Below are positions 1 through 64,000 of a stretch of DNA of 64,000 nucleotides, in pieces. Location: the IMG/VR virus record IMGVR_UViG_3300029704_000004; one strand, given 5' to 3'. The notes beneath the pieces are model-generated. The model worked only from the letters and a program-made list of their open reading frames with translations, did not search any database and was not told the origin of the DNA. The stretch is from a virus. Position 1 is the stretch's first letter, and every line of letters begins with the position of its first letter. The translations under genes and the position numbers were made by a program.

Positions 1-1
1 T

Positions 2-2827
2 CCTATTCATAATTTTCTTGATAGTAAATCTGCTCTTACTCGTTACAATACTGACGGTAATGGTAATCCTACTACAGAATTTGAACCTTTCTTAGTAAAC
101 GGTAATGATAAATCTAATAAAGGAGTTTACTTTACTCTTGATATAGATAAGAGTTATAAATTTACTAAATATCAAATAGGTTATATTGTTAAGCATAATG
201 ATGCTGTTGATGGTAGAATATTTAATACTTATTCTATTGATATAACTTCTTTAATGTTTAATACTAATACTTATATTGAAGAAGAAAGTGTTGATGAAAT
301 GCTTCGTGAACCAGTTCAACTTTATGATGTTAAGAATGTAATTAATTACAATAATAGAATTTATGTATCTAATTATAATGAAAACCTTAATGAAGATTTA
401 ACTGGTAATAATAAAAATGTTCATGTTGATATTGAAACTAAAAACATTTCTGATTATAGCAAATCAGTTGTTACTACTAAACAGTTGATTATTACAACTA
501 ATTTTGCTATTGGAAATTCTACTTCTGTAAATGATGTTTGGGCTGCTGATAAATATACTATTAGTAAAAACGAAGACTTAATAGAATATGTTATTAAACC
601 AGAATATATAACAGAGTTTATTAGAAAGTTCTTTACTTCTGCAATTAAAGTATTTGGTTATGGAAGTACTATTAGTATTGACCATGACAATATTGAGAAC
701 CTTCCTAATAATCCTAAGAATGAACCTTATATGACTAGAAGTAGATTCTCTTTATATATAGGTATTATTAGTGAAGGCACAAGTCAACAAGTTGCTATTT
801 ATGATTCTCATAGTCAGAAAGCTATTAATATAGATAGTATAGTTATTCGTAATGGTTATATTGTAATAACTATTAAAGGAAACAAATATCTAATGAATAA
901 GAGTACTGATTTTCAAGTTTTAATTGAACAGGATTTATTCTTTAGAAATGGTTCTACTATAACTCAACGTGCTTTTTATAATCAACCGTTACTTCATAAT
1001 CCTCCATATACTTATACTATGGGATATGGAATGAATAGTTCTGCTTATGAAGCTACTACTATTAGTTCTAATAATCATACTTCTCCATTTAATAATTTTA
1101 GAAGTTTAATTCCTGGTCAGATTTATAGTTTCTATATTCATTATATTAGAAAAGATGGTTCTGCTACTAATGGATTTATAGTTCAAAATGAAGTTGACGA
1201 AAAAAGTAATCAATCTATTTCAGACAAAGAAGCTGATACTGGAGCTAAGTTTGACGTAGTAGTAAATAATGTTGGTAATAAGCTTTTTAGAGTTCCTACT
1301 GTAGCTAACGATAATATACTTATATTTCCAAGATTTAAAGTTGATGTAATTCCTTCTAATTATATTGGATGGTTTGGTTCTTATGAGAAAGTTGAGGATA
1401 TGGCTTATCCTTGTACAATTATTAATGGAGAATTAAATGGACATAGATTTACTGTTACTAATACAAACTTTGAGTATAAAGAAGATTCTATTCAAGGAAA
1501 TAAATATTTCTTTATTAAATCTGATGAAATAGGAGATAATAATACTGAAAGTTTAACTAGTCATGTTAAACCTACTATTCATCCTAATATTTCTTTTGGA
1601 ATTGTTCCTAAAGGTAATGTTGGCGATAAAATTGTAGTTTATAATGATAATAAAGATGTTTATAATAAATCTGTTAAAACTCTTTATAGAGTAACAGATA
1701 ATAATTATGAAACTGGATATAGCAAAGATAATCATAAATATACTCCTAGTTTTTATAATCAAGATAAGATAGTTACTTATAATAAAGAAATCATTGCTAA
1801 TCCTACTGCTTCATTTGTTTTAAATACTAATTCTCAAAAGTTGAACGGATATACTATTAGTATGGATGATAGTTATAGCTATAATAAATATCCTACTAAT
1901 GCCTATTCTATTAAACAAGATTATAATGAAGGAGCAGTTTCTTTGACTAATGAAGAAGGTAAGTCTTTAGGAGTTTATTATAATAAAGTTCTTAGTCCTG
2001 ACAGACTTAGAGATTTTCTCGAATTAAAGGAATGTTATAAGTCTGCTCCATTAAAGAGTTATACTAATTACAGTAAAGACTATATTGATTCTTTTGATAA
2101 GACTATTCGTAGAAGTGATGTAATTTCTGATGAAAGTCTTGTTAATGGTTTTAAGAATTTCAATGTTGAACAATATAAAATCATAACTGAAAATAAAGGT
2201 AGTATTACTAATATTGTAGGTATTGGTCTTTATATGTTAGTTCATACTCAATATAGTTTATTTGTATTTGATAGAACTCCAAAACTTACACAAAAGAGTC
2301 AACTTGAAGTTCCAGATGTATTCGATATTGATTATCAAGAAGTTCTTCCAAGTAATGAAGGATTTGGTGGTCTTGCTAGAAAAGAAGAATCCATTCTTAG
2401 TAAACATGGATATATTTGGTTTGATTCTGTAAATAAAGTTATATTCAAGTTTGAAAATGGTAAAGCTGAAATTCTTTCAACTAATATAAATAACTTGATT
2501 AAATCTCTCGATATAGATTATGTTGTATTCGGAGAAGATTTGAAAACTAATAGATTGCTTATTTGTATTTGGTTAAATCAAACGATTGATGGAAATCTTC
2601 GTAATAACCAATACTATATAACTTTAAGTTATAACTTTAATCTTAATGATTATATAAGTCTTCATGATTATTCTTTTACTGCTAATTATAGAACTTATAA
2701 TAATAGTTATTTCTTTAACGAAAAAGTTGATAGAGCTAGACTATATGAGTTTGACGAATCTGAAACTGATTACAAAAATCTTGCTAGTGTTAATAACGTT
2801 TTATATCCAACAATATATACTAAATAG
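2..2827 (+). CDS. virion/tail-associated structural protein; 5' end lies upstream of the window
   Basis: The frame of ORF 254..2827 stays open back to base 2 with no stop, so the listed ATG is probably internal. First gene of a tightly packed + strand block. No diagnostic motif recognised. Confidence 0.6.
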   Translation, partial: PIHNFLDSKSALTRYNTDGNGNPTTEFEPFLVNGNDKSNKGVYFTLDIDKSYKFTKYQIGYIVKHNDAVDGRIFNTYSIDITSLMFNTNTYIEEESVDEMLREPVQLYDVKNVINYNNRIYVSNYNENLNEDLTGNNKNVHVDIETKNISDYSKSVVTTKQLIITTNFAIGNSTSVNDVWAADKYTISKNEDLIEYVIKPEYITEFIRKFFTSAIKVFGYGSTISIDHDNIENLPNNPKNEPYMTRSRFSLYIGIISEGTSQQVAIYDSHSQKAINIDSIVIRNGYIVITIKGNKYLMNKSTDFQVLIEQDLFFRNGSTITQRAFYNQPLLHNPPYTYTMGYGMNSSAYEATTISSNNHTSPFNNFRSLIPGQIYSFYIHYIRKDGSATNGFIVQNEVDEKSNQSISDKEADTGAKFDVVVNNVGNKLFRVPTVANDNILIFPRFKVDVIPSNYIGWFGSYEKVEDMAYPCTIINGELNGHRFTVTNTNFEYKEDSIQGNKYFFIKSDEIGDNNTESLTSHVKPTIHPNISFGIVPKGNVGDKIVVYNDNKDVYNKSVKTLYRVTDNNYETGYSKDNHKYTPSFYNQDKIVTYNKEIIANPTASFVLNTNSQKLNGYTISMDDSYSYNKYPTNAYSIKQDYNEGAVSLTNEEGKSLGVYYNKVLSPDRLRDFLELKECYKSAPLKSYTNYSKDYIDSFDKTIRRSDVISDESLVNGFKNFNVEQYKIITENKGSITNIVGIGLYMLVHTQYSLFVFDRTPKLTQKSQLEVPDVFDIDYQEVLPSNEGFGGLARKEESILSKHGYIWFDSVNKVIFKFENGKAEILSTNINNLIKSLDIDYVVFGEDLKTNRLLICIWLNQTIDGNLRNNQYYITLSYNFNLNDYISLHDYSFTANYRTYNNSYFFNEKVDRARLYEFDESETDYKNLASVNNVLYPTIYTK

Positions 2828-2829
2828 AT

Positions 2830-4722
2830 ATGGGCTTACAAAGATTAATTAATGTAGGGGTTTCTAATATATATTATGAAGAAAATGGAAATATCCGTTT
2901 AACTTATTATATAGATGGAGATGCTATGTCCGGAGCTGGACAAGTTAATATTAAAATAGAACTTGATAATGCTCAAGTTGCAAATAGTAATGTTGATGCA
3001 TCATTTCCAGGTAGAACTTCCCTAAATACAACTGTTGGTTTGAGTTCTAGAGTTCCTGGTTCTACACATAATATTAAAATTACTGGTACAAAAAATGGAG
3101 TTGTTAGAACTGCTAGTAAAAGTAATACTTTTCCAGTTCAATCAGATTTAGATAAAATAGATATTAATTTTACTCATAGAGAAACTATCCCAGAAAAGAT
3201 ATTAACTGATACTTTTTCTTTCATTAATATTGGTAATTTCGGTGGAGTAAGATTTGCTATTGATGAAGATGTAACTGATAGTAGTACTAAATACGAAACA
3301 AACTCTATACAGACTATACCAAATAATGATAATAAAAGCCACGTTATTAATTATAGGTATAAATGTGGAGATTTAGATGCTACTAAAAGTTATACTGTTG
3401 ACCATAGTACAAGTGAACCTGAACATAGAGTTCCTTATGTTTATCCAAATCCTGTATTAACTCAAGTAGATAACAACCATTACGAAATAAGTATTCATGA
3501 TTTTACTAACGATGGTTCTAGATACGGAGTTACTGATACTAGTAAAATTAAAGTTCGAGTAACTTATAACAATAAATATATAGATTTTGATTATGCCGAT
3601 TTTACAGGTAATAAATTAAATGTAGAATTAAATTATAGTACTAAAATTACTTGTTTTGTTTATAATACTGAATACAGTACTGATAAATCAGAAGATGTAA
3701 TTCTTAAATTTGTATATAAGATTCCTGAAGTTAAGATGTTAAAACCGATTATTAGTTGGAAATATATGAGAACTGGTAGACCAGGAGATAAAAGAAGAAA
3801 AGCAGGAATAATAATTACTGGTAATTTTGATGCTATTAAAAATTTGAATATTAAAGAATTTCCTAATATCGAATCTGATGGTACATTATATACAATTTAT
3901 ACTAAAGACGGAAGTATACCAAATATAGATAATACAATAGAAAAATTAACAGAAGAGAAAACAATATTAGATACTAATAATGCTATTTATTATTTTAGAA
4001 ATGTATTTGTTTATAATGATAAAAAACGAAATCCTACATATTCAGATTCTTTAAGATTTGTATATAATGTTAGCGGAGAAGGAAATCCATTTTATTTTGA
4101 TTACGAAAAACCAAGTTTGGAATCTCCCAGTAATATTTGTAGTTATCTTGATGTTATTTATAATAATGATTATAATAATTCTAAGTCTCTAGAATCAATT
4201 AATTATATTCTTAATTATTTTGATAATAGATATTCTTTAAATGCTAAAAATATTTATAACGTAGCTGAAGATGGTTTAAGACGTAGATATGCTGGTTACT
4301 ATCTTGATGTTTACACAGATGAAACTCAAGCTATAAATCTTAAACTTAGTGATGGTTCTAATGATACTGATGAAAACAATAGAGATACTTTCAATCATTA
4401 TAATGATTATAAGTTTGCTAAGTTTGACAAAGGTAGTTGGAACTTTAATTACTTTAGAAATGGTTTTAATAGAGGTAATACTGAATTATCTGAAACTGAA
4501 CTTGTAAGAGCTTGTAATTATATTTATTATAATCCAAGTACTAAGCAAAATGAAGTTCATGTTATTACTGAAGAAGATTTAAAGAAATCTCCATTATATA
4601 AATCCGATAATAGAAGTTTAATTTATGGAAAGTATATTGTTACTAGATTTATATTTAATAATGATGATGCTGCTCATAGATTTAAACTTGAAAATATAAC
4701 ATTTAATATTCAACCATATTAA
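2830..4722 (+). CDS. virion structural protein, function unknown
   Basis: 630-aa ORF starting 3 nt after the upstream stop and ending 2 nt before the next start. N/Y/D-rich composition like neighbouring structural genes. Confidence 0.6.
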   Translation: MGLQRLINVGVSNIYYEENGNIRLTYYIDGDAMSGAGQVNIKIELDNAQVANSNVDASFPGRTSLNTTVGLSSRVPGSTHNIKITGTKNGVVRTASKSNTFPVQSDLDKIDINFTHRETIPEKILTDTFSFINIGNFGGVRFAIDEDVTDSSTKYETNSIQTIPNNDNKSHVINYRYKCGDLDATKSYTVDHSTSEPEHRVPYVYPNPVLTQVDNNHYEISIHDFTNDGSRYGVTDTSKIKVRVTYNNKYIDFDYADFTGNKLNVELNYSTKITCFVYNTEYSTDKSEDVILKFVYKIPEVKMLKPIISWKYMRTGRPGDKRRKAGIIITGNFDAIKNLNIKEFPNIESDGTLYTIYTKDGSIPNIDNTIEKLTEEKTILDTNNAIYYFRNVFVYNDKKRNPTYSDSLRFVYNVSGEGNPFYFDYEKPSLESPSNICSYLDVIYNNDYNNSKSLESINYILNYFDNRYSLNAKNIYNVAEDGLRRRYAGYYLDVYTDETQAINLKLSDGSNDTDENNRDTFNHYNDYKFAKFDKGSWNFNYFRNGFNRGNTELSETELVRACNYIYYNPSTKQNEVHVITEEDLKKSPLYKSDNRSLIYGKYIVTRFIFNNDDAAHRFKLENITFNIQPY

Positions 4723-4724
4723 TT

Positions 4725-7700
4725 ATGACAAAGAAGTGTAATAGATTAAGAGGTGAACGACCTAAAGCATTTTGGGGTGCTTTAGTTGGTGGTGCTATGA
4801 ATTTAATTGGTAGTGCTATTAGTTCTAAATCTCAAGCTAGAGCTATCAGAAGACAAATTGAAGCTCAGAAAGAAGCTGCTCGAACTCAATTAGAGTTAGC
4901 TAATAATAGTAATCTTGCTAGTACGTTGAATAGTTATGTAACTGCTACAAGAAGTTATAATGATGAAGATGATTATAATTTAAAGTATCGTCTTGGTGGT
5001 AATAAACGTTTAGAAAGTAATAGAATTTATATTACTGATGGAGGCAATGCTACTAAGATTGGAAATGATACATACCTTTTACGGGGGGGTTCTCACGAGC
5101 AAACCAATGAGACTGGTCAAACAGGTATTGGTATCAATGTTGGTGGTAACGAAGTTGAAGCTGAGGGAGGTGAAGTTGCTCAGAAGAAGAATGGTGCTCT
5201 AAGAATCTTTAGTGCTCAACCTATTCTTGGTAATGGTATGAGTCCTGCTCAAGCTATTCTTAGAGGTTATAATAAAGATAAAGTATTTAATGCTCAACAA
5301 GCATTTAAGAGAAGAAATGGTCTTAAAGATGATGGAGGTAAAGCAAAATGGGGTATTGGATGGCTTGACAGTTTATTTGGAAACGATAATCCTAAAAAGA
5401 AAACTGTTCATTTTTATAAATCTCAAGCTACAGGTAAAGTATTTAAAACTAGACAAGAAGCTATAGCCGAAAATAATAAATATAAAACTAATTTAGGTTA
5501 TAGAAGAACTATCAATAGAGAACGAGAATTTGAAGCTGCTAAAAACAAAAGCGGTAATGAACGAATACCTTATATTAAAGAAAAAGAAATTAAATTAAGT
5601 AAGGCAGGTAAATTAACAGGAATAAAACTTACTACTAATCAATTAGATAGTATTGCTAAATATGCAAATAAAGTAGGACTTCCTATTAAAACTGCTTTAG
5701 GATTGGTTGGACAAGAAAGTGCTTTTGGAAACTATTTTGGTTATGCAAATAATGCTAAATTTCTAAATGAATATCATAAACAAGGAGAAATGAATAGAGA
5801 TATTTTTGGTATTCCTGCATATAATATAGTAAATTACGAAAGATTACTTCCTAATAAAATACCAACATTGGTAGATGATAATGCCATAAATGATAAATAC
5901 GCAAAAAGAGGTATAAATAAATTTGGATATTCTGCTGTAATCAATGGTGATGAATTAGATAAACTTAAAGTTCAACATGAAGCTTATCCAGGTCTTGCTA
6001 AAAAACGTGCAAAATTTTGGAAAGATATTAAAGTTCCAACTTTGGAATTGGCATTTAAAGCTTATAAAGACCATCCGAATTTATATAATGCTGGTAATCC
6101 TAATCAACAAAATTTAGTTAATAACAAAGCTAATGATGTTTGGGGAAGTCCAGAAATTCAAAAATGGTATAGAACATCTCCTTATGTAAAACATCGTCTT
6201 GGTGGTCGTTGTAAACTTAGAAATGACGGTTTAACTTCTAAAGATAGAGGTTCTTCTAAACGTCTTTATCCTTCGGTATCATCTAAAGATTTTGCAGGTG
6301 GTGGTAGAAGTTATCCTATTCCAACTAAAGCTGATGCTGTTGATGCTTTAAGACTTGCTGGTCTTCATGGAAGAAGTGATGTTAGAAGTAAAGTATATAG
6401 TAAATATCCTAGTCTTCGTCCTAAAGCTAGAATTGGTGGCAGTTGGAAAGCTCCAGTTTATAATACTAATAAATATAGAGTTTCCAATCGTATGAGAAGA
6501 CAAATAGCAACTTGGGAAGGTTCTGATTTTGCAGGTCAAAATAGAAGATTCAAAGGTGATGCTATTGGTGCTAAAGAAAGAGAACTTAGACGAATAATGG
6601 GAAGAACTTATAATTATCTTAATGATAATCAAAGAGATTCTCTTAATAGTATTTACTATAATAGTCGAGTTGATACTTTCAAAAATGCTTTTGGTAAATG
6701 GTTTAGAAATTTAAATAGTGCAGTAGATAGAGGTGATGAACGTGCGTTCAATAATAGTCTTGCTGGTATTAGACAAAGTATGACTGTTGGAGAAAATAGA
6801 AAAAGTATGAGTGGTTTAGCTAAACGTAGAGCTTGGGAAAGAAATTGGTTTGGCAATCCTATTCCAATGGATAGTAATGAAACTAAAGCTATTCTTAATC
6901 AACAAGCTGAAGCTAAAATGGTTCAACCTACAGATAATACTAGAGTTGTTATTCAGCCTGAGTATATTGAAATTCCTACTCCTGTCGGTCATGGTGTTGT
7001 TCCAGTAGATAATCCAGACCCTAATTTATTGCAAGGTAATATTAAAGATAATTTAATTAATATGGGAAATAAATTTAGATTAGGACAAAGATGTGGTGGA
7101 AGTACTAGAATGCGTAAAGCCTTAGGTGGTGAAAGCCGCCCCGTAAAAGGCATGAGACGTAAACTTGCTTGGGGTGATGTAACTTATCCTTATCGTAGAA
7201 ATAATAATTTTGATTATTGGGATATTATAGACCAAGAACAAAAAATTAATGATAAAGGTGGTATAAGTCCTTGGACAACATCTAATAAATACGATGTTAA
7301 AGTTCCTTATGTAATTACTAAGAGTACTCCTACTATTCCTTATACAAGTCAAGTTAGTACTCCAACTTCTGGAGTTTCTGAAAATAAGACTATTCCTACT
7401 TATACTGGTAATAAGTCGGGTATGATAATTCGTGATGCTGATTGGTATGGTCTTGGAGCTGATTTAGTTTCTAGTATTGGAGGAAGTATTCTTGGTTTGG
7501 GTGCTTATAAAAACTTAGATTTTGATTATAATCTTCCAAACTTTGTAGAGGAAAGTCCAGTTGCTCTTAATACTACTTATCATAATGAAGCTCAAAAGTC
7601 TAATGTTGAACGTAATCGTTTAAATAGTAGAAATAGTATTCTTAGAAATACTATGAGTGGTAGTACTGCTGTTGGTCGTATGCAAGGTGTTGATACTAAC

Positions 7701-8273
7701 GCTTTATATCAACTTAATCAACTTGCTGATGAAAAAACTAATAAAGAAACTGAACTTATGAATCAGAATCTTTTGAACGAACAACAAGTTAGAGCTAGAA
7801 ACGCTGCTGCTAGAAATCAGTATTATAATACTGTTGCTAGTATTAAGAATGCTGCTATTCAAGCTAAGAATGAAGCTGAACTTGCTAAGGGACAAATTCT
7901 TAGTGGAAGTCTTCAAGGTATTGGAAATAGTTTCCAAAACTTTATTAGTCAAGGTCGTCAAAATTATGATGATACTCAAGCTATGCTTATGGGAGTTGCA
8001 GCTTCTGATTATGCTACTCCATCTAGATTACTTGAACTTGGTGTTGATGTTGGTGATGATGCTGCTCTTGCAGGTATTTATCGTTCAGCTATGAATATTC
8101 CAAATCCAGGTGCTAGACCTAAGAGAGAAGACTATTCAGATAATACTGAATATAGTTATGCTCTTACTAGATGGGAGAATCAGAACAAAGCATACCAAAG
8201 AAGAAATAGTTATGCTGATTTAATTAAAGGTAGAATGAGTAAAAAGAATCTTATTAAATACGGTATTATTTAA
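4725..8273 (+). CDS. large virion (ejected/tail-associated) protein with a lytic transglycosylase (SLT) domain
   Basis: 1182-aa ORF. GLVGQESAFGN (catalytic Glu codon 5715..5717) followed by LYNAGNP resembles the SLT E-S ... AYNAG signature. Gly-rich hydrophobic segment and coiled-coil-like Q/N-rich C-terminus. Followed by a strong terminator. Confidence 0.6.
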   Translation: MTKKCNRLRGERPKAFWGALVGGAMNLIGSAISSKSQARAIRRQIEAQKEAARTQLELANNSNLASTLNSYVTATRSYNDEDDYNLKYRLGGNKRLESNRIYITDGGNATKIGNDTYLLRGGSHEQTNETGQTGIGINVGGNEVEAEGGEVAQKKNGALRIFSAQPILGNGMSPAQAILRGYNKDKVFNAQQAFKRRNGLKDDGGKAKWGIGWLDSLFGNDNPKKKTVHFYKSQATGKVFKTRQEAIAENNKYKTNLGYRRTINREREFEAAKNKSGNERIPYIKEKEIKLSKAGKLTGIKLTTNQLDSIAKYANKVGLPIKTALGLVGQESAFGNYFGYANNAKFLNEYHKQGEMNRDIFGIPAYNIVNYERLLPNKIPTLVDDNAINDKYAKRGINKFGYSAVINGDELDKLKVQHEAYPGLAKKRAKFWKDIKVPTLELAFKAYKDHPNLYNAGNPNQQNLVNNKANDVWGSPEIQKWYRTSPYVKHRLGGRCKLRNDGLTSKDRGSSKRLYPSVSSKDFAGGGRSYPIPTKADAVDALRLAGLHGRSDVRSKVYSKYPSLRPKARIGGSWKAPVYNTNKYRVSNRMRRQIATWEGSDFAGQNRRFKGDAIGAKERELRRIMGRTYNYLNDNQRDSLNSIYYNSRVDTFKNAFGKWFRNLNSAVDRGDERAFNNSLAGIRQSMTVGENRKSMSGLAKRRAWERNWFGNPIPMDSNETKAILNQQAEAKMVQPTDNTRVVIQPEYIEIPTPVGHGVVPVDNPDPNLLQGNIKDNLINMGNKFRLGQRCGGSTRMRKALGGESRPVKGMRRKLAWGDVTYPYRRNNNFDYWDIIDQEQKINDKGGISPWTTSNKYDVKVPYVITKSTPTIPYTSQVSTPTSGVSENKTIPTYTGNKSGMIIRDADWYGLGADLVSSIGGSILGLGAYKNLDFDYNLPNFVEESPVALNTTYHNEAQKSNVERNRLNSRNSILRNTMSGSTAVGRMQGVDTNALYQLNQLADEKTNKETELMNQNLLNEQQVRARNAAARNQYYNTVASIKNAAIQAKNEAELAKGQILSGSLQGIGNSFQNFISQGRQNYDDTQAMLMGVAASDYATPSRLLELGVDVGDDAALAGIYRSAMNIPNPGARPKREDYSDNTEYSYALTRWENQNKAYQRRNSYADLIKGRMSKKNLIKYGII
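5071..5093 (+). repeat. GC-rich dispersed word, forward copy 1
   Basis: CATACCTTTTACGGGGGGGTTCT; in-frame in CDS 4725..8273, read as TYLLRGGS. Confidence 0.85.
7134..7154 (-). repeat. GC-rich dispersed word, reverse copy 2
   Basis: AGCCGCCCCGTAAAAGGCATG; in CDS 4725..8273, read as ESRPVKGM. Confidence 0.85.
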
Positions 8274-8284
8274 AATAAATAAAT

Positions 8285-8319
8285 AGTTCTAGTGAAATTT
8301 TGTTCACTAGAACTTTTAT
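8285..8319 (+). terminator. intrinsic terminator after gene 4725..8273
   Basis: Perfect 12-bp stem AGTTCTAGTGAA / TTCACTAGAACT with 6-nt loop ATTTTG, followed by TTTTAT. Confidence 0.75.
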
Positions 8320-8329
8320 CGTATATTTG
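8299..8329 (+). promoter_or_regulatory. Bacteroidota-type promoter (-33 TTTG, -7 TATATTTG) for gene 8357..10924
   Basis: TTTG at 8299..8302 and TATATTTG at 8322..8329, 19 nt apart. Matches the TTTG / TAnnTTTG consensus. The ATG follows 28 nt downstream. Confidence 0.5.
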
Positions 8330-8356
8330 CATTAGTAATAATAAAAATAAATAGAT

Positions 8357-10924
8357 ATGCCAAACGTAATAAATTATGGAAATCCTGTTCCATTAAGAGC
8401 CCCTCATCGTAGAAATGTAGAAGCATTTACAAATGCTCTTAATAAAATTGATGAGAAAGCTAAAGAGAGTTTACAAACTCAGAACCAAATTAAAATGGCT
8501 TTAGCTAATTTAGATATTAATGCTGCTGAAGATAGTTGGAAAGCTGGTTATGTAAGAAATATTCAGAATCAACTTGATGATGCTGCTATGTATGGAGATT
8601 ATTCTCGTAGTCTTAATACTGCAAGAGAACTTGCTGGTCAAGTAGCTTCTGACCCTGCTGTTCTTGGAAGAGTTAGAGCACAAGCTGCATATAAAACTTT
8701 TATGGACAATCTTGATAAGAGACAAGATATTACTCAAGATGTTAAGAATTGGGCTAAAGATAACAATCCTTACCACTATCAAGACCAAGTAGATAAAGAA
8801 GGACATATTATTGGTGGTACAAATTGGGAACCAAATAGAACTCCAGTTAGTACTGTTGATTTAAGTAATCTTATGACTAAAGCAAAACAATGGGTTGCTG
8901 TTCATAAAGGTAGTGGAGTTAGTGATATTAAATATGTTGATGCTGATGGTAATCTTACTTCTGACCCAGGTAAAAATTTTTATGGTTTAGCTTATAAGAA
9001 ATCTGGTAGTTGGGAATATGTTAGTGAGAAAGATTTAAATGATGCTCTTAAATCTGCTATTGATACAACTCCTGGTGCTAGAGCAAGTCTTCAACAAGAT
9101 TACGAAGTTGCGCTTTGGAAATATAATAAAATGACTCCTGAAGAAAAGAAGAAGAATATTGATTCTGATATTACTGAAAATGGTCTTCTTCTTAATCCTG
9201 AAGAATATCTTGCAAAGAGAGTTAAACCTGGTATTCATGCTATGAGTTATTATAATAGCGGTTCGGATATAGAAGTTGGTAACGGACAAGCTGCATATAG
9301 ACAAGATGTTGCTGCACGTCAAGCTGCGGCTCAACAAGCTGCTGCATTAAATATGAATCTTGATGCTACAAACGAAGGTGCTGCTATTGATGTAGATGTT
9401 CCAGATATTATTGGTACAACTAAAGTAGGTCTTGATGAAACTCTTAATACTCTTAGAACTTTGTTTCCAAAACTTTCTAAAAGTAATGCTTTTCAAAGAG
9501 GAGTTAATCAAGGAAGATATAATGAACTTGCTAATCTTTGTCGTCATAGTATGACTAGTAACGACCCAGTTGTAAGACATCAAGCTAGACAAGCAATTAC
9601 AGCTTTAAGAACTTATGGTAATCAATATAATCATTATGTTTCAGGTCTTAGTAAACCTGAACAAGATGCTGTGGCTTTTGATGCTGCTAGACGTGCTGGT
9701 TCTAGATTACCTGCAAATAATGAGTTTACTAGAGAATATAATCAACAGATTAATCATTTATTTGATAATGGAAAAATTAGAGAACTTGGTTATAAATGTT
9801 ATGATGATGAACAATACAATGCTATTTCTCAAGCAATGGGTTGTCATTCTGAATCAGATTGGAGAAGAAAAGGTTTTAGAATTACTTCTGTAAATGGACA
9901 AAAGACTATTACTTTTGACAAGAACAATACTTGGCTTTCTAAACTTAGTGATAGTGTTGATTCTTCTATGGGATTTTGGAAAGGTATTGGCAGTAGTTTT
10001 AGTAATGCTTTTACTGGAGGTGGAGCTGGAATTATAGATATGTCTGATGGTTCACAAGTTCGTAATGCTAATTATACATTTAAAAATCTTGGAACAATAA
10101 ATGTTGCAGGTATTGATATTTTAAATCCAGCATCTAATAGTCCAGCACAAGCTGCTTCTTGGAGAGCTAATACGATAAACCAACGTAGAGGTTTTGGCAA
10201 AGTTCCAATTAACTCTAAGATGTATAGTTCTACTCTTGATAGAAATGCTTTATTTAATAAATATACAAGTGGACAAATCAATAAAGAAACTTACGATGTT
10301 GGTCTTGCTAAAATTACTCATGATGAAGATAATCTTACTAATCCAAGTTTATTGATGAATGCAGCTCTGTATGTTGACGGTAAACGTATTCCAGAAGATG
10401 AAAAAGCTCAATATATTGAAGCTATAACTCAAGCTAAACAAGAGAACGTTCTTAATGTAACTGTTGGTAGAAATCATGGTTTAGCTCAAACTGTTACTGA
10501 ATTTAATATTGGTAAAGCTGAGAATAGTACTCCACAAACTATTACAATGGTTGGAGCTAATGGTTCTACAGTTCTTCAAAGTTATGAAAGAAATACTTCT
10601 ACTTTAGCTAGAGATGAAGCTACTCAATTAAACATTAGCGGAACTTCTAAATCATTAGGTAATGGAGTTACTATTAGTAATGTTACAAATAATAATGCTC
10701 TTTATACTAATGCTTATGGTAGACGAACTGTTATTAGTAGAAGTCAAGCTGAGAATATTTTAAGGCGAGAACTTAATCGCCAACAAATAGCTGATGCTTT
10801 ATATATGGGAGAAGGTGATAGTGTTATAAAAAAGGCTATCGTTAAATCATTAACTGAGTCTGGAAAACCAATTAATGATATTACTGTAGCACAAGAATTT
10901 AAATATATTAAAGATAATTATTAA
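8357..10924 (+). CDS. virion protein, function unknown
   Basis: 855-aa ORF with its own promoter-like element. Its stop lies 1 nt before the next start. No motif recognised. Confidence 0.6.
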   Translation: MPNVINYGNPVPLRAPHRRNVEAFTNALNKIDEKAKESLQTQNQIKMALANLDINAAEDSWKAGYVRNIQNQLDDAAMYGDYSRSLNTARELAGQVASDPAVLGRVRAQAAYKTFMDNLDKRQDITQDVKNWAKDNNPYHYQDQVDKEGHIIGGTNWEPNRTPVSTVDLSNLMTKAKQWVAVHKGSGVSDIKYVDADGNLTSDPGKNFYGLAYKKSGSWEYVSEKDLNDALKSAIDTTPGARASLQQDYEVALWKYNKMTPEEKKKNIDSDITENGLLLNPEEYLAKRVKPGIHAMSYYNSGSDIEVGNGQAAYRQDVAARQAAAQQAAALNMNLDATNEGAAIDVDVPDIIGTTKVGLDETLNTLRTLFPKLSKSNAFQRGVNQGRYNELANLCRHSMTSNDPVVRHQARQAITALRTYGNQYNHYVSGLSKPEQDAVAFDAARRAGSRLPANNEFTREYNQQINHLFDNGKIRELGYKCYDDEQYNAISQAMGCHSESDWRRKGFRITSVNGQKTITFDKNNTWLSKLSDSVDSSMGFWKGIGSSFSNAFTGGGAGIIDMSDGSQVRNANYTFKNLGTINVAGIDILNPASNSPAQAASWRANTINQRRGFGKVPINSKMYSSTLDRNALFNKYTSGQINKETYDVGLAKITHDEDNLTNPSLLMNAALYVDGKRIPEDEKAQYIEAITQAKQENVLNVTVGRNHGLAQTVTEFNIGKAENSTPQTITMVGANGSTVLQSYERNTSTLARDEATQLNISGTSKSLGNGVTISNVTNNNALYTNAYGRRTVISRSQAENILRRELNRQQIADALYMGEGDSVIKKAIVKSLTESGKPINDITVAQEFKYIKDNY

Positions 10925-10925
10925 T

Positions 10926-13900
10926 ATGGATTTTGAAGAAATAAAAAATATGGCTACTAATGGTGTTAGTTATATAAATCCTAGCCCTAGTAGAAGTAAG
11001 AAGCATCCAAGTCCTAAAATACTTAATAGTTTAGACCCTATAAAGATTGCTGAATTAACAACTGGTTTTGCTGATAGAGAAATCAATGAAGGTCTTACTA
11101 GTGGTAAAGTTCTTACTAATCAAGCTGATAAAGCAGACCAACTTCGTCATTATGGAGTTACTCCAAATGCTAGTATCGTTGACGTAGATAAGGTTCTTGC
11201 TGAATCTCAAAGTAATCTTCGTAAGTTAGGTTCTGCTGTTAGTCAAGCAGTAGTTAGTGAAATTGGTCTCGGCACTGTAAGAGGTGCCGCAGACCTTTTT
11301 GACCTTATAGGTAATGTAGTTACAGGAAATGCTGCTAATAATGATTATACTAACCCAGTTAGCGAAAAGATTCAAGAATGGCAAGATTATTTTAATACTG
11401 AAGTTGCTCCTATTTATGCTGACCCAAATTTAGATATAACTAATGGTGGTTTAACTAATTTTGGTTGGTGGGCAAGTAATATGCCAAGTATTATGAGTTC
11501 TGTTACTTTATTACTTCCTAGTACAGCTGCAACTAAAGGTTTACAATGGTTAGCTAAAGCTTCTGCTGCAAGTAAACTTGGAACTGCTACTCGTAATGGA
11601 ATTAAAGCTCTTGTTGGAATAGATAGAGCTCTTGGTAAAGAAGGTAGAACTCTGAATAAATTTCAACAAGGAGTTAAAACTCTTGTAGATGCTCCTATTA
11701 ATGGTCTTGGTGCTAGAACTGGACAATTTGTAGAAACAGGTTTAAATGCTGCTTTAAGTAGAACTATGGAGAACTATCAAGAAGCACAAGGTGTATATAG
11801 TGATGTATTTAATACAGCTACTGATACACTTAATAAAATGACTCCACAAGAGTTTACAGAATTTGTCAATAAGAACCAAGACATTTATAATGAAGCTGGT
11901 GGTGATAATGCTAGTAAAGAAGATATTGCTAGAGTTATTGCTCAAAAGTCTGCTAATCAAGACTTCCTTACTAACTATGTAAATATTGGTTCTGATATTC
12001 TTCAATTATATGGTTTACGAAATATGTGGAAAGGTTTAAAGAATGGAGTTAGTTCTTCTACTTTAACTTCTGCTGCTCGTAATGCTAGACGAACACTTGG
12101 TAAAACTCCTGAAGAAATAGCTGAAATGGAAGCTAAACAATCTTTTTTAAAGAAAGCTGGTCAAAAGATTATTGATAAAGCTTTAGATGAAAAGACTGTT
12201 ATTGCTGGAGAACTTAGTGAAGGTCTTGAAGAAGCAGTTAACTATATTTCCCAAATGGAAGGTACTCATCTTGGTAATGTTTATCTTGGACTTGAAAGTG
12301 ATTCAGCTTTTGATGATAGACTTCAAAAGTATATGCGAAGTGGAGGTCTTTGGGATAGTGTATTCTGGGGAGTAATGGGTGGTGTTGTATTTCATCATTT
12401 AGGCAGTGGTTTTGGAAGAATTAGCCAAACTTTAAAAGATAGAGCTGATTCTAAAACTGACGAAAGAACTGGTGAAGGTAAATCAAAATCTATGTTTAGT
12501 CTTAGTGAAACTTCTGAAATCAAAGCTCGTAAAGCTAATATTGAATCTTGGAACAATAGTATAGAAAACTATTGGAACCAAATGTCCCAAATTAAAGACG
12601 GAAATAATCCTTTTAGTGTTAGCAATGAAGATAAAACTTTCAATAACGATTTAGATAAAGAAGCTGCTGCTCAACGAGCTTATGATGAACTTCTTACTGG
12701 TATGACTTTAAATGCTGCTCATAATGGAAATCTTGGTATGCTTAGAAGTTATATGTCTAGTGATGATGTTCGTAAAGCTATGGTTGATAAAGGTGTAACT
12801 GATGAAGCTAATTCTAAAGTTGACCAACAGAAAGCTTTGGATAAAATGGATGAAGTTACTGCTAGTTATGAAGCTGAATTAAAGAAACTTGTCAATTTAA
12901 GTGAAGCAGTTAGAGTAACTAAACATACTGATGATATTCTTCCTATAGAGTTCTTGCAAAGTATTGCTACTAATAACGTTGTTAATAAACAATACAATGA
13001 TAAGATTAATACTCAAATTGATGAACTTGATAAGCAAATAAATACTGCTTTTGATAATGAAGATATTAAAAATATTTTAGGTCAAGATTATACTCCTGAA
13101 CAATATCAAATTGCTGCAAGTACCGCTTTGCTTACTAATGAACTTCGTACACTTCAAGCTGAAAGAAGTCGTCTTCTTAGTGATAAAAAGAAGATGAATA
13201 ATATTAGTACTAAAGTTGCTGTTGATAATATCAATAAACTTATGAATAAGTATCAAGACATGATTGATACTAATAGTTTAAGATATGCTCTTCATGAATC
13301 TTTACAAGGTGCTTATAATGATGAAGGTAAAGTACAAAGTTTTACTAATCAAGCTAGTACTACTCTTGCCAATATACTTAGTGGTAAAACAAATAGCGGA
13401 TTGTGGCTTACTGATGATGATATTGTTGAAGAATTAAAGAACTTTGCTAAGAAGTTCTCTGTTAGTCCTAGAATTGCAGAATTTGAAAATCCTACTGATA
13501 TAGTTAATCAAGTTAGAGAACATGGAACTTATCTCAGAAGGATTAATCAAAAACTTCAAGCTACTGATAAAATTGGAGTAAATGGAACTGATGGTACTCT
13601 TTCAGCTTTACTTGTTAATAAGACTGCTCTTGAATTAAGACGTGCTTATAATGAAAGTAAAATGGTTAATAACGCTGATGAACTTGCTACAGAGATTTCA
13701 TTTATGAATAATACTATGAATGAAGGTCGTAAGAAAGCTATTGATTCAGCTTATGAAACTATTACTAAATTATCAGATAAGTACGGTAATGATAAATTTG
13801 CTGCAAGAATAGGTGATGCTATTGGAGCTTATTATCAAAGAAGTAAAGATGATATTGATTCTATTCTTGATTTTATGAATGAAGATGATAAATCTGCACT

Positions 13901-16900
13901 TAATGATGCTCTTGATGTTCTTAATCTTACTAAAGGAAAGAATTATCGTTTAGGAGAACAAATTCAAGGTTTCCTTAGTCTTCGTCAAGATATATTTGAT
14001 AGTCAAGAAAGAGAAGAAAGTCATAATGTTAATAATCCAGATGATAGTAATAATGGTGCTGAACCAGAGAGTACAACTACTCCTCCCCCTAGCACGCAAA
14101 CGACCTCAAATCCTGCGTCACAAGCCACTCAACCTCAGCAGCCTATTAATCAATCGGCAAGCACCCCACAGTCGCCTATAGCGCAAGGAAACACGCCTAC
14201 AGGCAATTCGCAATCACAAAGTGCGCAGCCAACACTACGCAACGAAGTGGGTGAGCGGGTCACAGAATTTTTAAATAGTCATAGTTCTATAAAACCAACT
14301 AATATAAAAGTAGATAAAAATGGTAATGTTTCTAGTGGTGAACTTACTATTGATAATAATGCTAGAACGGAAGATATATTTGCTTTTATGGGTAATGCAG
14401 ATTTATTTGAAAATCCTGAACTCGCTAATATTCCTAGTGCTACTGTAGAAAGAAATCCAAGTTTTGAATATGATGATAATAGTAATCCTATTATTATTCA
14501 AAAAGGAAAAATTGACGTACAATTAGCAACTGGTCAATCAAATAGTTCAATACCTTTTACGGGGGGGTCTTCTGGTTCTAATGCTAGTACATCTACACAA
14601 GATAATACTAGTACTAATCAACAAACTACTCAGCAACAAGCTCAACCAGCTACTCAACCTCAAGTTGTAGATAGAGCTGAACTTACTGCTAATTTTATGG
14701 GAAAACTTAGAACTAGTGGTAAAGAAATTAAAGCAGGTAATTTAACTGCTGAAGAGTTTATTAAATCTCTTAAAGATGAAGGTATTGCTCTTGGAGCAAG
14801 TCAAGAAGATATTGACGGAGCTATAACCAGTGTAAAAGCTGTTATGAACAACCTTCTTGGAACTACTTTTGCTTCTAGTGTTGGTGAAGTTATGCTTGCT
14901 AGTGCAGTAGAGGAATATAAACCAAGTTTATCTTTCGGAAATGAATATAAAGATGCTGCTAATAATATGCTTAAAAATTATGCTTTTGAAGTTAAACTCA
15001 GACAACATAACGGAAAGTATTATGGTAATCTTGAAGATTTACTCCGATATATAAACGAACATAGTCCTAGTAAGAATACTGCTGATTTCATTTATAATAG
15101 TCTTAAAGAATATCTTAAAACTGAAGAAGCTAAAAAGCAATTTGTAATGCTTGATGCTGATTCAGTTGATGATGCTGAATTTATGACTAATGTTCGTAAG
15201 ACTGCTGGTGAACGTAGAGCCGAAGCTATTAAAGCTGGTACTCTTAAACGAGTTAATATTCGTGAGCTTAGTGAAGTAGTTCCTCCTGATAGAATTGATG
15301 CAAGTTTAGCAGAACTTGATAAAATTAAAGAAGGCGATAAACTTACTGTAAAGAAAGCAAACAAGCTTGCTACTAATACTGATGTTTTATTAGTTCAACA
15401 TAATGGTACTACTGTTGGTTGGATGGGTATTCCTACTTTTGATGTATCAACAGGAAGATATATTCAAGTTAACGATTGTATCAAATATACTGTAGGTAGG
15501 TCTGCTGAATATGATGGTGCTGTTAAAGATTGGATTCTTTCTATAGCTGACCCAAAAGATGAAGATAGTAGAAAACTTAACGACCTTCTTTATAAAATAG
15601 CATTTGATAAGAAATATGATGGTTCATTTGTTGAGAAGTTTAAGAATAATCCTAGAGTTCAGGAAGCTGTAAAGAATGATTTTATAGTTATCAATAAAGA
15701 TAAAGGTTTTACTTATGCTAAAGCTCTTGATGGTATGGTTAAATTATGGAGATATAATCCTAATGTATCTTCTTTTAATCCTATTCCTGAAAGTATTAAA
15801 TTGTTCTTTGATAATCTTAGAACTAGTTATCAAACTAGTTTAGCTTTGATTAATAACAATCAAGAACTTACTGTTAGTAAAATAAGTAAAGGTGAACTTC
15901 TTAGACTTGCTCCGCATGGAACTCCTGGAGAAGCATTTAGATTTGCTCAACCTGCAAGTATTGCTATTAGTAGTAAAACTGATGCTAGAATAGCTTTAGC
16001 TAGAAATCTATCTCAAATTGAAGTTAGCGGTAAGCAAACTAATGATAATCTTGGTTTTAGAATGAACCAAACATTAATTGCTATCGATAATGGAAATGGT
16101 ACTATAGATTATACTAATGCTTATCCTGTAAATTGGGGAGTTACTAACTATGAGAAAGATGGTAAACTTGTAAATATGCCACATAGTAAAGTTCTTGCTG
16201 ATTTAACTAACGCTATTGAAGGGCAAATTATTGATAGACTTACTAATCTTCAGAAAGGTGATAGTTTAGCTAATTGGAATGAGTTTAGAAGTTTTCTTGA
16301 TACTCTTCTTGATTATAACAATAATAGTACTCTATTTAAAACTAGTGGTGTTTTTCATCGTAACAATGGACTTACTTATATTAATGCTGGAAGTAAAGCT
16401 GTAGCACTTTATGCTTGTGATACTAAACGTACTGGTGCTCCTACACAACTTGTATTTATGGAACATGGTAAAAAAGTTAGTAGTTATAGCTTGTTAGATA
16501 ATGGAGCTGAAGCTGGTAAAGCTCTTGTTCAATTCCTTAGAGAAAACGCTACTGTAAACTTTGCTCACGAACTTCTTAGTAGTGATAATAATACTTCTAT
16601 TCCTTTAAAAGGTTTTGTAAGTAGAAATGCTGACGGAAAACTTGTGATTAATATACCTGAGTATAATGGTAAAAATGGTTTTAATCGTGTTGAAGAATCA
16701 TATAATGATTTTATGATTAAGAATGATTTACTTAGAGTAGATTTAGCTCAAGTTGATGGAAGTAACTATTCAAGATTTTCATCTAATATGAAAGCTAATA
16801 GCGTACTTGAATTTACTGTAGGTGATGAGGTGAAACAAGAAGAAGAAAAGCCACTAGAACCCCCCCGTAAAGAGAATGTATCCACCAATACCACTGACCG

Positions 16901-17942
16901 AGTTAAATCTATTATTGAAAGTGATAGTAAAACTAAAGGTCTTGATATTGCAAAAGCTATTCTTCCTGAAGAAGCTGTAAATCTTCTTAATAATGCAGGC
17001 AAATTAACTAGTATTTTACCAGAAAATGTTATCTTTGCAAATGACAGAATCGAAAAGTTTAGAGCTTCTGAAAAGAATAACAATATCAACGCTATGTATG
17101 AAAAAGGAGATATTGTCGTTGGTGATGATTTCTTTAAAGAAACTAGTGGTCGTCAAGTAAGAATACTTATTCACGAAGGTCTTCATAAAAGACTTCATGA
17201 TTATGGTCCTTCTCAACACAGAAAGTTCCTCAATAATATGACTGAAATTTATGATGATTTTAGTAAAGCTATTGATGAAGACCTTAAAGATATTGCTGAT
17301 GGTAATATTAAAGCTGTTAGAGAAAGACGTAACTTTGAAGATACTTTAACTGACGAAGCTATAACAGATTGGCTTAAATACATAGACAGTTTCAAATTTA
17401 AAGAATATGTAGATAGAGGTCAACTTGATAGAGCTAAAGAAGAGTTTATCGTAGAATCTCTTACTAATGTAGAGTTCATTGATTATCTTAATAAAGTCAA
17501 AGTAGATGATGTTGGAGATAAATCTAGACATAGAACTGCTTGGCAAATGATTATGGACTTTATCAATAAATTGTTTAGACTTGATATAGCTGAAGGAAGT
17601 CTCAGAGAAAAAGAGTATAATGCATTTGCTAAAGCTTTAAGTATAGATAAAAATGCTGATACAAATGTTCAAACTGAGACAGAACCTACTATAGAAGAAA
17701 CTCAAGATGAACAAGTTGAAGATGAAGTTGTCGAAGATGAAACTCCTACTCCTGGAGGCGATAAAGACATAAATAATGGTGTTGATTTAGATGATGTTTA
17801 TGATGATGATGATGATGTTAATCTATCCTCACGCTCAGAATATCCGTCCCTCTACTCGACAATCGAAAGCCTTCCAATGGAGCAACATTCGCAATTTGCC
17901 ACTTTGCTTGCGTCAGGTGACATTTCGATTACATGCAAATAA
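10926..17942 (+). CDS. giant virion protein with zincin-like HExxH metallopeptidase motif
   Basis: 2338-aa uninterrupted ORF. VRILIHEGLHKRLHD contains HEGLH (17172..17186). Two P/S/T/Q-rich linkers and an acidic tract near the C-terminus. Followed by a terminator. Confidence 0.6.
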   Translation: MDFEEIKNMATNGVSYINPSPSRSKKHPSPKILNSLDPIKIAELTTGFADREINEGLTSGKVLTNQADKADQLRHYGVTPNASIVDVDKVLAESQSNLRKLGSAVSQAVVSEIGLGTVRGAADLFDLIGNVVTGNAANNDYTNPVSEKIQEWQDYFNTEVAPIYADPNLDITNGGLTNFGWWASNMPSIMSSVTLLLPSTAATKGLQWLAKASAASKLGTATRNGIKALVGIDRALGKEGRTLNKFQQGVKTLVDAPINGLGARTGQFVETGLNAALSRTMENYQEAQGVYSDVFNTATDTLNKMTPQEFTEFVNKNQDIYNEAGGDNASKEDIARVIAQKSANQDFLTNYVNIGSDILQLYGLRNMWKGLKNGVSSSTLTSAARNARRTLGKTPEEIAEMEAKQSFLKKAGQKIIDKALDEKTVIAGELSEGLEEAVNYISQMEGTHLGNVYLGLESDSAFDDRLQKYMRSGGLWDSVFWGVMGGVVFHHLGSGFGRISQTLKDRADSKTDERTGEGKSKSMFSLSETSEIKARKANIESWNNSIENYWNQMSQIKDGNNPFSVSNEDKTFNNDLDKEAAAQRAYDELLTGMTLNAAHNGNLGMLRSYMSSDDVRKAMVDKGVTDEANSKVDQQKALDKMDEVTASYEAELKKLVNLSEAVRVTKHTDDILPIEFLQSIATNNVVNKQYNDKINTQIDELDKQINTAFDNEDIKNILGQDYTPEQYQIAASTALLTNELRTLQAERSRLLSDKKKMNNISTKVAVDNINKLMNKYQDMIDTNSLRYALHESLQGAYNDEGKVQSFTNQASTTLANILSGKTNSGLWLTDDDIVEELKNFAKKFSVSPRIAEFENPTDIVNQVREHGTYLRRINQKLQATDKIGVNGTDGTLSALLVNKTALELRRAYNESKMVNNADELATEISFMNNTMNEGRKKAIDSAYETITKLSDKYGNDKFAARIGDAIGAYYQRSKDDIDSILDFMNEDDKSALNDALDVLNLTKGKNYRLGEQIQGFLSLRQDIFDSQEREESHNVNNPDDSNNGAEPESTTTPPPSTQTTSNPASQATQPQQPINQSASTPQSPIAQGNTPTGNSQSQSAQPTLRNEVGERVTEFLNSHSSIKPTNIKVDKNGNVSSGELTIDNNARTEDIFAFMGNADLFENPELANIPSATVERNPSFEYDDNSNPIIIQKGKIDVQLATGQSNSSIPFTGGSSGSNASTSTQDNTSTNQQTTQQQAQPATQPQVVDRAELTANFMGKLRTSGKEIKAGNLTAEEFIKSLKDEGIALGASQEDIDGAITSVKAVMNNLLGTTFASSVGEVMLASAVEEYKPSLSFGNEYKDAANNMLKNYAFEVKLRQHNGKYYGNLEDLLRYINEHSPSKNTADFIYNSLKEYLKTEEAKKQFVMLDADSVDDAEFMTNVRKTAGERRAEAIKAGTLKRVNIRELSEVVPPDRIDASLAELDKIKEGDKLTVKKANKLATNTDVLLVQHNGTTVGWMGIPTFDVSTGRYIQVNDCIKYTVGRSAEYDGAVKDWILSIADPKDEDSRKLNDLLYKIAFDKKYDGSFVEKFKNNPRVQEAVKNDFIVINKDKGFTYAKALDGMVKLWRYNPNVSSFNPIPESIKLFFDNLRTSYQTSLALINNNQELTVSKISKGELLRLAPHGTPGEAFRFAQPASIAISSKTDARIALARNLSQIEVSGKQTNDNLGFRMNQTLIAIDNGNGTIDYTNAYPVNWGVTNYEKDGKLVNMPHSKVLADLTNAIEGQIIDRLTNLQKGDSLANWNEFRSFLDTLLDYNNNSTLFKTSGVFHRNNGLTYINAGSKAVALYACDTKRTGAPTQLVFMEHGKKVSSYSLLDNGAEAGKALVQFLRENATVNFAHELLSSDNNTSIPLKGFVSRNADGKLVINIPEYNGKNGFNRVEESYNDFMIKNDLLRVDLAQVDGSNYSRFSSNMKANSVLEFTVGDEVKQEEEKPLEPPRKENVSTNTTDRVKSIIESDSKTKGLDIAKAILPEEAVNLLNNAGKLTSILPENVIFANDRIEKFRASEKNNNINAMYEKGDIVVGDDFFKETSGRQVRILIHEGLHKRLHDYGPSQHRKFLNNMTEIYDDFSKAIDEDLKDIADGNIKAVRERRNFEDTLTDEAITDWLKYIDSFKFKEYVDRGQLDRAKEEFIVESLTNVEFIDYLNKVKVDDVGDKSRHRTAWQMIMDFINKLFRLDIAEGSLREKEYNAFAKALSIDKNADTNVQTETEPTIEETQDEQVEDEVVEDETPTPGGDKDINNGVDLDDVYDDDDDVNLSSRSEYPSLYSTIESLPMEQHSQFATLLASGDISITCK
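14550..14570 (+). repeat. GC-rich dispersed word, forward copy 3
   Basis: ATACCTTTTACGGGGGGGTCT; in CDS 10926..17942, read as IPFTGGS, a different frame from copy 1. Confidence 0.85.
16854..16881 (-). repeat. GC-rich dispersed word, reverse copy 4 (variant)
   Basis: CTAGAACCCCCCCGTAAAGAGAATGTAT; in CDS 10926..17942, read as LEPPRKENV. Confidence 0.75.
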
Positions 17943-17951
17943 GATTAATCG

Positions 17952-17985
17952 CTCGCTGAGAAATAAGCCTCTCAGCGAGTTTTTA
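17952..17985 (+). terminator. intrinsic terminator after the 2338-aa gene
   Basis: Perfect 9-bp GC-rich stem CTCGCTGAG / CTCAGCGAG with a 10-nt loop, followed by TTTTT. Confidence 0.8.
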
Positions 17986-18014
17986 AAATATTAAATAACT
18001 TAATATAGATAGTT

Positions 18015-21000
18015 ATGGCTAATAATTGTAGTTTAAAATTTAATGAAACTAAGGTTTACACCAACCTTAAAGCTGAAGTTGGAAACGATGATGTTTTATT
18101 TAACAGCTTAATGAGTGCAGTAATTGATGGTTCTAGACCATCTGGTTTTAACAAGGAATTTGAAACCTATTATGCTAATAATTATGGTTCTATTCCTAAT
18201 ACAAATGATGAAAGTAAAGAAGTTGCTACTGCTATTCAAAATTTTTATAAGAATAGAAATTTTAATGTAAATGAGCATACAACTGATTCTGCTTTCATTT
18301 CTGATGTTAAGTCTAAAGGTTATACTAGTACTGCTGCTAAAACTTGTGGTATTAGAACTACTGGTAATTTGATGTTAGCATTCTATCATAACGATTTAAT
18401 TAAAGGTCGTCTTGAAGAACATGCTGAAGATAGAAAAGATAATCTCGCAAATAGAGTTATAAATCGTATGTTGGGAGCTGTAGCAACAAATATTCTTGAA
18501 GCTAGAAAAGTAGAAGCTACAAAAGAAGAAATTGCTAAAGTTCGTAAACAACTTATGAATACTAAGAGTAATGATTTTGTTAAGCTTGAGGATGAAGTTT
18601 CTAAAACTACTCCTCAACTTAGAAATCAATTTGCTACTCTTAAAGATATGCTTTCTGATAAAGTTAAATATTTTACTCAAGTTATTCAAACTGATGATAG
18701 ACTTGGCGAAATTCGTTTTAAGAAAGATGATGATTTAAGTCAGCAAGAAGCAGATTGGAGTGAAAGTTTCGATATAGAAGATGATGATGATTTAAATCTT
18801 AACAATGCTGCTGATAATGCAAGTAACAACGAAAAAGATACTACTACTGCTCGTTGGGAAGATAATGGAACTAAATCTGACTTTATGAAAGATTTTAGTT
18901 TTGCTGTTCGTAGTTATCTTTCAACTATTCCTAAACTTAGTAGTACAGAAGTAAGTGCTGACGGTAAATATCAATATGATAAAAGTAATCCTCTTGGAAT
19001 GGTAGATTATATGGATTTTAAAGTCGTAAACTCTGCAATTAGAGGAGATATTGAAACTACTAATATTGATGCTTTTTTAAAGAAACTTGAAGATATTGCA
19101 AAATCTAATAAAGAATATGCTGGTCTTGCTTATTTAGCTAATGACCTTAAAAAGAAACCAGATTTTGCTTATAAATTATTTCAAGTTTATAGAAGAAGAA
19201 CTATAAGAAAACAGCAAGTTCGTATTGATGATAATTCTGTTTCTCCTACTAGAAGTAATAATCGTGCAGATAAACTTGAAACTTTAAGAATTAATTATCT
19301 TAATGATATTAAGTCAACTGCTCTTAATATCATGATTGAAGATACTAATGATATTCTTGGAGCAATTAAAACTAAAATAGATGATTATAAGACACTTCAA
19401 AAAACTAAAGGATTTGATTTAAATAAACAAGCATTAAGTGCTGATATTATCAATGCTATTGCTAGTCGTTTAAAGCAATATTATCCTTCTCTTGATAAAG
19501 CTGCTATTGAAAGATTCGCTAGACTTAATGGAAAAGTTGACGGTAAAACTCCAAATATTGCTAATAATCTTACTCAACTTTATGGTTATCTTGAGAATAC
19601 TGCAAAGTATGCTAACGAAACTCTTAATAATAAGCGAAATCTTGATAATAGATTTAAAGAAGCTAACAAGATTAAAGATAAGAAAGCTAAGAAAGAAGCT
19701 CTAGATAGTGTTCGTGAAGCTTATAAACAAGGCTATCTTTCTACTAATACAAAAGCTTATGCTCTTGAATTAGCTAAATCTTTAGCTCCATATTCTGTAG
19801 TTAATATTGATTCTAATTCTACTAATGCTCTTGGTAATCAGTCTGCTGACCAAATTAATGACAGTATGATTACTAATTTCCTTAATGCAGTTAAAGCAAC
19901 TTTAACTGAACAGCAAAAAGATGGAAGCAAAGTTTCTACTGAACTTATTAATTATGGAAAGTATAAGTTCCAAGGAGTACAATACAATCTTAGTGGTATT
20001 CTTATGGAACATCGTGATGAGAATGGTGCTGTAATTAATTATGGTCTTTTCTACAAAGATAAAGACGGTAATATTCAAATCACTAATTATGCTAGAGATA
20101 TGGTTAATATCTCTTTGTTCGATGGTGCAGGAAATCCTAATACTAAAGATAATGTTCTTTATTCAGGTATGTCTAAAGGAGATTATGTATATACAGGATT
20201 TGCTCAATACTTTAATACAGAGCAAAATCCTAAGATGCTTATGGGTGATTACTTTATGCGTATTCCTTCTGATGCTCCAAAGAACTTTGTAGTTCATGCT
20301 CCTAGATATAAAGTTGATGGCTTATTCTCTAAGATGCACGCTATTAAAAATGCTAAAGGTGAAGTTATAGCTAAAGAAGTTAGTGTTGATGATATTAACG
20401 AAAATCATCCAATAGTACAACAGTTTAGAAATATATTCAAACAGGAACTGTTGGATATGGTAAACTTTATCAACATTGTATTTGAAGTTAAAGAAAATAC
20501 AGAAACTCTTGAAGATGGTACAGTTGTTGACCAAAGAGGAAGAATTGTATTTAATAATGACAATACTCCAATGTTTAAAAAAGGTTGGGGATTAGATGCT
20601 GAATCTGCTCGTAGAGTATTTGCTAATTATCATATTGGTAAAGGACATAAACATTTTATTGAAAAGAAAGGTGATGGTTGGGCATTTAATGGACTTCTTT
20701 TTAAAGATGATAGATTTGTTCTTACAGATTATAAAACTGGTACAACTACAAAGTATGGTGACGATTTATTAAAATACTTGTTTCCTTCTCTTTACGGGGG
20801 GGCTAGAGATGGCTTTATTCCTTTCACTACTAACGCTAATGGTGAAGTAGAACTTAACCTTACAGCAGACCAAGAAGCTATGATTACTAGAATGGTTAAA
20901 GGTTTTGTAACTGACTATTCTAATAATGCTATTACTCGTATGAGCGAATATAAAGACCTTGACATTAATAATCTTATTAATGAAAAGAATAGTATTGATT

Positions 21001-24000
21001 TTGCTCTTAATCATAGACTTATGTATATTGCTTTTAATGATATATTTGAAGGTGATACTAAGTTTTATAAAGATACTCAGACTTTCTTGAAAAGAAGTAA
21101 AGAGTCTCAAGCTAGTGGTGTTCCTTATGGTTTTGTTGATACAAGTCTTGACCTTAGAGAAAATAGCACAATAATTCAAGGAGCTTTTCTTAATACTCCT
21201 GAAGTTCAATCTAGACTTAAAGCTATCGGTCTTGATGTTCAACAAAAGACTAAGTTTAATGGTATTACTATTAAGAATACTGTTAGAACTAGTGAGGAAT
21301 GTAAAGTTGCTAAAACTTATCCAGATGGTAAAGTTGAAGGAGAAGATGGTATTCTTGTAAAAGACTTAGTAAAGAATTCTAAACTTACTCTTGAGCAAGC
21401 TAGAGATTTGATGGGCGGTCCTATTATGTATGATAATAATGGTAAGCCAAAACTTAATGCTGACGGAAGTTATAGACGTAGTGGTGGTTTTAGTAATACT
21501 ACTATTAACGATGCTCAATCTTATATTACTTTTGAAGAATGGATTCGTCGTATTGCTGGTAGAGGTCAACTTAATGATTATCTTCCTTTGATTGAAGCTA
21601 TTCAAGATGAAAGTAAAGAGATTCCTGCTGACTTATTGAAGAAGTTTGTGCAAGTACAGAAGAACTTCTACTATGACCAATATTATGATGATAAACTTAA
21701 TACTATTGCTCCTCGTCAAATTAAGAATGCTGAATTTGTTCTTGTTCCAAGATTTATTAGAGGAACTCAACTTGAACAAGTTTATGAAGCAATGAAAGCT
21801 AATAAGATTGACCAGCTTAATACTGAGGAAACTAGTAAAGCAGGTAAAGCTAGAGTACTTACTATCTTTGATGAGAAGACTGGTGAAGTTACTGAAGAGC
21901 ATCTTAAAGATTTCAACAATAAAGCTGAAGATTATCGTGAGGAATACGATTATAATCATCTTTATACTCAGCAAGAAACTCCTCAACACATGAATGCTAA
22001 GAATAAAGCTGGTATTCAGATTATGAAGAAGATACTTGATAATATTGATAGTAATAGTCCTCTTCATGCGTATAAAGAAGATTTCTTCAATATGTATGTT
22101 GCTAATATTAAAGATAGTTTTAATAAGCTTGTTGATGAATTAAAGATTTCTCTTGATGAAGATGGTAATATTAAATTTGATGAGAGTGGAAATATTACAG
22201 GAGTAGATATGCAAGTATTCTTTGATAAACTCAAAGATGAGTGTATGAGACTTGGTCTTGATAGTAATATGATGGACTTTGTTACCCTTAATGCTAGTAT
22301 GCCTATAGCTGCTAATGGTTGTCCAAATCCTGTAATGCCTACTTATCTTAGTAATGTAGTTAATAAGCTTGAGAGTATTTCCCAAGCTATGTTTAATAGT
22401 GCTATTACTCGACAAGAACTTCCTGGTTTTCATGCTGCTCAGATTACTAATGTTGGTTTTAAAGCAACTAAAGACCAAGTTAGTTATTCTAAAGAATTAA
22501 AGTATCATCCAAATGGTGAACGCTATATTGAAATAATGCTTCCTGCTAGTAATTTTGGCTTTGCTAAAAATGCTGATGGTACTTATAAAAAGAGCAAAGA
22601 AGAACTTCTTAAAGAACTTCAAGATGCTGGTCTTGATACTCTTATTGGTTATCGTATTCCAACTGAGGGTAAACAATCTGTTTGTGTAATGAAAGTAGTT
22701 GGTTTTCTTGATGATGCTCAAGGTTCTACTATTGTTGTTCCTGATGATTGGGTTTCTCAAACTGGTTCTGACTTTGATATTGACTCTGTATATGGTATTC
22801 AATATAATACTTATATTGGAAGAGATGGTAATATTAAAAGAGCTACTTGGAAAGATACTGTAACTGAAAATGATTGGCTTAATTATGTAAGAAGAGAAAC
22901 AGGTCTTAGACTTTCTGGTATCGACAATGAAAAATTTGAAAATATTAAGGCTGATGCTAAAGCTTCCACAAAAGCTGAGGCTAGAGATGCTAGAAAAGCA
23001 GAAATAGCAGAAATTAAAAATAGATTTGATGAAATTGAATCAGAAGCTTATTTTAATCTTGATGACGATACTAAAGAAGTTATTAAACTTATTCACGAAA
23101 AGATTAATGAAGCTTATGGACCAAAACCATCTAAAGCCAAGTATCAAGAACAGCTTGAAGTTGAAATATCTACTCTTACTGGTAGATTAGAAGAGTTCAA
23201 AGATATTTATATTGAAGAAGAATTAGATGCTATAAAAGATTATATTGAAGCTAAAAAACAAATTCTTAATAATGTTATAAATGGATTTGAACTATCTGAT
23301 GATTTTGATTATAATGCTATTAAATCTGAAAAGATTAAGAGTGCTATAAAAGCTTATAAAGATGAACAATTACGTTTAGCTAAACAAATTGCTAGAAGTT
23401 CTAGACTTTTACAATTTGAAGCTTATAAGAAGAAGTTTGATAGTGATGTTATTGGTAACAATACTCGTGAAGCTCGTAATAATAGACTTCTTGATGATAT
23501 GATTCATATTCTGCAAGCTAATGAATCTCTTGAAGAGAACCTTTCTCGTTCTAATTTTGAGAGTATTATTGCAGCTCGTGATAAAGTCATGAATCCAGTA
23601 GTTAAAGAAGTTCGTGAAGCTAGAAGTCCTTATGACTTTCTTGACCAAGCTGCTTATCAAGAAGATGTAATGAGTGGTGCTAAACTTAAAGCGTTTAGTG
23701 TTACTAGAGATACTTTCTGTTCTGTATGTAATACAGTTCATCCTCATATTACAGATAAATATACTATTAAAGTTGCATATAGTAAAGATAAGTATAATCT
23801 TGAAGAACTTCAAAAGAGATTTGAGAAAGTAGAAGAAACTGATGAAGGTTATGTTGTTACACATAATACTCTTGGTTGGACAAATGATAATAAAAATGTA
23901 GATGGTTATATTCTTACTGCATACAGTTCTCAGACTACTGCTCATATTCTTGATGCTGTTAAGGAAGGTGCTATTCCAAATGTAAATGATTTTACTTTTG

Positions 24001-27000
24001 CAGTATATAAAACTCTTGCTGATATTGGTAGTAATTATGATACTGCTGTAGGTTTTATTATGCAACCTGCTATTACAAAAATTGTAAATGCTTATAATGC
24101 TAATAAATCTATTTATTCAGATAAACATAATAAACCAATAGAAGAAGCTATTAGGTCATTAGGCAAAGAGATTCTTAATACTTATCATATTAATACTGAT
24201 AAAATGAATCTTGGTGAAATAGTTGCTAGAGTTAATGGATTACTTGGTACTAAGTATAGTTTAGATAAACATAATGATATTATTTTATCGCCTGATGAGT
24301 TAGCAAAGAGATTGCTTAATGATAAAAACCGCCCCGTAAAAGTAAGTATATATCAACATGATTGGGGTGTTCTTTTTGCTTATAATGATTTAGCTAAACT
24401 TTCTGATAAAATTGGTTCTACTGCAAGGGTTTGTAATCCTGATAGATTTGGTGCTAAACAAAGTATTTTCGCTACTCGTAAAGTATTTAATGATATTGCA
24501 GATTTAATTGAAGATGAAAATCCAGCTTTAGTTGTTGGAACTTCTTCTATTGTTAATAGTATCTATGCAGGTTATGACCCTACTAAAGGTTTAAGAAGCT
24601 ATATTACTAGTAATGCTAAAAGTGCATATCCTAGTCTTAATGCTTTCTTAAAATATGCTAGTGCTCCTTCTATTCTTGTAAATAGAATGTTGTTTGATAC
24701 AGAACAAGATAATTTTAGAATAGCTAATAGAGCTATTGAAGTTATAAACGGTAGTAATAATGTTACTGAGAAAGATTATAAAGGTTTTACTCAGTATATT
24801 CTTAATGCTGCTTATAAACAAACAGATGCTGTTGTAAACAACTATACTTATGATGTAGAGAAGAAACAAACTATAGTAAATAAAGAATTTGATGAAACGG
24901 ATGAAGCTCTCAGAATTATGGGTTATGGTTGTACTCCTGATTTTACTTTTAATGTTAAAGATGTAACTAATCCTACACAAGAAGAAGTAAATGCTTGGAG
25001 TAAACTTAGTCCTGCTCAAAAAATTAGTTGGCTTAAATCTAATAGTGTTGATGCTGGTATATTCAATTATATAAATACTAATTTATTTAATGAATATGAA
25101 ATGAATAGAGATGGTCAAAGTCGTCAAACTATTCGTTTTAACGAAGATGCCGTTGATAATGAAACTGCTTATAATCTTTTTGATACTGCATTTAGTTCAG
25201 ATAATCCATTAGTTAAACTTGCTGCTATGGATATGGTTAAGTATGCTTTTGTCGCAGAAGGTTTTAAAATAGGTAGAGGTGCTATTAATAAATGTATTAA
25301 AAATACTGCTCTTCGTGATGAAAACACTTTTGTTCAATTTAATGGTGCTAGAACTAGTATTATTGCTCAAATTAAAGCTCAAGTAGATAATGCAGTTTCT
25401 AGAACTGATTTAGTTGAACAATATCTTAGAAGTGACCCAGGAGTTAGTAATGTTCCTCATAAATTTATGAATAAAAAATATAGTTCTATGTTCGAAACTG
25501 TAACTAGAGGAATGTACGAATTTAGTTTGGACGATAAAGATAATGCTATCGAATTTGGATTTGCTAGAGAAAGTAATGCAGAGTTCGTTCCAATACAATT
25601 TAATAATTATATTTATATTACTAAAAAAGAAGGTAACGAAAGCGTTACTAGACTATATAAAATTGTTTCTCCTGACCTTGGTTCTGGTATAGGTTTTGCT
25701 TATCCATTAAATGGTTTGGAAGCTGGTGAAGATAGAGAAGTTAGTATTAATAATGCTAATAATAGTGTTCCTCTTCCAAGTTATTATGAAGCAGTTATTG
25801 ATAACTTGATGAACAGTGAAGTTGCTGATTATACATTAGATGAATTAAATGAATTGTATAAGAAGCATGTTGCTACAACAAAAGTCAATAAAGTCAAAGC
25901 TGTTACACATTTTGATATAATGTCAGATGCTAATAATGATAATGGTGGAGCTAAAGATGCTATTAATAAGATTATTAAAACTTTCAACAATTATGAAGGT
26001 AATAGAATCTTTATTCAAAATATGTATCTTTATGGTAAAACTAAATATGATTCATTTACTCCTCCTATTCATGTTGAAGGTGAAACTATTTCTAATGGTG
26101 GTGAACCTATTAGTATTAATGGAAACTTCTTATTTAGACGTGCTACTAAAGTAAGTATTGAAAGTCATAATATTCGTACAGGAGAACATATTGAGGAAAA
26201 ACCTCAACTTGTTGAAATAGTTAGGGAAACTCCTATGGCTAGTTCTCGTGAAGAGGTAACTCTTGGTTCTGCAAGTTCTAAACTTGAACAAAGTCTTAGA
26301 ACTACAACTGATTCTTTTGAAAAGAATATAGTAAAAGAACTTAATCGTAGAAGTGGTCTTGGAGATATAGAAGCTGGAAAACTTATGCGTCAACTTCGTG
26401 GAGAAGGATTTGAACAAAGTACTAAAGGCTATAAAGAGTTTAAAGATAGCGTATTCTATAGTGGTTATGCTTATCTTAAACATAAAGTTAATAGTACTCT
26501 TGGAAAGTTTAGTCAATTCTACAGAGATGAAAATGGTAATTACTTTGCTATCAATAGTCCTGAAGTAATCAATGTTATTAAGAATAATCCTGCTTTACAA
26601 AGACAGTTCCTTGAAACACTTGCTGATGCTAATGCTATTGTTGATAAATTTGGAATTATTAATCAGATTAAAGCTGATGAAATTGAGAATCCTACTTTGA
26701 AATTCTACATTGATGAAATGCAGAAGATGATTAAGGAACTCAGTAATAGTTCTATTATTGATGATGCAGAAGTTAAGTTTGGACTTGATTATCTTCAGAA
26801 ACTTAGTAATGACCCTAATATTCAAAATGGTCTTATTAGTATATACGATGGTTTCCATTCTAGTGGTTGGCTTGATGCTTGGTTTGGTGATTTACAAGAA
26901 CAAGGTAACAGTCTTGTTCAAGTAGTTACTAGAAAAGTAATGGCTGATATTCGTGCTAAAGAAAGTCAAGCAAAAGATTTTGCTGTAGCTTTTGGAAAAC

Positions 27001-30000
27001 ATTTTGAAGACATTAAAGCTAGAGCTGCTAAAGTTGGTGTTTCAGTTGACATCAATAAGATATTTGATAAGAACGGAAATATAGTTCGTAATTATACAGA
27101 TAAATTTGTTGAAGATATTAAAGAACTTAAACGTAATGTAGCTAAAGCTAGAGTTAATGTTCAAGAGAATCCAATGGAATATATTCAAGCTAAACATAAA
27201 CTTGATAAGTTCCTTCTTGACCACGTTAATCGTGAATATGTTGATAGTTATTATCAGAAGCTTTATGATGAAGATGAATTTATTATTAATAATCATCCTC
27301 AAATTTATTCTGAGTATGTAAAACTTCGAGAAGCTATTAGACAGATTAATAGTCGTAGAATTGATGGCGTTTTAAGTAAAGAGTTTGAAGATAAACTTGT
27401 CGAACTCAGAACTAAGATTAATGATTTAACTAGTCAATTTATTGGTAATGAGTATAAGCCAGCTTACGAATATGGTTTTCCTGGTACTGAACAAGCTCCT
27501 GATGGTAGCATTATTGTAACTAATCAAGAAGTTTATGATAATGCTCGTAAACAGTCTCTTAATGATGCCGTTCAATTAGACCAATATCTTAGAAGAATTA
27601 AAGATATTAAGGAAGAATATACTGCTAAAGAGGAGAAAGAGGGTTTCCATGATATGCTTGATAAAATGCTTAATATTATTGATAATGCTGAAGTTAGAGA
27701 TTCTAACGGTAAAGTCACTACTCCAGCTAGTCAGCTTGACACTAATAAAGAGTATAAGAAAGCTAAAGAATGGATTGCTAATAATGCTCATTGGTCAGTA
27801 GATGATGTTCTTAAAGTTAGAATTGAAGATGCTTATAAAAAACTTGGTATTACTAATTTCAAAGCTTCTAAAGCTAGAGCATTTATTAAAGATAAACTAG
27901 CTAAAGGTGAACAGATTTATGATGAGTTTGGTAATATTGATGCTAGTAAGTTTACTAATACAGAGATTGCTGCAATTAAAGAAGACGTAGAACGTAATTA
28001 TGGTACAACTAATACCTCTTTATTCTCTGATAGAAATCTTATAAATTCAGCTGAACCAACTAATGAAGCTGCTCCTAGTGAGTTCTTTAAAATGCTTAAT
28101 AGTGGCGGTATGACTAATCCTGAGTATCAAGAGATTATCACTAAGATTAATAATATTACTCGTAAATATTATAATAGTGCTGCTAAAATAGTTGAAACTT
28201 CTAAGATGAGTATCGAAGATTTGAAATCTCTTGGAGACCTTTACGATGAATTAGATAAAACTAAGAAACATAAAGGAAAAGGCAGTTACGATGCTTATCA
28301 AGCATATAGTAAATATGCTAAAGAAAATGTAAACGAACAAGCTTATTATTCTGAAGAAGATGAAGCTAAGAAGCGAACTGAACCAGAGTTCTATACTTTA
28401 TGGAAGCGAGTTAATGCTAGATATGAAGTTCTTAGAGATAAGAAAGGTAAAATAGTTATTGATGAAACAACTGGTAAAGCTGTTTATGATTTAACTAAAG
28501 CACCAACACCTAATCATTGGCTTTATACTACTATTGCTCCTAATGATGCTTATTGGGAAGATTTAAACAAACGTGACCCTAAAGAAGCAGCCAGACAAAA
28601 GAAAGAAGTTGAGGATAAAACTAAAGCTCAAGAGTTCCTTAGTAATACTCTTGAAACTATTAATACTCCTCAATATTATAAAGCTAAAAATGCTGCTCTT
28701 GCAAAAGGTATCGCTTATTATAAAGAATGGTATAATAACAATCATGTTTACAATCCATTTACTCATGCTTACGAAGCTCTTCCTATTTGGAATAGAACAA
28801 GAGTTATTCCTAGTATAGATAATGGTGAGTATTCTCCTAATTGGACTCAGACTACTCTTACTCCTAAAGCTCATTATAAGAATCCAAATTATATTGAAGG
28901 CTATACAGATAATGAAAATTATAAAACTGTTGAAACTGATGATAAAAATGGAACTACTCATGTTCCTGGTTATGATAATAATTTAGGACTTAATGAGTAC
29001 GAGCAAGAAGCTAAACAATATATTCAAGATACTCTCATGAGTTTTGCTAAAACTGAAACTGCAAAGAGAGCTATTGCTAGTGGAATGGCTCCTCATAGAG
29101 CTAAGAAAGCAGAACATGACGCTAAATGGGCTGCAAAGCAAGCTAAAGAGTTTATTGGATTTAGTGATATGCTTCCTAGCGGTAAAGATAGTTGGTATGA
29201 GAAGATTGATTACTCTGAAGATAGAACTATCGATATGCCTATGCTAATGACTCAACTTAAAAATAAGGAGAGTGTTGACTTGGATAATATTCGTAGTACT
29301 AAACCGAAGAGAGAAACTTATGCTAGTGATGAAGCTTATGAAAAAGATTTAGAAGCTTATCAAAAACGTATTGATGAAGCAATTAAGAAAAACGAAGAAA
29401 TACATCAAAAACTTCTTGATAGAGATTATATTGGTGCTATTCAAGATTTCATTAGTGCTGCCGGACATTATAATGCTATTCAAGACAATAAACAATTATT
29501 GTTCTATACACATAGAATGTTAGGTAAGATGAAAGCTTATGATACTAATCTTGGTTGGAATAACTTACGTAAAGATAGTCAAACTAGTACAAGTGATGAA
29601 ACTTCTTATATTGAGAAAGTTGATACTCGTCTTCAAGAACAATTTGATAACTGGGTTCGTAGATTAGTTTATGACCAATATAAAATTCCTCAGAATAAGT
29701 TAACTAGAACTGCTAGTATGCTTCAAAGTTTTACTAGTGCTAAATTTATGATGTTAAACATTACGGGTGGTATTGGTAACATAACTGTTGGTGAATCTGC
29801 TATTGCTGGAGAATATATAGCTAAAGAGTACTTCACTCCTACAGGTTGGTTAAAAGGAAAGAACATGTGGAGACATGCTATTCCAAGCTTTATTAGAGGT
29901 ATGGCTAACGAAGATAGTACAACACTTGCTGATGCTCTTGTTAAGTTTATGAATATTGTTGACTTTGATGAAGTTAATAATAGACCTACAGTACATCTTG

Positions 30001-31424
30001 ATGCTGATACTGTTCTTAATAAGATTAGAGACTTTATGTATAGTCCTAATAGTATGGGTGAGCATTTCATGCAGAATGGTGCTATGTTTAGTATGTTCTT
30101 TGATAATAGAATGGTTAAAGTTCCAGACGCTGAAAGTAATGGAAGACTTGGTTATGAAGCTATGACTTGGGAACAATATAAAAATAAGTTCCACGAATAT
30201 GCTATGAGAAATATTATTGGAGGTAATGAAGAACTTCTTAATAAATATGAAACATTTAAAAAGGATATTCTTGCTGACGATAATAAAAAGAAAGAGTATG
30301 TTTGGAATCGTAGAGATATTAATACTGAGTTTGCTAATCTGTATCTTACAAAGGAACAGAAGAAACAATTTATCACTGAAAAAAAGAAGCTTGAGAAAGA
30401 AGCTAAAGTTAAGTTTGAAGAACTTCCTACAGTAATGGACCAAGTTGACCTTAAAGATGGAAGACTTGCTTTTAAAGAAGGAAGTATTCTTGCTGAACTT
30501 CAAGCTAAATCTAAAGATAAAGAAGTAGGTGATGGTTATATGTTCCTTGGATATATGAAAGGCAAAGTTATTTCAGTTAATAAGAAGATTCACGGAGTAT
30601 ATGATAAACTTGGTGCTGCTCAACTCGAAAAACAATGGTGGGGTTCATTAGCTATGCAGTATCATAAACATATTTATCCTGGAGTTATGAAACATTATCG
30701 TAGAAAAGGTTATTTCAATGAAGAAAGAGGAACTAAAGAAATAGGTTGTGCTCCTGCTTTATTTGATTTCCTTACTACTCCTATCAGAAAACTTAGATAC
30801 GAAAAAGAAATGTCTGATGGTCAAGTAGAAGTATTGGAAAGTCTTCAGGTACTTCTTAAAGGTTATGCTGAGTTTGCAATGAATTTACAAACTAATTGGC
30901 AGTTAATGCCGAAATGGCAAAGAGCAAGTATTGAACGTGCTGCTGGTGATGTAGTTGGTGCTCTTGGTGGCATTTGTACTGCTCTTGCTGTTCGTTGTAT
31001 TTGGGACGATGATGATTTAAAAAATAGTCTTTGGGGTAATCTTATGCTTTATGAAGCTGATGAGTTAACTACTCAGTCAATGATGTATAATATGTTGTTC
31101 TTACCACAACAGTTTGACCAATTATGGTCTAGTCCTATTGCAGGTGTAACTGCTGGTAAAGATATAATGGCTGCTTGTAATAATATCGCTGCTTATGTAA
31201 TGGATGACGATTATGACCCTAATTATACTAGCGGTCGTTATGCAGGTCAAAACAAGATTATTGTTAAACTTGGTCGTCAAATTCCAATTTACAGAAGTCT
31301 TAATAACCTTGCTACTCTTGATAAAGCTAATAGTTATTATAAGACTGGTGATAATCTTCTTACTTTGATTAATGTAAAAGATTGGGCTAATGATATTAGA
31401 GGTACTAGTAGTCTAGAACGTTAA
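18015..31424 (+). CDS. giant virion-packaged RNA polymerase-like protein (crAss-type, DxDxD catalytic motif)
   Basis: 4469-aa uninterrupted ORF. SQTGSDFDIDSVYG carries DFDID (22770..22784, about residue 1586), the metal-binding DxDxD signature of double-psi beta-barrel RNA polymerases. Such a signature is established for the virion RNAP of crAss-like phage phi14:2. The gene's position after the HExxH giant protein fits crAss-like genomes. Confidence 0.65.
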   Translation: MANNCSLKFNETKVYTNLKAEVGNDDVLFNSLMSAVIDGSRPSGFNKEFETYYANNYGSIPNTNDESKEVATAIQNFYKNRNFNVNEHTTDSAFISDVKSKGYTSTAAKTCGIRTTGNLMLAFYHNDLIKGRLEEHAEDRKDNLANRVINRMLGAVATNILEARKVEATKEEIAKVRKQLMNTKSNDFVKLEDEVSKTTPQLRNQFATLKDMLSDKVKYFTQVIQTDDRLGEIRFKKDDDLSQQEADWSESFDIEDDDDLNLNNAADNASNNEKDTTTARWEDNGTKSDFMKDFSFAVRSYLSTIPKLSSTEVSADGKYQYDKSNPLGMVDYMDFKVVNSAIRGDIETTNIDAFLKKLEDIAKSNKEYAGLAYLANDLKKKPDFAYKLFQVYRRRTIRKQQVRIDDNSVSPTRSNNRADKLETLRINYLNDIKSTALNIMIEDTNDILGAIKTKIDDYKTLQKTKGFDLNKQALSADIINAIASRLKQYYPSLDKAAIERFARLNGKVDGKTPNIANNLTQLYGYLENTAKYANETLNNKRNLDNRFKEANKIKDKKAKKEALDSVREAYKQGYLSTNTKAYALELAKSLAPYSVVNIDSNSTNALGNQSADQINDSMITNFLNAVKATLTEQQKDGSKVSTELINYGKYKFQGVQYNLSGILMEHRDENGAVINYGLFYKDKDGNIQITNYARDMVNISLFDGAGNPNTKDNVLYSGMSKGDYVYTGFAQYFNTEQNPKMLMGDYFMRIPSDAPKNFVVHAPRYKVDGLFSKMHAIKNAKGEVIAKEVSVDDINENHPIVQQFRNIFKQELLDMVNFINIVFEVKENTETLEDGTVVDQRGRIVFNNDNTPMFKKGWGLDAESARRVFANYHIGKGHKHFIEKKGDGWAFNGLLFKDDRFVLTDYKTGTTTKYGDDLLKYLFPSLYGGARDGFIPFTTNANGEVELNLTADQEAMITRMVKGFVTDYSNNAITRMSEYKDLDINNLINEKNSIDFALNHRLMYIAFNDIFEGDTKFYKDTQTFLKRSKESQASGVPYGFVDTSLDLRENSTIIQGAFLNTPEVQSRLKAIGLDVQQKTKFNGITIKNTVRTSEECKVAKTYPDGKVEGEDGILVKDLVKNSKLTLEQARDLMGGPIMYDNNGKPKLNADGSYRRSGGFSNTTINDAQSYITFEEWIRRIAGRGQLNDYLPLIEAIQDESKEIPADLLKKFVQVQKNFYYDQYYDDKLNTIAPRQIKNAEFVLVPRFIRGTQLEQVYEAMKANKIDQLNTEETSKAGKARVLTIFDEKTGEVTEEHLKDFNNKAEDYREEYDYNHLYTQQETPQHMNAKNKAGIQIMKKILDNIDSNSPLHAYKEDFFNMYVANIKDSFNKLVDELKISLDEDGNIKFDESGNITGVDMQVFFDKLKDECMRLGLDSNMMDFVTLNASMPIAANGCPNPVMPTYLSNVVNKLESISQAMFNSAITRQELPGFHAAQITNVGFKATKDQVSYSKELKYHPNGERYIEIMLPASNFGFAKNADGTYKKSKEELLKELQDAGLDTLIGYRIPTEGKQSVCVMKVVGFLDDAQGSTIVVPDDWVSQTGSDFDIDSVYGIQYNTYIGRDGNIKRATWKDTVTENDWLNYVRRETGLRLSGIDNEKFENIKADAKASTKAEARDARKAEIAEIKNRFDEIESEAYFNLDDDTKEVIKLIHEKINEAYGPKPSKAKYQEQLEVEISTLTGRLEEFKDIYIEEELDAIKDYIEAKKQILNNVINGFELSDDFDYNAIKSEKIKSAIKAYKDEQLRLAKQIARSSRLLQFEAYKKKFDSDVIGNNTREARNNRLLDDMIHILQANESLEENLSRSNFESIIAARDKVMNPVVKEVREARSPYDFLDQAAYQEDVMSGAKLKAFSVTRDTFCSVCNTVHPHITDKYTIKVAYSKDKYNLEELQKRFEKVEETDEGYVVTHNTLGWTNDNKNVDGYILTAYSSQTTAHILDAVKEGAIPNVNDFTFAVYKTLADIGSNYDTAVGFIMQPAITKIVNAYNANKSIYSDKHNKPIEEAIRSLGKEILNTYHINTDKMNLGEIVARVNGLLGTKYSLDKHNDIILSPDELAKRLLNDKNRPVKVSIYQHDWGVLFAYNDLAKLSDKIGSTARVCNPDRFGAKQSIFATRKVFNDIADLIEDENPALVVGTSSIVNSIYAGYDPTKGLRSYITSNAKSAYPSLNAFLKYASAPSILVNRMLFDTEQDNFRIANRAIEVINGSNNVTEKDYKGFTQYILNAAYKQTDAVVNNYTYDVEKKQTIVNKEFDETDEALRIMGYGCTPDFTFNVKDVTNPTQEEVNAWSKLSPAQKISWLKSNSVDAGIFNYINTNLFNEYEMNRDGQSRQTIRFNEDAVDNETAYNLFDTAFSSDNPLVKLAAMDMVKYAFVAEGFKIGRGAINKCIKNTALRDENTFVQFNGARTSIIAQIKAQVDNAVSRTDLVEQYLRSDPGVSNVPHKFMNKKYSSMFETVTRGMYEFSLDDKDNAIEFGFARESNAEFVPIQFNNYIYITKKEGNESVTRLYKIVSPDLGSGIGFAYPLNGLEAGEDREVSINNANNSVPLPSYYEAVIDNLMNSEVADYTLDELNELYKKHVATTKVNKVKAVTHFDIMSDANNDNGGAKDAINKIIKTFNNYEGNRIFIQNMYLYGKTKYDSFTPPIHVEGETISNGGEPISINGNFLFRRATKVSIESHNIRTGEHIEEKPQLVEIVRETPMASSREEVTLGSASSKLEQSLRTTTDSFEKNIVKELNRRSGLGDIEAGKLMRQLRGEGFEQSTKGYKEFKDSVFYSGYAYLKHKVNSTLGKFSQFYRDENGNYFAINSPEVINVIKNNPALQRQFLETLADANAIVDKFGIINQIKADEIENPTLKFYIDEMQKMIKELSNSSIIDDAEVKFGLDYLQKLSNDPNIQNGLISIYDGFHSSGWLDAWFGDLQEQGNSLVQVVTRKVMADIRAKESQAKDFAVAFGKHFEDIKARAAKVGVSVDINKIFDKNGNIVRNYTDKFVEDIKELKRNVAKARVNVQENPMEYIQAKHKLDKFLLDHVNREYVDSYYQKLYDEDEFIINNHPQIYSEYVKLREAIRQINSRRIDGVLSKEFEDKLVELRTKINDLTSQFIGNEYKPAYEYGFPGTEQAPDGSIIVTNQEVYDNARKQSLNDAVQLDQYLRRIKDIKEEYTAKEEKEGFHDMLDKMLNIIDNAEVRDSNGKVTTPASQLDTNKEYKKAKEWIANNAHWSVDDVLKVRIEDAYKKLGITNFKASKARAFIKDKLAKGEQIYDEFGNIDASKFTNTEIAAIKEDVERNYGTTNTSLFSDRNLINSAEPTNEAAPSEFFKMLNSGGMTNPEYQEIITKINNITRKYYNSAAKIVETSKMSIEDLKSLGDLYDELDKTKKHKGKGSYDAYQAYSKYAKENVNEQAYYSEEDEAKKRTEPEFYTLWKRVNARYEVLRDKKGKIVIDETTGKAVYDLTKAPTPNHWLYTTIAPNDAYWEDLNKRDPKEAARQKKEVEDKTKAQEFLSNTLETINTPQYYKAKNAALAKGIAYYKEWYNNNHVYNPFTHAYEALPIWNRTRVIPSIDNGEYSPNWTQTTLTPKAHYKNPNYIEGYTDNENYKTVETDDKNGTTHVPGYDNNLGLNEYEQEAKQYIQDTLMSFAKTETAKRAIASGMAPHRAKKAEHDAKWAAKQAKEFIGFSDMLPSGKDSWYEKIDYSEDRTIDMPMLMTQLKNKESVDLDNIRSTKPKRETYASDEAYEKDLEAYQKRIDEAIKKNEEIHQKLLDRDYIGAIQDFISAAGHYNAIQDNKQLLFYTHRMLGKMKAYDTNLGWNNLRKDSQTSTSDETSYIEKVDTRLQEQFDNWVRRLVYDQYKIPQNKLTRTASMLQSFTSAKFMMLNITGGIGNITVGESAIAGEYIAKEYFTPTGWLKGKNMWRHAIPSFIRGMANEDSTTLADALVKFMNIVDFDEVNNRPTVHLDADTVLNKIRDFMYSPNSMGEHFMQNGAMFSMFFDNRMVKVPDAESNGRLGYEAMTWEQYKNKFHEYAMRNIIGGNEELLNKYETFKKDILADDNKKKEYVWNRRDINTEFANLYLTKEQKKQFITEKKKLEKEAKVKFEELPTVMDQVDLKDGRLAFKEGSILAELQAKSKDKEVGDGYMFLGYMKGKVISVNKKIHGVYDKLGAAQLEKQWWGSLAMQYHKHIYPGVMKHYRRKGYFNEERGTKEIGCAPALFDFLTTPIRKLRYEKEMSDGQVEVLESLQVLLKGYAEFAMNLQTNWQLMPKWQRASIERAAGDVVGALGGICTALAVRCIWDDDDLKNSLWGNLMLYEADELTTQSMMYNMLFLPQQFDQLWSSPIAGVTAGKDIMAACNNIAAYVMDDDYDPNYTSGRYAGQNKIIVKLGRQIPIYRSLNNLATLDKANSYYKTGDNLLTLINVKDWANDIRGTSSLER
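20784..20808 (+). repeat. GC-rich dispersed word, forward copy 5
   Basis: CCTTCTCTTTACGGGGGGGCTAGAG; in CDS 18015..31424, read as PSLYGGARD, the third frame. Confidence 0.8.
24327..24349 (-). repeat. GC-rich dispersed word, reverse copy 6
   Basis: AACCGCCCCGTAAAAGTAAGTAT; in CDS 18015..31424, read as NRPVKVS. Confidence 0.8.
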
Positions 31425-31438
31425 ACATTAAATGGTTA

Positions 31439-31465
31439 TAGCCGCCCCGTAAAAGGAATGTATGG
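31439..31465 (-). repeat. GC-rich dispersed word, reverse copy 7 (intergenic)
   Basis: TAGCCGCCCCGTAAAAGGAATGTATGG; lies 15 nt after the stop of the 4469-aa gene. Confidence 0.85.
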
Positions 31466-31506
31466 TTCATAAGCATTAAATAAGTTTAATCGTAGTAAAT
31501 TAATTG

Positions 31507-31565
31507 CCTTCAACTGTTGGAGATATAAATATTATTTGTATCTTTGCATCAGTTGAAGGTTTTCT
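31507..31565 (+). terminator. long-loop hairpin plus T-tract; candidate terminator of the + strand virion block
   Basis: 10-bp stem CCTTCAACTG / CAGTTGAAGG with a 33-nt loop, followed by TTTTCTT. The loop carries TATCTTTG (31539..31546), a possible -7 box upstream of the tRNA. Confidence 0.4.
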
Positions 31566-31619
31566 TGTTCTAAGCAAAATGGTTTTAAAGTTTTAATTAA
31601 AATGTATGCGAAACTTTAT

Positions 31620-31690
31620 TGCTCTATGGTGTAATGGTAGCACTACAGATTTTGGTTCTGTCAGTGGTGGTTCGAATCCGCCTAGAGTAA
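31620..31690 (+). tRNA. tRNA-Gln (anticodon UUG)
   Basis: Hand-folded cloverleaf. Acceptor TGCTCTA/TAGAGTA with a U1-A72 pair; D arm GTGT-AATGGTA-GCAC. Anticodon arm ACAGA-TTTTGGT-TCTGT gives anticodon TTG; T arm GGTGG-TTCGAAT-CCGCC. 71 nt; no encoded CCA. Confidence 0.8.
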
Positions 31691-31844
31691 CATATCTTTA
31701 TTCTGTTGTTTAACAGATATTATTTTATTCATAATTAAAGTTTTAATGTATAAAGTTAAGTGATGGCTGATAATGTAATCCAATGCTGAACTAGCGAGTT
31801 CATTCTATTCTCATTTTTAAATAAATAAATTAACGGGAAATGAA

Positions 31845-31882
31845 GCAGTAAGTAATCGTGATGATTATTTACTGCTTTTTTT
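31845..31882 (+). terminator. intrinsic terminator-like hairpin on the + strand
   Basis: GCAGTAAGTAA / TTATTTACTGC (11 bp, one G-T pair that works only in the + sense) followed by seven T. Confidence 0.55.
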
Positions 31883-31959
31883 GTACTCAACAAAATGTGT
31901 TGAAACGTGTCGCCTAATGGATAAAAAAAAGAGTAACCTAACCTCACGGTCAAGCTACT

Positions 31960-32387
31960 CAAGTCAATGCTAAATTTTTAATCTGTGAACTACAGCCGCT
32001 GCTGTAATAAATAACAAACAACATTATAAACGAATTTAAATCATTATAGTATATAATATGATATTATAGCAAGTATCAAATTTAATATTTCAATTTCTTC
32101 TGTAAGCGGCTAATTAATTCAAGTAATATAATTAATCGAATCATATATGAAAGTCGCTCAGACGTTAAATAAACTGGGTTGTGGGCGTTTCCCACGAGTG
32201 GCATAGTTTACTATCTCGTATGCCTGGAGACCGAAATAAGACGAGCAAGTATAATGATTAATTGAACTAGACTCAATTTATTTAGCGTCTAAGCTACTTT
32301 AGTGTTACGGCTGAACAATTATTCAGGAGATTAGAATCACCCTCGTATAGAGGATTTCAAAATGTAGGATGTGCCATATAGCTCAAC
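31960..32387 (+). ncRNA. candidate large structured non-coding RNA (class unknown; strand tentative)
   Basis: ORF-free and locally GC-richer. Long-range stem AGACGTTAAATAAA (32160..32173) / TTTATTTAGCGTCT (32277..32290) encloses hairpins GTGGG-CGTTT-CCCAC and CTCGT...ACGAG. AGCCGCT (~31994) pairs with AGCGGCT (~32106). Further hairpins include CTGAA-CAATTA-TTCAG and CCTC-GTATA-GAGG. Confidence 0.35.
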
Positions 32388-32645
32388 TTAATTAAAAGGA
32401 GCTTTAATTATATTACCATTTGCATCAAGATAAATAACACTGTCTGTAGAATAACCATCATTAGTGGTATCAACATCATTGATTTCATAATAATCATCAT
32501 TAATTCCACATGAATCTGTTGTATCTACAGGTTCTGTATTATTAGTATCTTTTCTATTGTTATATGAACATGCTACAAGAATAGATACTATAATCGTTAA
32601 TACAACGATAATATTTCTTCTATGTTTATTATAATTCTCATTCAT
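32388..32645 (-). CDS. small lipoprotein-like membrane protein
   Basis: 85 aa. A basic N-terminus precedes a hydrophobic helix ending in lipobox-like LVAC-S. Last gene of the - strand block. Confidence 0.5.
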   Translation of the reverse strand: MNENYNKHRRNIIVVLTIIVSILVACSYNNRKDTNNTEPVDTTDSCGINDDYYEINDVDTTNDGYSTDSVIYLDANGNIIKAPFN

Positions 32646-32735
32646 TTTATTTAAATAAAAACTCCTAGTACTTTCACAAGCACTAGGAGCAACCGTTTAA
32701 TTTTAAATTTTAGAAATATGAATATAATAATCAGT

Positions 32736-33005
32736 TTATAAATATAAATCTACATATCTTTGAATAACATTAACATGAGTACTACCAGTAAACTTAAATG
32801 TTACTTCATCGTCTCTACTAAATACAACAAATGGATAATCAAAAGCACTATATTGATGAAGTATTCTTTTTGGAACATCATTAAAATCTTTGATTTCAAG
32901 AGTTATATTTTTCTTCGATTTGGCTAGTACTGTCTGTACATTATTAATAAGAATTGTACAACCAAGACAATTCTTAGTCGTTATTATCAGGATTTTTCTT
33001 TTCAT
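32736..33005 (-). CDS. thioredoxin/glutaredoxin-fold protein (CxxC)
   Basis: KILIITTKNCLGC is a typical Trx-fold beta strand plus CxxC. The listed start 33038 overlaps the upstream gene by 65 nt, so the ATG at 33005 is preferred. Confidence 0.5.
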   Translation of the reverse strand: MKRKILIITTKNCLGCTILINNVQTVLAKSKKNITLEIKDFNDVPKRILHQYSAFDYPFVVFSRDDEVTFKFTGSTHVNVIQRYVDLYL

Positions 33006-33261
33006 CAATCTGATTGATTTTACTGTAATATTCACCATTCATAGTAAATGTTACATTTTCATTTTCAAGCATTATACGATAAGTTCTTTCAAGATTCTTC
33101 AAATCTCTAAGAAGAAGAGAAAGATTACCATACGTTACTTTACTAATCTTTGGGTTGTTAGCTGCATTAGCAAGATGTTTCTTAACCTTGTCAATTTCTA
33201 CTACTGTTTCTGCATGACGATTAATCGTACGAGCTACCCAATTCTTTGTCATTTCTACCAT
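32974..33261 (-). CDS. hypothetical protein
   Basis: 95-aa ORF in the gene string with an ATG start; no motif recognised. Confidence 0.45.
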   Translation of the reverse strand: MVEMTKNWVARTINRHAETVVEIDKVKKHLANAANNPKISKVTYGNLSLLLRDLKNLERTYRIMLENENVTFTMNGEYYSKINQIDEKKNPDNND

Positions 33262-33291
33262 AGTTATTTAAATTTTAAAATTAATAATTAA

Positions 33292-33891
33292 TTATTTACT
33301 AGAACCTTTACCGAAACCTTTATCTCCTCTATCTGTTGTTCCAAGGTCTTCAAGAGTTCTAACTATATCCCAACAGATTTGTCTATGATGAGGAACTTTC
33401 ATTTGTCCAATAACATCACCAACATTTGGTACACCAATAGCATCTGGTTTAAGTTTACGAAATACAATAAGTATTTCTCCTCTGTATGATTCATCTATTG
33501 TACTAGGAGTGTTTTGATGAACAAGTTCAGTCTTTGTAAATCTACTGTTTGGGACAATGCTAATTTCATCACGATATTCAGTAGCTACATGAATACCTGT
33601 ATGACATACAATTCTTCCATCTAATTTAAACTCAATAGAAGTACAAATAACATCACAACCTGCATCTGTAGCATGACCATTACCATTATGGTCTTCGTCC
33701 ATAAAATGAGCATATCCAGGAAGTTTAGCAGCTTCACTTTCAAGCCAAATTTTAACTGGAACAAAATCAATAGCTTGACGAAGAGCTTCTTTAAGTTCTT
33801 TTTCTGCCATTAATCTGTTGTCTGGAGTTTCTTTAAAAGCATTTGCATAATTAATAAATGCATCTGCAATACGATTACTTAATTGACTCAT
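33292..33891 (-). CDS. dut: dUTP diphosphatase (dUTPase) with N-terminal extension
   Basis: Trimeric dUTPase motifs: TDAGCDV (motif I), STIDESYRGEILIVF (motif III) and TDRGDKGFGKGSS (motif V). About 65 extra N-terminal residues. Confidence 0.8.
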   Translation of the reverse strand: MSQLSNRIADAFINYANAFKETPDNRLMAEKELKEALRQAIDFVPVKIWLESEAAKLPGYAHFMDEDHNGNGHATDAGCDVICTSIEFKLDGRIVCHTGIHVATEYRDEISIVPNSRFTKTELVHQNTPSTIDESYRGEILIVFRKLKPDAIGVPNVGDVIGQMKVPHHRQICWDIVRTLEDLGTTDRGDKGFGKGSSK

Positions 33892-33894
33892 AAT

Positions 33895-34371
33895 TTAATC
33901 ATTTATATTATTACGTTGTTCTAAAATATCTTTTCTAAGCTTTTTAATACTACCACGATAAATATAATTATGATTTATAATATAAGTATTTTTAGGAAGC
34001 ATATTATTAGGAATCTTATCATAAAGACGACCTATTACATCTAGTTCTACTAAACGTTTTATTCCTTTACTTATGTTACTTTTATCACAATTATAATATG
34101 CAGCAATATCTTTATTACTTAAAGATATATGATTAACACCATAAGGTATATTCTTAGCTATATACCTAACTACTTTACGGACATAAGTATTTTCTTTATC
34201 CATTATTTCAAGTAGCGCATCATCTATAATTGCTTTATGTTCCATATAATATATGGTTTTACAATATTCAGTACCATCATCAGCCTTATCTTTAATTTTA
34301 AGACCTTTGAAGTCTAGAGAATAGTTATAATCAATACTATCTCTAGAAAGTTTATTAATTACATTATCCAT
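33895..34371 (-). CDS. putative winged-helix/HTH DNA-binding protein
   Basis: LSNKDIAAYYNCDKSNISKGIKRLVELDVI looks like a helix-turn-helix recognition unit. First gene downstream of the promoter-like element at 34551..34558. Confidence 0.4.
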   Translation of the reverse strand: MDNVINKLSRDSIDYNYSLDFKGLKIKDKADDGTEYCKTIYYMEHKAIIDDALLEIMDKENTYVRKVVRYIAKNIPYGVNHISLSNKDIAAYYNCDKSNISKGIKRLVELDVIGRLYDKIPNNMLPKNTYIINHNYIYRGSIKKLRKDILEQRNNIND

Positions 34372-34550
34372 ATCAATATCTTTTGTTTACTAGCTGTCGG
34401 CTAAGATACAAAAAAGTGGTGAAATATAACCACTTTTTCACAAAAATAGTTATATATAACCACTTTTAGCTAGTAAACTAATTGATTACCAGGTAGTTAG
34501 CTCCTATAATATATATATTATATATTAATGTTAGCTTTTATACCCTGCTA

Positions 34551-34558
34551 CAAAGATA
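34551..34558 (-). promoter_or_regulatory. Bacteroidota-type -7 box (TATCTTTG) on the - strand
   Basis: The reverse complement of CAAAGATA reads GCTTATCTTTGTAG, with TTGG 19 nt upstream. Intergenic; precedes gene 33895..34371. Confidence 0.45.
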
Positions 34559-34615
34559 AGCATTATTATCTATATCTCCAAGAGTTTTACTAGTTTTAAT
34601 ACTAGTTTAAGTATT

Positions 34616-34640
34616 CATGCCTTTTACGGGGGGGCTAGAG
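34616..34640 (+). repeat. GC-rich dispersed word, forward copy 8 (intergenic, left arm of inverted pair)
   Basis: CATGCCTTTTACGGGGGGGCTAGAG. Confidence 0.9.
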
Positions 34641-34685
34641 TGGTTCTAACATAATAACATGTATCATTAAACCATCTAGTTGTTG

Positions 34686-34711
34686 TACCCCCCCCCGTAA
34701 AAGGTATGTAT
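34686..34711 (-). repeat. GC-rich dispersed word, reverse copy 9 (right arm of inverted pair)
   Basis: TACCCCCCCCCGTAAAAGGTATGTAT; abuts the stop codon of gene 34711..34992. Confidence 0.9.
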
Positions 34712-34992
34712 CAAATATTAATCAAATCTTTATCTAGTGCATTTATCCATTCTTTAGCATCTTCTTTATTATCAAATACTAAAGCTTCTGGAACATTAGG
34801 AACACCTTTATTTTCATCAATCATAATAGTGTAATTTACAACACTTTGATTATTATCAGCATAACTAGTAACTGCACTAATTGTACCAATAAAGAATGTA
34901 CCACTAATATAACTGAATGCTAGTACCTCATCACCAACTTTGTAATGAGGCACTTTAAATTGATTTTCTTTTCCACTAAAATTAACTTGCAT
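34711..34992 (-). CDS. hypothetical protein
   Basis: 93-aa ORF with an ATG start and an 11-nt overlap with the upstream gene. Confidence 0.5.
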   Translation of the reverse strand: MQVNFSGKENQFKVPHYKVGDEVLAFSYISGTFFIGTISAVTSYADNNQSVVNYTIMIDENKGVPNVPEALVFDNKEDAKEWINALDKDLINI

Positions 34993-36034
34993 AGGCTATT
35001 GCTTCATTAAGAGCTTTATTCATATTATTATTTGCTGAACCCCAAACAAGACTATTCATACGTTTCTCACCTTCAAGGTTTGCAACATTACAATAGAATC
35101 CTGTAATTGCATTATAAGCACCCCAGGCAGTACCACAAATATCTTTTTGACCAATACCGTCAATATAATAATCCATCATATTATAAAGTTGATTAGACTT
35201 TCTTGTACTAATCTCTACAGCATCAATCAAATGATAATCACGACTAATGAGACGTTTATAACCATGATTAGGGTCAACTTCATTAAGTTTAGCTATTTCA
35301 GCAGGAGTAAGTTGAAGTTTACAAATGTATTCAGCAACTTGGTCATCAGTCATTTTAATAGTAGCAAGATGACGATAAAGCTCTTGAGCATCAATAGCAT
35401 GAGAACAAGCAATCTTTAAAACTTGAGCACCAAGTTCAAGTTTCTCTTTTACAGATTTAGTATGACGAAGACGAATATGACAAGCAGCTTTATCAAGAGC
35501 GCCATTAAGCATATTAGTACAAATAACTCTGACAGGAGTAATCATAATATCTACAGATGAGTTACCTGCATGTCCATTGCTGAACACAAGATAATTATCT
35601 ATAACATCATCTTTACCTACAGAAGTTTGTACTGGAAGCTTAGCACTAACATATACTTTTTCACCCATATTAAGACAAGCAGCTTTATCCCAAATAGCTT
35701 TACCTTCTCCAATAGCATTATTAAAGAAATTGAAAGCGTCCATATTCTGAACTATTTCATACTTATCTTTAACAATACCCAATGGCATATTAATATCTGT
35801 TCGATAAGTTGCAAAAGCATTAGGACACTCACGATAAATACTACCATCGTGAACAAAACTATCTTCTTCTACTTCATTATTACTACCAATTCTAAAAGGC
35901 ATTTTACTTACAAGTTCACACTTTTGAACAGTCCAATCAAGTTTAGCACTTTTCATTACATCTTGTGCAGTTGCACAATCACTTACATCAGTACCAAGTA
36001 CCCATGGAAGTCCACCACGATTAAATTTACTCAT
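34982..36034 (-). CDS. DUF932-like phage/plasmid-related protein (TIGR03299-type)
   Basis: The N-terminus GGLPWVLGTDVSDCATAQDVMKSAKLDWTVQKCEL matches the family pattern (vPWh.lG ... agLdWeV) as I remember it. Confidence 0.5.
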   Translation of the reverse strand: MSKFNRGGLPWVLGTDVSDCATAQDVMKSAKLDWTVQKCELVSKMPFRIGSNNEVEEDSFVHDGSIYRECPNAFATYRTDINMPLGIVKDKYEIVQNMDAFNFFNNAIGEGKAIWDKAACLNMGEKVYVSAKLPVQTSVGKDDVIDNYLVFSNGHAGNSSVDIMITPVRVICTNMLNGALDKAACHIRLRHTKSVKEKLELGAQVLKIACSHAIDAQELYRHLATIKMTDDQVAEYICKLQLTPAEIAKLNEVDPNHGYKRLISRDYHLIDAVEISTRKSNQLYNMMDYYIDGIGQKDICGTAWGAYNAITGFYCNVANLEGEKRMNSLVWGSANNNMNKALNEAIAYAS

Positions 36035-36074
36035 AACTCAGCGTTATTAAATTGTTAAACATTAAATTAAATTA

Positions 36075-36353
36075 TCAACCAACAGTAGGAAGAGGATTAC
36101 CATCTTCATCTGTATATGTTTTATCTTCACCTTTATAATTAGGATTCAAATCTTTAAGATTCCATGTATCACGTAGTACATTCTGAACAAGAACTTCTAC
36201 ACTAACTATATGTTTCTTTAGTTCTTCTCCATTATATTTAATATATGAAGCACTACTTGTAGCATCAGATAAATCTTCTGCTAGAATATTAATATTAAGA
36301 AAAGTATTAGCTTTTACTTTAATATCTGTTTTAATTAAATATACATTATACAT
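36075..36353 (-). CDS. hypothetical protein
   Basis: The listed ORF begins at a TTG (36398) inside the upstream gene. The ATG at 36353 lies 1 nt after the upstream stop and is preferred. Confidence 0.45.
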   Translation of the reverse strand: MYNVYLIKTDIKVKANTFLNINILAEDLSDATSSASYIKYNGEELKKHIVSVEVLVQNVLRDTWNLKDLNPNYKGEDKTYTDEDGNPLPTVG

Positions 36354-36354
36354 A

Positions 36355-36654
36355 TTATTTATTATTAAATTTATTAAGAAGTTGTCTATTTTCTTCAAGT
36401 TTTCTATAATAGTTATTATTTATATCTTGAGCAACATCAAGTATTTCTTTAACTACTTTTACTTTATTTGTTTCACTTTCAGCATCTCTATATTTATCAT
36501 AAAGAACAACAAACTTATCACAATATTTACTTATATGTTCAGTGCTTTCCAAAAGGGCATCAAAGCTTTTCATTTGGGAACGCACAAACATTAAAGTTTG
36601 TACTAGTATTAAAATTAATACTAGTACTACAATACTTAAAACTAATATAACCAT
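36355..36654 (-). CDS. small membrane-anchored protein
   Basis: 99 aa with an N-terminal transmembrane helix MVILVLSIVVLVLILILV. Confidence 0.5.
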   Translation of the reverse strand: MVILVLSIVVLVLILILVQTLMFVRSQMKSFDALLESTEHISKYCDKFVVLYDKYRDAESETNKVKVVKEILDVAQDINNNYYRKLEENRQLLNKFNNK

Positions 36655-36655
36655 T

Positions 36656-37420
36656 TTACTTAATAGTTAAATTATCATTCTCAACAACTTTAGCGATATT
36701 AGAAGTACAACCTTCATCTGTAAGTTTAACTTTCATAGCTTTCTTATCAACAGAAGGTTTAAAACTCCAACCATCTTTAGATACATCACCCATCTTAGCG
36801 AGAAGATTATAACCATCACCTTGAAGAAGATTACTCATAGATACAGGAATAGTTACATTTATAATAACATCATCCATATCTTCAATATCAACTTCAGCAT
36901 TAGTTATTTCTCCTTCTATTTGAGCGTTATGAAGTGCGGCATCAAGAATAGCGTTAGCATCAATACTATCAGCTTGATGGAGAGTATTAGTATAAATGCC
37001 ATTAACAACAGTAGTTTTAAGAACATCAACAAGATTCTCAATCTTCTTATCGTCAAGTTCTACAGTTGTACTCTTTCTTATACCAACTTTACCAGTACCC
37101 CAATCAATCCACTTCTTACCTTTCTTGTCTTCTGTACCATAATTTCTAATAGCAAATAAAACAAGATTAGTAAGACCTATAATTGTATTATCTTTAGACT
37201 TCTTGAGTTTAGCAAGTCTATCAGTCTCAGACTTAATAGCAAGAAGGTCAGCTTTGAGCTTATTGATATAATTAGTAATACTTTTAACTTTATTAGTCAT
37301 TTCTTGACCATTAAGCTCAAGTTTTTTTTCCATTTCTGGAGTTATTTCTCCACCTGCTTCTTCAATTTCATCATAAAGAGCATACAATTCTCTATCAATA
37401 TCAAAAATACTTTTTCCCAT
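36656..37420 (-). CDS. Gp157-like protein (recombination-module associated)
   Basis: The N-terminus DRELYALYDEIEEAGGEITPEMEKKLELNGQEMTNKVKSITNYINKLKADLLAIKSETDRLAKLKK resembles the Siphovirus Gp157 family pattern. Confidence 0.45.
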   Translation of the reverse strand: MGKSIFDIDRELYALYDEIEEAGGEITPEMEKKLELNGQEMTNKVKSITNYINKLKADLLAIKSETDRLAKLKKSKDNTIIGLTNLVLFAIRNYGTEDKKGKKWIDWGTGKVGIRKSTTVELDDKKIENLVDVLKTTVVNGIYTNTLHQADSIDANAILDAALHNAQIEGEITNAEVDIEDMDDVIINVTIPVSMSNLLQGDGYNLLAKMGDVSKDGWSFKPSVDKKAMKVKLTDEGCTSNIAKVVENDNLTIK

Positions 37421-37421
37421 G

Positions 37422-37619
37422 TTATTTCTTATTATTTACATAAACATATTCTCTATCGAGAAATCTACTATCACTACTTACAAATGTAGAATTAATCTTT
37501 CCACATTCTGTACAACGAGAAACAATGTTGATACCGACAACAGTATCAGTATCAACATCTTTAACTTCAACTTCTTTAAGAACTTCATATTTATGAAGTC
37601 CAATAAAACACTTTGCCAT
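37422..37619 (-). CDS. small zinc-ribbon-like protein
   Basis: 65 aa with C..H near the N-terminus and CTECGK. Separated from its neighbours by 1 nt. Confidence 0.45.
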   Translation of the reverse strand: MAKCFIGLHKYEVLKEVEVKDVDTDTVVGINIVSRCTECGKINSTFVSSDSRFLDREYVYVNNKK

Positions 37620-37620
37620 A

Positions 37621-37806
37621 TTACTTAATAGTTATAGAACAATTAACATTATGAGTAGGTTCATCATCCTTAGCATAATAATTACGTTTTACTTCAACGT
37701 TAATATTAACATCAGGATTAGCAATCTCAAAATCTTTGATTGCAGAAAGAATAGAAGATTTCAAATTTTCACCAGCTTCTTTTGTAACTTTAATTGTCTT
37801 TTCCAT
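37621..37806 (-). CDS. hypothetical protein
   Basis: 61-aa ORF with an ATG start in the gene string. Confidence 0.45.
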   Translation of the reverse strand: MEKTIKVTKEAGENLKSSILSAIKDFEIANPDVNINVEVKRNYYAKDDEPTHNVNCSITIK

Positions 37807-38034
37807 AATTTTATAAGTTTAAATGAGTTTCTACATTATTTACTACACACAAAGGACATTCATCAGTTAGCATATACTTAACTTCATCAGAATTATAGCC
37901 ATTACTAAGTAACCACATTTCTGCAATTTGATTAGTATCTATATTAGAATCTTTATCAACATCTGCGTCAAAGTCAGTAATATCAGCAACTTCAATTTGT
38001 CCTATATTATAATTTAATATATTTATTCACATAA

Positions 38035-39036
38035 TTATTCAGGATATACTTGTTTAAGTAATTGTTTGGCTAATTCACCCATCATAGGATGAACTTTACC
38101 ACTAACTTGATTACTACGTAAAGCAATCCAATGCTCCCAATCATCAACAAAAGCAGTATGAACTACTTGTGTCTTAGTATTAAGAGGAAGAATTTCTCTA
38201 GCTTGTTGCGCAGTCCAACCAAGTTCAATACATTTACAATATACAAGATTTGCTATTTGAAGACCATAAAGAAACCAATCTATAGCTGTCCAACCTTCAC
38301 AATAATGCCCTTGAAGATAATTATCATTAAATATTTCTTCATCTCCATAAAATCCTGTATTATAACATTGTCCATCAGCATCAGAATCTGGAATCCAAGG
38401 AAGCTTAGCAACACTTATGTTATTACCAAATTTATTAGCATTATAACGACAATAACGAGTAGATTCTTCTACAATACTATTAACTCTATGACGATTAAGT
38501 TCACGACTAGCACCAATATCTGTTATAAAACAAACAGTAGTTCTTGGCATATAGTAAGGACAATTAGGAGTTGTATCTATAAACTCAAGAGTATCAATAG
38601 CATAATTTTCTATTATTACTCTAAGATTTGTAGTAACATAAAGATAACCATCATGATTATTAGTTCTACTATATTTATTATGCTCATATACCCCTTCCCA
38701 CATAGCAACAGCTCTAGGCATGAAAGTAGGAAATTTAAGATGAACTGTTGCATGTTCACAACAACTTAAATGAAGACTTGTCAAATCTACATCACCATAA
38801 GCGTTTTGAGCAAGTATTCGTTCAAATCGGTTCTTAGGATTTATTTTACTATACCCAAAGAAATCATTTCCTTTGAAAATAGTTCTAAGAAGAAAATCAT
38901 AAGCATCTTCATCTTTATTTTTTGGAGTAGATTGATAAGCAACACGAGTACATTTAGCTATATGTTTAAAAATAGCATCAAGTGTATAACCATCTTGTTT
39001 CCAAACTTCAACACTAGGATTTACAACTTTAATCAT
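38035..39036 (-). CDS. thyX: flavin-dependent thymidylate synthase ThyX
   Basis: The ThyX signature RHRxxSxxxxSxRY is present as NRHRVNSIVEESTRY. Confidence 0.8.
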   Translation of the reverse strand: MIKVVNPSVEVWKQDGYTLDAIFKHIAKCTRVAYQSTPKNKDEDAYDFLLRTIFKGNDFFGYSKINPKNRFERILAQNAYGDVDLTSLHLSCCEHATVHLKFPTFMPRAVAMWEGVYEHNKYSRTNNHDGYLYVTTNLRVIIENYAIDTLEFIDTTPNCPYYMPRTTVCFITDIGASRELNRHRVNSIVEESTRYCRYNANKFGNNISVAKLPWIPDSDADGQCYNTGFYGDEEIFNDNYLQGHYCEGWTAIDWFLYGLQIANLVYCKCIELGWTAQQAREILPLNTKTQVVHTAFVDDWEHWIALRSNQVSGKVHPMMGELAKQLLKQVYPE

Positions 39037-39041
39037 ATTAT

Positions 39042-39692
39042 TTACTTTTTACGTTTAACAAAATCTTTTCCAGCTTCATAATCTTCGTGAGATATAGCAA
39101 CTATATTCTCTTTATGTTCACTAGTAACAGGAATTTCTTTATCATCAGCAGATAAATTATATACATATCCATCTTTATCTTTACAAAGATGTTCAAAACC
39201 ATAAGCAGATATAATTTCATTAGTTACATCTTTCTTACTGGTTTCTTCGATAAGAATAAGTTTATCTGTTTTAACAAGAGTAGAAATATCAATGAAAGTT
39301 GACTCTACCCGCCCCGTAGAAGGTATTGTAGGTTCATGTCCATTATCACTAGCTTGCCAAGCTAATAACATATTACAATAATTACCTAAATCTTGAATAG
39401 TATCAAACATACTTTCATCTTCAACATTAGGATTACTGTAACCTTGAAAATCATCTTCAATAAGATGAACCAAACGATTAGCTTTATCATACATTCTAGC
39501 TAGACCATATCTATAGCCTAGTTTATCACAACCTTTATTGAAAGCATTACCATAATCAGCATTCTTCTTAGCCATAAGACTAAGCATTTTGTTTTGTTGG
39601 TCACGTAATGCAACAACTTCAGGAGTTACAAGATGCTCTGGAACTACTCCATTAAGCACCGCTTTCCAATACTTTAAATCACTTTCTGTCAT
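39042..39692 (-). CDS. DUF1599/MazG-like all-alpha nucleotide-metabolism domain protein (tentative)
   Basis: KKNADYGNAFNKGCDKLGYRYGLARMYDKANRLVHL ... DTIQDLGNYCNMLL resembles the DUF1599 pattern. Carries motif copy 10. Confidence 0.3.
   Translation of the reverse strand: MTESDLKYWKAVLNGVVPEHLVTPEVVALRDQQNKMLSLMAKKNADYGNAFNKGCDKLGYRYGLARMYDKANRLVHLIEDDFQGYSNPNVEDESMFDTIQDLGNYCNMLLAWQASDNGHEPTIPSTGRVESTFIDISTLVKTDKLILIEETSKKDVTNEIISAYGFEHLCKDKDGYVYNLSADDKEIPVTSEHKENIVAISHEDYEAGKDFVKRKK
39304..39332 (-). repeat. GC-rich dispersed word, reverse copy 10 (variant)
   Basis: TCTACCCGCCCCGTAGAAGGTATTGTAGG; in the sense of CDS 39042..39692 it is read as IPSTGRVE. Confidence 0.7.
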
Positions 39693-39697
39693 AATTG

Positions 39698-40183
39698 TTA
39701 TTTTATATAAGTAGGATTTGTTATGAGACCTTTATCTAAACACCATTTAAAAGCATTTCTAATAGCTTGTTCTGGAGTAATACCAGTAATAACATGAAGA
39801 CTATCTGATTCTGATACATGTATCCAATCAATAGCATATTCACCTTCAAATTGATAAAGAGTAGGAATATAACCATGGTCTTTTTCACATACTACAAAAT
39901 TATCAGCTTTTTCTTCTATTGTAATACATGGAAGTTGAATAAACAATAGTAATTCGTCGGCAGCTTCAAAATCAGTTTTTAAATGTATATGAAGTCTTCC
40001 TATACGGTCTCCTACAATATCTGTTATAGGAAACATTTCTCTTTCTAGTAATTCATTAGGAATTTCATGAGCCATTCCTTCATAAATACTAACTGAATAA
40101 TGAGAATCTTTTGGGTCTGTTTCTTCAAGCACAACTAAAGCATTATGAGAAACAGCAGTATCAATAGCATTTTTTAATTTCAT
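39698..40183 (-). CDS. hypothetical protein
   Basis: 161-aa ORF with an ATG start. Confidence 0.5.
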   Translation of the reverse strand: MKLKNAIDTAVSHNALVVLEETDPKDSHYSVSIYEGMAHEIPNELLEREMFPITDIVGDRIGRLHIHLKTDFEAADELLLFIQLPCITIEEKADNFVVCEKDHGYIPTLYQFEGEYAIDWIHVSESDSLHVITGITPEQAIRNAFKWCLDKGLITNPTYIK

Positions 40184-40187
40184 AATT

Positions 40188-40466
40188 TTACTTTTTAAAT
40201 GTTTTACAATAAGTACATTTATGTACTCGTTTATTAATTAACCAACCATATTCTTTAGCAATAGAATCAAGTTCATCAATATCTAATGAAAGAAATGGTT
40301 TGTCTTTTCCTTTTCTATGTAATAAAGTACCACATTTATCACATTTTAAAGTATATCCTACTCCATTTTGTACATAAGCCATATTCTGTAATATTTTAAA
40401 TTCTCGTATAACGTATTGAAATTTGGGTCGTGTATAATTGTTCCACAATTTACCAAAATGTCTCAT
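40188..40466 (-). CDS. zinc-ribbon protein
   Basis: CDKCGT ... HKCTYCK: two CxxC-type pairs. Confidence 0.5.
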   Translation of the reverse strand: MRHFGKLWNNYTRPKFQYVIREFKILQNMAYVQNGVGYTLKCDKCGTLLHRKGKDKPFLSLDIDELDSIAKEYGWLINKRVHKCTYCKTFKK

Positions 40467-40649
40467 ATAAAGCTAAAAAGTGACAAATTTTGAAACTTCG
40501 ATACACGTACCGGATTGGATGCCCAGGGCACTTGAGATAAATATAATATTTCAAATTCTCGTGTAAGGCGTTCAAATTCAATTTGTTACAGAGATATAAG
40601 CAGACATGAGAAAGCCGCTCACGTAGCAAGGAAAGTAGGTCTAAGCGTA

Positions 40650-40673
40650 CATACCTTTTACGGGGCGGCTTTC
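40650..40673 (+). repeat. GC-rich dispersed word, forward copy 11 (intergenic)
   Basis: CATACCTTTTACGGGGCGGCTTTC; pairs with a degenerate inverted copy at 40605..40631. Confidence 0.9.
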
Positions 40674-40684
40674 ATGCTAGATGA

Positions 40685-41041
40685 TTATATGTTTAGTTGA
40701 TATACTTCACCATCAACTTGATTATCTACAAGTTTAAGTTCAACATTAGTATCTTCAACTATAGAATTAAGAATAGAATCTTCGATAACTTCTTTAGGAA
40801 TAGAAAATTTTGACCTACTATAATTATCTCTTTCAACTCTATAAAACTTGCCATCAGTATTACTCATACTAATAGCTAGAAAATAATCATTTCGTTTAAT
40901 AGTTTCATTCCATCGTTTAAGAAACTTATAAAACATTCTAAACTTTATTTCTCTACTATATAATCTTCTAAACTTTGGTGAATACCAAGTTTTATGTTTA
41001 TCTAATTCTTCTTTTACATTATCATAAGCGTTTAAATTCAT
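40685..41041 (-). CDS. hypothetical protein
   Basis: 118-aa ORF with an ATG start. Confidence 0.5.
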   Translation of the reverse strand: MNLNAYDNVKEELDKHKTWYSPKFRRLYSREIKFRMFYKFLKRWNETIKRNDYFLAISMSNTDGKFYRVERDNYSRSKFSIPKEVIEDSILNSIVEDTNVELKLVDNQVDGEVYQLNI

Positions 41042-41049
41042 TATTGTAT

Positions 41050-42249
41050 CTACTTTTGAATATCAACTAACTTGCAATGAAAGGGTACATTCTTGATGCC
41101 CGACCTTTCGCGAAACTCACAAGTTGCAAGTTTACCAATAAAATCTTCTTTATGTTTAAGAATATATTCTTGTCTTGAATGGTCAAAATTACCAGTAGCT
41201 TCAAACAGTTCATCATTAATGTCATTTTGTAGAACAAACTTACAAAGATTAGTTCTAACTCCTTCAGGAACAACATCAACAATTTTAAACTTTGCATCAT
41301 CAATTCGTTTATATTTAAGCATAGCTAAATTACGAGCACCAAATTGATAAGCAGAATTAACATCACGAACAATAAGACCTTCAAAACCAAGACTTATAAA
41401 CTTATCTCTGAATCTTGTAGCATCAGTAATATTACTAATATTAACATCAGGTAATAATATTAATTTACTCTTGTTATTAATATGCTGTTCGTAAGTATCA
41501 AAAGTATAACATAATCTACTTATATTATCAATCTTAAACTTACGTCTAGCTTCATAACTCATATTATCAATAGCAATATCATAACACCAATACTGAAGAA
41601 GTAGATGTTGAGGAAGCTTTTCATTCTTAACAAAACTATTAATATCATTTACTTTATAACCAGGAATATAAAGTTCACCATCAAGGCAAGCTCCTTCTTC
41701 AATCATAGCATCAAGTAAATCATCTTTAATAGCTGGAAGAATTACTTCATCCATCCAAGTAAGTTTAGGAGTCCAATCAGTACCTTCTCTAGAACGATAA
41801 GTAAGTCTAACAGGATTAAACATATCATTAGTTTGTTCAGCACCAACAATACATCTAACACCATTAATTTTATACTGACCTAAATAACTACGTTTATCAA
41901 AAGGTTTATTATCTTTAAGTACTTTTGCAAGCATTGGAAGAACAAAACCTTCATCAGTAGTATTATTCTTTGGGAGATAAGTATTAAGAAAGTTAAGAAG
42001 ATTAACATCACCTTCTATTTTTAAAGGAGCATTATCTTTAAGTTCAGAAGCTTCTTTATATCCTTCTTTACGTTTAGCTTTAATACGAGATTCTATTTCG
42101 TTACCTCTACTAAGTTTAGCTTTAATTATTTCACTATGTTTATGTCCTCCTACAGCACCATAATGAATTATATATTCATTATTTTGACCATATTCATGAA
42201 TACCCCATGAAATAGGGTCACCTTTAGCATTTCTTTTAAATAGTATCAT
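41050..42249 (-). CDS. ATP-dependent nucleic-acid ligase (DNA ligase-like)
   Basis: Nucleotidyltransferase motifs: motif I YKINGVR (KxNG rather than KxDG), motif IV FEGLIVR and motif V LKYKR. Confidence 0.65.
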   Translation of the reverse strand: MILFKRNAKGDPISWGIHEYGQNNEYIIHYGAVGGHKHSEIIKAKLSRGNEIESRIKAKRKEGYKEASELKDNAPLKIEGDVNLLNFLNTYLPKNNTTDEGFVLPMLAKVLKDNKPFDKRSYLGQYKINGVRCIVGAEQTNDMFNPVRLTYRSREGTDWTPKLTWMDEVILPAIKDDLLDAMIEEGACLDGELYIPGYKVNDINSFVKNEKLPQHLLLQYWCYDIAIDNMSYEARRKFKIDNISRLCYTFDTYEQHINNKSKLILLPDVNISNITDATRFRDKFISLGFEGLIVRDVNSAYQFGARNLAMLKYKRIDDAKFKIVDVVPEGVRTNLCKFVLQNDINDELFEATGNFDHSRQEYILKHKEDFIGKLATCEFRERSGIKNVPFHCKLVDIQK

Positions 42250-42743
42250 AACTTAATCTTTAATTTACTAATAAGTTTAGCTCTAGCTTGAGCATTTAAT
42301 TGAGCAGCAGATGGAGCTTTTTCTTTCTTAGGTTTTTCAAAACCTTCGATAGTTCCTTCTTTAGCTTTCTTTCTAGTAGTACGAGTAGTCTTCTTTAAAC
42401 CTTTCTTCTTATCATATACGATAGGAGGATTATCTTCTTCATATTTAAGATTACGTTTATGTAAAGCTACAAGTTTAGAAACATATTCGTCTTTCTTATT
42501 TTCATCAATCCAACCTTGTTGAAGAGCATAATCAATTCCAATAAGAGTTCGAGTAGCTTCATATTTATAAGGAGTACCTATAGTTTGCATCATTCTCATA
42601 TCATCTTTAATACGAGAACAATCAAGACGAACACAAGCTTTAGCAACAAATTCATCAGCACCGCAAGTACTAACATCTTTAATAGCCATAGCTTTAACTT
42701 GTTCATCTACTACCATTGTATATTTTTTTGGGAAGTTAATCAT
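42246..42743 (-). CDS. hypothetical protein with basic C-terminus
   Basis: 165-aa ORF with ATGA-type overlap with its neighbours and a Lys-rich tail. Confidence 0.5.
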   Translation of the reverse strand: MINFPKKYTMVVDEQVKAMAIKDVSTCGADEFVAKACVRLDCSRIKDDMRMMQTIGTPYKYEATRTLIGIDYALQQGWIDENKKDEYVSKLVALHKRNLKYEEDNPPIVYDKKKGLKKTTRTTRKKAKEGTIEGFEKPKKEKAPSAAQLNAQARAKLISKLKIKL

Positions 42744-43222
42744 GAGCGTCTAGCAATAAGTTTAAATATTACAACTCTTTTTGGTTTACCAAGTCTTCCG
42801 TGCGCATATTGAGCCATAGCTCCAATATTATCAGTTTCATAAGTTTGATAACATTTTGTTTTTGTCTTACAAGTATGAGTATCATAATCATAGTGTAAAG
42901 GAATATGAACCCTATCCCTATAAGGTATTAAAGAATCTATATTTTCATAGTCCTCAGTACCTTTATGAAAGTCAACTTCACCATAAGCAAAAACATTATC
43001 AGAACTCAAATTAAAAGATAAATCACCTCTATGTATAATAAAAGCTTTGCCATCATCAAGCAAAGCTTCTTCTTTTTCTGTAATTGGAGACATAAGAATA
43101 CGAACTTGTTCAGTTGATCTTCCTTCTTTATTAGTCGTATTAGTATGGTAAATCACAGTCTGATAATCTTTTGAAATAGGCATCGGAATTACCTTTAGTT
43201 TTTCTGTATCGTAACTCGACAT
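42740..43222 (-). CDS. hypothetical protein (start uncertain)
   Basis: 160-aa ORF whose first 83 nt overlap the 3' end of the primase gene. An internal Met (43183) still overlaps. Confidence 0.4.
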   Translation of the reverse strand: MSSYDTEKLKVIPMPISKDYQTVIYHTNTTNKEGRSTEQVRILMSPITEKEEALLDDGKAFIIHRGDLSFNLSSDNVFAYGEVDFHKGTEDYENIDSLIPYRDRVHIPLHYDYDTHTCKTKTKCYQTYETDNIGAMAQYAHGRLGKPKRVVIFKLIARRS

Positions 43223-44363
43223 ATCTAAGAGTATCTTTTATAAAATTATCTATTTCATCGTTACTATATTTATAATGCAAATCTGCAAAATCCTTACATT
43301 CATAATTGTCAAGACCAAACTCACCACGAGTAATGAACAAATAAGGAATATTATAAGTACTTAAAAGATAATCAGCACCATCACGACCAGTTCTATCAAA
43401 ATCTAATAAACTAACAATTAGTCCATCATCAGCTAAACGATTCTTTAACCAATCATATTCGTTAGCTTTTAATCTATAATTTTCACTAGGAAGATTAACT
43501 ACACCTATTGTTAAAGCCTTTCTATCCCCCCCGTAAAAGGTATGATTAACTAAATGATTACCTAGACTTAATCTATCTTTACTTGATTTAGTAATTATAA
43601 TATAATCATAATTATCTAATTCAAGATTAGGAAGACCTTCAAGTACATTACAATTAGTTATAAATTTCCTTTCTTTTGTTCTATCTCTAAGTGGGAAATA
43701 AAGTTTTATAAGATATATTCCTTGTCTATTTCTACCCAACATATAAGCATAACATGGGTCTTTAGTAGTATATCCATATCTAGGAGTAGGATTACTACTT
43801 CTATCTATATAATACTGTTCAACAGGAATAACAAAATGAGTATTAAGATAAGCAAGATTTACACCAAGTTTATTCCAATAAGCTTTATCTCTACTATTCC
43901 AACTACGTGGAACAATTTCAATAATAGCTTTTCTGGATTTACTTTTAATAAGAGCATTTCTAATAGATTCATCTATCTCATAATGATTAACTCGATTATC
44001 TATATCATCACTAAACACACTATAAATATGTTTAAGAATAAAATAGAAATCTTGTTTATTATCAGTACTAATAGGTCTTTCATAAACAATACTAAGAACG
44101 TAAGCTACTACATCATACACATCACCAAAGAAGCAGCCATTAAAATCTCGAACTTTAAGTCTTCCTTTCATATTGTATGCAATACCCATACTACTATCAG
44201 TATCATCATCTCTAAATACAGACTTAATAAGATGATTATGTTTAACACAATCATCTACAACATTGATAGGAATATCTAGATATTTTGCAACAATATCTTC
44301 TTGACTTATTCGAGACTCTATAAAAGCCTTTGTAAGTTTAGTAGTATTAATTGTACGTTTCAT
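43140..44363 (-). CDS. TOPRIM-type DNA primase (DnaG/T7-like)
   Basis: LLDFDRTGRDGADYL resembles the TOPRIM DxD...G motif. It is preceded by IIITKSSKDRLSL where the EGxxD element would sit. Genomic context is next to SSB-like and ligase genes. Confidence 0.45.
   Translation of the reverse strand: MKRTINTTKLTKAFIESRISQEDIVAKYLDIPINVVDDCVKHNHLIKSVFRDDDTDSSMGIAYNMKGRLKVRDFNGCFFGDVYDVVAYVLSIVYERPISTDNKQDFYFILKHIYSVFSDDIDNRVNHYEIDESIRNALIKSKSRKAIIEIVPRSWNSRDKAYWNKLGVNLAYLNTHFVIPVEQYYIDRSSNPTPRYGYTTKDPCYAYMLGRNRQGIYLIKLYFPLRDRTKERKFITNCNVLEGLPNLELDNYDYIIITKSSKDRLSLGNHLVNHTFYGGDRKALTIGVVNLPSENYRLKANEYDWLKNRLADDGLIVSLLDFDRTGRDGADYLLSTYNIPYLFITRGEFGLDNYECKDFADLHYKYSNDEIDNFIKDTLRYVELRYRKTKGNSDAYFKRLSDCDLPY
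43521..43547 (-). repeat. GC-rich dispersed word, reverse copy 12
   Basis: TCTATCCCCCCCGTAAAAGGTATGATT; in the sense of the primase CDS it is read as HTFYGGDRK. Confidence 0.85.
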
Positions 44364-44452
44364 ATTGTATAAATAAAAAGGGATAGCGACACGAAGTATC
44401 GCATCACTATCCCTAGAACATTAAATCCATTAGAAGAATAATAACAATTTGC

Positions 44453-45421
44453 TTAGAATGGCATGTCAGTTTGACTAGTTGGGTCAAAACTACCAACACC
44501 AGCCATCATGTCGTTACCAGCTGTAGGAGGAACAATAGCAGCACCACCAGGCATACCAGGAATACCAGGAGCACCGATAGTTGGAGCTTTAGGTTCAGTA
44601 TCCTTTGGAGTAATTGATTCCTTAACCTTATCTACAGTCAAAATAACTGGAGGAAGAATCTGATTATCTTTCATCTTAACAATCTCGACAAAACCATTGC
44701 CAACAAATGAAGGGAAAGACAAATCTTTACTCTTGTCAACATCTACCCAAGAACCTTTACGATTACGAATTGCACGAAGAAGTTTAATCCAACAATTAAT
44801 GAACTTACCATTAGCGTCCTTAAAGCAAGGCTTAGCAACTGCACCATCAGCAAGATTAAACTGACCATTAAGCATAGCAGCAGCGTTGTCAAACATCTTA
44901 CGATAACCATCGAGAACTGCCTGAGCATCTACTGCTTCATACTCAACATTACCATTCTCATCTTCTGTGAAATCAACAAAATCAAGAGTAAGTGCATCTT
45001 CCTCTTCAATAGTCATTTCACGACCCTTGAAATAGAACACATCAAGAATATGCTTAATAGTATTAAGTACATTATCTACTTGCCATGCTTTATCTCCATT
45101 AGGAATAGTATCAACATTACTCTCAATAGGGAATAATGTCTTAACTGCATAACGACGTTCCTTTGCATCAGTATGATTACTTGCGAATGTAAATACCAAA
45201 CGAGGCATCTTCAAACCAGCAAAAGAATTACCATCTGCACTCTGAGACCATTCAACAGATACAGAATCAAGATGAGCCATAAATAAACCATTCTGAGCAG
45301 CATCTTTCTCATGGAACTTCAAACGGCTTACTGCCTGAGTGTTGTTATTAATACCTCTACGATTTACTTTCTTTGCAGCACCCTGCGCATTAGCTGCTGC
45401 ACTATTAACCTTTTCTGTCAT
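44453..45421 (-). CDS. single-stranded DNA-binding-like protein (tentative)
   Basis: A Gly/Pro-rich flexible linker is followed by an acidic tip ending in TDMPF. This resembles the bacterial SSB DDDIPF interaction tail. Locally GC-richer codon usage suggests high expression. Confidence 0.4.
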   Translation of the reverse strand: MTEKVNSAAANAQGAAKKVNRRGINNNTQAVSRLKFHEKDAAQNGLFMAHLDSVSVEWSQSADGNSFAGLKMPRLVFTFASNHTDAKERRYAVKTLFPIESNVDTIPNGDKAWQVDNVLNTIKHILDVFYFKGREMTIEEEDALTLDFVDFTEDENGNVEYEAVDAQAVLDGYRKMFDNAAAMLNGQFNLADGAVAKPCFKDANGKFINCWIKLLRAIRNRKGSWVDVDKSKDLSFPSFVGNGFVEIVKMKDNQILPPVILTVDKVKESITPKDTEPKAPTIGAPGIPGMPGGAAIVPPTAGNDMMAGVGSFDPTSQTDMPF

Positions 45422-45521
45422 AACTTAATTAAGTTTTAAAACGTTTATAAAATTGACTAAAAAAGGGAGAAGATTATTATTCTTCTCCCTCATAAATAAG
45501 ATTTTTATTTAATGAATGAAA

Positions 45522-46346
45522 TTACTCTGCATCTGGTTCTGCATCCTCAGCGTCACCTTTCTTACCGGTACGAGAAGGAACTTCATCCTTATACTCGCCA
45601 AGAGCATAGAATGTAATATCTACATCGTCCTTACCATTATTGTACTTAGAAACAATAGGGTTCTTGATATCTACATCAAATATACGCTTCATAGAAGTCT
45701 TGTCCTCAAGGTCTGACTTCAACTGCTCCCAGTTGTTAGTATCAGAGAATGAAAGCTTCAAACCAGTACCAGTTGCAGTACCACTTGCAGCAAGCTTACA
45801 ACCACTTACAGACTGCATCTGTGGAGAAGGCATATCATCTACCTTGAAAGCAGCCTTAATTTCCTCATCGGTAGCAGTCTCAGCAAGTTCATAAGCAGCA
45901 ATCAACTTATCACGATTATTCTTGATAACCTCATCTACATGCTCATCGAAGTACTTCTTCTTCTCTTCCTTTGTAAGACGAACATTAACCATAATAGGCT
46001 CACCTGTCTTCTTAAACATTGGAACACCCTTAGCAATATACCAAGTTGTAATAGCTGCTACACAAGCAGAAGTACCCTCTGGAGTATCAAGGTCAAAACC
46101 ATTGTTCTGAGCAAACTCAACGATTGCATCAACACGATTAATTACAGCTTTCTCTACATCTGCTGCATCATTAGCAAACATAATGTTGTCACCAGGCAAA
46201 AGACCAAGAGCCTTAGAAACTGCTCCTGAAATATTGAAACCGCCCTTTGTACTAGAAGCAACCAAAACTGGCTCTGTGATAACTGAGCTAACCTTAACAC
46301 CACTTGCAACTACATTAATACCGAATGATAAACCGTTAATCTTCAT
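45522..46346 (-). CDS. abundant-looking protein of unknown function with acidic C-terminus
   Basis: 274-aa ORF with GC-richer codon usage like its neighbour and the C-terminal tail GKKGDAEDAEPDAE. No secure motif. Confidence 0.5.
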   Translation of the reverse strand: MKINGLSFGINVVASGVKVSSVITEPVLVASSTKGGFNISGAVSKALGLLPGDNIMFANDAADVEKAVINRVDAIVEFAQNNGFDLDTPEGTSACVAAITTWYIAKGVPMFKKTGEPIMVNVRLTKEEKKKYFDEHVDEVIKNNRDKLIAAYELAETATDEEIKAAFKVDDMPSPQMQSVSGCKLAASGTATGTGLKLSFSDTNNWEQLKSDLEDKTSMKRIFDVDIKNPIVSKYNNGKDDVDITFYALGEYKDEVPSRTGKKGDAEDAEPDAE

Positions 46347-46417
46347 AACTTTAAATATTTAAATTGTTAATAATAAATTATAGTATAATACTATTTAATA
46401 AACTCTATTTTAAATCC

Positions 46418-47350
46418 TTATTCTGTAGGAGTAACATCTTCTGTTAAATCTTCTACGTTTACAAAGTTGTCAACATTAGGATTTGTATTGTTAACTACTT
46501 CGGATAATTCATCATCAGACATACAACCCATTAAAATATCGCCAGCTATTTCTCTAGCTCCATAGAAAAAGGCTCTATGTCCAATCATTATTCTAGTGTA
46601 CTTTTTAAAAGTATCTTTAGTAAACAAGTCAGCTTGTGCAGCTTCAACATAAGAGAAATGACCAGTTGCATGAGTTTCAATTACTTTGCCATATATCTTC
46701 TTATATCTTGTAAACTTGTACTCAGTCACAAAATCAATAGGTTTAGCTGCTGTTCTAACTACAGGATAATTACCTTCTTGAGCTACTTTAGTAGCTTGAA
46801 TTGTATTAATACACTTAACACATTTACTAGATATTTGAAATTCATCATAAATATTACCTTTCAAATCTATATAATATCTAAGTGGATAAACACCAATAAC
46901 ATCATCAGTAGTTTTACTTTCAGCTTCTTTCTGATTTCGACATTTAACACAATAATCTGGGAGATGTGTTTCATCGTAAACACTATTACCATCAGTATAT
47001 TTATACTGAGGTACATAATCTTTTGTTATTTCCCAGACTATACCTGCCCTTGATAACAGTGCTTTAGCGATGTGAACGTCAAGACCAGTTTTTCCATTAA
47101 TAACATGAATATGTTCTATACAAGTACTAAATGGTAAGCGTAAGTCTTGTGCTCGCATTAAAATTGCAAGACCTTCATTCACACTTTTAACTCCACCTTT
47201 ATCAGTAGCAATAATCTTCTTTAGAAATACTTCTGCATTTGCAAGTTGTTTCTCATCTAGAAGATTTAGAACTCTGATACCTGTATTAACATCATCATGT
47301 CTAACAGATAAACCATGACTTTCTTCGGTTTTTGTTTCAACTTCATTCAT
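46418..47350 (-). CDS. RecT-like single-strand annealing protein (tentative)
   Basis: AILMRAQDLRLPFSTCIEHIHVINGKTGLDVHIAKALLSRAGI resembles the RecT core pattern. The listed start 47365 is a TTG, so the ATG at 47350 is preferred. Confidence 0.45.
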   Translation of the reverse strand: MNEVETKTEESHGLSVRHDDVNTGIRVLNLLDEKQLANAEVFLKKIIATDKGGVKSVNEGLAILMRAQDLRLPFSTCIEHIHVINGKTGLDVHIAKALLSRAGIVWEITKDYVPQYKYTDGNSVYDETHLPDYCVKCRNQKEAESKTTDDVIGVYPLRYYIDLKGNIYDEFQISSKCVKCINTIQATKVAQEGNYPVVRTAAKPIDFVTEYKFTRYKKIYGKVIETHATGHFSYVEAAQADLFTKDTFKKYTRIMIGHRAFFYGAREIAGDILMGCMSDDELSEVVNNTNPNVDNFVNVEDLTEDVTPTE

Positions 47351-47390
47351 TATTTCAAAGAGCAATTATATTTGTTTCTTATTTACGCTG

Positions 47391-47398
47391 CAAAGATA
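47391..47398 (-). promoter_or_regulatory. Bacteroidota-type -7 box (TATCTTTG) on the - strand
   Basis: Reads GCTTATCTTTGCAGCG on the - strand, about 40 nt upstream of the ATG at 47350. Confidence 0.5.
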
Positions 47399-47409
47399 AG
47401 CATAATTTT

Positions 47410-48822
47410 TCAATCTACAATACAATAATCATAATTATTATCACTTTTAACTTCAATTTCAGTTTTATTAAGAATTAGATGATTTGCGCCATTAACACGC
47501 TCATCTAGTTTTTTCTCCTCTAAAGAGCCTTTATAATATAAGGTGTATAATTGTACCTCCTTTGCGAATTGAACCTTTGAGAGCCTATATAAGTAGGTCT
47601 CCATGGTATCACACAACGGCGACGTAATTACAACAACGTCTACATTTACGGCTAAATCCTTATCGGGAGAAGCATTTGTAGACAAAACGTGAATAGCACC
47701 TTTGTTCATCAACTTTTGAGCTAAATTTTTCTGAGATTTTACACCAAGCATTTTTGGTTTTCCCTTATTAACTCCACTCTTAATTAGAACTTCATTTCCA
47801 TTATCATCAATAGCAGGAATATTTTCTACTTTATCGTGATAATTATAACAAGTATTATAATGAGTATTATCATTAATATATTTAGTTACTTCATTTGCAA
47901 AGTCACCATGTTTATTAATAATAAGAATATTCTTATCTGCATTGTCTTCAACAATCTTTAAAATATAACTAAGTTTCTCATCAGAAGAAGCAAGAGCAAG
48001 ACTTCTACTTCTAATAATTTCGTATATTCCACTAGCACGTTCTTTAAGGGCATTTGGAGAATAAAGTTCGTCTATTTCAATATTAAATTGAATAGTCATA
48101 TCAAGATTCTCATTCCAACCATTTTGACGAGCTATGTTATAACATACAGCCATACTAGAACTATTAGTATTACTATTACCTAGACGAGCCATCTTAATTG
48201 TTTCAAAGTCACCAAAGATAGCTATAGCAGTAGATATTTCTTTATTATAATAGTCAAGTTTCTTTTTAAGATTACTATCTTCATCTATAATCAAAGGAAC
48301 TAATACTTCTTTTACGGGGCGGCTAGAACGGATTTCATCTACACTAGCTTGATTATAATAACCAACTCTAGGAATTAGATTATTAATTTGTTCTAACTTA
48401 CCAGTAAGTAGAGTTGATGATAATACCAACTTAAACTTTGCTTTGTCTAGCAGACCTACATAACAATAAAGACATTCTTTAGGATTATAAATAACCACTA
48501 AAGTAGGATTTAGATGACTAAATATATCTGTAGCTTCACTAACAGTTAAAATTTTAATCAATCCTCTAGTAATAAAATTACTATAAACATTAGAATGAAC
48601 AGGTTCGCTCTTATGTAATAGATAATCTTTAACTTTGTCTTTATCTACAAAGTCTGCAACTACAATATCAGTCTCTATTGTAGGACTTTTATTATACATT
48701 GCAGGAAGTATCATCAATAAAGGTCTAAGAACATCTAAAGGAGCAGGAATTATAAAAGTTCCAATTCCTTTATTCATTCTCCATTGATAAACACTTTTTT
48801 CATGCAATTCTTCTTCTGTCAT
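47410..48822 (-). CDS. SF2 (SNF2-like) helicase-related protein without a canonical Walker A
   Basis: The C-terminal half has HVLSTNASPDKDLAVNVDVVVITSP, which is SNF2 motif V-like. IIDEDS may be motif II. I could find no GxGKT. Confidence 0.35.
   Translation of the reverse strand: MTEEELHEKSVYQWRMNKGIGTFIIPAPLDVLRPLLMILPAMYNKSPTIETDIVVADFVDKDKVKDYLLHKSEPVHSNVYSNFITRGLIKILTVSEATDIFSHLNPTLVVIYNPKECLYCYVGLLDKAKFKLVLSSTLLTGKLEQINNLIPRVGYYNQASVDEIRSSRPVKEVLVPLIIDEDSNLKKKLDYYNKEISTAIAIFGDFETIKMARLGNSNTNSSSMAVCYNIARQNGWNENLDMTIQFNIEIDELYSPNALKERASGIYEIIRSRSLALASSDEKLSYILKIVEDNADKNILIINKHGDFANEVTKYINDNTHYNTCYNYHDKVENIPAIDDNGNEVLIKSGVNKGKPKMLGVKSQKNLAQKLMNKGAIHVLSTNASPDKDLAVNVDVVVITSPLCDTMETYLYRLSKVQFAKEVQLYTLYYKGSLEEKKLDERVNGANHLILNKTEIEVKSDNNYDYCIVD
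48303..48329 (+). repeat. GC-rich dispersed word, forward copy 13
   Basis: ATACTTCTTTTACGGGGCGGCTAGAAC; antisense within CDS 47410..48822, read as SSRPVKEV. Confidence 0.85.
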
Positions 48823-49883
48823 TGTTCTTCTTCATTATCAAATAAATCATTATATAATCCAAAATTCTTCTTTAACAAAGATTTTCCACTGAGAGTTTTA
48901 TTCTTTGAATTACCTTTCTGATTAGGACTTATTCCGAGCTTAATAGGATTAATAATCTTATAAGCTTCTTCATAATAATAAGCATAATCTATATTACGCT
49001 CACTAATATCTTTATCATCAAGTAAATTAAGAATTTGTACTGGTTTTCCACTAGCTAAAACACTACGAGCACCAGTAGTTACGTGTTCTTTCATAATCAC
49101 AACTCCTTTAGTAGAAACATAAAATCTAACATGACGTTGACTATGTATATCTACTACTTTTCCGTCAACTACTTTTTGATAAACAACTTCAAATTGTCTA
49201 CCTACATTTTGAGTTTTACAGAAATCAAGAATATCTTTATGATTACGAAGCGTTTCCATTACAGATTTACCATGAGCAAAATACTCAAATACAGCAGTAG
49301 CTACAACTGGCATATCATATCCTTTTTTAAGGTCTTTGATATACTGTTTTGGGTCTAGTGCTCCTTTATACTCAATTTTATCGTTACTTTGAATATCAAA
49401 ATAGTTATTCACATTTAAGCTAACAAGCATCTTGTAATGTTCATCATCAGCAGACATCTTATTAGTTTCATTCCATTCTTTACAAATTTGATTATAAACA
49501 TCAACTTTGTCATAAGGAAGTTTTATAACGATACCATCAGTATTTGCACTAACTACATGTATTCCTGCTAATTCAAGAGATTCACAAAGAGTCATTGTCA
49601 TTAACTGACCATTAATTGTAACTCTCATTTGTGCAAGTCTATCATAAAGCCAGAAATTTTCATAGCCATACTTTCCGTAAATAGCATTGATTACAATCTT
49701 CAATGCTTCTGCTGCAAGTTTATTATGAACTCCTGGTACTACAAAACCATCTTTATCGTCTGTATGTTTACATTTAACACGAGTTTGTTTAAAGTAATCT
49801 ACCATTTTTGCAAACACCTTACGATTAAGATGTGCAGGTACTACTTCATAACTTATCATTATACTCGGATAATATGATGTATA
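48819..49883 (-). CDS. family B DNA polymerase, exon 2 (polymerase domain)
   Basis: Begins YTSYYPS (the rest of motif A, DxxSLYPS), then KIVINAIYGKYG (motif B) and VSANTDGIVI (motif C variant NTD). The listed ORF start is a TTG whose G is the predicted last intron nucleotide. Confidence 0.75.
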   Translation of the reverse strand, partial: YTSYYPSIMISYEVVPAHLNRKVFAKMVDYFKQTRVKCKHTDDKDGFVVPGVHNKLAAEALKIVINAIYGKYGYENFWLYDRLAQMRVTINGQLMTMTLCESLELAGIHVVSANTDGIVIKLPYDKVDVYNQICKEWNETNKMSADDEHYKMLVSLNVNNYFDIQSNDKIEYKGALDPKQYIKDLKKGYDMPVVATAVFEYFAHGKSVMETLRNHKDILDFCKTQNVGRQFEVVYQKVVDGKVVDIHSQRHVRFYVSTKGVVIMKEHVTTGARSVLASGKPVQILNLLDDKDISERNIDYAYYYEEAYKIINPIKLGISPNQKGNSKNKTLSGKSLLKKNFGLYNDLFDNEEEQ

Positions 49884-50974
49884 CAAATTTGTTAATCTAC
49901 ATATTTCTATGTAGTTCAGACTATATCTTCATTGCGCACCATAATAGTTCTTTCTCTACCCTTACCACTAGTAATAACATTTCCAGCATCATCAAGATAA
50001 TGCCAAATATATCCTTTACCAGTCTTTTTAGAACCATTACAACAACCTAATAATGTGGATTTTGCAAGTCCACTAGCTTTACAAGCTTCATCGCTATTTT
50101 CATATTCAGCAATCTTATGACCATCATATCTATCAAATTGACCAATACGATTAAATTTAAGTTTCCTCATCTTTTCACGGAACTCTTTAGTTTTATGAGT
50201 TTCGTGAGATTGAGTAGCCCAAGCTAAACGTTGACTATCAGAATGATAAGTATCTTTAATCATAAGATTATATAGTTTAGACAAACCATAAGACTTTTGA
50301 TAATCTCTTTCTTTTTCAAATAGATTTTCATTAGTCTCTTCAAGTATGCTAACTTTGAATTTATCTATACCATATTTATTATAATCAGCTTGTAATCTTT
50401 TATTAGGATGATTACCTAGTCTAAGATTACTATAATGTTTTACTACACGTTTATAAATATCTTTAGAAGAACCAATATAATTTTGATTATTTATTTCACA
50501 AGTGATACAATAAATACCACTTTTATCTTTTAAATGAGTAAAATAACCATAATATACATTTTGATTACTTCTAACTTTACCATAACCGTTAAACCCATCA
50601 GGAGTAGCATTTTTATGTTTTCTACTTACCTTAATCTTAGACACATCAAATACTAACTTTAATTTCGACAAATCTTTCATAATCTTTATAATTTAAATTA
50701 TTAATAAAACACTGTGAAACAAAGGTAATATCTTTTGGGTAATAACACAATGCAAGGTGCTTCGATTTAAATAAATTTAAACCTACGTCTTACGACTAGT
50801 CGTTGAACCTTCTTCCTTATTAGGAAGCTCGGCTGCGGATTGTCCAATATTATCTTCTTTTACTATACTCTCAGTCTTTCTCTGAGACCAACATCTGCAT
50901 TACTGCGATGATTAGTGAGATAATCTCTAAGGAGTTCCCCGTCAATTCACCTTGTTTAATCACGACTTACATCA
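49884..50974 (-). mobile_element. group I intron carrying a GIY-YIG homing endonuclease gene
   Basis: 1091 nt separate the two polymerase halves. The last 8 exon nt AUCACGAU (50975..50982) pair with intron GUCGUGAU (50959..50966), giving a P1 helix with U-G at the splice site and an 8-nt loop. The intron ends in G. About 290 nt of stem-rich RNA precede the ORF, and the hairpin CTACAT/ATGTAG follows it. Confidence 0.7.
49916..50680 (-). CDS. GIY-YIG homing endonuclease (intron-encoded)
   Basis: GIYCITCEINNQNYIGSSKDIYKRVVKHYSNLRLGNH matches the GIY...YIG...R...H pattern. The C-terminal DNA-binding module ends in KGYIWHYLDD. Confidence 0.8.
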   Translation of the reverse strand: MKDLSKLKLVFDVSKIKVSRKHKNATPDGFNGYGKVRSNQNVYYGYFTHLKDKSGIYCITCEINNQNYIGSSKDIYKRVVKHYSNLRLGNHPNKRLQADYNKYGIDKFKVSILEETNENLFEKERDYQKSYGLSKLYNLMIKDTYHSDSQRLAWATQSHETHKTKEFREKMRKLKFNRIGQFDRYDGHKIAEYENSDEACKASGLAKSTLLGCCNGSKKTGKGYIWHYLDDAGNVITSGKGRERTIMVRNEDIV

Positions 50975-52183
50975 ATCGTGATGAACATAAACATATTTAT
51001 CAGTACTTTTAAGTATTACAGGCTTGTCTTGAGTATGAATACCACCAGTTGCTAGAGTATACGTTGTACCATAAAATTCTATTTCACGTACAAAACTATC
51101 TTTATTAGTTCTATATATAACAACTTTCTTCATTTCTTCAAGTAAATCTTGAAGTTGTTTAGTCTTAAACTTAATATGAGGAAATATTATTTTATTAAAA
51201 CTAAGAGCAGTTCTTTGTGTACGAAGATTTTTAAAAGCATCTTCATGCAAACCACTACGTTCAGCATAAAACTTATTTAATAGTTTATCTGCAATATTAC
51301 TTCTAGCACTACATAAGAAGTTTATTCTATAAGCGTGACCAAGACTATATCTAAGTATAACTTCATCAGGCTTTTGTCTTACCATTTCACAACAAAGAAA
51401 TACATCATTCTTATTATAATGTAACATAGGTTCAACATACTTAGGAAGAAGATACCTATTAAAATCAGCAGTAATCAAATGATTTAATTGTTCATTAGTC
51501 ATACCTCTATAAGCATCTCTTTTTCTATATATATCACCTTCTTCATCATCAATAGGAGGAAGTTTAAAATCAAGAAGATTATACCATTTAAGATTAATAC
51601 TAACTTGTTTTAAACTTTTACCATACTTCTTACGTTCACCAGTGTCTTTATCTATATTCACTCCAGCAGAATTAAGAGCAAATATCTTAAACAAATCTAC
51701 AGTTACATAATGAACTCTATACTTACGAATAAGATTTAACAGTTTATCTTGCCATAAAGCATCTTTATCATCTTGTAATGATATAATTTTATCATTCACT
51801 TCTTTAAGAAATGAACAAAGTTGTTTTGTATTATCAAAACGATTCCAATACATTAGAAATGCTTTAATCAATATATCATCATATCCTTGATTGTTATAAC
51901 CATATAAATCATATCTGTCAACAGAACCATCTTCATGTTCTACAGGTCTCATTTTTTCAAAGAAATCTATAATACTCAACATTTGAGAATCATCTGTATC
52001 ACTAACATAAAATATCCAGCTTTTTACACTATCAAGTCTAGATGTTATTTCTTCAACTGTTAAACTATCAGTAAGAGCACCTTTACAATCTGCAAATTTA
52101 TCAAGATAATCTTTTAAATCTACAAAAGTAAACGAAATCATATTCTCAAAGACTTCCAAGTCCACACATAAACTATGTATCAT
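50975..52183 (-). CDS. family B DNA polymerase, exon 1 (3'-5' exonuclease domain, start of motif A)
   Basis: Exo I VDLEVF, Exo II YNNQGYDDILI and Exo III HYNKNDVFL. Ends ...VYVHHD, and this Asp is the motif A aspartate. Confidence 0.75.
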
Positions 52184-52742
52184 TTAATATATTAACTATT
52201 TCCATTCCATTATAATTATTATCTTTATTAGCACTAATCCATTTAATTAGACGATTACAAAATTCTTTGTATTTACTATCATCTATGAATTTAATAAAAG
52301 GAGAGTAATTTGTACTATAAACAAAAGGAGCAACATGATATAGTTTATCTTTACCTTTAGTAATATCAAAACCAAAATCAGTAGCAGCTCTACCGAGAAC
52401 CATTATCTTTTTAATATTATTTATTCTTATATCAGCAAATGTATGTAGCATACATCTACGAACTATACTTTCGTTTATAGGACATTTATCATCAAGCTTA
52501 CAACGAATAAGTGGAACAATAAAGGGGACTAGTTGCTCTAGCCCCCCCGTAAAAGGTGTAATAACCTCATTTATTATCTCAACATACTTACTAAATGTCA
52601 TTCCTCTATTCTTATAAGCATTGTAATCAACATTTGGTACAACAATAATCATACCAGACATTGGATTACCAACACCACTAAGACATTTACACTTAGTATT
52701 AAACATACCTAAAGGACAACCTTCACATACTTTAGGAATCAT
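52173..52742 (-). CDS. uracil-DNA glycosylase superfamily (family 4-like) protein with divergent active-site motif
   Basis: CEGCPL ... GVGNPMSGMIIVVPNVD parallels family 4 UDG (CxxCxL ... GxGNPxaxlmiVGEAPG), but GEAPG is replaced by VPNVD. Overlaps the polymerase start by 11 nt. Confidence 0.45.
   Translation of the reverse strand: MIPKVCEGCPLGMFNTKCKCLSGVGNPMSGMIIVVPNVDYNAYKNRGMTFSKYVEIINEVITPFTGGLEQLVPFIVPLIRCKLDDKCPINESIVRRCMLHTFADIRINNIKKIMVLGRAATDFGFDITKGKDKLYHVAPFVYSTNYSPFIKFIDDSKYKEFCNRLIKWISANKDNNYNGMEIVNILNDT
52536..52560 (-). repeat. GC-rich dispersed word, reverse copy 14
   Basis: CTCTAGCCCCCCCGTAAAAGGTGTA; in the sense of the UDG-like CDS it is read as TPFTGGLE. Confidence 0.85.
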
Positions 52743-52787
52743 AATTACTTAGTATCTAAAATTAATCACTTTTTCATAATTAATTAA

Positions 52788-53180
52788 TTAATCTTTACTA
52801 GGTTCAACATAATCTTCTACTTTCTCATAATGCCCAACAGCATAATTATCATGTATAGAAGCAATAAACATGAATATATTATCACGTTTGCCCCAAGTTT
52901 TATCTAGTTTACGTTTGTAACCATAAACAATAACTGTACCATCAACGCTAGCTTCAAGTTTAGCAACTTTATAATACTGACGTTTAACACCCCAAGCATT
53001 ATTAGATTCAGTTACATAAACATCACCAACTTTAATAGGACAATTAACAAGAATATCAGCAGTTGCTGCTTCGTTAAGAGCATTCATACGATTCTGATAA
53101 TCTTTCTTTATTTCATCTTCTTTATTAATGTAACATTGTACACGTTCTTTAAAAGAAGGAATATTACTTGTATTACACAT
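52788..53180 (-). CDS. hypothetical protein, member of a KDYxNR...P(I/L)KVGD paralogue family
   Basis: EIKKDYQNRMNAL ... CPIKVGDVYV resembles ORFs 55911..56219 and 53300..53617. Confidence 0.5.
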   Translation of the reverse strand: MCNTSNIPSFKERVQCYINKEDEIKKDYQNRMNALNEAATADILVNCPIKVGDVYVTESNNAWGVKRQYYKVAKLEASVDGTVIVYGYKRKLDKTWGKRDNIFMFIASIHDNYAVGHYEKVEDYVEPSKD

Positions 53181-53210
53181 AGTTTATTTAATATTTTAAA
53201 TTCTAATTTA

Positions 53211-53233
53211 CATACCTTTTACGGGGCGGCTTT
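53211..53233 (+). repeat. GC-rich dispersed word, forward copy 15 (intergenic)
   Basis: CATACCTTTTACGGGGCGGCTTT; followed by the perfect palindrome ATGATTAATCAT and a partner CATAAAG. Confidence 0.9.
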
Positions 53234-53299
53234 ATGATTAATCATGCCACACCCATAAAGGGCTTAAATCACAAATAAATACGCATTATGCGAATTTCG

Positions 53300-53617
53300 C
53301 TAGCGTACACGTAGAGTAATTGACCATTCTGCCAGGTCGAAATCGAAAGGTGTGTTAACATTCTCAGGTATTATAGTTATAAGTTTATGAACTTCATTAT
53401 CAGCTTTAATAACTGCTTTAGCACCAACTACAACACCATAAAGTTTATTAATTCTACCTTTATTCTCAAGCTTTACAGAATCATTAACTTCAAGGTTAGA
53501 ATTTCTAAGAACTACATCAGCTATTACATTTTCGTAATATTTAATTTGTTCTTTACAATCTTCTATTCCTTTAAGAAATTTTCTATAATCTAAAGGATTT
53601 AAATTAACTTCATCCAT
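53300..53617 (-). CDS. hypothetical protein (same paralogue family, divergent)
   Basis: 105-aa ORF with QIKYYENVIADV ... LEVNDSVKL. Overlaps the helicase gene by 8 nt. Confidence 0.5.
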   Translation of the reverse strand: MDEVNLNPLDYRKFLKGIEDCKEQIKYYENVIADVVLRNSNLEVNDSVKLENKGRINKLYGVVVGAKAVIKADNEVHKLITIIPENVNTPFDFDLAEWSITLRVR

Positions 53618-55088
53618 ATCTTAAAATTACTTTTTCTTTAGCTCTACTGACTGCAACATAAAGTCGTCGATTAATATCTTTTGCATTATTGTAAGGATGA
53701 CCGTTTTTATCGTATACAATATCATTAATATCAATCATACTAACATTATATGTTGACCCTTGTGATTTGTGGCTCGTTAACGAGAAACCATAATCTAAAT
53801 TACGATAATGAAGTACTGTTCCATCAGCTTTTGCTATATTGATTAGTATCAAACAACTTTCACGAAATTCAAAGTACTTCTTCCATTTAGCAGCACGTTG
53901 TTGTTTAGGTGCATTTTTAGCTTGTTCTATTAAGTCATTACATAGCTGACAATATTTCTTAATAGAATATCTATCTCTATGGTCTAGAACAAACAAAGGA
54001 GAAGTAACTTGTCCACCATGAACAGCTTGAAACTTAACCATAAAACCCTTAATATCGTACTTAGGATGAGTATAATTAGCAATATCTCTTACAATATAAT
54101 CTTCACTATTTCTTATAATAGTCTCTTTAAATTCATTTACAAGAGTTATATAAGAAGTAATTAAATCATTTTTTGTAATAACAGATTTTTCACTATCTTT
54201 AATTATAGCTTCTCTAATAAACTTATTCCAAGCAGAAACAGCTATATTAGTATAAGCTATAACTTTGACATAATCTGTATTTTTAGTTATTGCTTCATCA
54301 CTGAACTGAAGTTCAACTTGATGTTGAAATTCAGCACTATTACAAACCATAAAACCTTTAGTCGTTGTAGAATCAAATTCACTTTTATGTGTACTTATAT
54401 AATTAAGAAACGTAAAAGTATTATGTTCTACATCGTTTCTAAGCATGCTACAAATTTTTCTTATAGGATTATCTTCATCTTGTCTTACAATTTGAGTTAA
54501 TCTATAAGTTGTAACATTCTTAAAAGCAGAAGGTTCAAGTTCATTTACAGGAGGCACTTGGTCTACGTCACCAAGTAGTAGAAGTTTACAACAATTATTA
54601 ACCAATGCTTTACACATATAATTAAATAAATCTTTATTTATCATAGAAGCTTCATCAACTACATAAAGATTATAATCTTCAACTTTTATTCTACCTTGAC
54701 GACTGAATTGAATATCTCGTTCGTTGAATTTGTCAATATTATAATCAGGTCTCATTCCATAGTCTGATTGAATAGTATTAACATTAACTGGTAATCCTGC
54801 AAGAGAATCACGTATTACTCTACAAGCTTTATGACTTGGAGCACTTACACCAATTTGTGAAAAACTAATATTACAATTCTTTAAAATAGTTTTTAAAAGG
54901 AATGTTTTTCCAACACCACCTGCACCAACTAGAGCACGCTTAAAATCATTACGATTAAAGGGCTTATTAATAAATTCAATAAGCCCTTGATAAGCTTTTT
55001 GCTGGTCTTTTGTAAGACCAGCAATTTCAGCTCTATTTTTATCAGTCCTATTCAAAGGACCTCCAACTAATGTATCTTCATTGTGCAT
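53610..55088 (-). CDS. SF1B DNA helicase (Dda/RecD/Pif1-like)
   Basis: Walker A GAGGVGKT, Walker B VVDEASMI, motif III LLLGDVDQVPPV, motif V TSHKSQGSTY and motif VI LYVAVSRAK. Confidence 0.9.
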   Translation of the reverse strand: MHNEDTLVGGPLNRTDKNRAEIAGLTKDQQKAYQGLIEFINKPFNRNDFKRALVGAGGVGKTFLLKTILKNCNISFSQIGVSAPSHKACRVIRDSLAGLPVNVNTIQSDYGMRPDYNIDKFNERDIQFSRQGRIKVEDYNLYVVDEASMINKDLFNYMCKALVNNCCKLLLLGDVDQVPPVNELEPSAFKNVTTYRLTQIVRQDEDNPIRKICSMLRNDVEHNTFTFLNYISTHKSEFDSTTTKGFMVCNSAEFQHQVELQFSDEAITKNTDYVKVIAYTNIAVSAWNKFIREAIIKDSEKSVITKNDLITSYITLVNEFKETIIRNSEDYIVRDIANYTHPKYDIKGFMVKFQAVHGGQVTSPLFVLDHRDRYSIKKYCQLCNDLIEQAKNAPKQQRAAKWKKYFEFRESCLILINIAKADGTVLHYRNLDYGFSLTSHKSQGSTYNVSMIDINDIVYDKNGHPYNNAKDINRRLYVAVSRAKEKVILRYG

Positions 55089-55589
55089 TTATTCATCCTC
55101 ATTATCTTGTTTTAAATTATAATATAAATTATGTGATTTCAAAGAACGAAAATCAGCATATAATACTCCTACACGTCGAACAATTCTAACAATTATAGTC
55201 CAGTTCCTACAAAATGGAACATATTGTTCTTTATTTAGTTTCTTAAATAATCTATCAGTTTCGTTTCTTATCAAACATGTATATTTACCATTATCTTGAC
55301 CACATATAGTAAACACTCTATCAGCTTCATGTAAATCAAATGATTCAGGAGTAAACTCTAAAGTTATATCATTAGTTCCTATATCAGTTATATCTACACC
55401 ACTTTTAAGTTTATGTTTATATACAAAATTAGGAATAACAACATAAAACTTTCCGTTATCATACCGACATTTAGTTTCTATACGTTTAGTCAAGACTTTA
55501 TCTTGTTTAAGAGCAGGTGCTCTAGTCTTATGTTTAACCTTAATCTTAAAATTAAGGTTAACTTTTAATTTACTAAAATCTGTAACCAT
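55089..55589 (-). CDS. hypothetical protein whose N-terminus resembles that of the intron endonuclease
   Basis: DFSKLKVNLNFKIKVKHKTRAP versus the endonuclease's DLSKLKLVFDVSKIKVSRKHKNATP. No GIY-YIG motif in the rest. Confidence 0.5.
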   Translation of the reverse strand: MVTDFSKLKVNLNFKIKVKHKTRAPALKQDKVLTKRIETKCRYDNGKFYVVIPNFVYKHKLKSGVDITDIGTNDITLEFTPESFDLHEADRVFTICGQDNGKYTCLIRNETDRLFKKLNKEQYVPFCRNWTIIVRIVRRVGVLYADFRSLKSHNLYYNLKQDNEDE

Positions 55590-55858
55590 TACTTTTTCTT
55601 ATTAGAAAGTTTATGTTCCTTCTTGATTTTCTTAGCCTCTCTAGCACTTACACCAGCATCTTCAAATTTAAGATTAGAAGCTTTAACAGTTCTACTGTGA
55701 TTAAGAATATAACCACAATAATGAACTAGAAAATCAATTCTACCCCACATGTGAATACCAATTACAGCATTTGTTGGAACAATGATATGATTACCATTGA
55801 TTTCAGCAATACGTGATACACACTTTAAATCCTTTCTTTCATCATGTTTCTTTGCCAT
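55589..55858 (-). CDS. hypothetical protein with basic C-terminus
   Basis: 89-aa ORF with a 1-nt overlap with the downstream gene. Confidence 0.5.
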   Translation of the reverse strand: MAKKHDERKDLKCVSRIAEINGNHIIVPTNAVIGIHMWGRIDFLVHYCGYILNHSRTVKASNLKFEDAGVSAREAKKIKKEHKLSNKKK

Positions 55859-55910
55859 TTTACAAAAAGTTTAATTAATTAATACTATTATTATTTCATC
55901 AATAAGATGA

Positions 55911-56219
55911 TTATATTTTCTTTATATTAGTAAGAGATGCGAAATATTTTAAGTCTTTATTTTCATCAAGTTCAATTTTTATCATAGGAATATACTTATA
56001 ATAACGAAAATATTTGCAAGGTTCATCATGAAGACTTACAATAGTTCCTACTTTACCATTAACAACCATAACTCTATCTCCTACTTTAAGAGGAATATTG
56101 TTATCTTTAAAGAACTTATTAGTTAAATTCTTAATTCTATTATTATAATCTTTTCGAGCAGTATCTGCTTCTTTAATAAAATAAGAAACAGTTTCTTCTT
56201 TAATATCTTTTATTTCCAT
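55911..56219 (-). CDS. hypothetical protein (KDYxNR...PLKVGD paralogue family)
   Basis: ARKDYNNRIKNL ... IPLKVGDRVMVVNGKVGTIVSL, an SH3/KOW-like beta segment. Confidence 0.5.
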   Translation of the reverse strand: MEIKDIKEETVSYFIKEADTARKDYNNRIKNLTNKFFKDNNIPLKVGDRVMVVNGKVGTIVSLHDEPCKYFRYYKYIPMIKIELDENKDLKYFASLTNIKKI

Positions 56220-56307
56220 AATTATTATACTTTAATTATTAATATTAGAAGTTCTGCTTGGTTTCGCACCATAAGCCGTATTACTACACTTAGCAGAACT
56301 TAATTAT

Positions 56308-56337
56308 TCTAGCCTCCCCGTAGAGAAGTTAGCATAC
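56308..56337 (-). repeat. GC-rich dispersed word, reverse copy 16 (variant)
   Basis: TCTAGCCTCCCCGTAGAGAAGTTAGCATAC; encodes the last residues (LTSLRGG-stop) of CDS 56309..56650. Confidence 0.7.
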
Positions 56338-56650
56338 AATCATTTTCCTTTTCTAACTTATCACATACATTAAGTATGAAATTAATACCAGCATGTCTAA
56401 CAGCAATTATATCTTTAATTACAGTAGTCATATCATGCTGAGTTAATTTCATAAGAAAATATATAGTTCTAAAACCTCTACGAGTATTAAGAGGAAAGTT
56501 ATAAGGAATAATATAACCTTTACATTTTGAAGAATGTTTGTAAAAGTCTTTCTTATCAACATAACCATTACATTGTACAACTTCTCCAAAATCAGGCACA
56601 CAACAATGTCTTGTATCAAACTGATAAAGACAACTATTACATAGTATCAT
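56309..56650 (-). CDS. Cys-rich (zinc-binding?) small protein
   Basis: MILCNSCLYQFDTRHCCVPDFGEVVQCNG... is a Cys/His cluster. Confidence 0.5.
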   Translation of the reverse strand: MILCNSCLYQFDTRHCCVPDFGEVVQCNGYVDKKDFYKHSSKCKGYIIPYNFPLNTRRGFRTIYFLMKLTQHDMTTVIKDIIAVRHAGINFILNVCDKLEKENDCMLTSLRGG

Positions 56651-56823
56651 AGTCTACCCTTTCTTCTTCTAATAGCTTTAGCTCTACGTTCTCTACGTTG
56701 AGTTTTACCATCAGGAACACTACTACTACAAATTAAACCTGGATGTTCATCAGCTTTAACTATTATACGTTGTGTATTATAATAGTTTCTAACATTACCT
56801 ACATATAAATCTTCGTCGCCCAT
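56647..56823 (-). CDS. small basic protein (58 aa), not in the ORF track
   Basis: ATG at 56823 gives MGDEDLYVGNVRNYYNTQRIIVKADEHPGLICSSSVPDGKTQRRERRAKAIRRRKGRL. ATGA overlap with the next gene; fills an otherwise empty gap. Confidence 0.45.
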   Translation of the reverse strand: MGDEDLYVGNVRNYYNTQRIIVKADEHPGLICSSSVPDGKTQRRERRAKAIRRRKGRL

Positions 56824-56827
56824 AATT

Positions 56828-56995
56828 TTATACTTTAAAATCTCTTTCTATTTTAACATTACTATTATGATGAAGACTAGCAAAACGTAAATGACGTTGA
56901 ATAGCAGTTTTAATACCAAGTCTTATAGTCATTTCATTATACTTATCATCTTCATCATCAACTTTAACAGTTATATTATATTTATACAAACTCAT
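56828..56995 (-). CDS. small protein (55 aa), not in the ORF track
   Basis: ATG at 56995 in ATGA overlap with the upstream stop gives MSLYKYNITVKVDDEDDKYNEMTIRLGIKTAIQRHLRFASLHHNSNVKIERDFKV. Confidence 0.45.
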   Translation of the reverse strand: MSLYKYNITVKVDDEDDKYNEMTIRLGIKTAIQRHLRFASLHHNSNVKIERDFKV

Positions 56996-57783
56996 ACTTT
57001 AAATATATTATCGAGAATGTCTCTAAAATTAGGATTATCTATTACATACTGTACATCAGCTTCATTTTTAAACATAATATTACCAAAATACATATCTGTA
57101 TCAGAATTAATATGAACAATTTGATAACTATCATCTGTTGTTTTAGTTTTATCATAAGCTATCATATAACCACATTCATTACTATTAGCGTTATAATTCC
57201 AATCACCATTAAAGTATCTAGCAATATTCATAAGATTAGCTAAAGAAACTATTTTCTTATGACTTGATGTATTTATAGCAATAGATGGAATAACATATTC
57301 ACAAGCAACAATAGGTTTTAATTTATACATTTCTTCTATTGTTAACCATTTACGTTTAAAACGAATAATACCTTTATCTAAATCGCTATTATCTTTATCA
57401 ATTACATAACCATTAGGTAAATCAAATTCTACAGATTTTAATTTACTAGGATTATCATCTCTAAATAAAGGTTCAATCTTGTAATACTTATCTTTAGAAT
57501 TATCTTTAGAATCATCTTTAGGAATTTCTACAAATACTACAGACTTTTTGTCAAGTCTTCTAAGACTTGAACATTCACCAAAGATATTAATTCTTTTATA
57601 TCTAGATAAAGCATCATCATTTCTATCACCAGCAGATATATTACTACTAGAACAAATAGTAGCAAGAGAACAATCACAACAAGAGTTACTTTCTCTTACT
57701 TCATATAATTTGTTCATATACTCAATCTTAGTATCAATATCAAATGCTTTACCTCTTTCACTGTTACTTCTATTCGATGGCAT
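56992..57783 (-). CDS. hypothetical protein
   Basis: 263-aa ORF with an N-terminal Cys cluster (SNSCCDCSLATICSS). Confidence 0.55.
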   Translation of the reverse strand: MPSNRSNSERGKAFDIDTKIEYMNKLYEVRESNSCCDCSLATICSSSNISAGDRNDDALSRYKRINIFGECSSLRRLDKKSVVFVEIPKDDSKDNSKDKYYKIEPLFRDDNPSKLKSVEFDLPNGYVIDKDNSDLDKGIIRFKRKWLTIEEMYKLKPIVACEYVIPSIAINTSSHKKIVSLANLMNIARYFNGDWNYNANSNECGYMIAYDKTKTTDDSYQIVHINSDTDMYFGNIMFKNEADVQYVIDNPNFRDILDNIFKV

Positions 57784-58012
57784 AATTAATTCTTATTTTA
57801 AATGGTTTATTAATACCGTCATAAGAAACAATTGTATGATATATTATATCATGTTTCTTATGTTTAAATTTATTATATAGAATTTCAGCTATAGCACTTA
57901 TAGTAAAATAATCAATAGCGTTAGTATTAAAACTAGCTTTAATTTCATTACGTAAAAGTATTATAGCTTCAGTGTCTTTATTCCTAAGTTGAGATTGAGT
58001 TACAATTATCAT
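57770..58012 (-). CDS. hypothetical protein
   Basis: The listed start 58036 is a TTG, so the first ATG at 58012 is preferred. Confidence 0.45.
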   Translation of the reverse strand: MIIVTQSQLRNKDTEAIILLRNEIKASFNTNAIDYFTISAIAEILYNKFKHKKHDIIYHTIVSYDGINKPFKIRINYAIE

Positions 58013-58125
58013 TTTATTTAATATTTTATTTTGCAATATGAAGCCCTCAAATTAATTTGCCAATAAATTTATCAGCTAAATTAATTGAGAGCTGTAAAAC
58101 CTAGGAAAATACGCAAAAATCGAAT

Positions 58126-58260
58126 TTACTCATAAATACCGGACTGCTCAAGCATAATTGCCTGGTCAGCCTGCATATCAGAGTAAATATCATCAAGTAC
58201 ATCATCACTAAGAATAATAGTACTTGGAGTATCAGGAACTTTAGTTCTATCTTTATTCAT
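58126..58260 (-). CDS. small acidic protein (44 aa), not in the ORF track
   Basis: MNKDRTKVPDTPSTIILSDDVLDDIYSDMQADQAIMLEQSGIYE. Its ATG lies 2 nt after the upstream stop. Confidence 0.4.
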   Translation of the reverse strand: MNKDRTKVPDTPSTIILSDDVLDDIYSDMQADQAIMLEQSGIYE

Positions 58261-58262
58261 AG

Positions 58263-58433
58263 TTAACTTGCTTTTTCAAGATGAACACTAGCACAATCAA
58301 ATTGTACTTTAGTACCCAATTTACCTTTAAGACAAAGGTCTTTTACAGCACATTGAGTACACTTAACACCATTATCTATAATATTATATATGTCACCGGC
58401 AATTACAATACCAGTTATAGTATTTTCATTCAT
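58263..58433 (-). CDS. small Cys-containing protein (56 aa), not in the ORF track
   Basis: MNENTITGIVIAGDIYNIIDNGVKCTQCAVKDLCLKGKLGTKVQFDCASVHLEKAS. Confidence 0.4.
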   Translation of the reverse strand: MNENTITGIVIAGDIYNIIDNGVKCTQCAVKDLCLKGKLGTKVQFDCASVHLEKAS

Positions 58434-58582
58434 AATTATAAGTATTAAATATTAAAAAACCACTACTACTTTCACAAGTAATAGTGGTTGGGAATCCATT
58501 AAAATCAAAAATATGGAAAAATAACTTATACACTTATAAGTTCTTCTTTTAGTGAAATATCTACTACATAACCATAGCAATA

Positions 58583-59005
58583 TTATATAAAGAACAGAAT
58601 AATATTACTTAAAATAAGAGCAACAATAATAGCAAATAATATACGTGCTTCTTTATTGCGTGCTCTAATAGTTTTCTCAAGAGAATCAATTCTACCATAA
58701 AGAGCTTTATTGTGCTCTTCAAAAGTAGAAATACTCTTATTTTTATTATCTATTGTTGCATTAAGAGCAGCAATAGTTTTTTCTTGATTACTTTGAATTT
58801 CTTCACTCTTATCAAGAGAATCTTTAAGAATTTCAATTCTCTTTTCATTAGTAAGTTGAAGTTTCTTGTATGTATCAATAGTCTTACTTGACTTACGTTC
58901 AGTGTCATCTTTACGAAGAATAATACTTACAAGTTCTTCAACATTCTTTTTACTAAGTTTAGTTCTACGACGCTTATCAGCAGAACTTAATTCTTTTTCT
59001 TTCAT
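58583..59005 (-). CDS. tail-anchored coiled-coil membrane protein
   Basis: 140 aa. Long heptad-like K/E-rich region followed by a C-terminal transmembrane helix ILFAIIVALILSNIILFFI. Confidence 0.55.
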   Translation of the reverse strand: MKEKELSSADKRRRTKLSKKNVEELVSIILRKDDTERKSSKTIDTYKKLQLTNEKRIEILKDSLDKSEEIQSNQEKTIAALNATIDNKNKSISTFEEHNKALYGRIDSLEKTIRARNKEARILFAIIVALILSNIILFFI

Positions 59006-59025
59006 AATTCTCTTATATTTAAAAA

Positions 59026-59175
59026 TTAATAATCAAAGTCAATATCATCGCCAAAGCCAGAACCATCACCATCCTCAGCTTTTATTTCTCCATATAAATC
59101 ATAATCATCAATATCATTATTTATACAGAAGGCATCAACTTCTTGGGCATTTAAATCAAATTCATTATCTGTCAT
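59026..59175 (-). CDS. very acidic 49-aa protein
   Basis: The listed start 59211 is a TTG overlapping the promoter box, so the ATG at 59175 is preferred. It gives MTDNEFDLNAQEVDAFCINNDIDDYDLYGEIKAEDGDGSGFGDDIDFDY: 17 acidic residues and 1 basic. Confidence 0.5.
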   Translation of the reverse strand: MTDNEFDLNAQEVDAFCINNDIDDYDLYGEIKAEDGDGSGFGDDIDFDY

Positions 59176-59208
59176 AACACTTAATAGTTTATTTATTAAT
59201 ATTTGCTG

Positions 59209-59216
59209 CAAAGATA
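59209..59216 (-). promoter_or_regulatory. Bacteroidota-type -7 box (TATCTTTG) on the - strand
   Basis: Reads CATTATCTTTGCAGCAAAT on the - strand, 34 nt upstream of the ATG at 59175. Confidence 0.5.
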
Positions 59217-59249
59217 ATGAATTTGATTAATATTCCAATATTCTTTAAC

Positions 59250-59447
59250 TTATATTGCGATAGGTTTACTGTTACTAACACTAAAAGGATAAATATTAAT
59301 AAGTTTACCCTTATAACCATACATTTGAAAACGCTTCTTAGCTAGCTTTCTAGCATGATTAAGACCCATACTTGTACTAATCATTAAAGAACCATCTCTA
59401 CGTTCTTTAACTCTATTACTAATAAAATAATATTTTGTTACACACAT
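59250..59447 (-). CDS. hypothetical small basic protein
   Basis: 65-aa ORF preceded by the AAGGAGAAC leader also seen at two other genes. Confidence 0.5.
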   Translation of the reverse strand: MCVTKYYFISNRVKERRDGSLMISTSMGLNHARKLAKKRFQMYGYKGKLINIYPFSVSNSKPIAI

Positions 59448-59522
59448 AATAAGTTCTCCTTATTTAATTAATTAATTAATAAATAGTAGTAGCACTATTT
59501 CTAGTACTACTACTTATAAAGA

Positions 59523-60065
59523 TTAGTCAAACATGATATGTTTAGCCAACTCGAATACCATTTGCTTACCAAACTCTCCAAGACGAATATCAAATACATG
59601 ATTGTAATAAGAATCATGCTTAACAACAGTTGGAGTAGCATTATCACTAAATGGATTACGATATTCTTGTCCTTCAGCAACAGCTTCCTGAACAATGTTA
59701 ATAGTTGCACCACTAAGAATCACACCAATTCTCTTAGGTGATTCAAGAAGCGCATTACCAGCAAATGCTACATCTGGAATTTCACGAAGAGTAGCAATCA
59801 AACTAAAGTTACTTACAAAGATAACATTTACAAGACCAATTACATACTCACTTGTAATATCGGCATCAGCTGGAACACCATCTTTACCAGGAGTCTTACC
59901 AAGGTTAGGATTAGCTACATAACCCTTAACAGGTTTGTCAAGAGTAATTGCAACTCTTGCATAGTTAGTCATTTCAGTAGTATTAATATTACGAATAGTA
60001 ACATCCTTTACTACGTTATTTGCACCATTGTTTACTAACTCACTAATAACTTTCTTTGAATCCAT
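59523..60065 (-). CDS. hypothetical protein
   Basis: 180-aa ORF with GC-richer codon usage than its neighbours. Confidence 0.55.
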   Translation of the reverse strand: MDSKKVISELVNNGANNVVKDVTIRNINTTEMTNYARVAITLDKPVKGYVANPNLGKTPGKDGVPADADITSEYVIGLVNVIFVSNFSLIATLREIPDVAFAGNALLESPKRIGVILSGATINIVQEAVAEGQEYRNPFSDNATPTVVKHDSYYNHVFDIRLGEFGKQMVFELAKHIMFD

Positions 60066-60111
60066 AATTCTTTAATTTAAAATGTTTATAATGTTAATTA
60101 ATACGAATAAT

Positions 60112-60429
60112 TTATTTATATACTTTACCACTAGTTAAACTTTCATTTATTTCTCTACTATAGAAATTATCTCCATCTATATTAGATAAATCAATATGTT
60201 TACTAAATGCTAAAGAATCTATTGAATCTTTATATTTCATACCTTTTACGGGGCGGCTAGAACTATTATCTGGTTCTACCATATTAATATTATGATTATT
60301 ATAATTAATATTATTTTCATCATATATTAATATTCCATTAAGATAAATAATATAACTAAATATACTTAATAATAAAATAATAATAAGTATCAGCAATAGT
60401 TTATTTTCTGTTTTCTTTTCCATAATCAA
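60112..60429 (-). CDS. membrane-anchored protein
   Basis: N-terminal transmembrane helix LLLILIIILLLSIFSYIIYL. Carries motif copy 17, read as SSSRPVKGM. Confidence 0.5.
   Translation of the reverse strand: MIMEKKTENKLLLILIIILLLSIFSYIIYLNGILIYDENNINYNNHNINMVEPDNSSSRPVKGMKYKDSIDSLAFSKHIDLSNIDGDNFYSREINESLTSGKVYK
60238..60263 (+). repeat. GC-rich dispersed word, forward copy 17
   Basis: CATACCTTTTACGGGGCGGCTAGAAC; antisense within CDS 60112..60429. Confidence 0.9.
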
Positions 60430-60511
60430 ATAAATTAATTAAATAAACTAGTACTATCTTCACAGACCGTACTAGTAGCAACAGAACTTTATTTTGGAAA
60501 TGGGAAGTCTT

Positions 60512-60664
60512 TTATTCATCTTTATCAACGTTATTAATTATAACAATACCACTTATAAAAAGTAGTACAATCCCAATTACATTTATAAAACTTATATGGT
60601 CATCAGCACCATGACTTATAAGTATTAAAGATAAGAACAGAATTGGTACTGCAATTATCTTCAT
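60512..60664 (-). CDS. small two-helix membrane protein (50 aa), not in the ORF track
   Basis: MKIIAVPILFLSLILISHGADDHISFINVIGIVLLFISGIVIINNVDKDE. Confidence 0.4.
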   Translation of the reverse strand: MKIIAVPILFLSLILISHGADDHISFINVIGIVLLFISGIVIINNVDKDE

Positions 60665-60687
60665 TATGTATTTTATTAAATCTATCT

Positions 60688-60933
60688 TCATAGTTCTTCT
60701 ACAATTTTAATATTAATATTATCAACGTTGTAAATATCAATTAAATCACGTTTAATAATATCACAATCATCAACAACAATAGAATAATCTTCAAGAGTAC
60801 CAAATATTCTTTTATCTTTAGTATCATTATCGATAGTATTATCTTTATTAATAGCACTTATATCTTTGACTATATTAATAAGAAATAAAATATCTCTTTT
60901 AGTGATACCTATAGTATTATCTTTCCAAATCAT
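60688..60933 (-). CDS. hypothetical protein
   Basis: 81-aa ORF with an ATG start. Confidence 0.5.
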   Translation of the reverse strand: MIWKDNTIGITKRDILFLINIVKDISAINKDNTIDNDTKDKRIFGTLEDYSIVVDDCDIIKRDLIDIYNVDNINIKIVEEL

Positions 60934-61239
60934 AACATTAATATATATTGAGATTAAACATTCAGTAACTAAAGACTTATTAAATCAAGTATAGTAATAT
61001 CCAGTAAATCAGGTCAAGAGAGTAAGAATTGGACTTAAAGTCTTGTAAACAAGAGATAAAGGAGATAAAATAGATGATTAGATAAGTCGGATGAGCAACA
61101 GTAATAATAGTTGGAAGAGTAATATGATTAATAATAAGGTTAAAGTGAAAGGAAGATGAGAATAAGGAATTGTTGTAGGAATAGTTATAGCAAATATTCT
61201 ACATATACTTCCATTCACTTCAACTTTATAACAAACTCT

Positions 61240-61458
61240 TTAAATAACTCTTACTTTAACTCCAACTATATTTTCATATAATAAAGTTAATCCTTTACCA
61301 TCTTCATCCATAAATGCTATACCTATGTCTCCATAAGCTACTTTATCATAACAATTATAAATCATATTATTGGTTTCAATTAATATATGAACCAATTCAT
61401 CTTCTTTAAGATAATCATTATAATCTTTAACTATCTTTTGTACTAAATGTTTATTCAT
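61240..61458 (-). CDS. hypothetical ~72-aa protein (small paralogue set)
   Basis: Similar length and alternating hydrophobic pattern to 61745..61969 and 62027..62245. Confidence 0.5.
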   Translation of the reverse strand: MNKHLVQKIVKDYNDYLKEDELVHILIETNNMIYNCYDKVAYGDIGIAFMDEDGKGLTLLYENIVGVKVRVI

Positions 61459-61486
61459 ATCTTTATTTGTTTAATTATTAACTCTT

Positions 61487-61656
61487 ATTGGTGTAACAAT
61501 GGCTCAAGTCTCGTTTCACTCAACTTTCGGCTTAATTTATATATAAATAAATATATAATAACTGCGTTATTATATTATATATTTATTTATATATAAATAT
61601 ACGTGCGTGCGTATGCGTGTACGTGCGTGCGCGTGTAATTCTTAATGTTACACCAA
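61487..61656. other. composite structure: outer 11-bp inverted repeat enclosing an AT-rich cruciform and a 41-nt alternating purine-pyrimidine tract
   Basis: TTGGTGTAACA (61488..61498) pairs with TGTTACACCAA (61646..61656). The inner hairpin arms are 61537..61561 and 61567..61596 (16 + 9 bp, 5-nt bulge, loop CTGCG). 61597..61637 is ATATACGTGCGTGCGTATGCGTGTACGTGCGTGCGCGTGTA, with strict R-Y alternation. Confidence 0.8.
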
Positions 61657-61743
61657 ATCACTATGATTTATATAATTATAAGGATATTCATAATCATTAA
61701 TATTATCATAAATATCCTCATAATCAATAGTATCTACACTCAT
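61648..61743 (-). CDS. possible 31-aa acidic Tyr-rich peptide
   Basis: ATG at 61743, 1 nt after the upstream stop, gives MSVDTIDYEDIYDNINDYEYPYNYINHSDLV. The longer listed ORF (start 61854) overlaps gene 61745..61969. Confidence 0.3.
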   Translation of the reverse strand: MSVDTIDYEDIYDNINDYEYPYNYINHSDLV

Positions 61744-61744
61744 G

Positions 61745-61969
61745 TTATTTTTGAAACTGAATACCAATAATATCATCAAAATTAATAGTTTCACCATAAA
61801 CGCCGCTATAAGTCCAAGACAAAACACTAATATTATCACCATCAATATTATCAATGATAGCTTTATTAACTACATATTCACCTTCACCTTTATTAACTCT
61901 AATAGTAAGACTTTTATCATTAAAAGCCTTATAAGCTACAAGAATAGCTAAAATCATTGTTTTATCCAT
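61745..61969 (-). CDS. hypothetical ~74-aa protein (small paralogue set)
   Basis: Preceded by a 19-nt leader identical to that of gene 62027..62245. Confidence 0.5.
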   Translation of the reverse strand: MDKTMILAILVAYKAFNDKSLTIRVNKGEGEYVVNKAIIDNIDGDNISVLSWTYSGVYGETINFDDIIGIQFQK

Positions 61970-62026
61970 AATATAGTTCTCCTATACTTTAAAAATTAAT
62001 ACTAAAATAATGAGCAGTTTTAATAC

Positions 62027-62245
62027 TTACTCAGGTACATTTCTAACATTGATTTCAACAATCTTATCATAAGCAACATAAGGTGCATATTTATCATTAC
62101 TAAAATATACACCTTTTGTATCAAAATCATTTACTTCAACATTATTATAAACATTACCATTATTTGTAACAATAGTAACATTAACACTATCATCCTTTAT
62201 AGGCATAATAGCTTCGCAAATATTCATCGCTAAATAATTATTCAT
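62027..62245 (-). CDS. hypothetical ~72-aa protein (small paralogue set)
   Basis: Leader CATAATATAGTTCTCCTAT (62243..62261) is identical to 61967..61985. Confidence 0.5.
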   Translation of the reverse strand: MNNYLAMNICEAIMPIKDDSVNVTIVTNNGNVYNNVEVNDFDTKGVYFSNDKYAPYVAYDKIVEINVRNVPE

Positions 62246-62327
62246 AATATAGTTCTCCTATTTTAAATTAATAATAAGAAAAGTCTTAAAAGTCTTATAA
62301 GGAATTTTACTAACTTTTCACTGTCGG

Positions 62328-62397
62328 GTCTTGTTTTTTTCTTGATGACCAAGTCTTGTTCTTTTCTTGATGAGCACTCTCATTTTTTTCTTGATGA
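62328..62397. repeat. three tandem copies of a ~21-nt direct repeat GTCTTGTTTTTTTCTTGATGA
   Basis: Copies at 62328..62348, 62353..62373 and 62378..62397 (the third is divergent at its 5' end). Intergenic, upstream (- sense) of gene 62027..62245. Confidence 0.8.
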
Positions 62398-62426
62398 GTT
62401 GCAAGAGTAAGAACAAAACTAACAAG

Positions 62427-62449
62427 GAGTAGAGCACTAAGCTCTACTC
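62427..62449 (-). terminator. hairpin just after gene 62458..63003
   Basis: 9-bp stem GAGTAGAGC / GCTCTACTC with a 5-nt loop, followed in the - sense by a moderately T-rich stretch. Confidence 0.45.
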
Positions 62450-62457
62450 TAGGTTAA

Positions 62458-63003
62458 CTACTTGTTCTCAACAGGCTTTTCAGCAACAACTTCAGTAACT
62501 TCAGCAGCAACAGTCTTGCTTGCATTAACTGCTGCAAGAACCATCGTAGGAGTCTTTGGTGCATCAAAGATGATAGCTTGATTCAAATCACAAGGCTCGA
62601 TAGCTTTGATTTGATTATCATATCGTTCTCCTTTAGTCACTGCTTTAGAACCATCACTGAGTTGATATTCAGTGCCAGAAGCTTGTAATTCACTAGTGAA
62701 TGTAATCACACTGCCAAGTAGCAAATCTCTTGCTACTTCTTGGCTCATTTCATAAGGATTAATACCTGAAATGAAGTAAGAATGCAGAGGAGCAACTTCA
62801 TTCACAAAATGAACGAATTGCTTCAAGGTAAACTTGATAAAGTTCACTTTAGCTTTCTCAAATGTGATTGCACCAGTTGTGGTATCAACATTACGTTTGA
62901 AACCATCAAACATAGCATTTGTAAATATCTTGATATTCACAACACCATCAACATTAGACAACTCAACACGATTGATAACTGCTTTAATCTGTAACATAAT
63001 CAT
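62458..63003 (-). CDS. hypothetical protein, first gene of the - strand block
   Basis: 181-aa ORF flanked on both sides by the 21-nt direct repeats. GC-richer codon usage. Confidence 0.55.
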   Translation of the reverse strand: MIMLQIKAVINRVELSNVDGVVNIKIFTNAMFDGFKRNVDTTTGAITFEKAKVNFIKFTLKQFVHFVNEVAPLHSYFISGINPYEMSQEVARDLLLGSVITFTSELQASGTEYQLSDGSKAVTKGERYDNQIKAIEPCDLNQAIIFDAPKTPTMVLAAVNASKTVAAEVTEVVAEKPVENK

Positions 63004-63066
63004 AAAAATTTAAATAATTATAATCAGTTGGTACACGACCAACAGCAGAAGTCCTTCTCCTGCCAA

Positions 63067-63113
63067 GTCTTGTTTTTTTCTTGATGAATTGTTCTTGTTT
63101 TTTCTTGATTGAG
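63067..63113. repeat. two more copies of the 21-nt direct repeat
   Basis: GTCTTGTTTTTTTCTTGATGA (63067..63087) and GTTCTTGTTTTTTCTTGATTGA (63091..63113), upstream (- sense) of gene 62458..63003. Confidence 0.8.
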
Positions 63114-63199
63114 AGAAGCATGCTTTCCTTTAGCTCCTTGACGGGGGAGTTCAATTCGTTATCTTAACGGCGGGGGTTGCTAGTAATACTCCCTCCCTC

Positions 63200-63715
63200 A
63201 CAATTATTTATATCATATACTATATAGGTCTTTTTTATTACCTTTATCTTTTATTTTATTTCTATTTTATTCTTAGTTTTTATTTCTATTTTATTTTTAT
63301 GTTTATTTCATACGTCTCTATTACTTTTTATTTTCTTTTAAGTTTATAGTCAACTATATTTATATAATTGTGTCTATTTTATGTTTATTTTTATTCTATT
63401 TTATTTATTATTTACTATACTTACTATATACTCCACTTTTTCTTTCATATCTTTACGTTCAATTTTATTTCTTATTTTATTTTCATTATTAGCTTTTCTC
63501 TTATTCTTATTTCATGTTTATCTCTATCTTTTCTACTATTTCATCTTTATTTCTATTTCTTTTTATTACTCTTTATTAATTTTTAGTTTTATCTTTATAC
63601 TATTTATCTCTATTTACTTTATCATTTCCTATATTACTTCTATTTTATTGCTATATTACTACTATATTGTCTATATCGCTTATATTATATATCTTATAAG
63701 ATATAACAAATGACG
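63200..63715. other. G-depleted, T-rich low-complexity field with degenerate TATTTCTATTTTATT repeats
   Basis: About 520 bp with very few G on the + strand. There are exact 15-nt copies at 63257..63271 and 63281..63295, and related copies near 63392, 63551 and 63640. No credible gene. Confidence 0.75.
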
Positions 63716-63753
63716 CAATTCATTGATACTCAGGTACTTAGTGATTTTAAAAA

Positions 63754-63840
63754 TTGCGCATATTGCAATTTTTTGACTTCATATAGAAGAAAAAGTTGCA
63801 CGTACAGCAATTTTTTGCAAAAAAGTTGCACATATTGCAA
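63754..63840. promoter_or_regulatory. three operator-like palindromes TTGC-N7-GCAA
   Basis: TTGCGCATATTGCAA (63754..63768), TTGCACGTACAGCAA (63796..63810) and TTGCACATATTGCAA (63826..63840). Each is flanked by A-run/T-run extensions (AAAAATTGC ... GCAATTTTT). The third overlaps the -33 position of the adjacent promoter. Confidence 0.6.
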
Positions 63841-63848
63841 TTTTTCGC

Positions 63849-63856
63849 TATCTTTG
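63849..63856 (+). promoter_or_regulatory. Bacteroidota-type -7 box (TATCTTTG) for the + strand gene at 63899
   Basis: GCTATCTTTGCAGTA. A GTTG lies 20 nt upstream and the ATG 43 nt downstream. Confidence 0.55.
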
Positions 63857-63898
63857 CAGTACTTAAAGATAGTAGTAATAATTCAATTAATTAACAAT

Positions 63899-64000
63899 AT
63901 GAGAAAATTAGGTAAAACGTATATAACTTTATTTGGTAATACTATAGAAATTGATAGTAATACAAGTATAGAAAATAAAGTAAGTATAAAAGCTAAAGCA
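63899..64000 (+). CDS. 5' part of a + strand gene running off the window
   Basis: ATG at 63899 gives MRKLGKTYITLFGNTIEIDSNTSIENKVSIKAKA..., 34 codons with no stop to the window edge. Confidence 0.45.
   Translation, partial: MRKLGKTYITLFGNTIEIDSNTSIENKVSIKAKA

Follow-up and report, generated by a model that had tools for sequence, protein, structure and literature searches.

Why would a gut phage genome of 30% GC carry the same GC-rich word over and over, on both strands and within genes as well as between them? The question arises from a 64,000-nucleotide stretch of virus DNA (IMG/VR record IMGVR_UViG_3300029704_000004), referred to here as the window, which is 97–98% identical to the crAss-like phage cr8_1 of the Intestiviridae. 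The original prediction, made from the window, listed 17 copies, and all 17 were found in the places given for them (Table 1). Each is a GC-rich island, and together they yield the consensus (a)CATaCCTTTTACGGGGsGGCTAGA.

Table 1. Copies of the word in the window and the gene of their candidate reader. Strand, position of the T of TACGGGG, context, peptide read across the copy, PWM score and orthologous position in cr8_1 are given.
Feature	Position	Strand	T of TACGGGG	Context	Peptide	PWM	cr8_1
Copy	5071..5094	+	5080	1182-aa ORF 4725-8273, sense	LLRGG	37.7	29632
Copy	7131..7154	-	7145	ORF 4725-8273, antisense	SRPVKG	36.6	27567
Copy	14549..14572	+	14558	2338-aa ORF 10926-17942, sense	PFTGG	33.0	20151
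Copy	16855..16878	-	16869	ORF 10926-17942, antisense	PPRK	32.9	17840
Copy	20784..20807	+	20793	4469-aa ORF 18015-31424 (virion RNAP-type giant), sense	LYGG	35.3	13916
Copy	24324..24347	-	24338	ORF 18015-31424, antisense	RPVK	23.5	10512
Copy	31437..31460	-	31451	intergenic, 13 nt past giant ORF stop, before tRNA-Gln		42.1	3399
Copy	34616..34639	+	34625	intergenic, left arm of convergent inverted pair		38.8	119
Copy	34685..34708	-	34699	intergenic, right arm of inverted pair, G-run G9		30.8	46
Copy	39304..39327	-	39318	ORF 39042-39692, sense	IPSTGRVE	37.4	88037
Copy	40650..40673	+	40659	intergenic, 11 nt past stop of ORF 40685-41041, antisense to gene arm		41.2	86695
Copy	43521..43544	-	43535	DnaG-family primase gene 43140-44363, sense	TFYGG		
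Copy	48304..48327	+	48313	SNF2-type helicase gene 47410-48822, antisense	SRPVKE		
Copy	52537..52560	-	52551	UDG-like gene 52173-52742, sense; 6-aa insertion vs other genera	TPFTGG		
Copy	53211..53234	+	53220	intergenic, between ORFs 52788-53180 and 53300-53617		41.5	74613
Copy, degenerate (CTCTACGGGGAGG)	56308..56331	-	56322	3' end of ORF 56309-56650		22.3	71511
Copy	60238..60261	+	60247	ORF 60112-60423, antisense	SSRPVKG	43.0	67513
DnaG-family primase gene	43140..44363	-		depositors' annotation of homologues; putative reader			

With up to one mismatch allowed, TTTTACGGGG is matched 16 times, as against 0.96 ± 0.93 expected and a maximum of 4 in 100 dinucleotide shuffles, and the hexamer ACGGGG is seen 19 times (1.2 ± 1.2 expected). 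The 17 copies score 22–43 with a PWM that gives a background of at most 17 (20 shuffles), and a PWM scan of the window produced no strong copy beyond them. Weak resemblance was scored at two further positions, 63140 and 63166. The length first put at about 20–25 nt was measured as about 24 conserved nucleotides around a hard core of only 14–15 nt, CYTTTTACGGGGSGG. The word is asymmetric and linear, leading from a pyrimidine tract through A(C/T)GGGG into a purine-rich tail.

As had been claimed, 12 copies lie within ORFs, none of which is broken, and five are intergenic. The frames and peptides of the forward (LLRGG, PFTGG, LYGG) and reverse (SRPVK, PPRK) copies are likewise as first described, and where the TAG of GGCTAGA would fall in frame, the copy is GGGTTCTC. 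Intergenic DNA is enriched for sites (5 of 17 in 9.8% of the window, P = 0.02), and sites are also present inside ORFs of 3.5–13 kb, stretches that offer no intergenic DNA. The word is placed in intergenic space where this is available and in tolerant protein loops elsewhere. The primase site agrees with the suggestion that conservation acts on the nucleic acid: depending on the phage, the word at this position is translated in one of two frames, as TFYGG or ILYGG in cr8_1 and the prototype crAssphage (p-crAssphage) and, one frame over, as PLRGN or PLQGS in crAss002 and Rudgehvirus. This site is orthologous in all Intestiviridae examined, and it lies in a loop that the primases of other crAss families do not have. 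Whatever the identity band, the core has diverged about half as much as its flanks, a figure biased towards conservation since the loci were partly found by exact motif match. From these alignments, the conserved entity is the DNA word and not the peptide.

It had further been proposed that intergenic copies pair with inverted copies. Only one pair in the window (34625/34699) does so, and it folds into a strong hairpin (-24.8 kcal/mol, z = -6.5); the remaining intergenic copies stand alone and have no structure. Taken singly, copies show no excess of folding over shuffles (z from -1.5 to +1.4) and no secondary structure, and they have no terminal inverted repeats. Position 46 of cr8_1, the counterpart of the right arm, is the point where the GenBank contig was opened.

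The repetition is real, and it extends further than first reported. The whole cr8_1 genome contains 28 sites, 14 per strand, and p-crAssphage contains 31 copies of TCCATCCTCYACGGGGRGT, which make up 31 of its 32 ACGGGG hexamers. A density of about 3 sites per 10 kb was found in 42 IMG/VR contigs, and the word is also present in relatives with a primase identity of 77, 73, 67 and 43%. There are 12 sites in 39 kb of crAss002, 8 in 19 kb of cr110_1, and 6 in 19 kb of Rudgehvirus, where the core is ACAGGGG; every Intestiviridae lineage examined has its own variant of the word. The copy at 5071..5094 has orthologues in relatives with 65–75% flank identity, and the place of the degenerate copy at 56308..56331 holds a full-strength copy in several relatives. 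Rudgehvirus has a copy at the same place and strand as 40650..40673, and the helicase copy at 48304..48327 is matched in place and strand by p-crAssphage (11770), crAss002 (12682), cr110_1 (4307) and Rudgehvirus (4091). Subfamilies with proteins about 45% identical have several sites in orthologous places, and these sites are still matched to the lineage consensus. At five orthologous sites of one lineage (L123), 22 of 25 diagnostic positions have the lineage's own state and none has that of cr8. At the level of sequence comparison, all copies of one genome change in concert between lineages. Partial samples (27–35 kb) of the Steigviridae, which have DnaB plus DnaG, and of the Suoliviridae contain no such word, and no description of it was found in the literature. 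Together, these comparisons establish an old, family-wide and strand-specific set of cis-acting DNA signals, with about 28–31 per Intestiviridae genome.

Could the word have been borrowed from the host, as a Bacteroides Chi-like signal, a dispersed repeat, or a CRISPR repeat serving as an RNA anti-CRISPR? The core is G-rich, as in known Chi sequences, and with a circularly permuted genome (predicted for crAss002), sites in both orientations along its whole length could help to ward off end-degrading nucleases. However, a 17-mer searched against one genome each of 185,579 species gave 57 single, taxonomically scattered matches; no genome held several copies, the Bacteroidales were not enriched and nothing was spaced like an array. 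Host genomes do not have the word as a repeat, and the search largely refutes the host-signal reading as a whole. At 24 nt the word is also far longer than Chi (5–8 nt), its variants differ among phages of closely related hosts, and these phages carry a Gam-like nuclease inhibitor. Mimicry of the host is very improbable.

The near alternation of orientation first seen in the window holds at 14 of 16 junctions (P = 0.004, label permutation) and recurs in cr8_1 (22 of 28, P = 0.005) and p-crAssphage (22 of 31, P = 0.019). Taken together, there is one copy per ~3 kb, and copies on the same strand are ~5–7 kb apart. Per-strand spacing is even in two subfamilies, with CVs of 0.34 and 0.39 in cr8_1 (P = 3.5e-5 and 2.9e-4) and of 0.43 and 0.31 in p-crAssphage (P = 0.0015 and <1e-5). 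The minimum gap in cr8_1 is 3.35 kb on the same strand as against 35 bp between strands, and opposite-strand copies come as close as 27–35 bp in cr8_1 and p-crAssphage. The four strand sets are more regular than a 2-kb exclusion model (P = 0.005, 0.018, 0.036 and 0.001); when the excluded distance is taken as the minimum gap observed within each set, clear significance is seen in one of the four only. Exclusion of close direct repeats accounts for part of the regularity. Within the replication module of five genomes, the strand order + (UDG or PolB), - (SNF2), + (primase), - (ligase or just after) is kept while the exact position of a site shifts between neighboring genes. Spacing that is even, strand-symmetric and indifferent to gene direction suggests that the word serves a process travelling along each strand of the DNA (replication or recombination, for example) rather than gene expression.

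This bears on the suggestion that the phage RNA polymerase starts transcription at the word. Recognition would fall to an AT/pyrimidine-rich part with a G-start behind it, sense copies would give internal transcripts, and antisense copies would give primer or regulatory RNAs. The word does resemble T7-type promoters in shape, size (~23 nt), GGG start and concerted, genome-specific variants. Virions of the family contain a giant RNAP with a preference for single-stranded templates and with undefined promoters, and 18 of 31 p-crAssphage copies are co-oriented with genes, including 8 of 10 in the 60–96 kb structural region. The suggestion is nonetheless weakened, and unlikely, as half of the copies (exactly half in cr8_1) oppose the only genes present and the published study of a crAss-like virion RNAP reported no shared promoter motif. 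Antisense copies are conserved at orthologous places, and many copies are found well inside giant ORFs. In phage phi14:2, the virion RNAP makes early transcripts that share no common motif, and transcription of the middle and late genes falls to the host polymerase. The Steigviridae and Suoliviridae have a virion RNAP but lack the word in the partial samples, and an intergenic block at cr8 68745 lies upstream of a separate host-type TAnnTTTG promoter.

The idea of a selfish insertion element was half right. In genes, the word lies in short stretches of inserted sequence that keep the frame and are absent from other lineages (UDG, 6 aa; PolB, 18 aa; ligase, 3 aa; the primase loop). Between genes, a clean indel of the whole block (~21–24 nt) was seen at one copy. 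There is no sign of present-day mobility. A domesticated or tolerated repeat without function, likened to Rickettsia palindromic elements and yeast mitochondrial GC clusters, would have spread by old block insertion and gene conversion, with close direct repeats purged by RecT-mediated deletion. The phage encodes a RecT-type annealing protein, the exclusion noted above would follow in part, the copies are GC-rich islands, and seven p-crAssphage copies carry (NAGCG)n tails, pentamer repeats that recall GC clusters. Against this, no presence/absence polymorphism exists among dozens of relatives at 85–99% identity, where sites are lost only via point changes or one small deletion, and useless 24-nt blocks would be expected to vanish quickly from a compact phage genome. 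Orthologous sites persist between the distant subfamilies and are still lineage-matched, the strand order survives site turnover, and each of the four strand sets is more regular than 2-kb exclusion predicts. With no inverted termini, hairpin, evident target duplication or transposase, a functionless repeat is as doubtful as the polymerase signal. New sites would instead arise rarely through short block insertions and then be retained by selection.

A site for a phage protein, the remaining proposal, is the reading favored by the evidence, in its general form only: the word would be a functional cis-signal with a phage factor as its reader, at a probability of roughly 0.75. We infer a reader encoded by the phage, specific for the sequence and evolving together with the word. 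Gene conversion between copies could by itself yield concerted evolution.

One form that this could take is a nickase or binding protein that recognizes the 24-bp duplex word on one strand, leaving specific single-strand interruptions comparable to the localized nicks of T5, phiKMV-like phages and Pseudomonas phage tf, or docking a virion, packaging or ejection protein. The nick sites of phiKMV are said to have a consensus of ~20 nt, and those of tf are reportedly on both strands. A long, asymmetric, strand-specific word in equal numbers per strand, indifferent to gene direction, not a host signal and varying by lineage in keeping with a co-evolving protein, fits such a scheme. However, opposite-strand sites 27–35 bp apart would become staggered double-strand breaks in an AT-rich genome, and even per-strand spacing that is kept through turnover is unpredicted by known nick biology. 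Nicks go unmentioned in the crAss002 and C. communis publications (PhageTerm, Nanopore data), no nickase was identified, and the cr8_1 HNH gene is missing from the window while the sites are kept. Nicking or docking is improbable, if less so than the polymerase signal or the functionless repeat.

A second form of the phage-read signal, and the likeliest of the specific mechanisms, is that the sites would act in initiation or loading on single-stranded DNA. The annotated replisome includes a DnaG-type primase, SF1 and SNF2 helicases, PolB, SSB and RecT; no DnaB-type helicase is annotated in the Intestiviridae, whereas the Steigviridae have one. The primase was assigned from the depositors' DnaG family annotation and a Toprim-like E...DxD pattern in the alignment, and it has no match in a Pfam or PDB sequence search. 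In a replisome without a DnaB-type helicase, this primase may use the word, with a chain starting at the A of ACGGGG and running in the direction of the word. Forks of either direction would meet a priming site every few kilobases, and tight back-to-back pairs would be bidirectional start points. In p-crAssphage, others have predicted a replication origin in the region immediately upstream of repL, and a tight divergent pair (95750-/95870+) is located there. DnaG-type primases normally need just a trinucleotide. Known primase-specific single-strand initiation signals (G4-type, RSF1010 ssiA/B) are structured, ~40–100 nt long and located at origins, while the crAss words are unstructured and genome-wide. 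In addition, a fixed origin should cause lagging-strand signals to switch strand by replichore, and no such switch is seen. The statement as a whole, of cis-signals that are primase initiation or loading sites, has somewhat less than an even chance, and priming of DNA synthesis in particular is put forward tentatively, as the less probable of the two. In its general form, the finding is firmer: the word is very probably neither a mobile element nor a motif of proteins but an undescribed signal for the phage's own DNA machinery, family-wide in the Intestiviridae examined.

The heptamer TACGGGG occurs 17 times in the window and each occurrence lies within a longer word, (a)CATaCCTTTTACGGGGsGGCTAGA. 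All 17 copies of the original prediction were found in place. When TTTTACGGGG was searched with at most one mismatch, 16 matches were obtained as compared to 0.96 ± 0.93 in dinucleotide-preserving shuffles, and the hexamer ACGGGG was observed 19 times where 1.2 were expected. A PWM made from the copies scored them at 22–43, while shuffled sequence reached a maximum of 17, and the distribution of scores was bimodal. The excess over shuffles and the bimodal PWM scores rule out a chance or compositional artefact. A PWM scan of the window identified no additional strong copy, just two weak look-alikes (PWM = 11.5 and 12.7) located 26 nt apart in a non-coding region where two gene arms diverge.

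Twelve copies are found within ORFs and five are intergenic. As had been claimed, no ORF is interrupted. Sense copies contribute the peptides LLRGG, PFTGG or LYGG, and antisense copies contribute SRPVK or PPRK, making five different readings of frame and orientation within the window. Where GGCTAGA would bring a TAG codon in frame, the 3' part is replaced by GGGTTCTC; thus, the copies are adapted to their coding context. The sites favour intergenic DNA: 5 of the 17 copies are in the 9.8% of the window that is non-coding (P = 0.02). In-ORF copies are also present in ORFs of 3.5–13 kb, which offer no intergenic DNA. The nearly alternating orientation noticed originally is real, with a change of strand at 14 of 16 junctions (P = 0.004).

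The window is 97–98% identical to the crAss-like phage cr8_1 (NC_055877; Crassvirales, Intestiviridae, Obtuvirinae, Fohxhuevirus), where each copy has a counterpart. The complete cr8_1 genome (92.6 kb) contains 28 sites, 14 per strand, of which 14 are sense and 14 antisense relative to genes. A scan of IMG/VR with a 17-mer of the word returned 106 stretches from approximately 42 contigs, nearly all of them cr8_1 relatives (65–99% identity) with about 3 sites per 10 kb throughout. Further loci were obtained by means of the primase protein, and relatives with a primase identity of 77, 73, 67 and 43% presented the word at the same places in lineage-specific forms (CTTCTACGGGGGGGCTAGA, TTCTTCTACGGGGGAGCTAGA, ATCCCTCTACGGGGGAGATAGA). 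The prototype crAssphage (p-crAssphage; Carjivirus communis, 97 kb) has 31 copies of TTCCATCCTC(T/C)ACGGGG(G/A)GT, with 13 and 18 on the two strands, and 31 of its 32 ACGGGG hexamers are copies of the word. There are 12 copies of CTCCTTTA(T/C)GGGGGAA in 39 kb of crAss002, 8 copies of TTCCTCTACGGGGGGTCTC in 19 kb of cr110_1, and 6 copies of CCTTTACAGGGGAGTTTACA in 19 kb of Rudgehvirus jaberico. The element is present in all three Intestiviridae subfamilies sampled.

No comparable over-represented word was identified in samples of one Steigviridae genome (35 kb) and one Suoliviridae genome (27 kb). A partial sample of a Crevaviridae genome, cr127_1, contained a different, dispersed GC-rich repeat of approximately 38 nt (cgaatttcggaacaCCTCTCGCCCTTGTGGCCattata), one copy of which is inside the UDG gene. 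This repeat may be an analogous system in a sister family. The cr8_1 contig in GenBank has its opening point within the G-run of one word copy, with a terminal overlap of 55 bp; in relatives the length of this run ranges between G7 and G9. The homopolymer of the word probably causes assembly breaks. The coordinates of the features accompanying the word are collected in the table.

Features found in and around the word in the window and in related phages
Feature	Sequence	Coordinates	Strand
Weak look-alike, CTCCTTGACGGGGGAG	window	63140	+
Weak look-alike, ATCTTAACGGCGGGGG	window	63166	+
Two-copy giant ORF	window	4725-8273	
Two-copy giant ORF	window	10926-17942	
Two-copy giant ORF	window	18015-31424	
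tRNA-Gln, anticodon TTG	window	31620-31691	+
Copy at which the cr8_1 contig was opened	window	34685-34708	
Terminal overlap, 55 bp	cr8_1 (L001; L002)	1-55; end	
Small ORF and HNH endonuclease gene beside ligase	cr8_1	85628-86299	
Place where both are missing	window	41045-41132	
Insertion splitting PolB, 1.09 kb	window	49884-50973	
GIY-YIG endonuclease ORF	window	49916-50680	-
Split PolB ORF	window	50972-52183	
Split PolB ORF	window	48819-49886	
GIY endonuclease gene splitting SNF2-type helicase gene	Rudgehvirus jaberico (L188)	4894-5529	
Tailed copy	p-crAssphage (BK010471)	6027	+
Tailed copy	p-crAssphage (BK010471)	28082	-
Tailed copy	p-crAssphage (BK010471)	28178	+
Tailed copy	p-crAssphage (BK010471)	44958	-
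Tailed copy	p-crAssphage (BK010471)	58732	-
Tailed copy	p-crAssphage (BK010471)	93672	-
Tailed copy	p-crAssphage (BK010471)	95870	+
38-nt repeat	cr127_1 (L128)	1762	+
38-nt repeat	cr127_1 (L128)	11371	-
38-nt repeat	cr127_1 (L128)	11905	+
38-nt repeat	cr127_1 (L128)	19692	+
38-nt repeat	cr127_1 (L128)	28691	+
38-nt repeat	cr127_1 (L128)	28886	-

In relatives with flanks merely 65–75% identical, the copies map exactly onto cr8_1 sites. Five genomes (cr8_1, p-crAssphage, crAss002, cr110_1 and Rudgehvirus) have both the primase site and the SNF2-type helicase site, each without a change of strand between genomes. A site immediately behind the ligase gene is common to cr8_1 and Rudgehvirus, and its minus-strand counterpart is inside the ligase gene in p-crAssphage and cr110_1. 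A tblastx comparison that placed p-crAssphage sites on cr8_1 gave a noisy result, establishing orthology for the primase, gp75/gp68 and gp78/gp65 sites only, with the helicase site added by its position in the gene.

The primase site is the decisive case: cr8_1 and p-crAssphage read the word as ..TFYGG.. and ..ILYGG.. (TAC GGG GGG), while crAss002 (..PLRGN.., TTA CGG GGG) and Rudgehvirus (..PLQGS.., TTA CAG GGG) read it one frame over. Since one DNA word at the same place in the primase is read in two frames, it is the word that is kept and not the peptide. Together with the five readings in the window, this supports the earlier proposal that conservation acts at the level of nucleic acid. A protein motif is ruled out by the differing frames and orientations and by the frame switch at this orthologous site. 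Whatever the level of divergence, the core had approximately half the substitution rate of the flanks (0.015 vs 0.034, 0.051 vs 0.098, and 0.093 vs 0.218), a comparison biased towards conservation in that part of the loci were found by an exact match to the word.

Each lineage has a consensus of its own, which a copy shares with the rest of its genome and not with its orthologue. In L123, a related phage sequence, five orthologous sites offered 25 diagnostic positions, of which 22 were in the L123 state and none in the state of the cr8_1 lineage. Variant positions are -1, +7 and +8. Copies that match their own lineage imply either a co-evolving reader or gene conversion among the copies. The same concerted pattern is known from the promoters and polymerases of the T7 group.

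The spacing of the sites is even when each strand is considered separately. Gaps on the same strand had CVs of 0.34 and 0.39 in cr8_1 (P = 3.5e-5 and 2.9e-4) and of 0.43 and 0.31 in p-crAssphage (P = 0.0015 and <1e-5). The smallest same-strand gap was 3.35 kb in cr8_1 and 2.08 kb in p-crAssphage, and sites on opposite strands approach each other to 27–35 bp. Strands alternate at 22 of 28 junctions in cr8_1 (P = 0.005) and 22 of 31 in p-crAssphage (P = 0.019). Under a model with a 2-kb same-strand exclusion, each of the four strand sets stayed significantly regular (P = 0.005, 0.018, 0.036, 0.001); with exclusion at the minimum gap of each set, just the p-crAssphage minus strand was clearly significant. 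Repulsion of direct copies thus accounts for part of the regularity but probably not all of it.

Where a site is missing from one gene in a lineage, a site on the same strand is present in a neighbouring gene, as seen with UDG and PolB or with the ligase and the spacer that follows it. As a result, the + - + - order of the replication module is identical in five genomes, which looks like selection on the arrangement of the sites. In ORFs that hold two copies, among them gp44, gp45, gp47, gp50 and gp63 of p-crAssphage, the sense copy almost always precedes the antisense copy in the mRNA (3 of 3 in cr8_1, 5 of 6 adjacent pairs in p-crAssphage), and the two could pair in RNA over 0.2–3.5 kb.

When compared with relatives, in-ORF copies sit in short in-frame insertions absent from other lineages. 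In the UDG-like protein of cr8_1 the copy is within a 6-residue insertion that other lineages lack; in PolB of p-crAssphage it is within an 18-residue lineage-specific insertion; and in the ligase of p-crAssphage and cr110_1 it is within a 3-residue insertion. The primase copy is within a loop missing from the primases of Crevaviridae, Steigviridae and Suoliviridae. One intergenic copy, located after a stop codon and before a host-type promoter, is a clean block of approximately 21–24 nt that three distant contigs have and cr8_1 lacks. These short insertions and the clean block show that copies are gained as blocks. Seven p-crAssphage copies, two of them inside ORFs, are extended on their 3' side from +10/+11 onwards by tandem NAGCG pentamers or a small GC hairpin, and all seven tandem NAGCG repeats of that genome are in such tails.

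The idea of a selfish insertion element, put forward in the original prediction, agrees with this in-frame gain of blocks but not with current mobility. No presence/absence polymorphism was found among dozens of relatives at 85–99% identity, where changes at the sites were core point substitutions and one 8-nt deletion only; block indels were found only between distant lineages. The word is asymmetric and no inverted termini were identified. The secondary structure of single copies was no better than that of shuffles (z = -1.5 to +1.4), and the sole copies that fold are those in tight inverted pairs (z = -6.5). An active mobile element was rejected on the lack of polymorphism among close relatives, of inverted termini and of a hairpin. 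While a functionless but homogenised selfish repeat would accommodate the insertions in UDG, PolB, ligase and the primase loop, the same asymmetry, missing hairpin and absence of polymorphism in close relatives make it improbable.

Rickettsia palindromic elements and the GC clusters and ori-rep elements of yeast mitochondria resemble the word as short GC-rich blocks in an AT-rich genome that are found in both orientations, in frame in unrelated proteins and also in spacers. In yeast ori-rep elements, GC clusters are joined to a promoter from which replication is primed. In contrast to the word, which is asymmetric, fixed at orthologous positions, homogeneous within a genome and regularly spaced, those elements are palindromic or hairpin-forming, polymorphic among strains and decay independently. 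REP/BIME elements and the sfx repeats of the R64 shufflon are also short asymmetric repeats of alternating orientation, and sfx repeats occur in coding sequence as well. REPs differ from the word as extragenic palindromes mobilised by RAYT transposases, and shufflons differ in needing a dedicated recombinase that makes inversions. No recombinase gene is annotated and no inversions were found between the relatives compared; with relatives colinear across the sites, a shufflon-like system was rejected. Recombination breakpoints at the sites were rejected as well, as block boundaries between the window and cr8_1 did not convincingly coincide with sites.

A search of the 17-mer against 185,579 bacterial and archaeal species genomes returned 57 single, taxonomically scattered matches, where a rough estimate with uniform base composition expects approximately 140 by chance, and no genome had multiple copies. 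A host repeat, a Chi site or a CRISPR-repeat mimic was rejected on these scattered single matches, and they make mimicry of any host signal very improbable. In an Rfam search of the window, one tRNA alone reached the gathering score and there was no match for the word. Stop-codon reassignment through the TAG in GGCTAGA was rejected since this sole tRNA is a normal tRNA-Gln(TTG), not a suppressor, and no ORF needs recoding. The tRNA gene is located just after a giant ORF and the motif copy at 31451.

The word is a linear, strand-specific element at the level of DNA. It is confined to the phage lineage, its copies are spread evenly over both strands whatever the direction of the genes, and selection or homogenisation holds them at conserved places. 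With a probability of roughly three in four, we consider it to be a functional cis-signal that is read by a phage factor. The reader would be encoded by the phage itself. The HNH endonuclease of cr8_1 was rejected for this role since its gene is missing from the window, as is the small ORF next to it, and all sites are kept. Since the signal ignores gene direction and treats the strands alike, replication or recombination appears to fit better than gene expression.

An initiation signal for RNA polymerase would have its closest parallel in the 23-bp class II/III promoters of the T7 group (T7, T3, SP6, K11). Like the word, these are asymmetric, near-identical and approximately 23–24 nt in length, number tens per genome, consist of an AT/pyrimidine-rich part followed by a G-run and may run into coding sequence. 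Variants are lineage-specific, with all copies changing together with the reader. T7 promoters, however, are all in the direction of genes and upstream of them, while half of the word copies run against genes (14 of 28 in cr8_1) and many are in the middle of ORFs, 12 of the 17 window copies being inside an ORF. Even spacing per strand is not a property of promoters, and no T7-like single-subunit RNA polymerase is annotated. This explanation is quite unlikely.

Nick or docking sites are an unlikely explanation too. The nicks of T5, phiKMV-like phages and Pseudomonas phage tf resemble the word in being sequence-defined, strand-specific and scattered, with recognition by a phage enzyme that is putative for the word. 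The nick sites of phage tf are on both strands. Words on opposite strands 27–35 bp apart would be hazardous if nicked. We know of no report of regular spacing or in-ORF conservation for the T5, phiKMV-like or tf sites.

Annotations of Intestiviridae include a DnaG-type primase, SF1 and SNF2 helicases, PolB, SSBs and RecT, and no DnaB-type helicase is annotated. In Steigviridae, whose partial sample was without such a word, both DnaB and DnaG are annotated. Pfam returned no match for the primase or the SNF2 helicase, nor did a profile search of the primase against PDB sequences. In the absence of DnaB, DnaG is known to prime only at special single-strand initiation (ssi) signals, and phage primases typically begin primers with pppAC, as established from phage G4, RSF1010, T7 and T4. 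A DnaG without an annotated DnaB, the requirement for ssi signals and the pppAC start favour, by analogy, start or loading signals for DNA synthesis, although a priming mechanism specifically is put forward only tentatively.

The favoured functional analogy is with the G4 complementary-strand origin, ssiA/ssiB of RSF1010 and primosome assembly sites. These are strand-specific, let primase start without the replicative helicase, as is proposed for the word, and at an origin may be paired, one on each strand in opposite orientations. As expected for ssi signals, the word is present on both strands (14/14 in cr8_1, 13/18 in p-crAssphage). Known ssi signals, however, are folded, 40–100 nt in length and limited to one or two per replicon, while the word is unstructured, 24 nt in length and spread genome-wide at intervals of approximately 6–7 kb per strand, ORFs included. 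According to the proposed mechanism, the A of ACGGGG would be the starting point of the chain, which would extend in the direction of the word, and back-to-back pairs would be bidirectional start points. One such pair in p-crAssphage is in the region upstream of repL, where others have predicted an origin.

It is possible, if doubtful, that approximately 30 fixed, strand-alternating, sequence-specific entry points drive DNA metabolism in Intestiviridae, including the prototype crAssphage, and are hard-wired even into essential genes. A dedicated word-and-reader pair, co-evolving as promoters and polymerases do, would then replace general priming or loading. Candidates for the reader may include the degenerate DnaG-type primase, the RNAi-polymerase-like virion RNA polymerase acting as a primase, or another protein. 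Besides the N-terminal domain of the primase, the RepL-like winged-helix proteins, DUF932 and two IHF-like proteins are further candidates.

The replication genes are also targets of homing endonucleases. In the window, the family-B DNA polymerase gene is split at its DxxSxYPS motif by an insertion with a GIY-YIG endonuclease gene (Pfam E = 4e-9) that is absent from cr8_1. Group I intron models did not match the insertion, which may be either an intron or a free-standing homing endonuclease. Along with the split SNF2-type helicase gene of the cultured phage Rudgehvirus jaberico, this demonstrates that homing endonucleases repeatedly invade Intestiviridae replication genes.

All mechanisms considered plausible are variations on types of signal already known. 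To our knowledge, the combination of an even, strand-alternating grid through essential genes, orthologous frame changes and concerted copies has no counterpart elsewhere. We know of no phage or cell with genome-wide "punctuation" of this sort, which an entry-point grid, if true, would represent. A full-text literature search found no description of the word or of crAss motifs, repeats or promoters of this kind, although a prior description is possible. The element is unmentioned in the phi14:2 RNA polymerase preprint, the crAss002 paper, the 2023 Crassvirales review and the C. communis phage-plasmid preprint.

As the word stays at the same place while the frame changes, it is a clear case of a nucleic-acid signal that overrides protein coding. 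Its lineage variants provide compact genus-level markers, its G-runs offer an account of assembly breaks, and any recoding or engineering of Intestiviridae phages must reckon with the sites. In the human gut, few viruses are as abundant as the crAss-like phages, whose mode of DNA replication was explicitly called unknown in a 2023 review. The grid of approximately 30 sites in each Intestiviridae genome examined is a concrete handle on this mode: it shows where to seek starts, nicks and bound proteins, oligonucleotides of the word may serve as baits for the reader, and crAss002, Rudgehvirus and C. communis are cultured systems suited to such tests.
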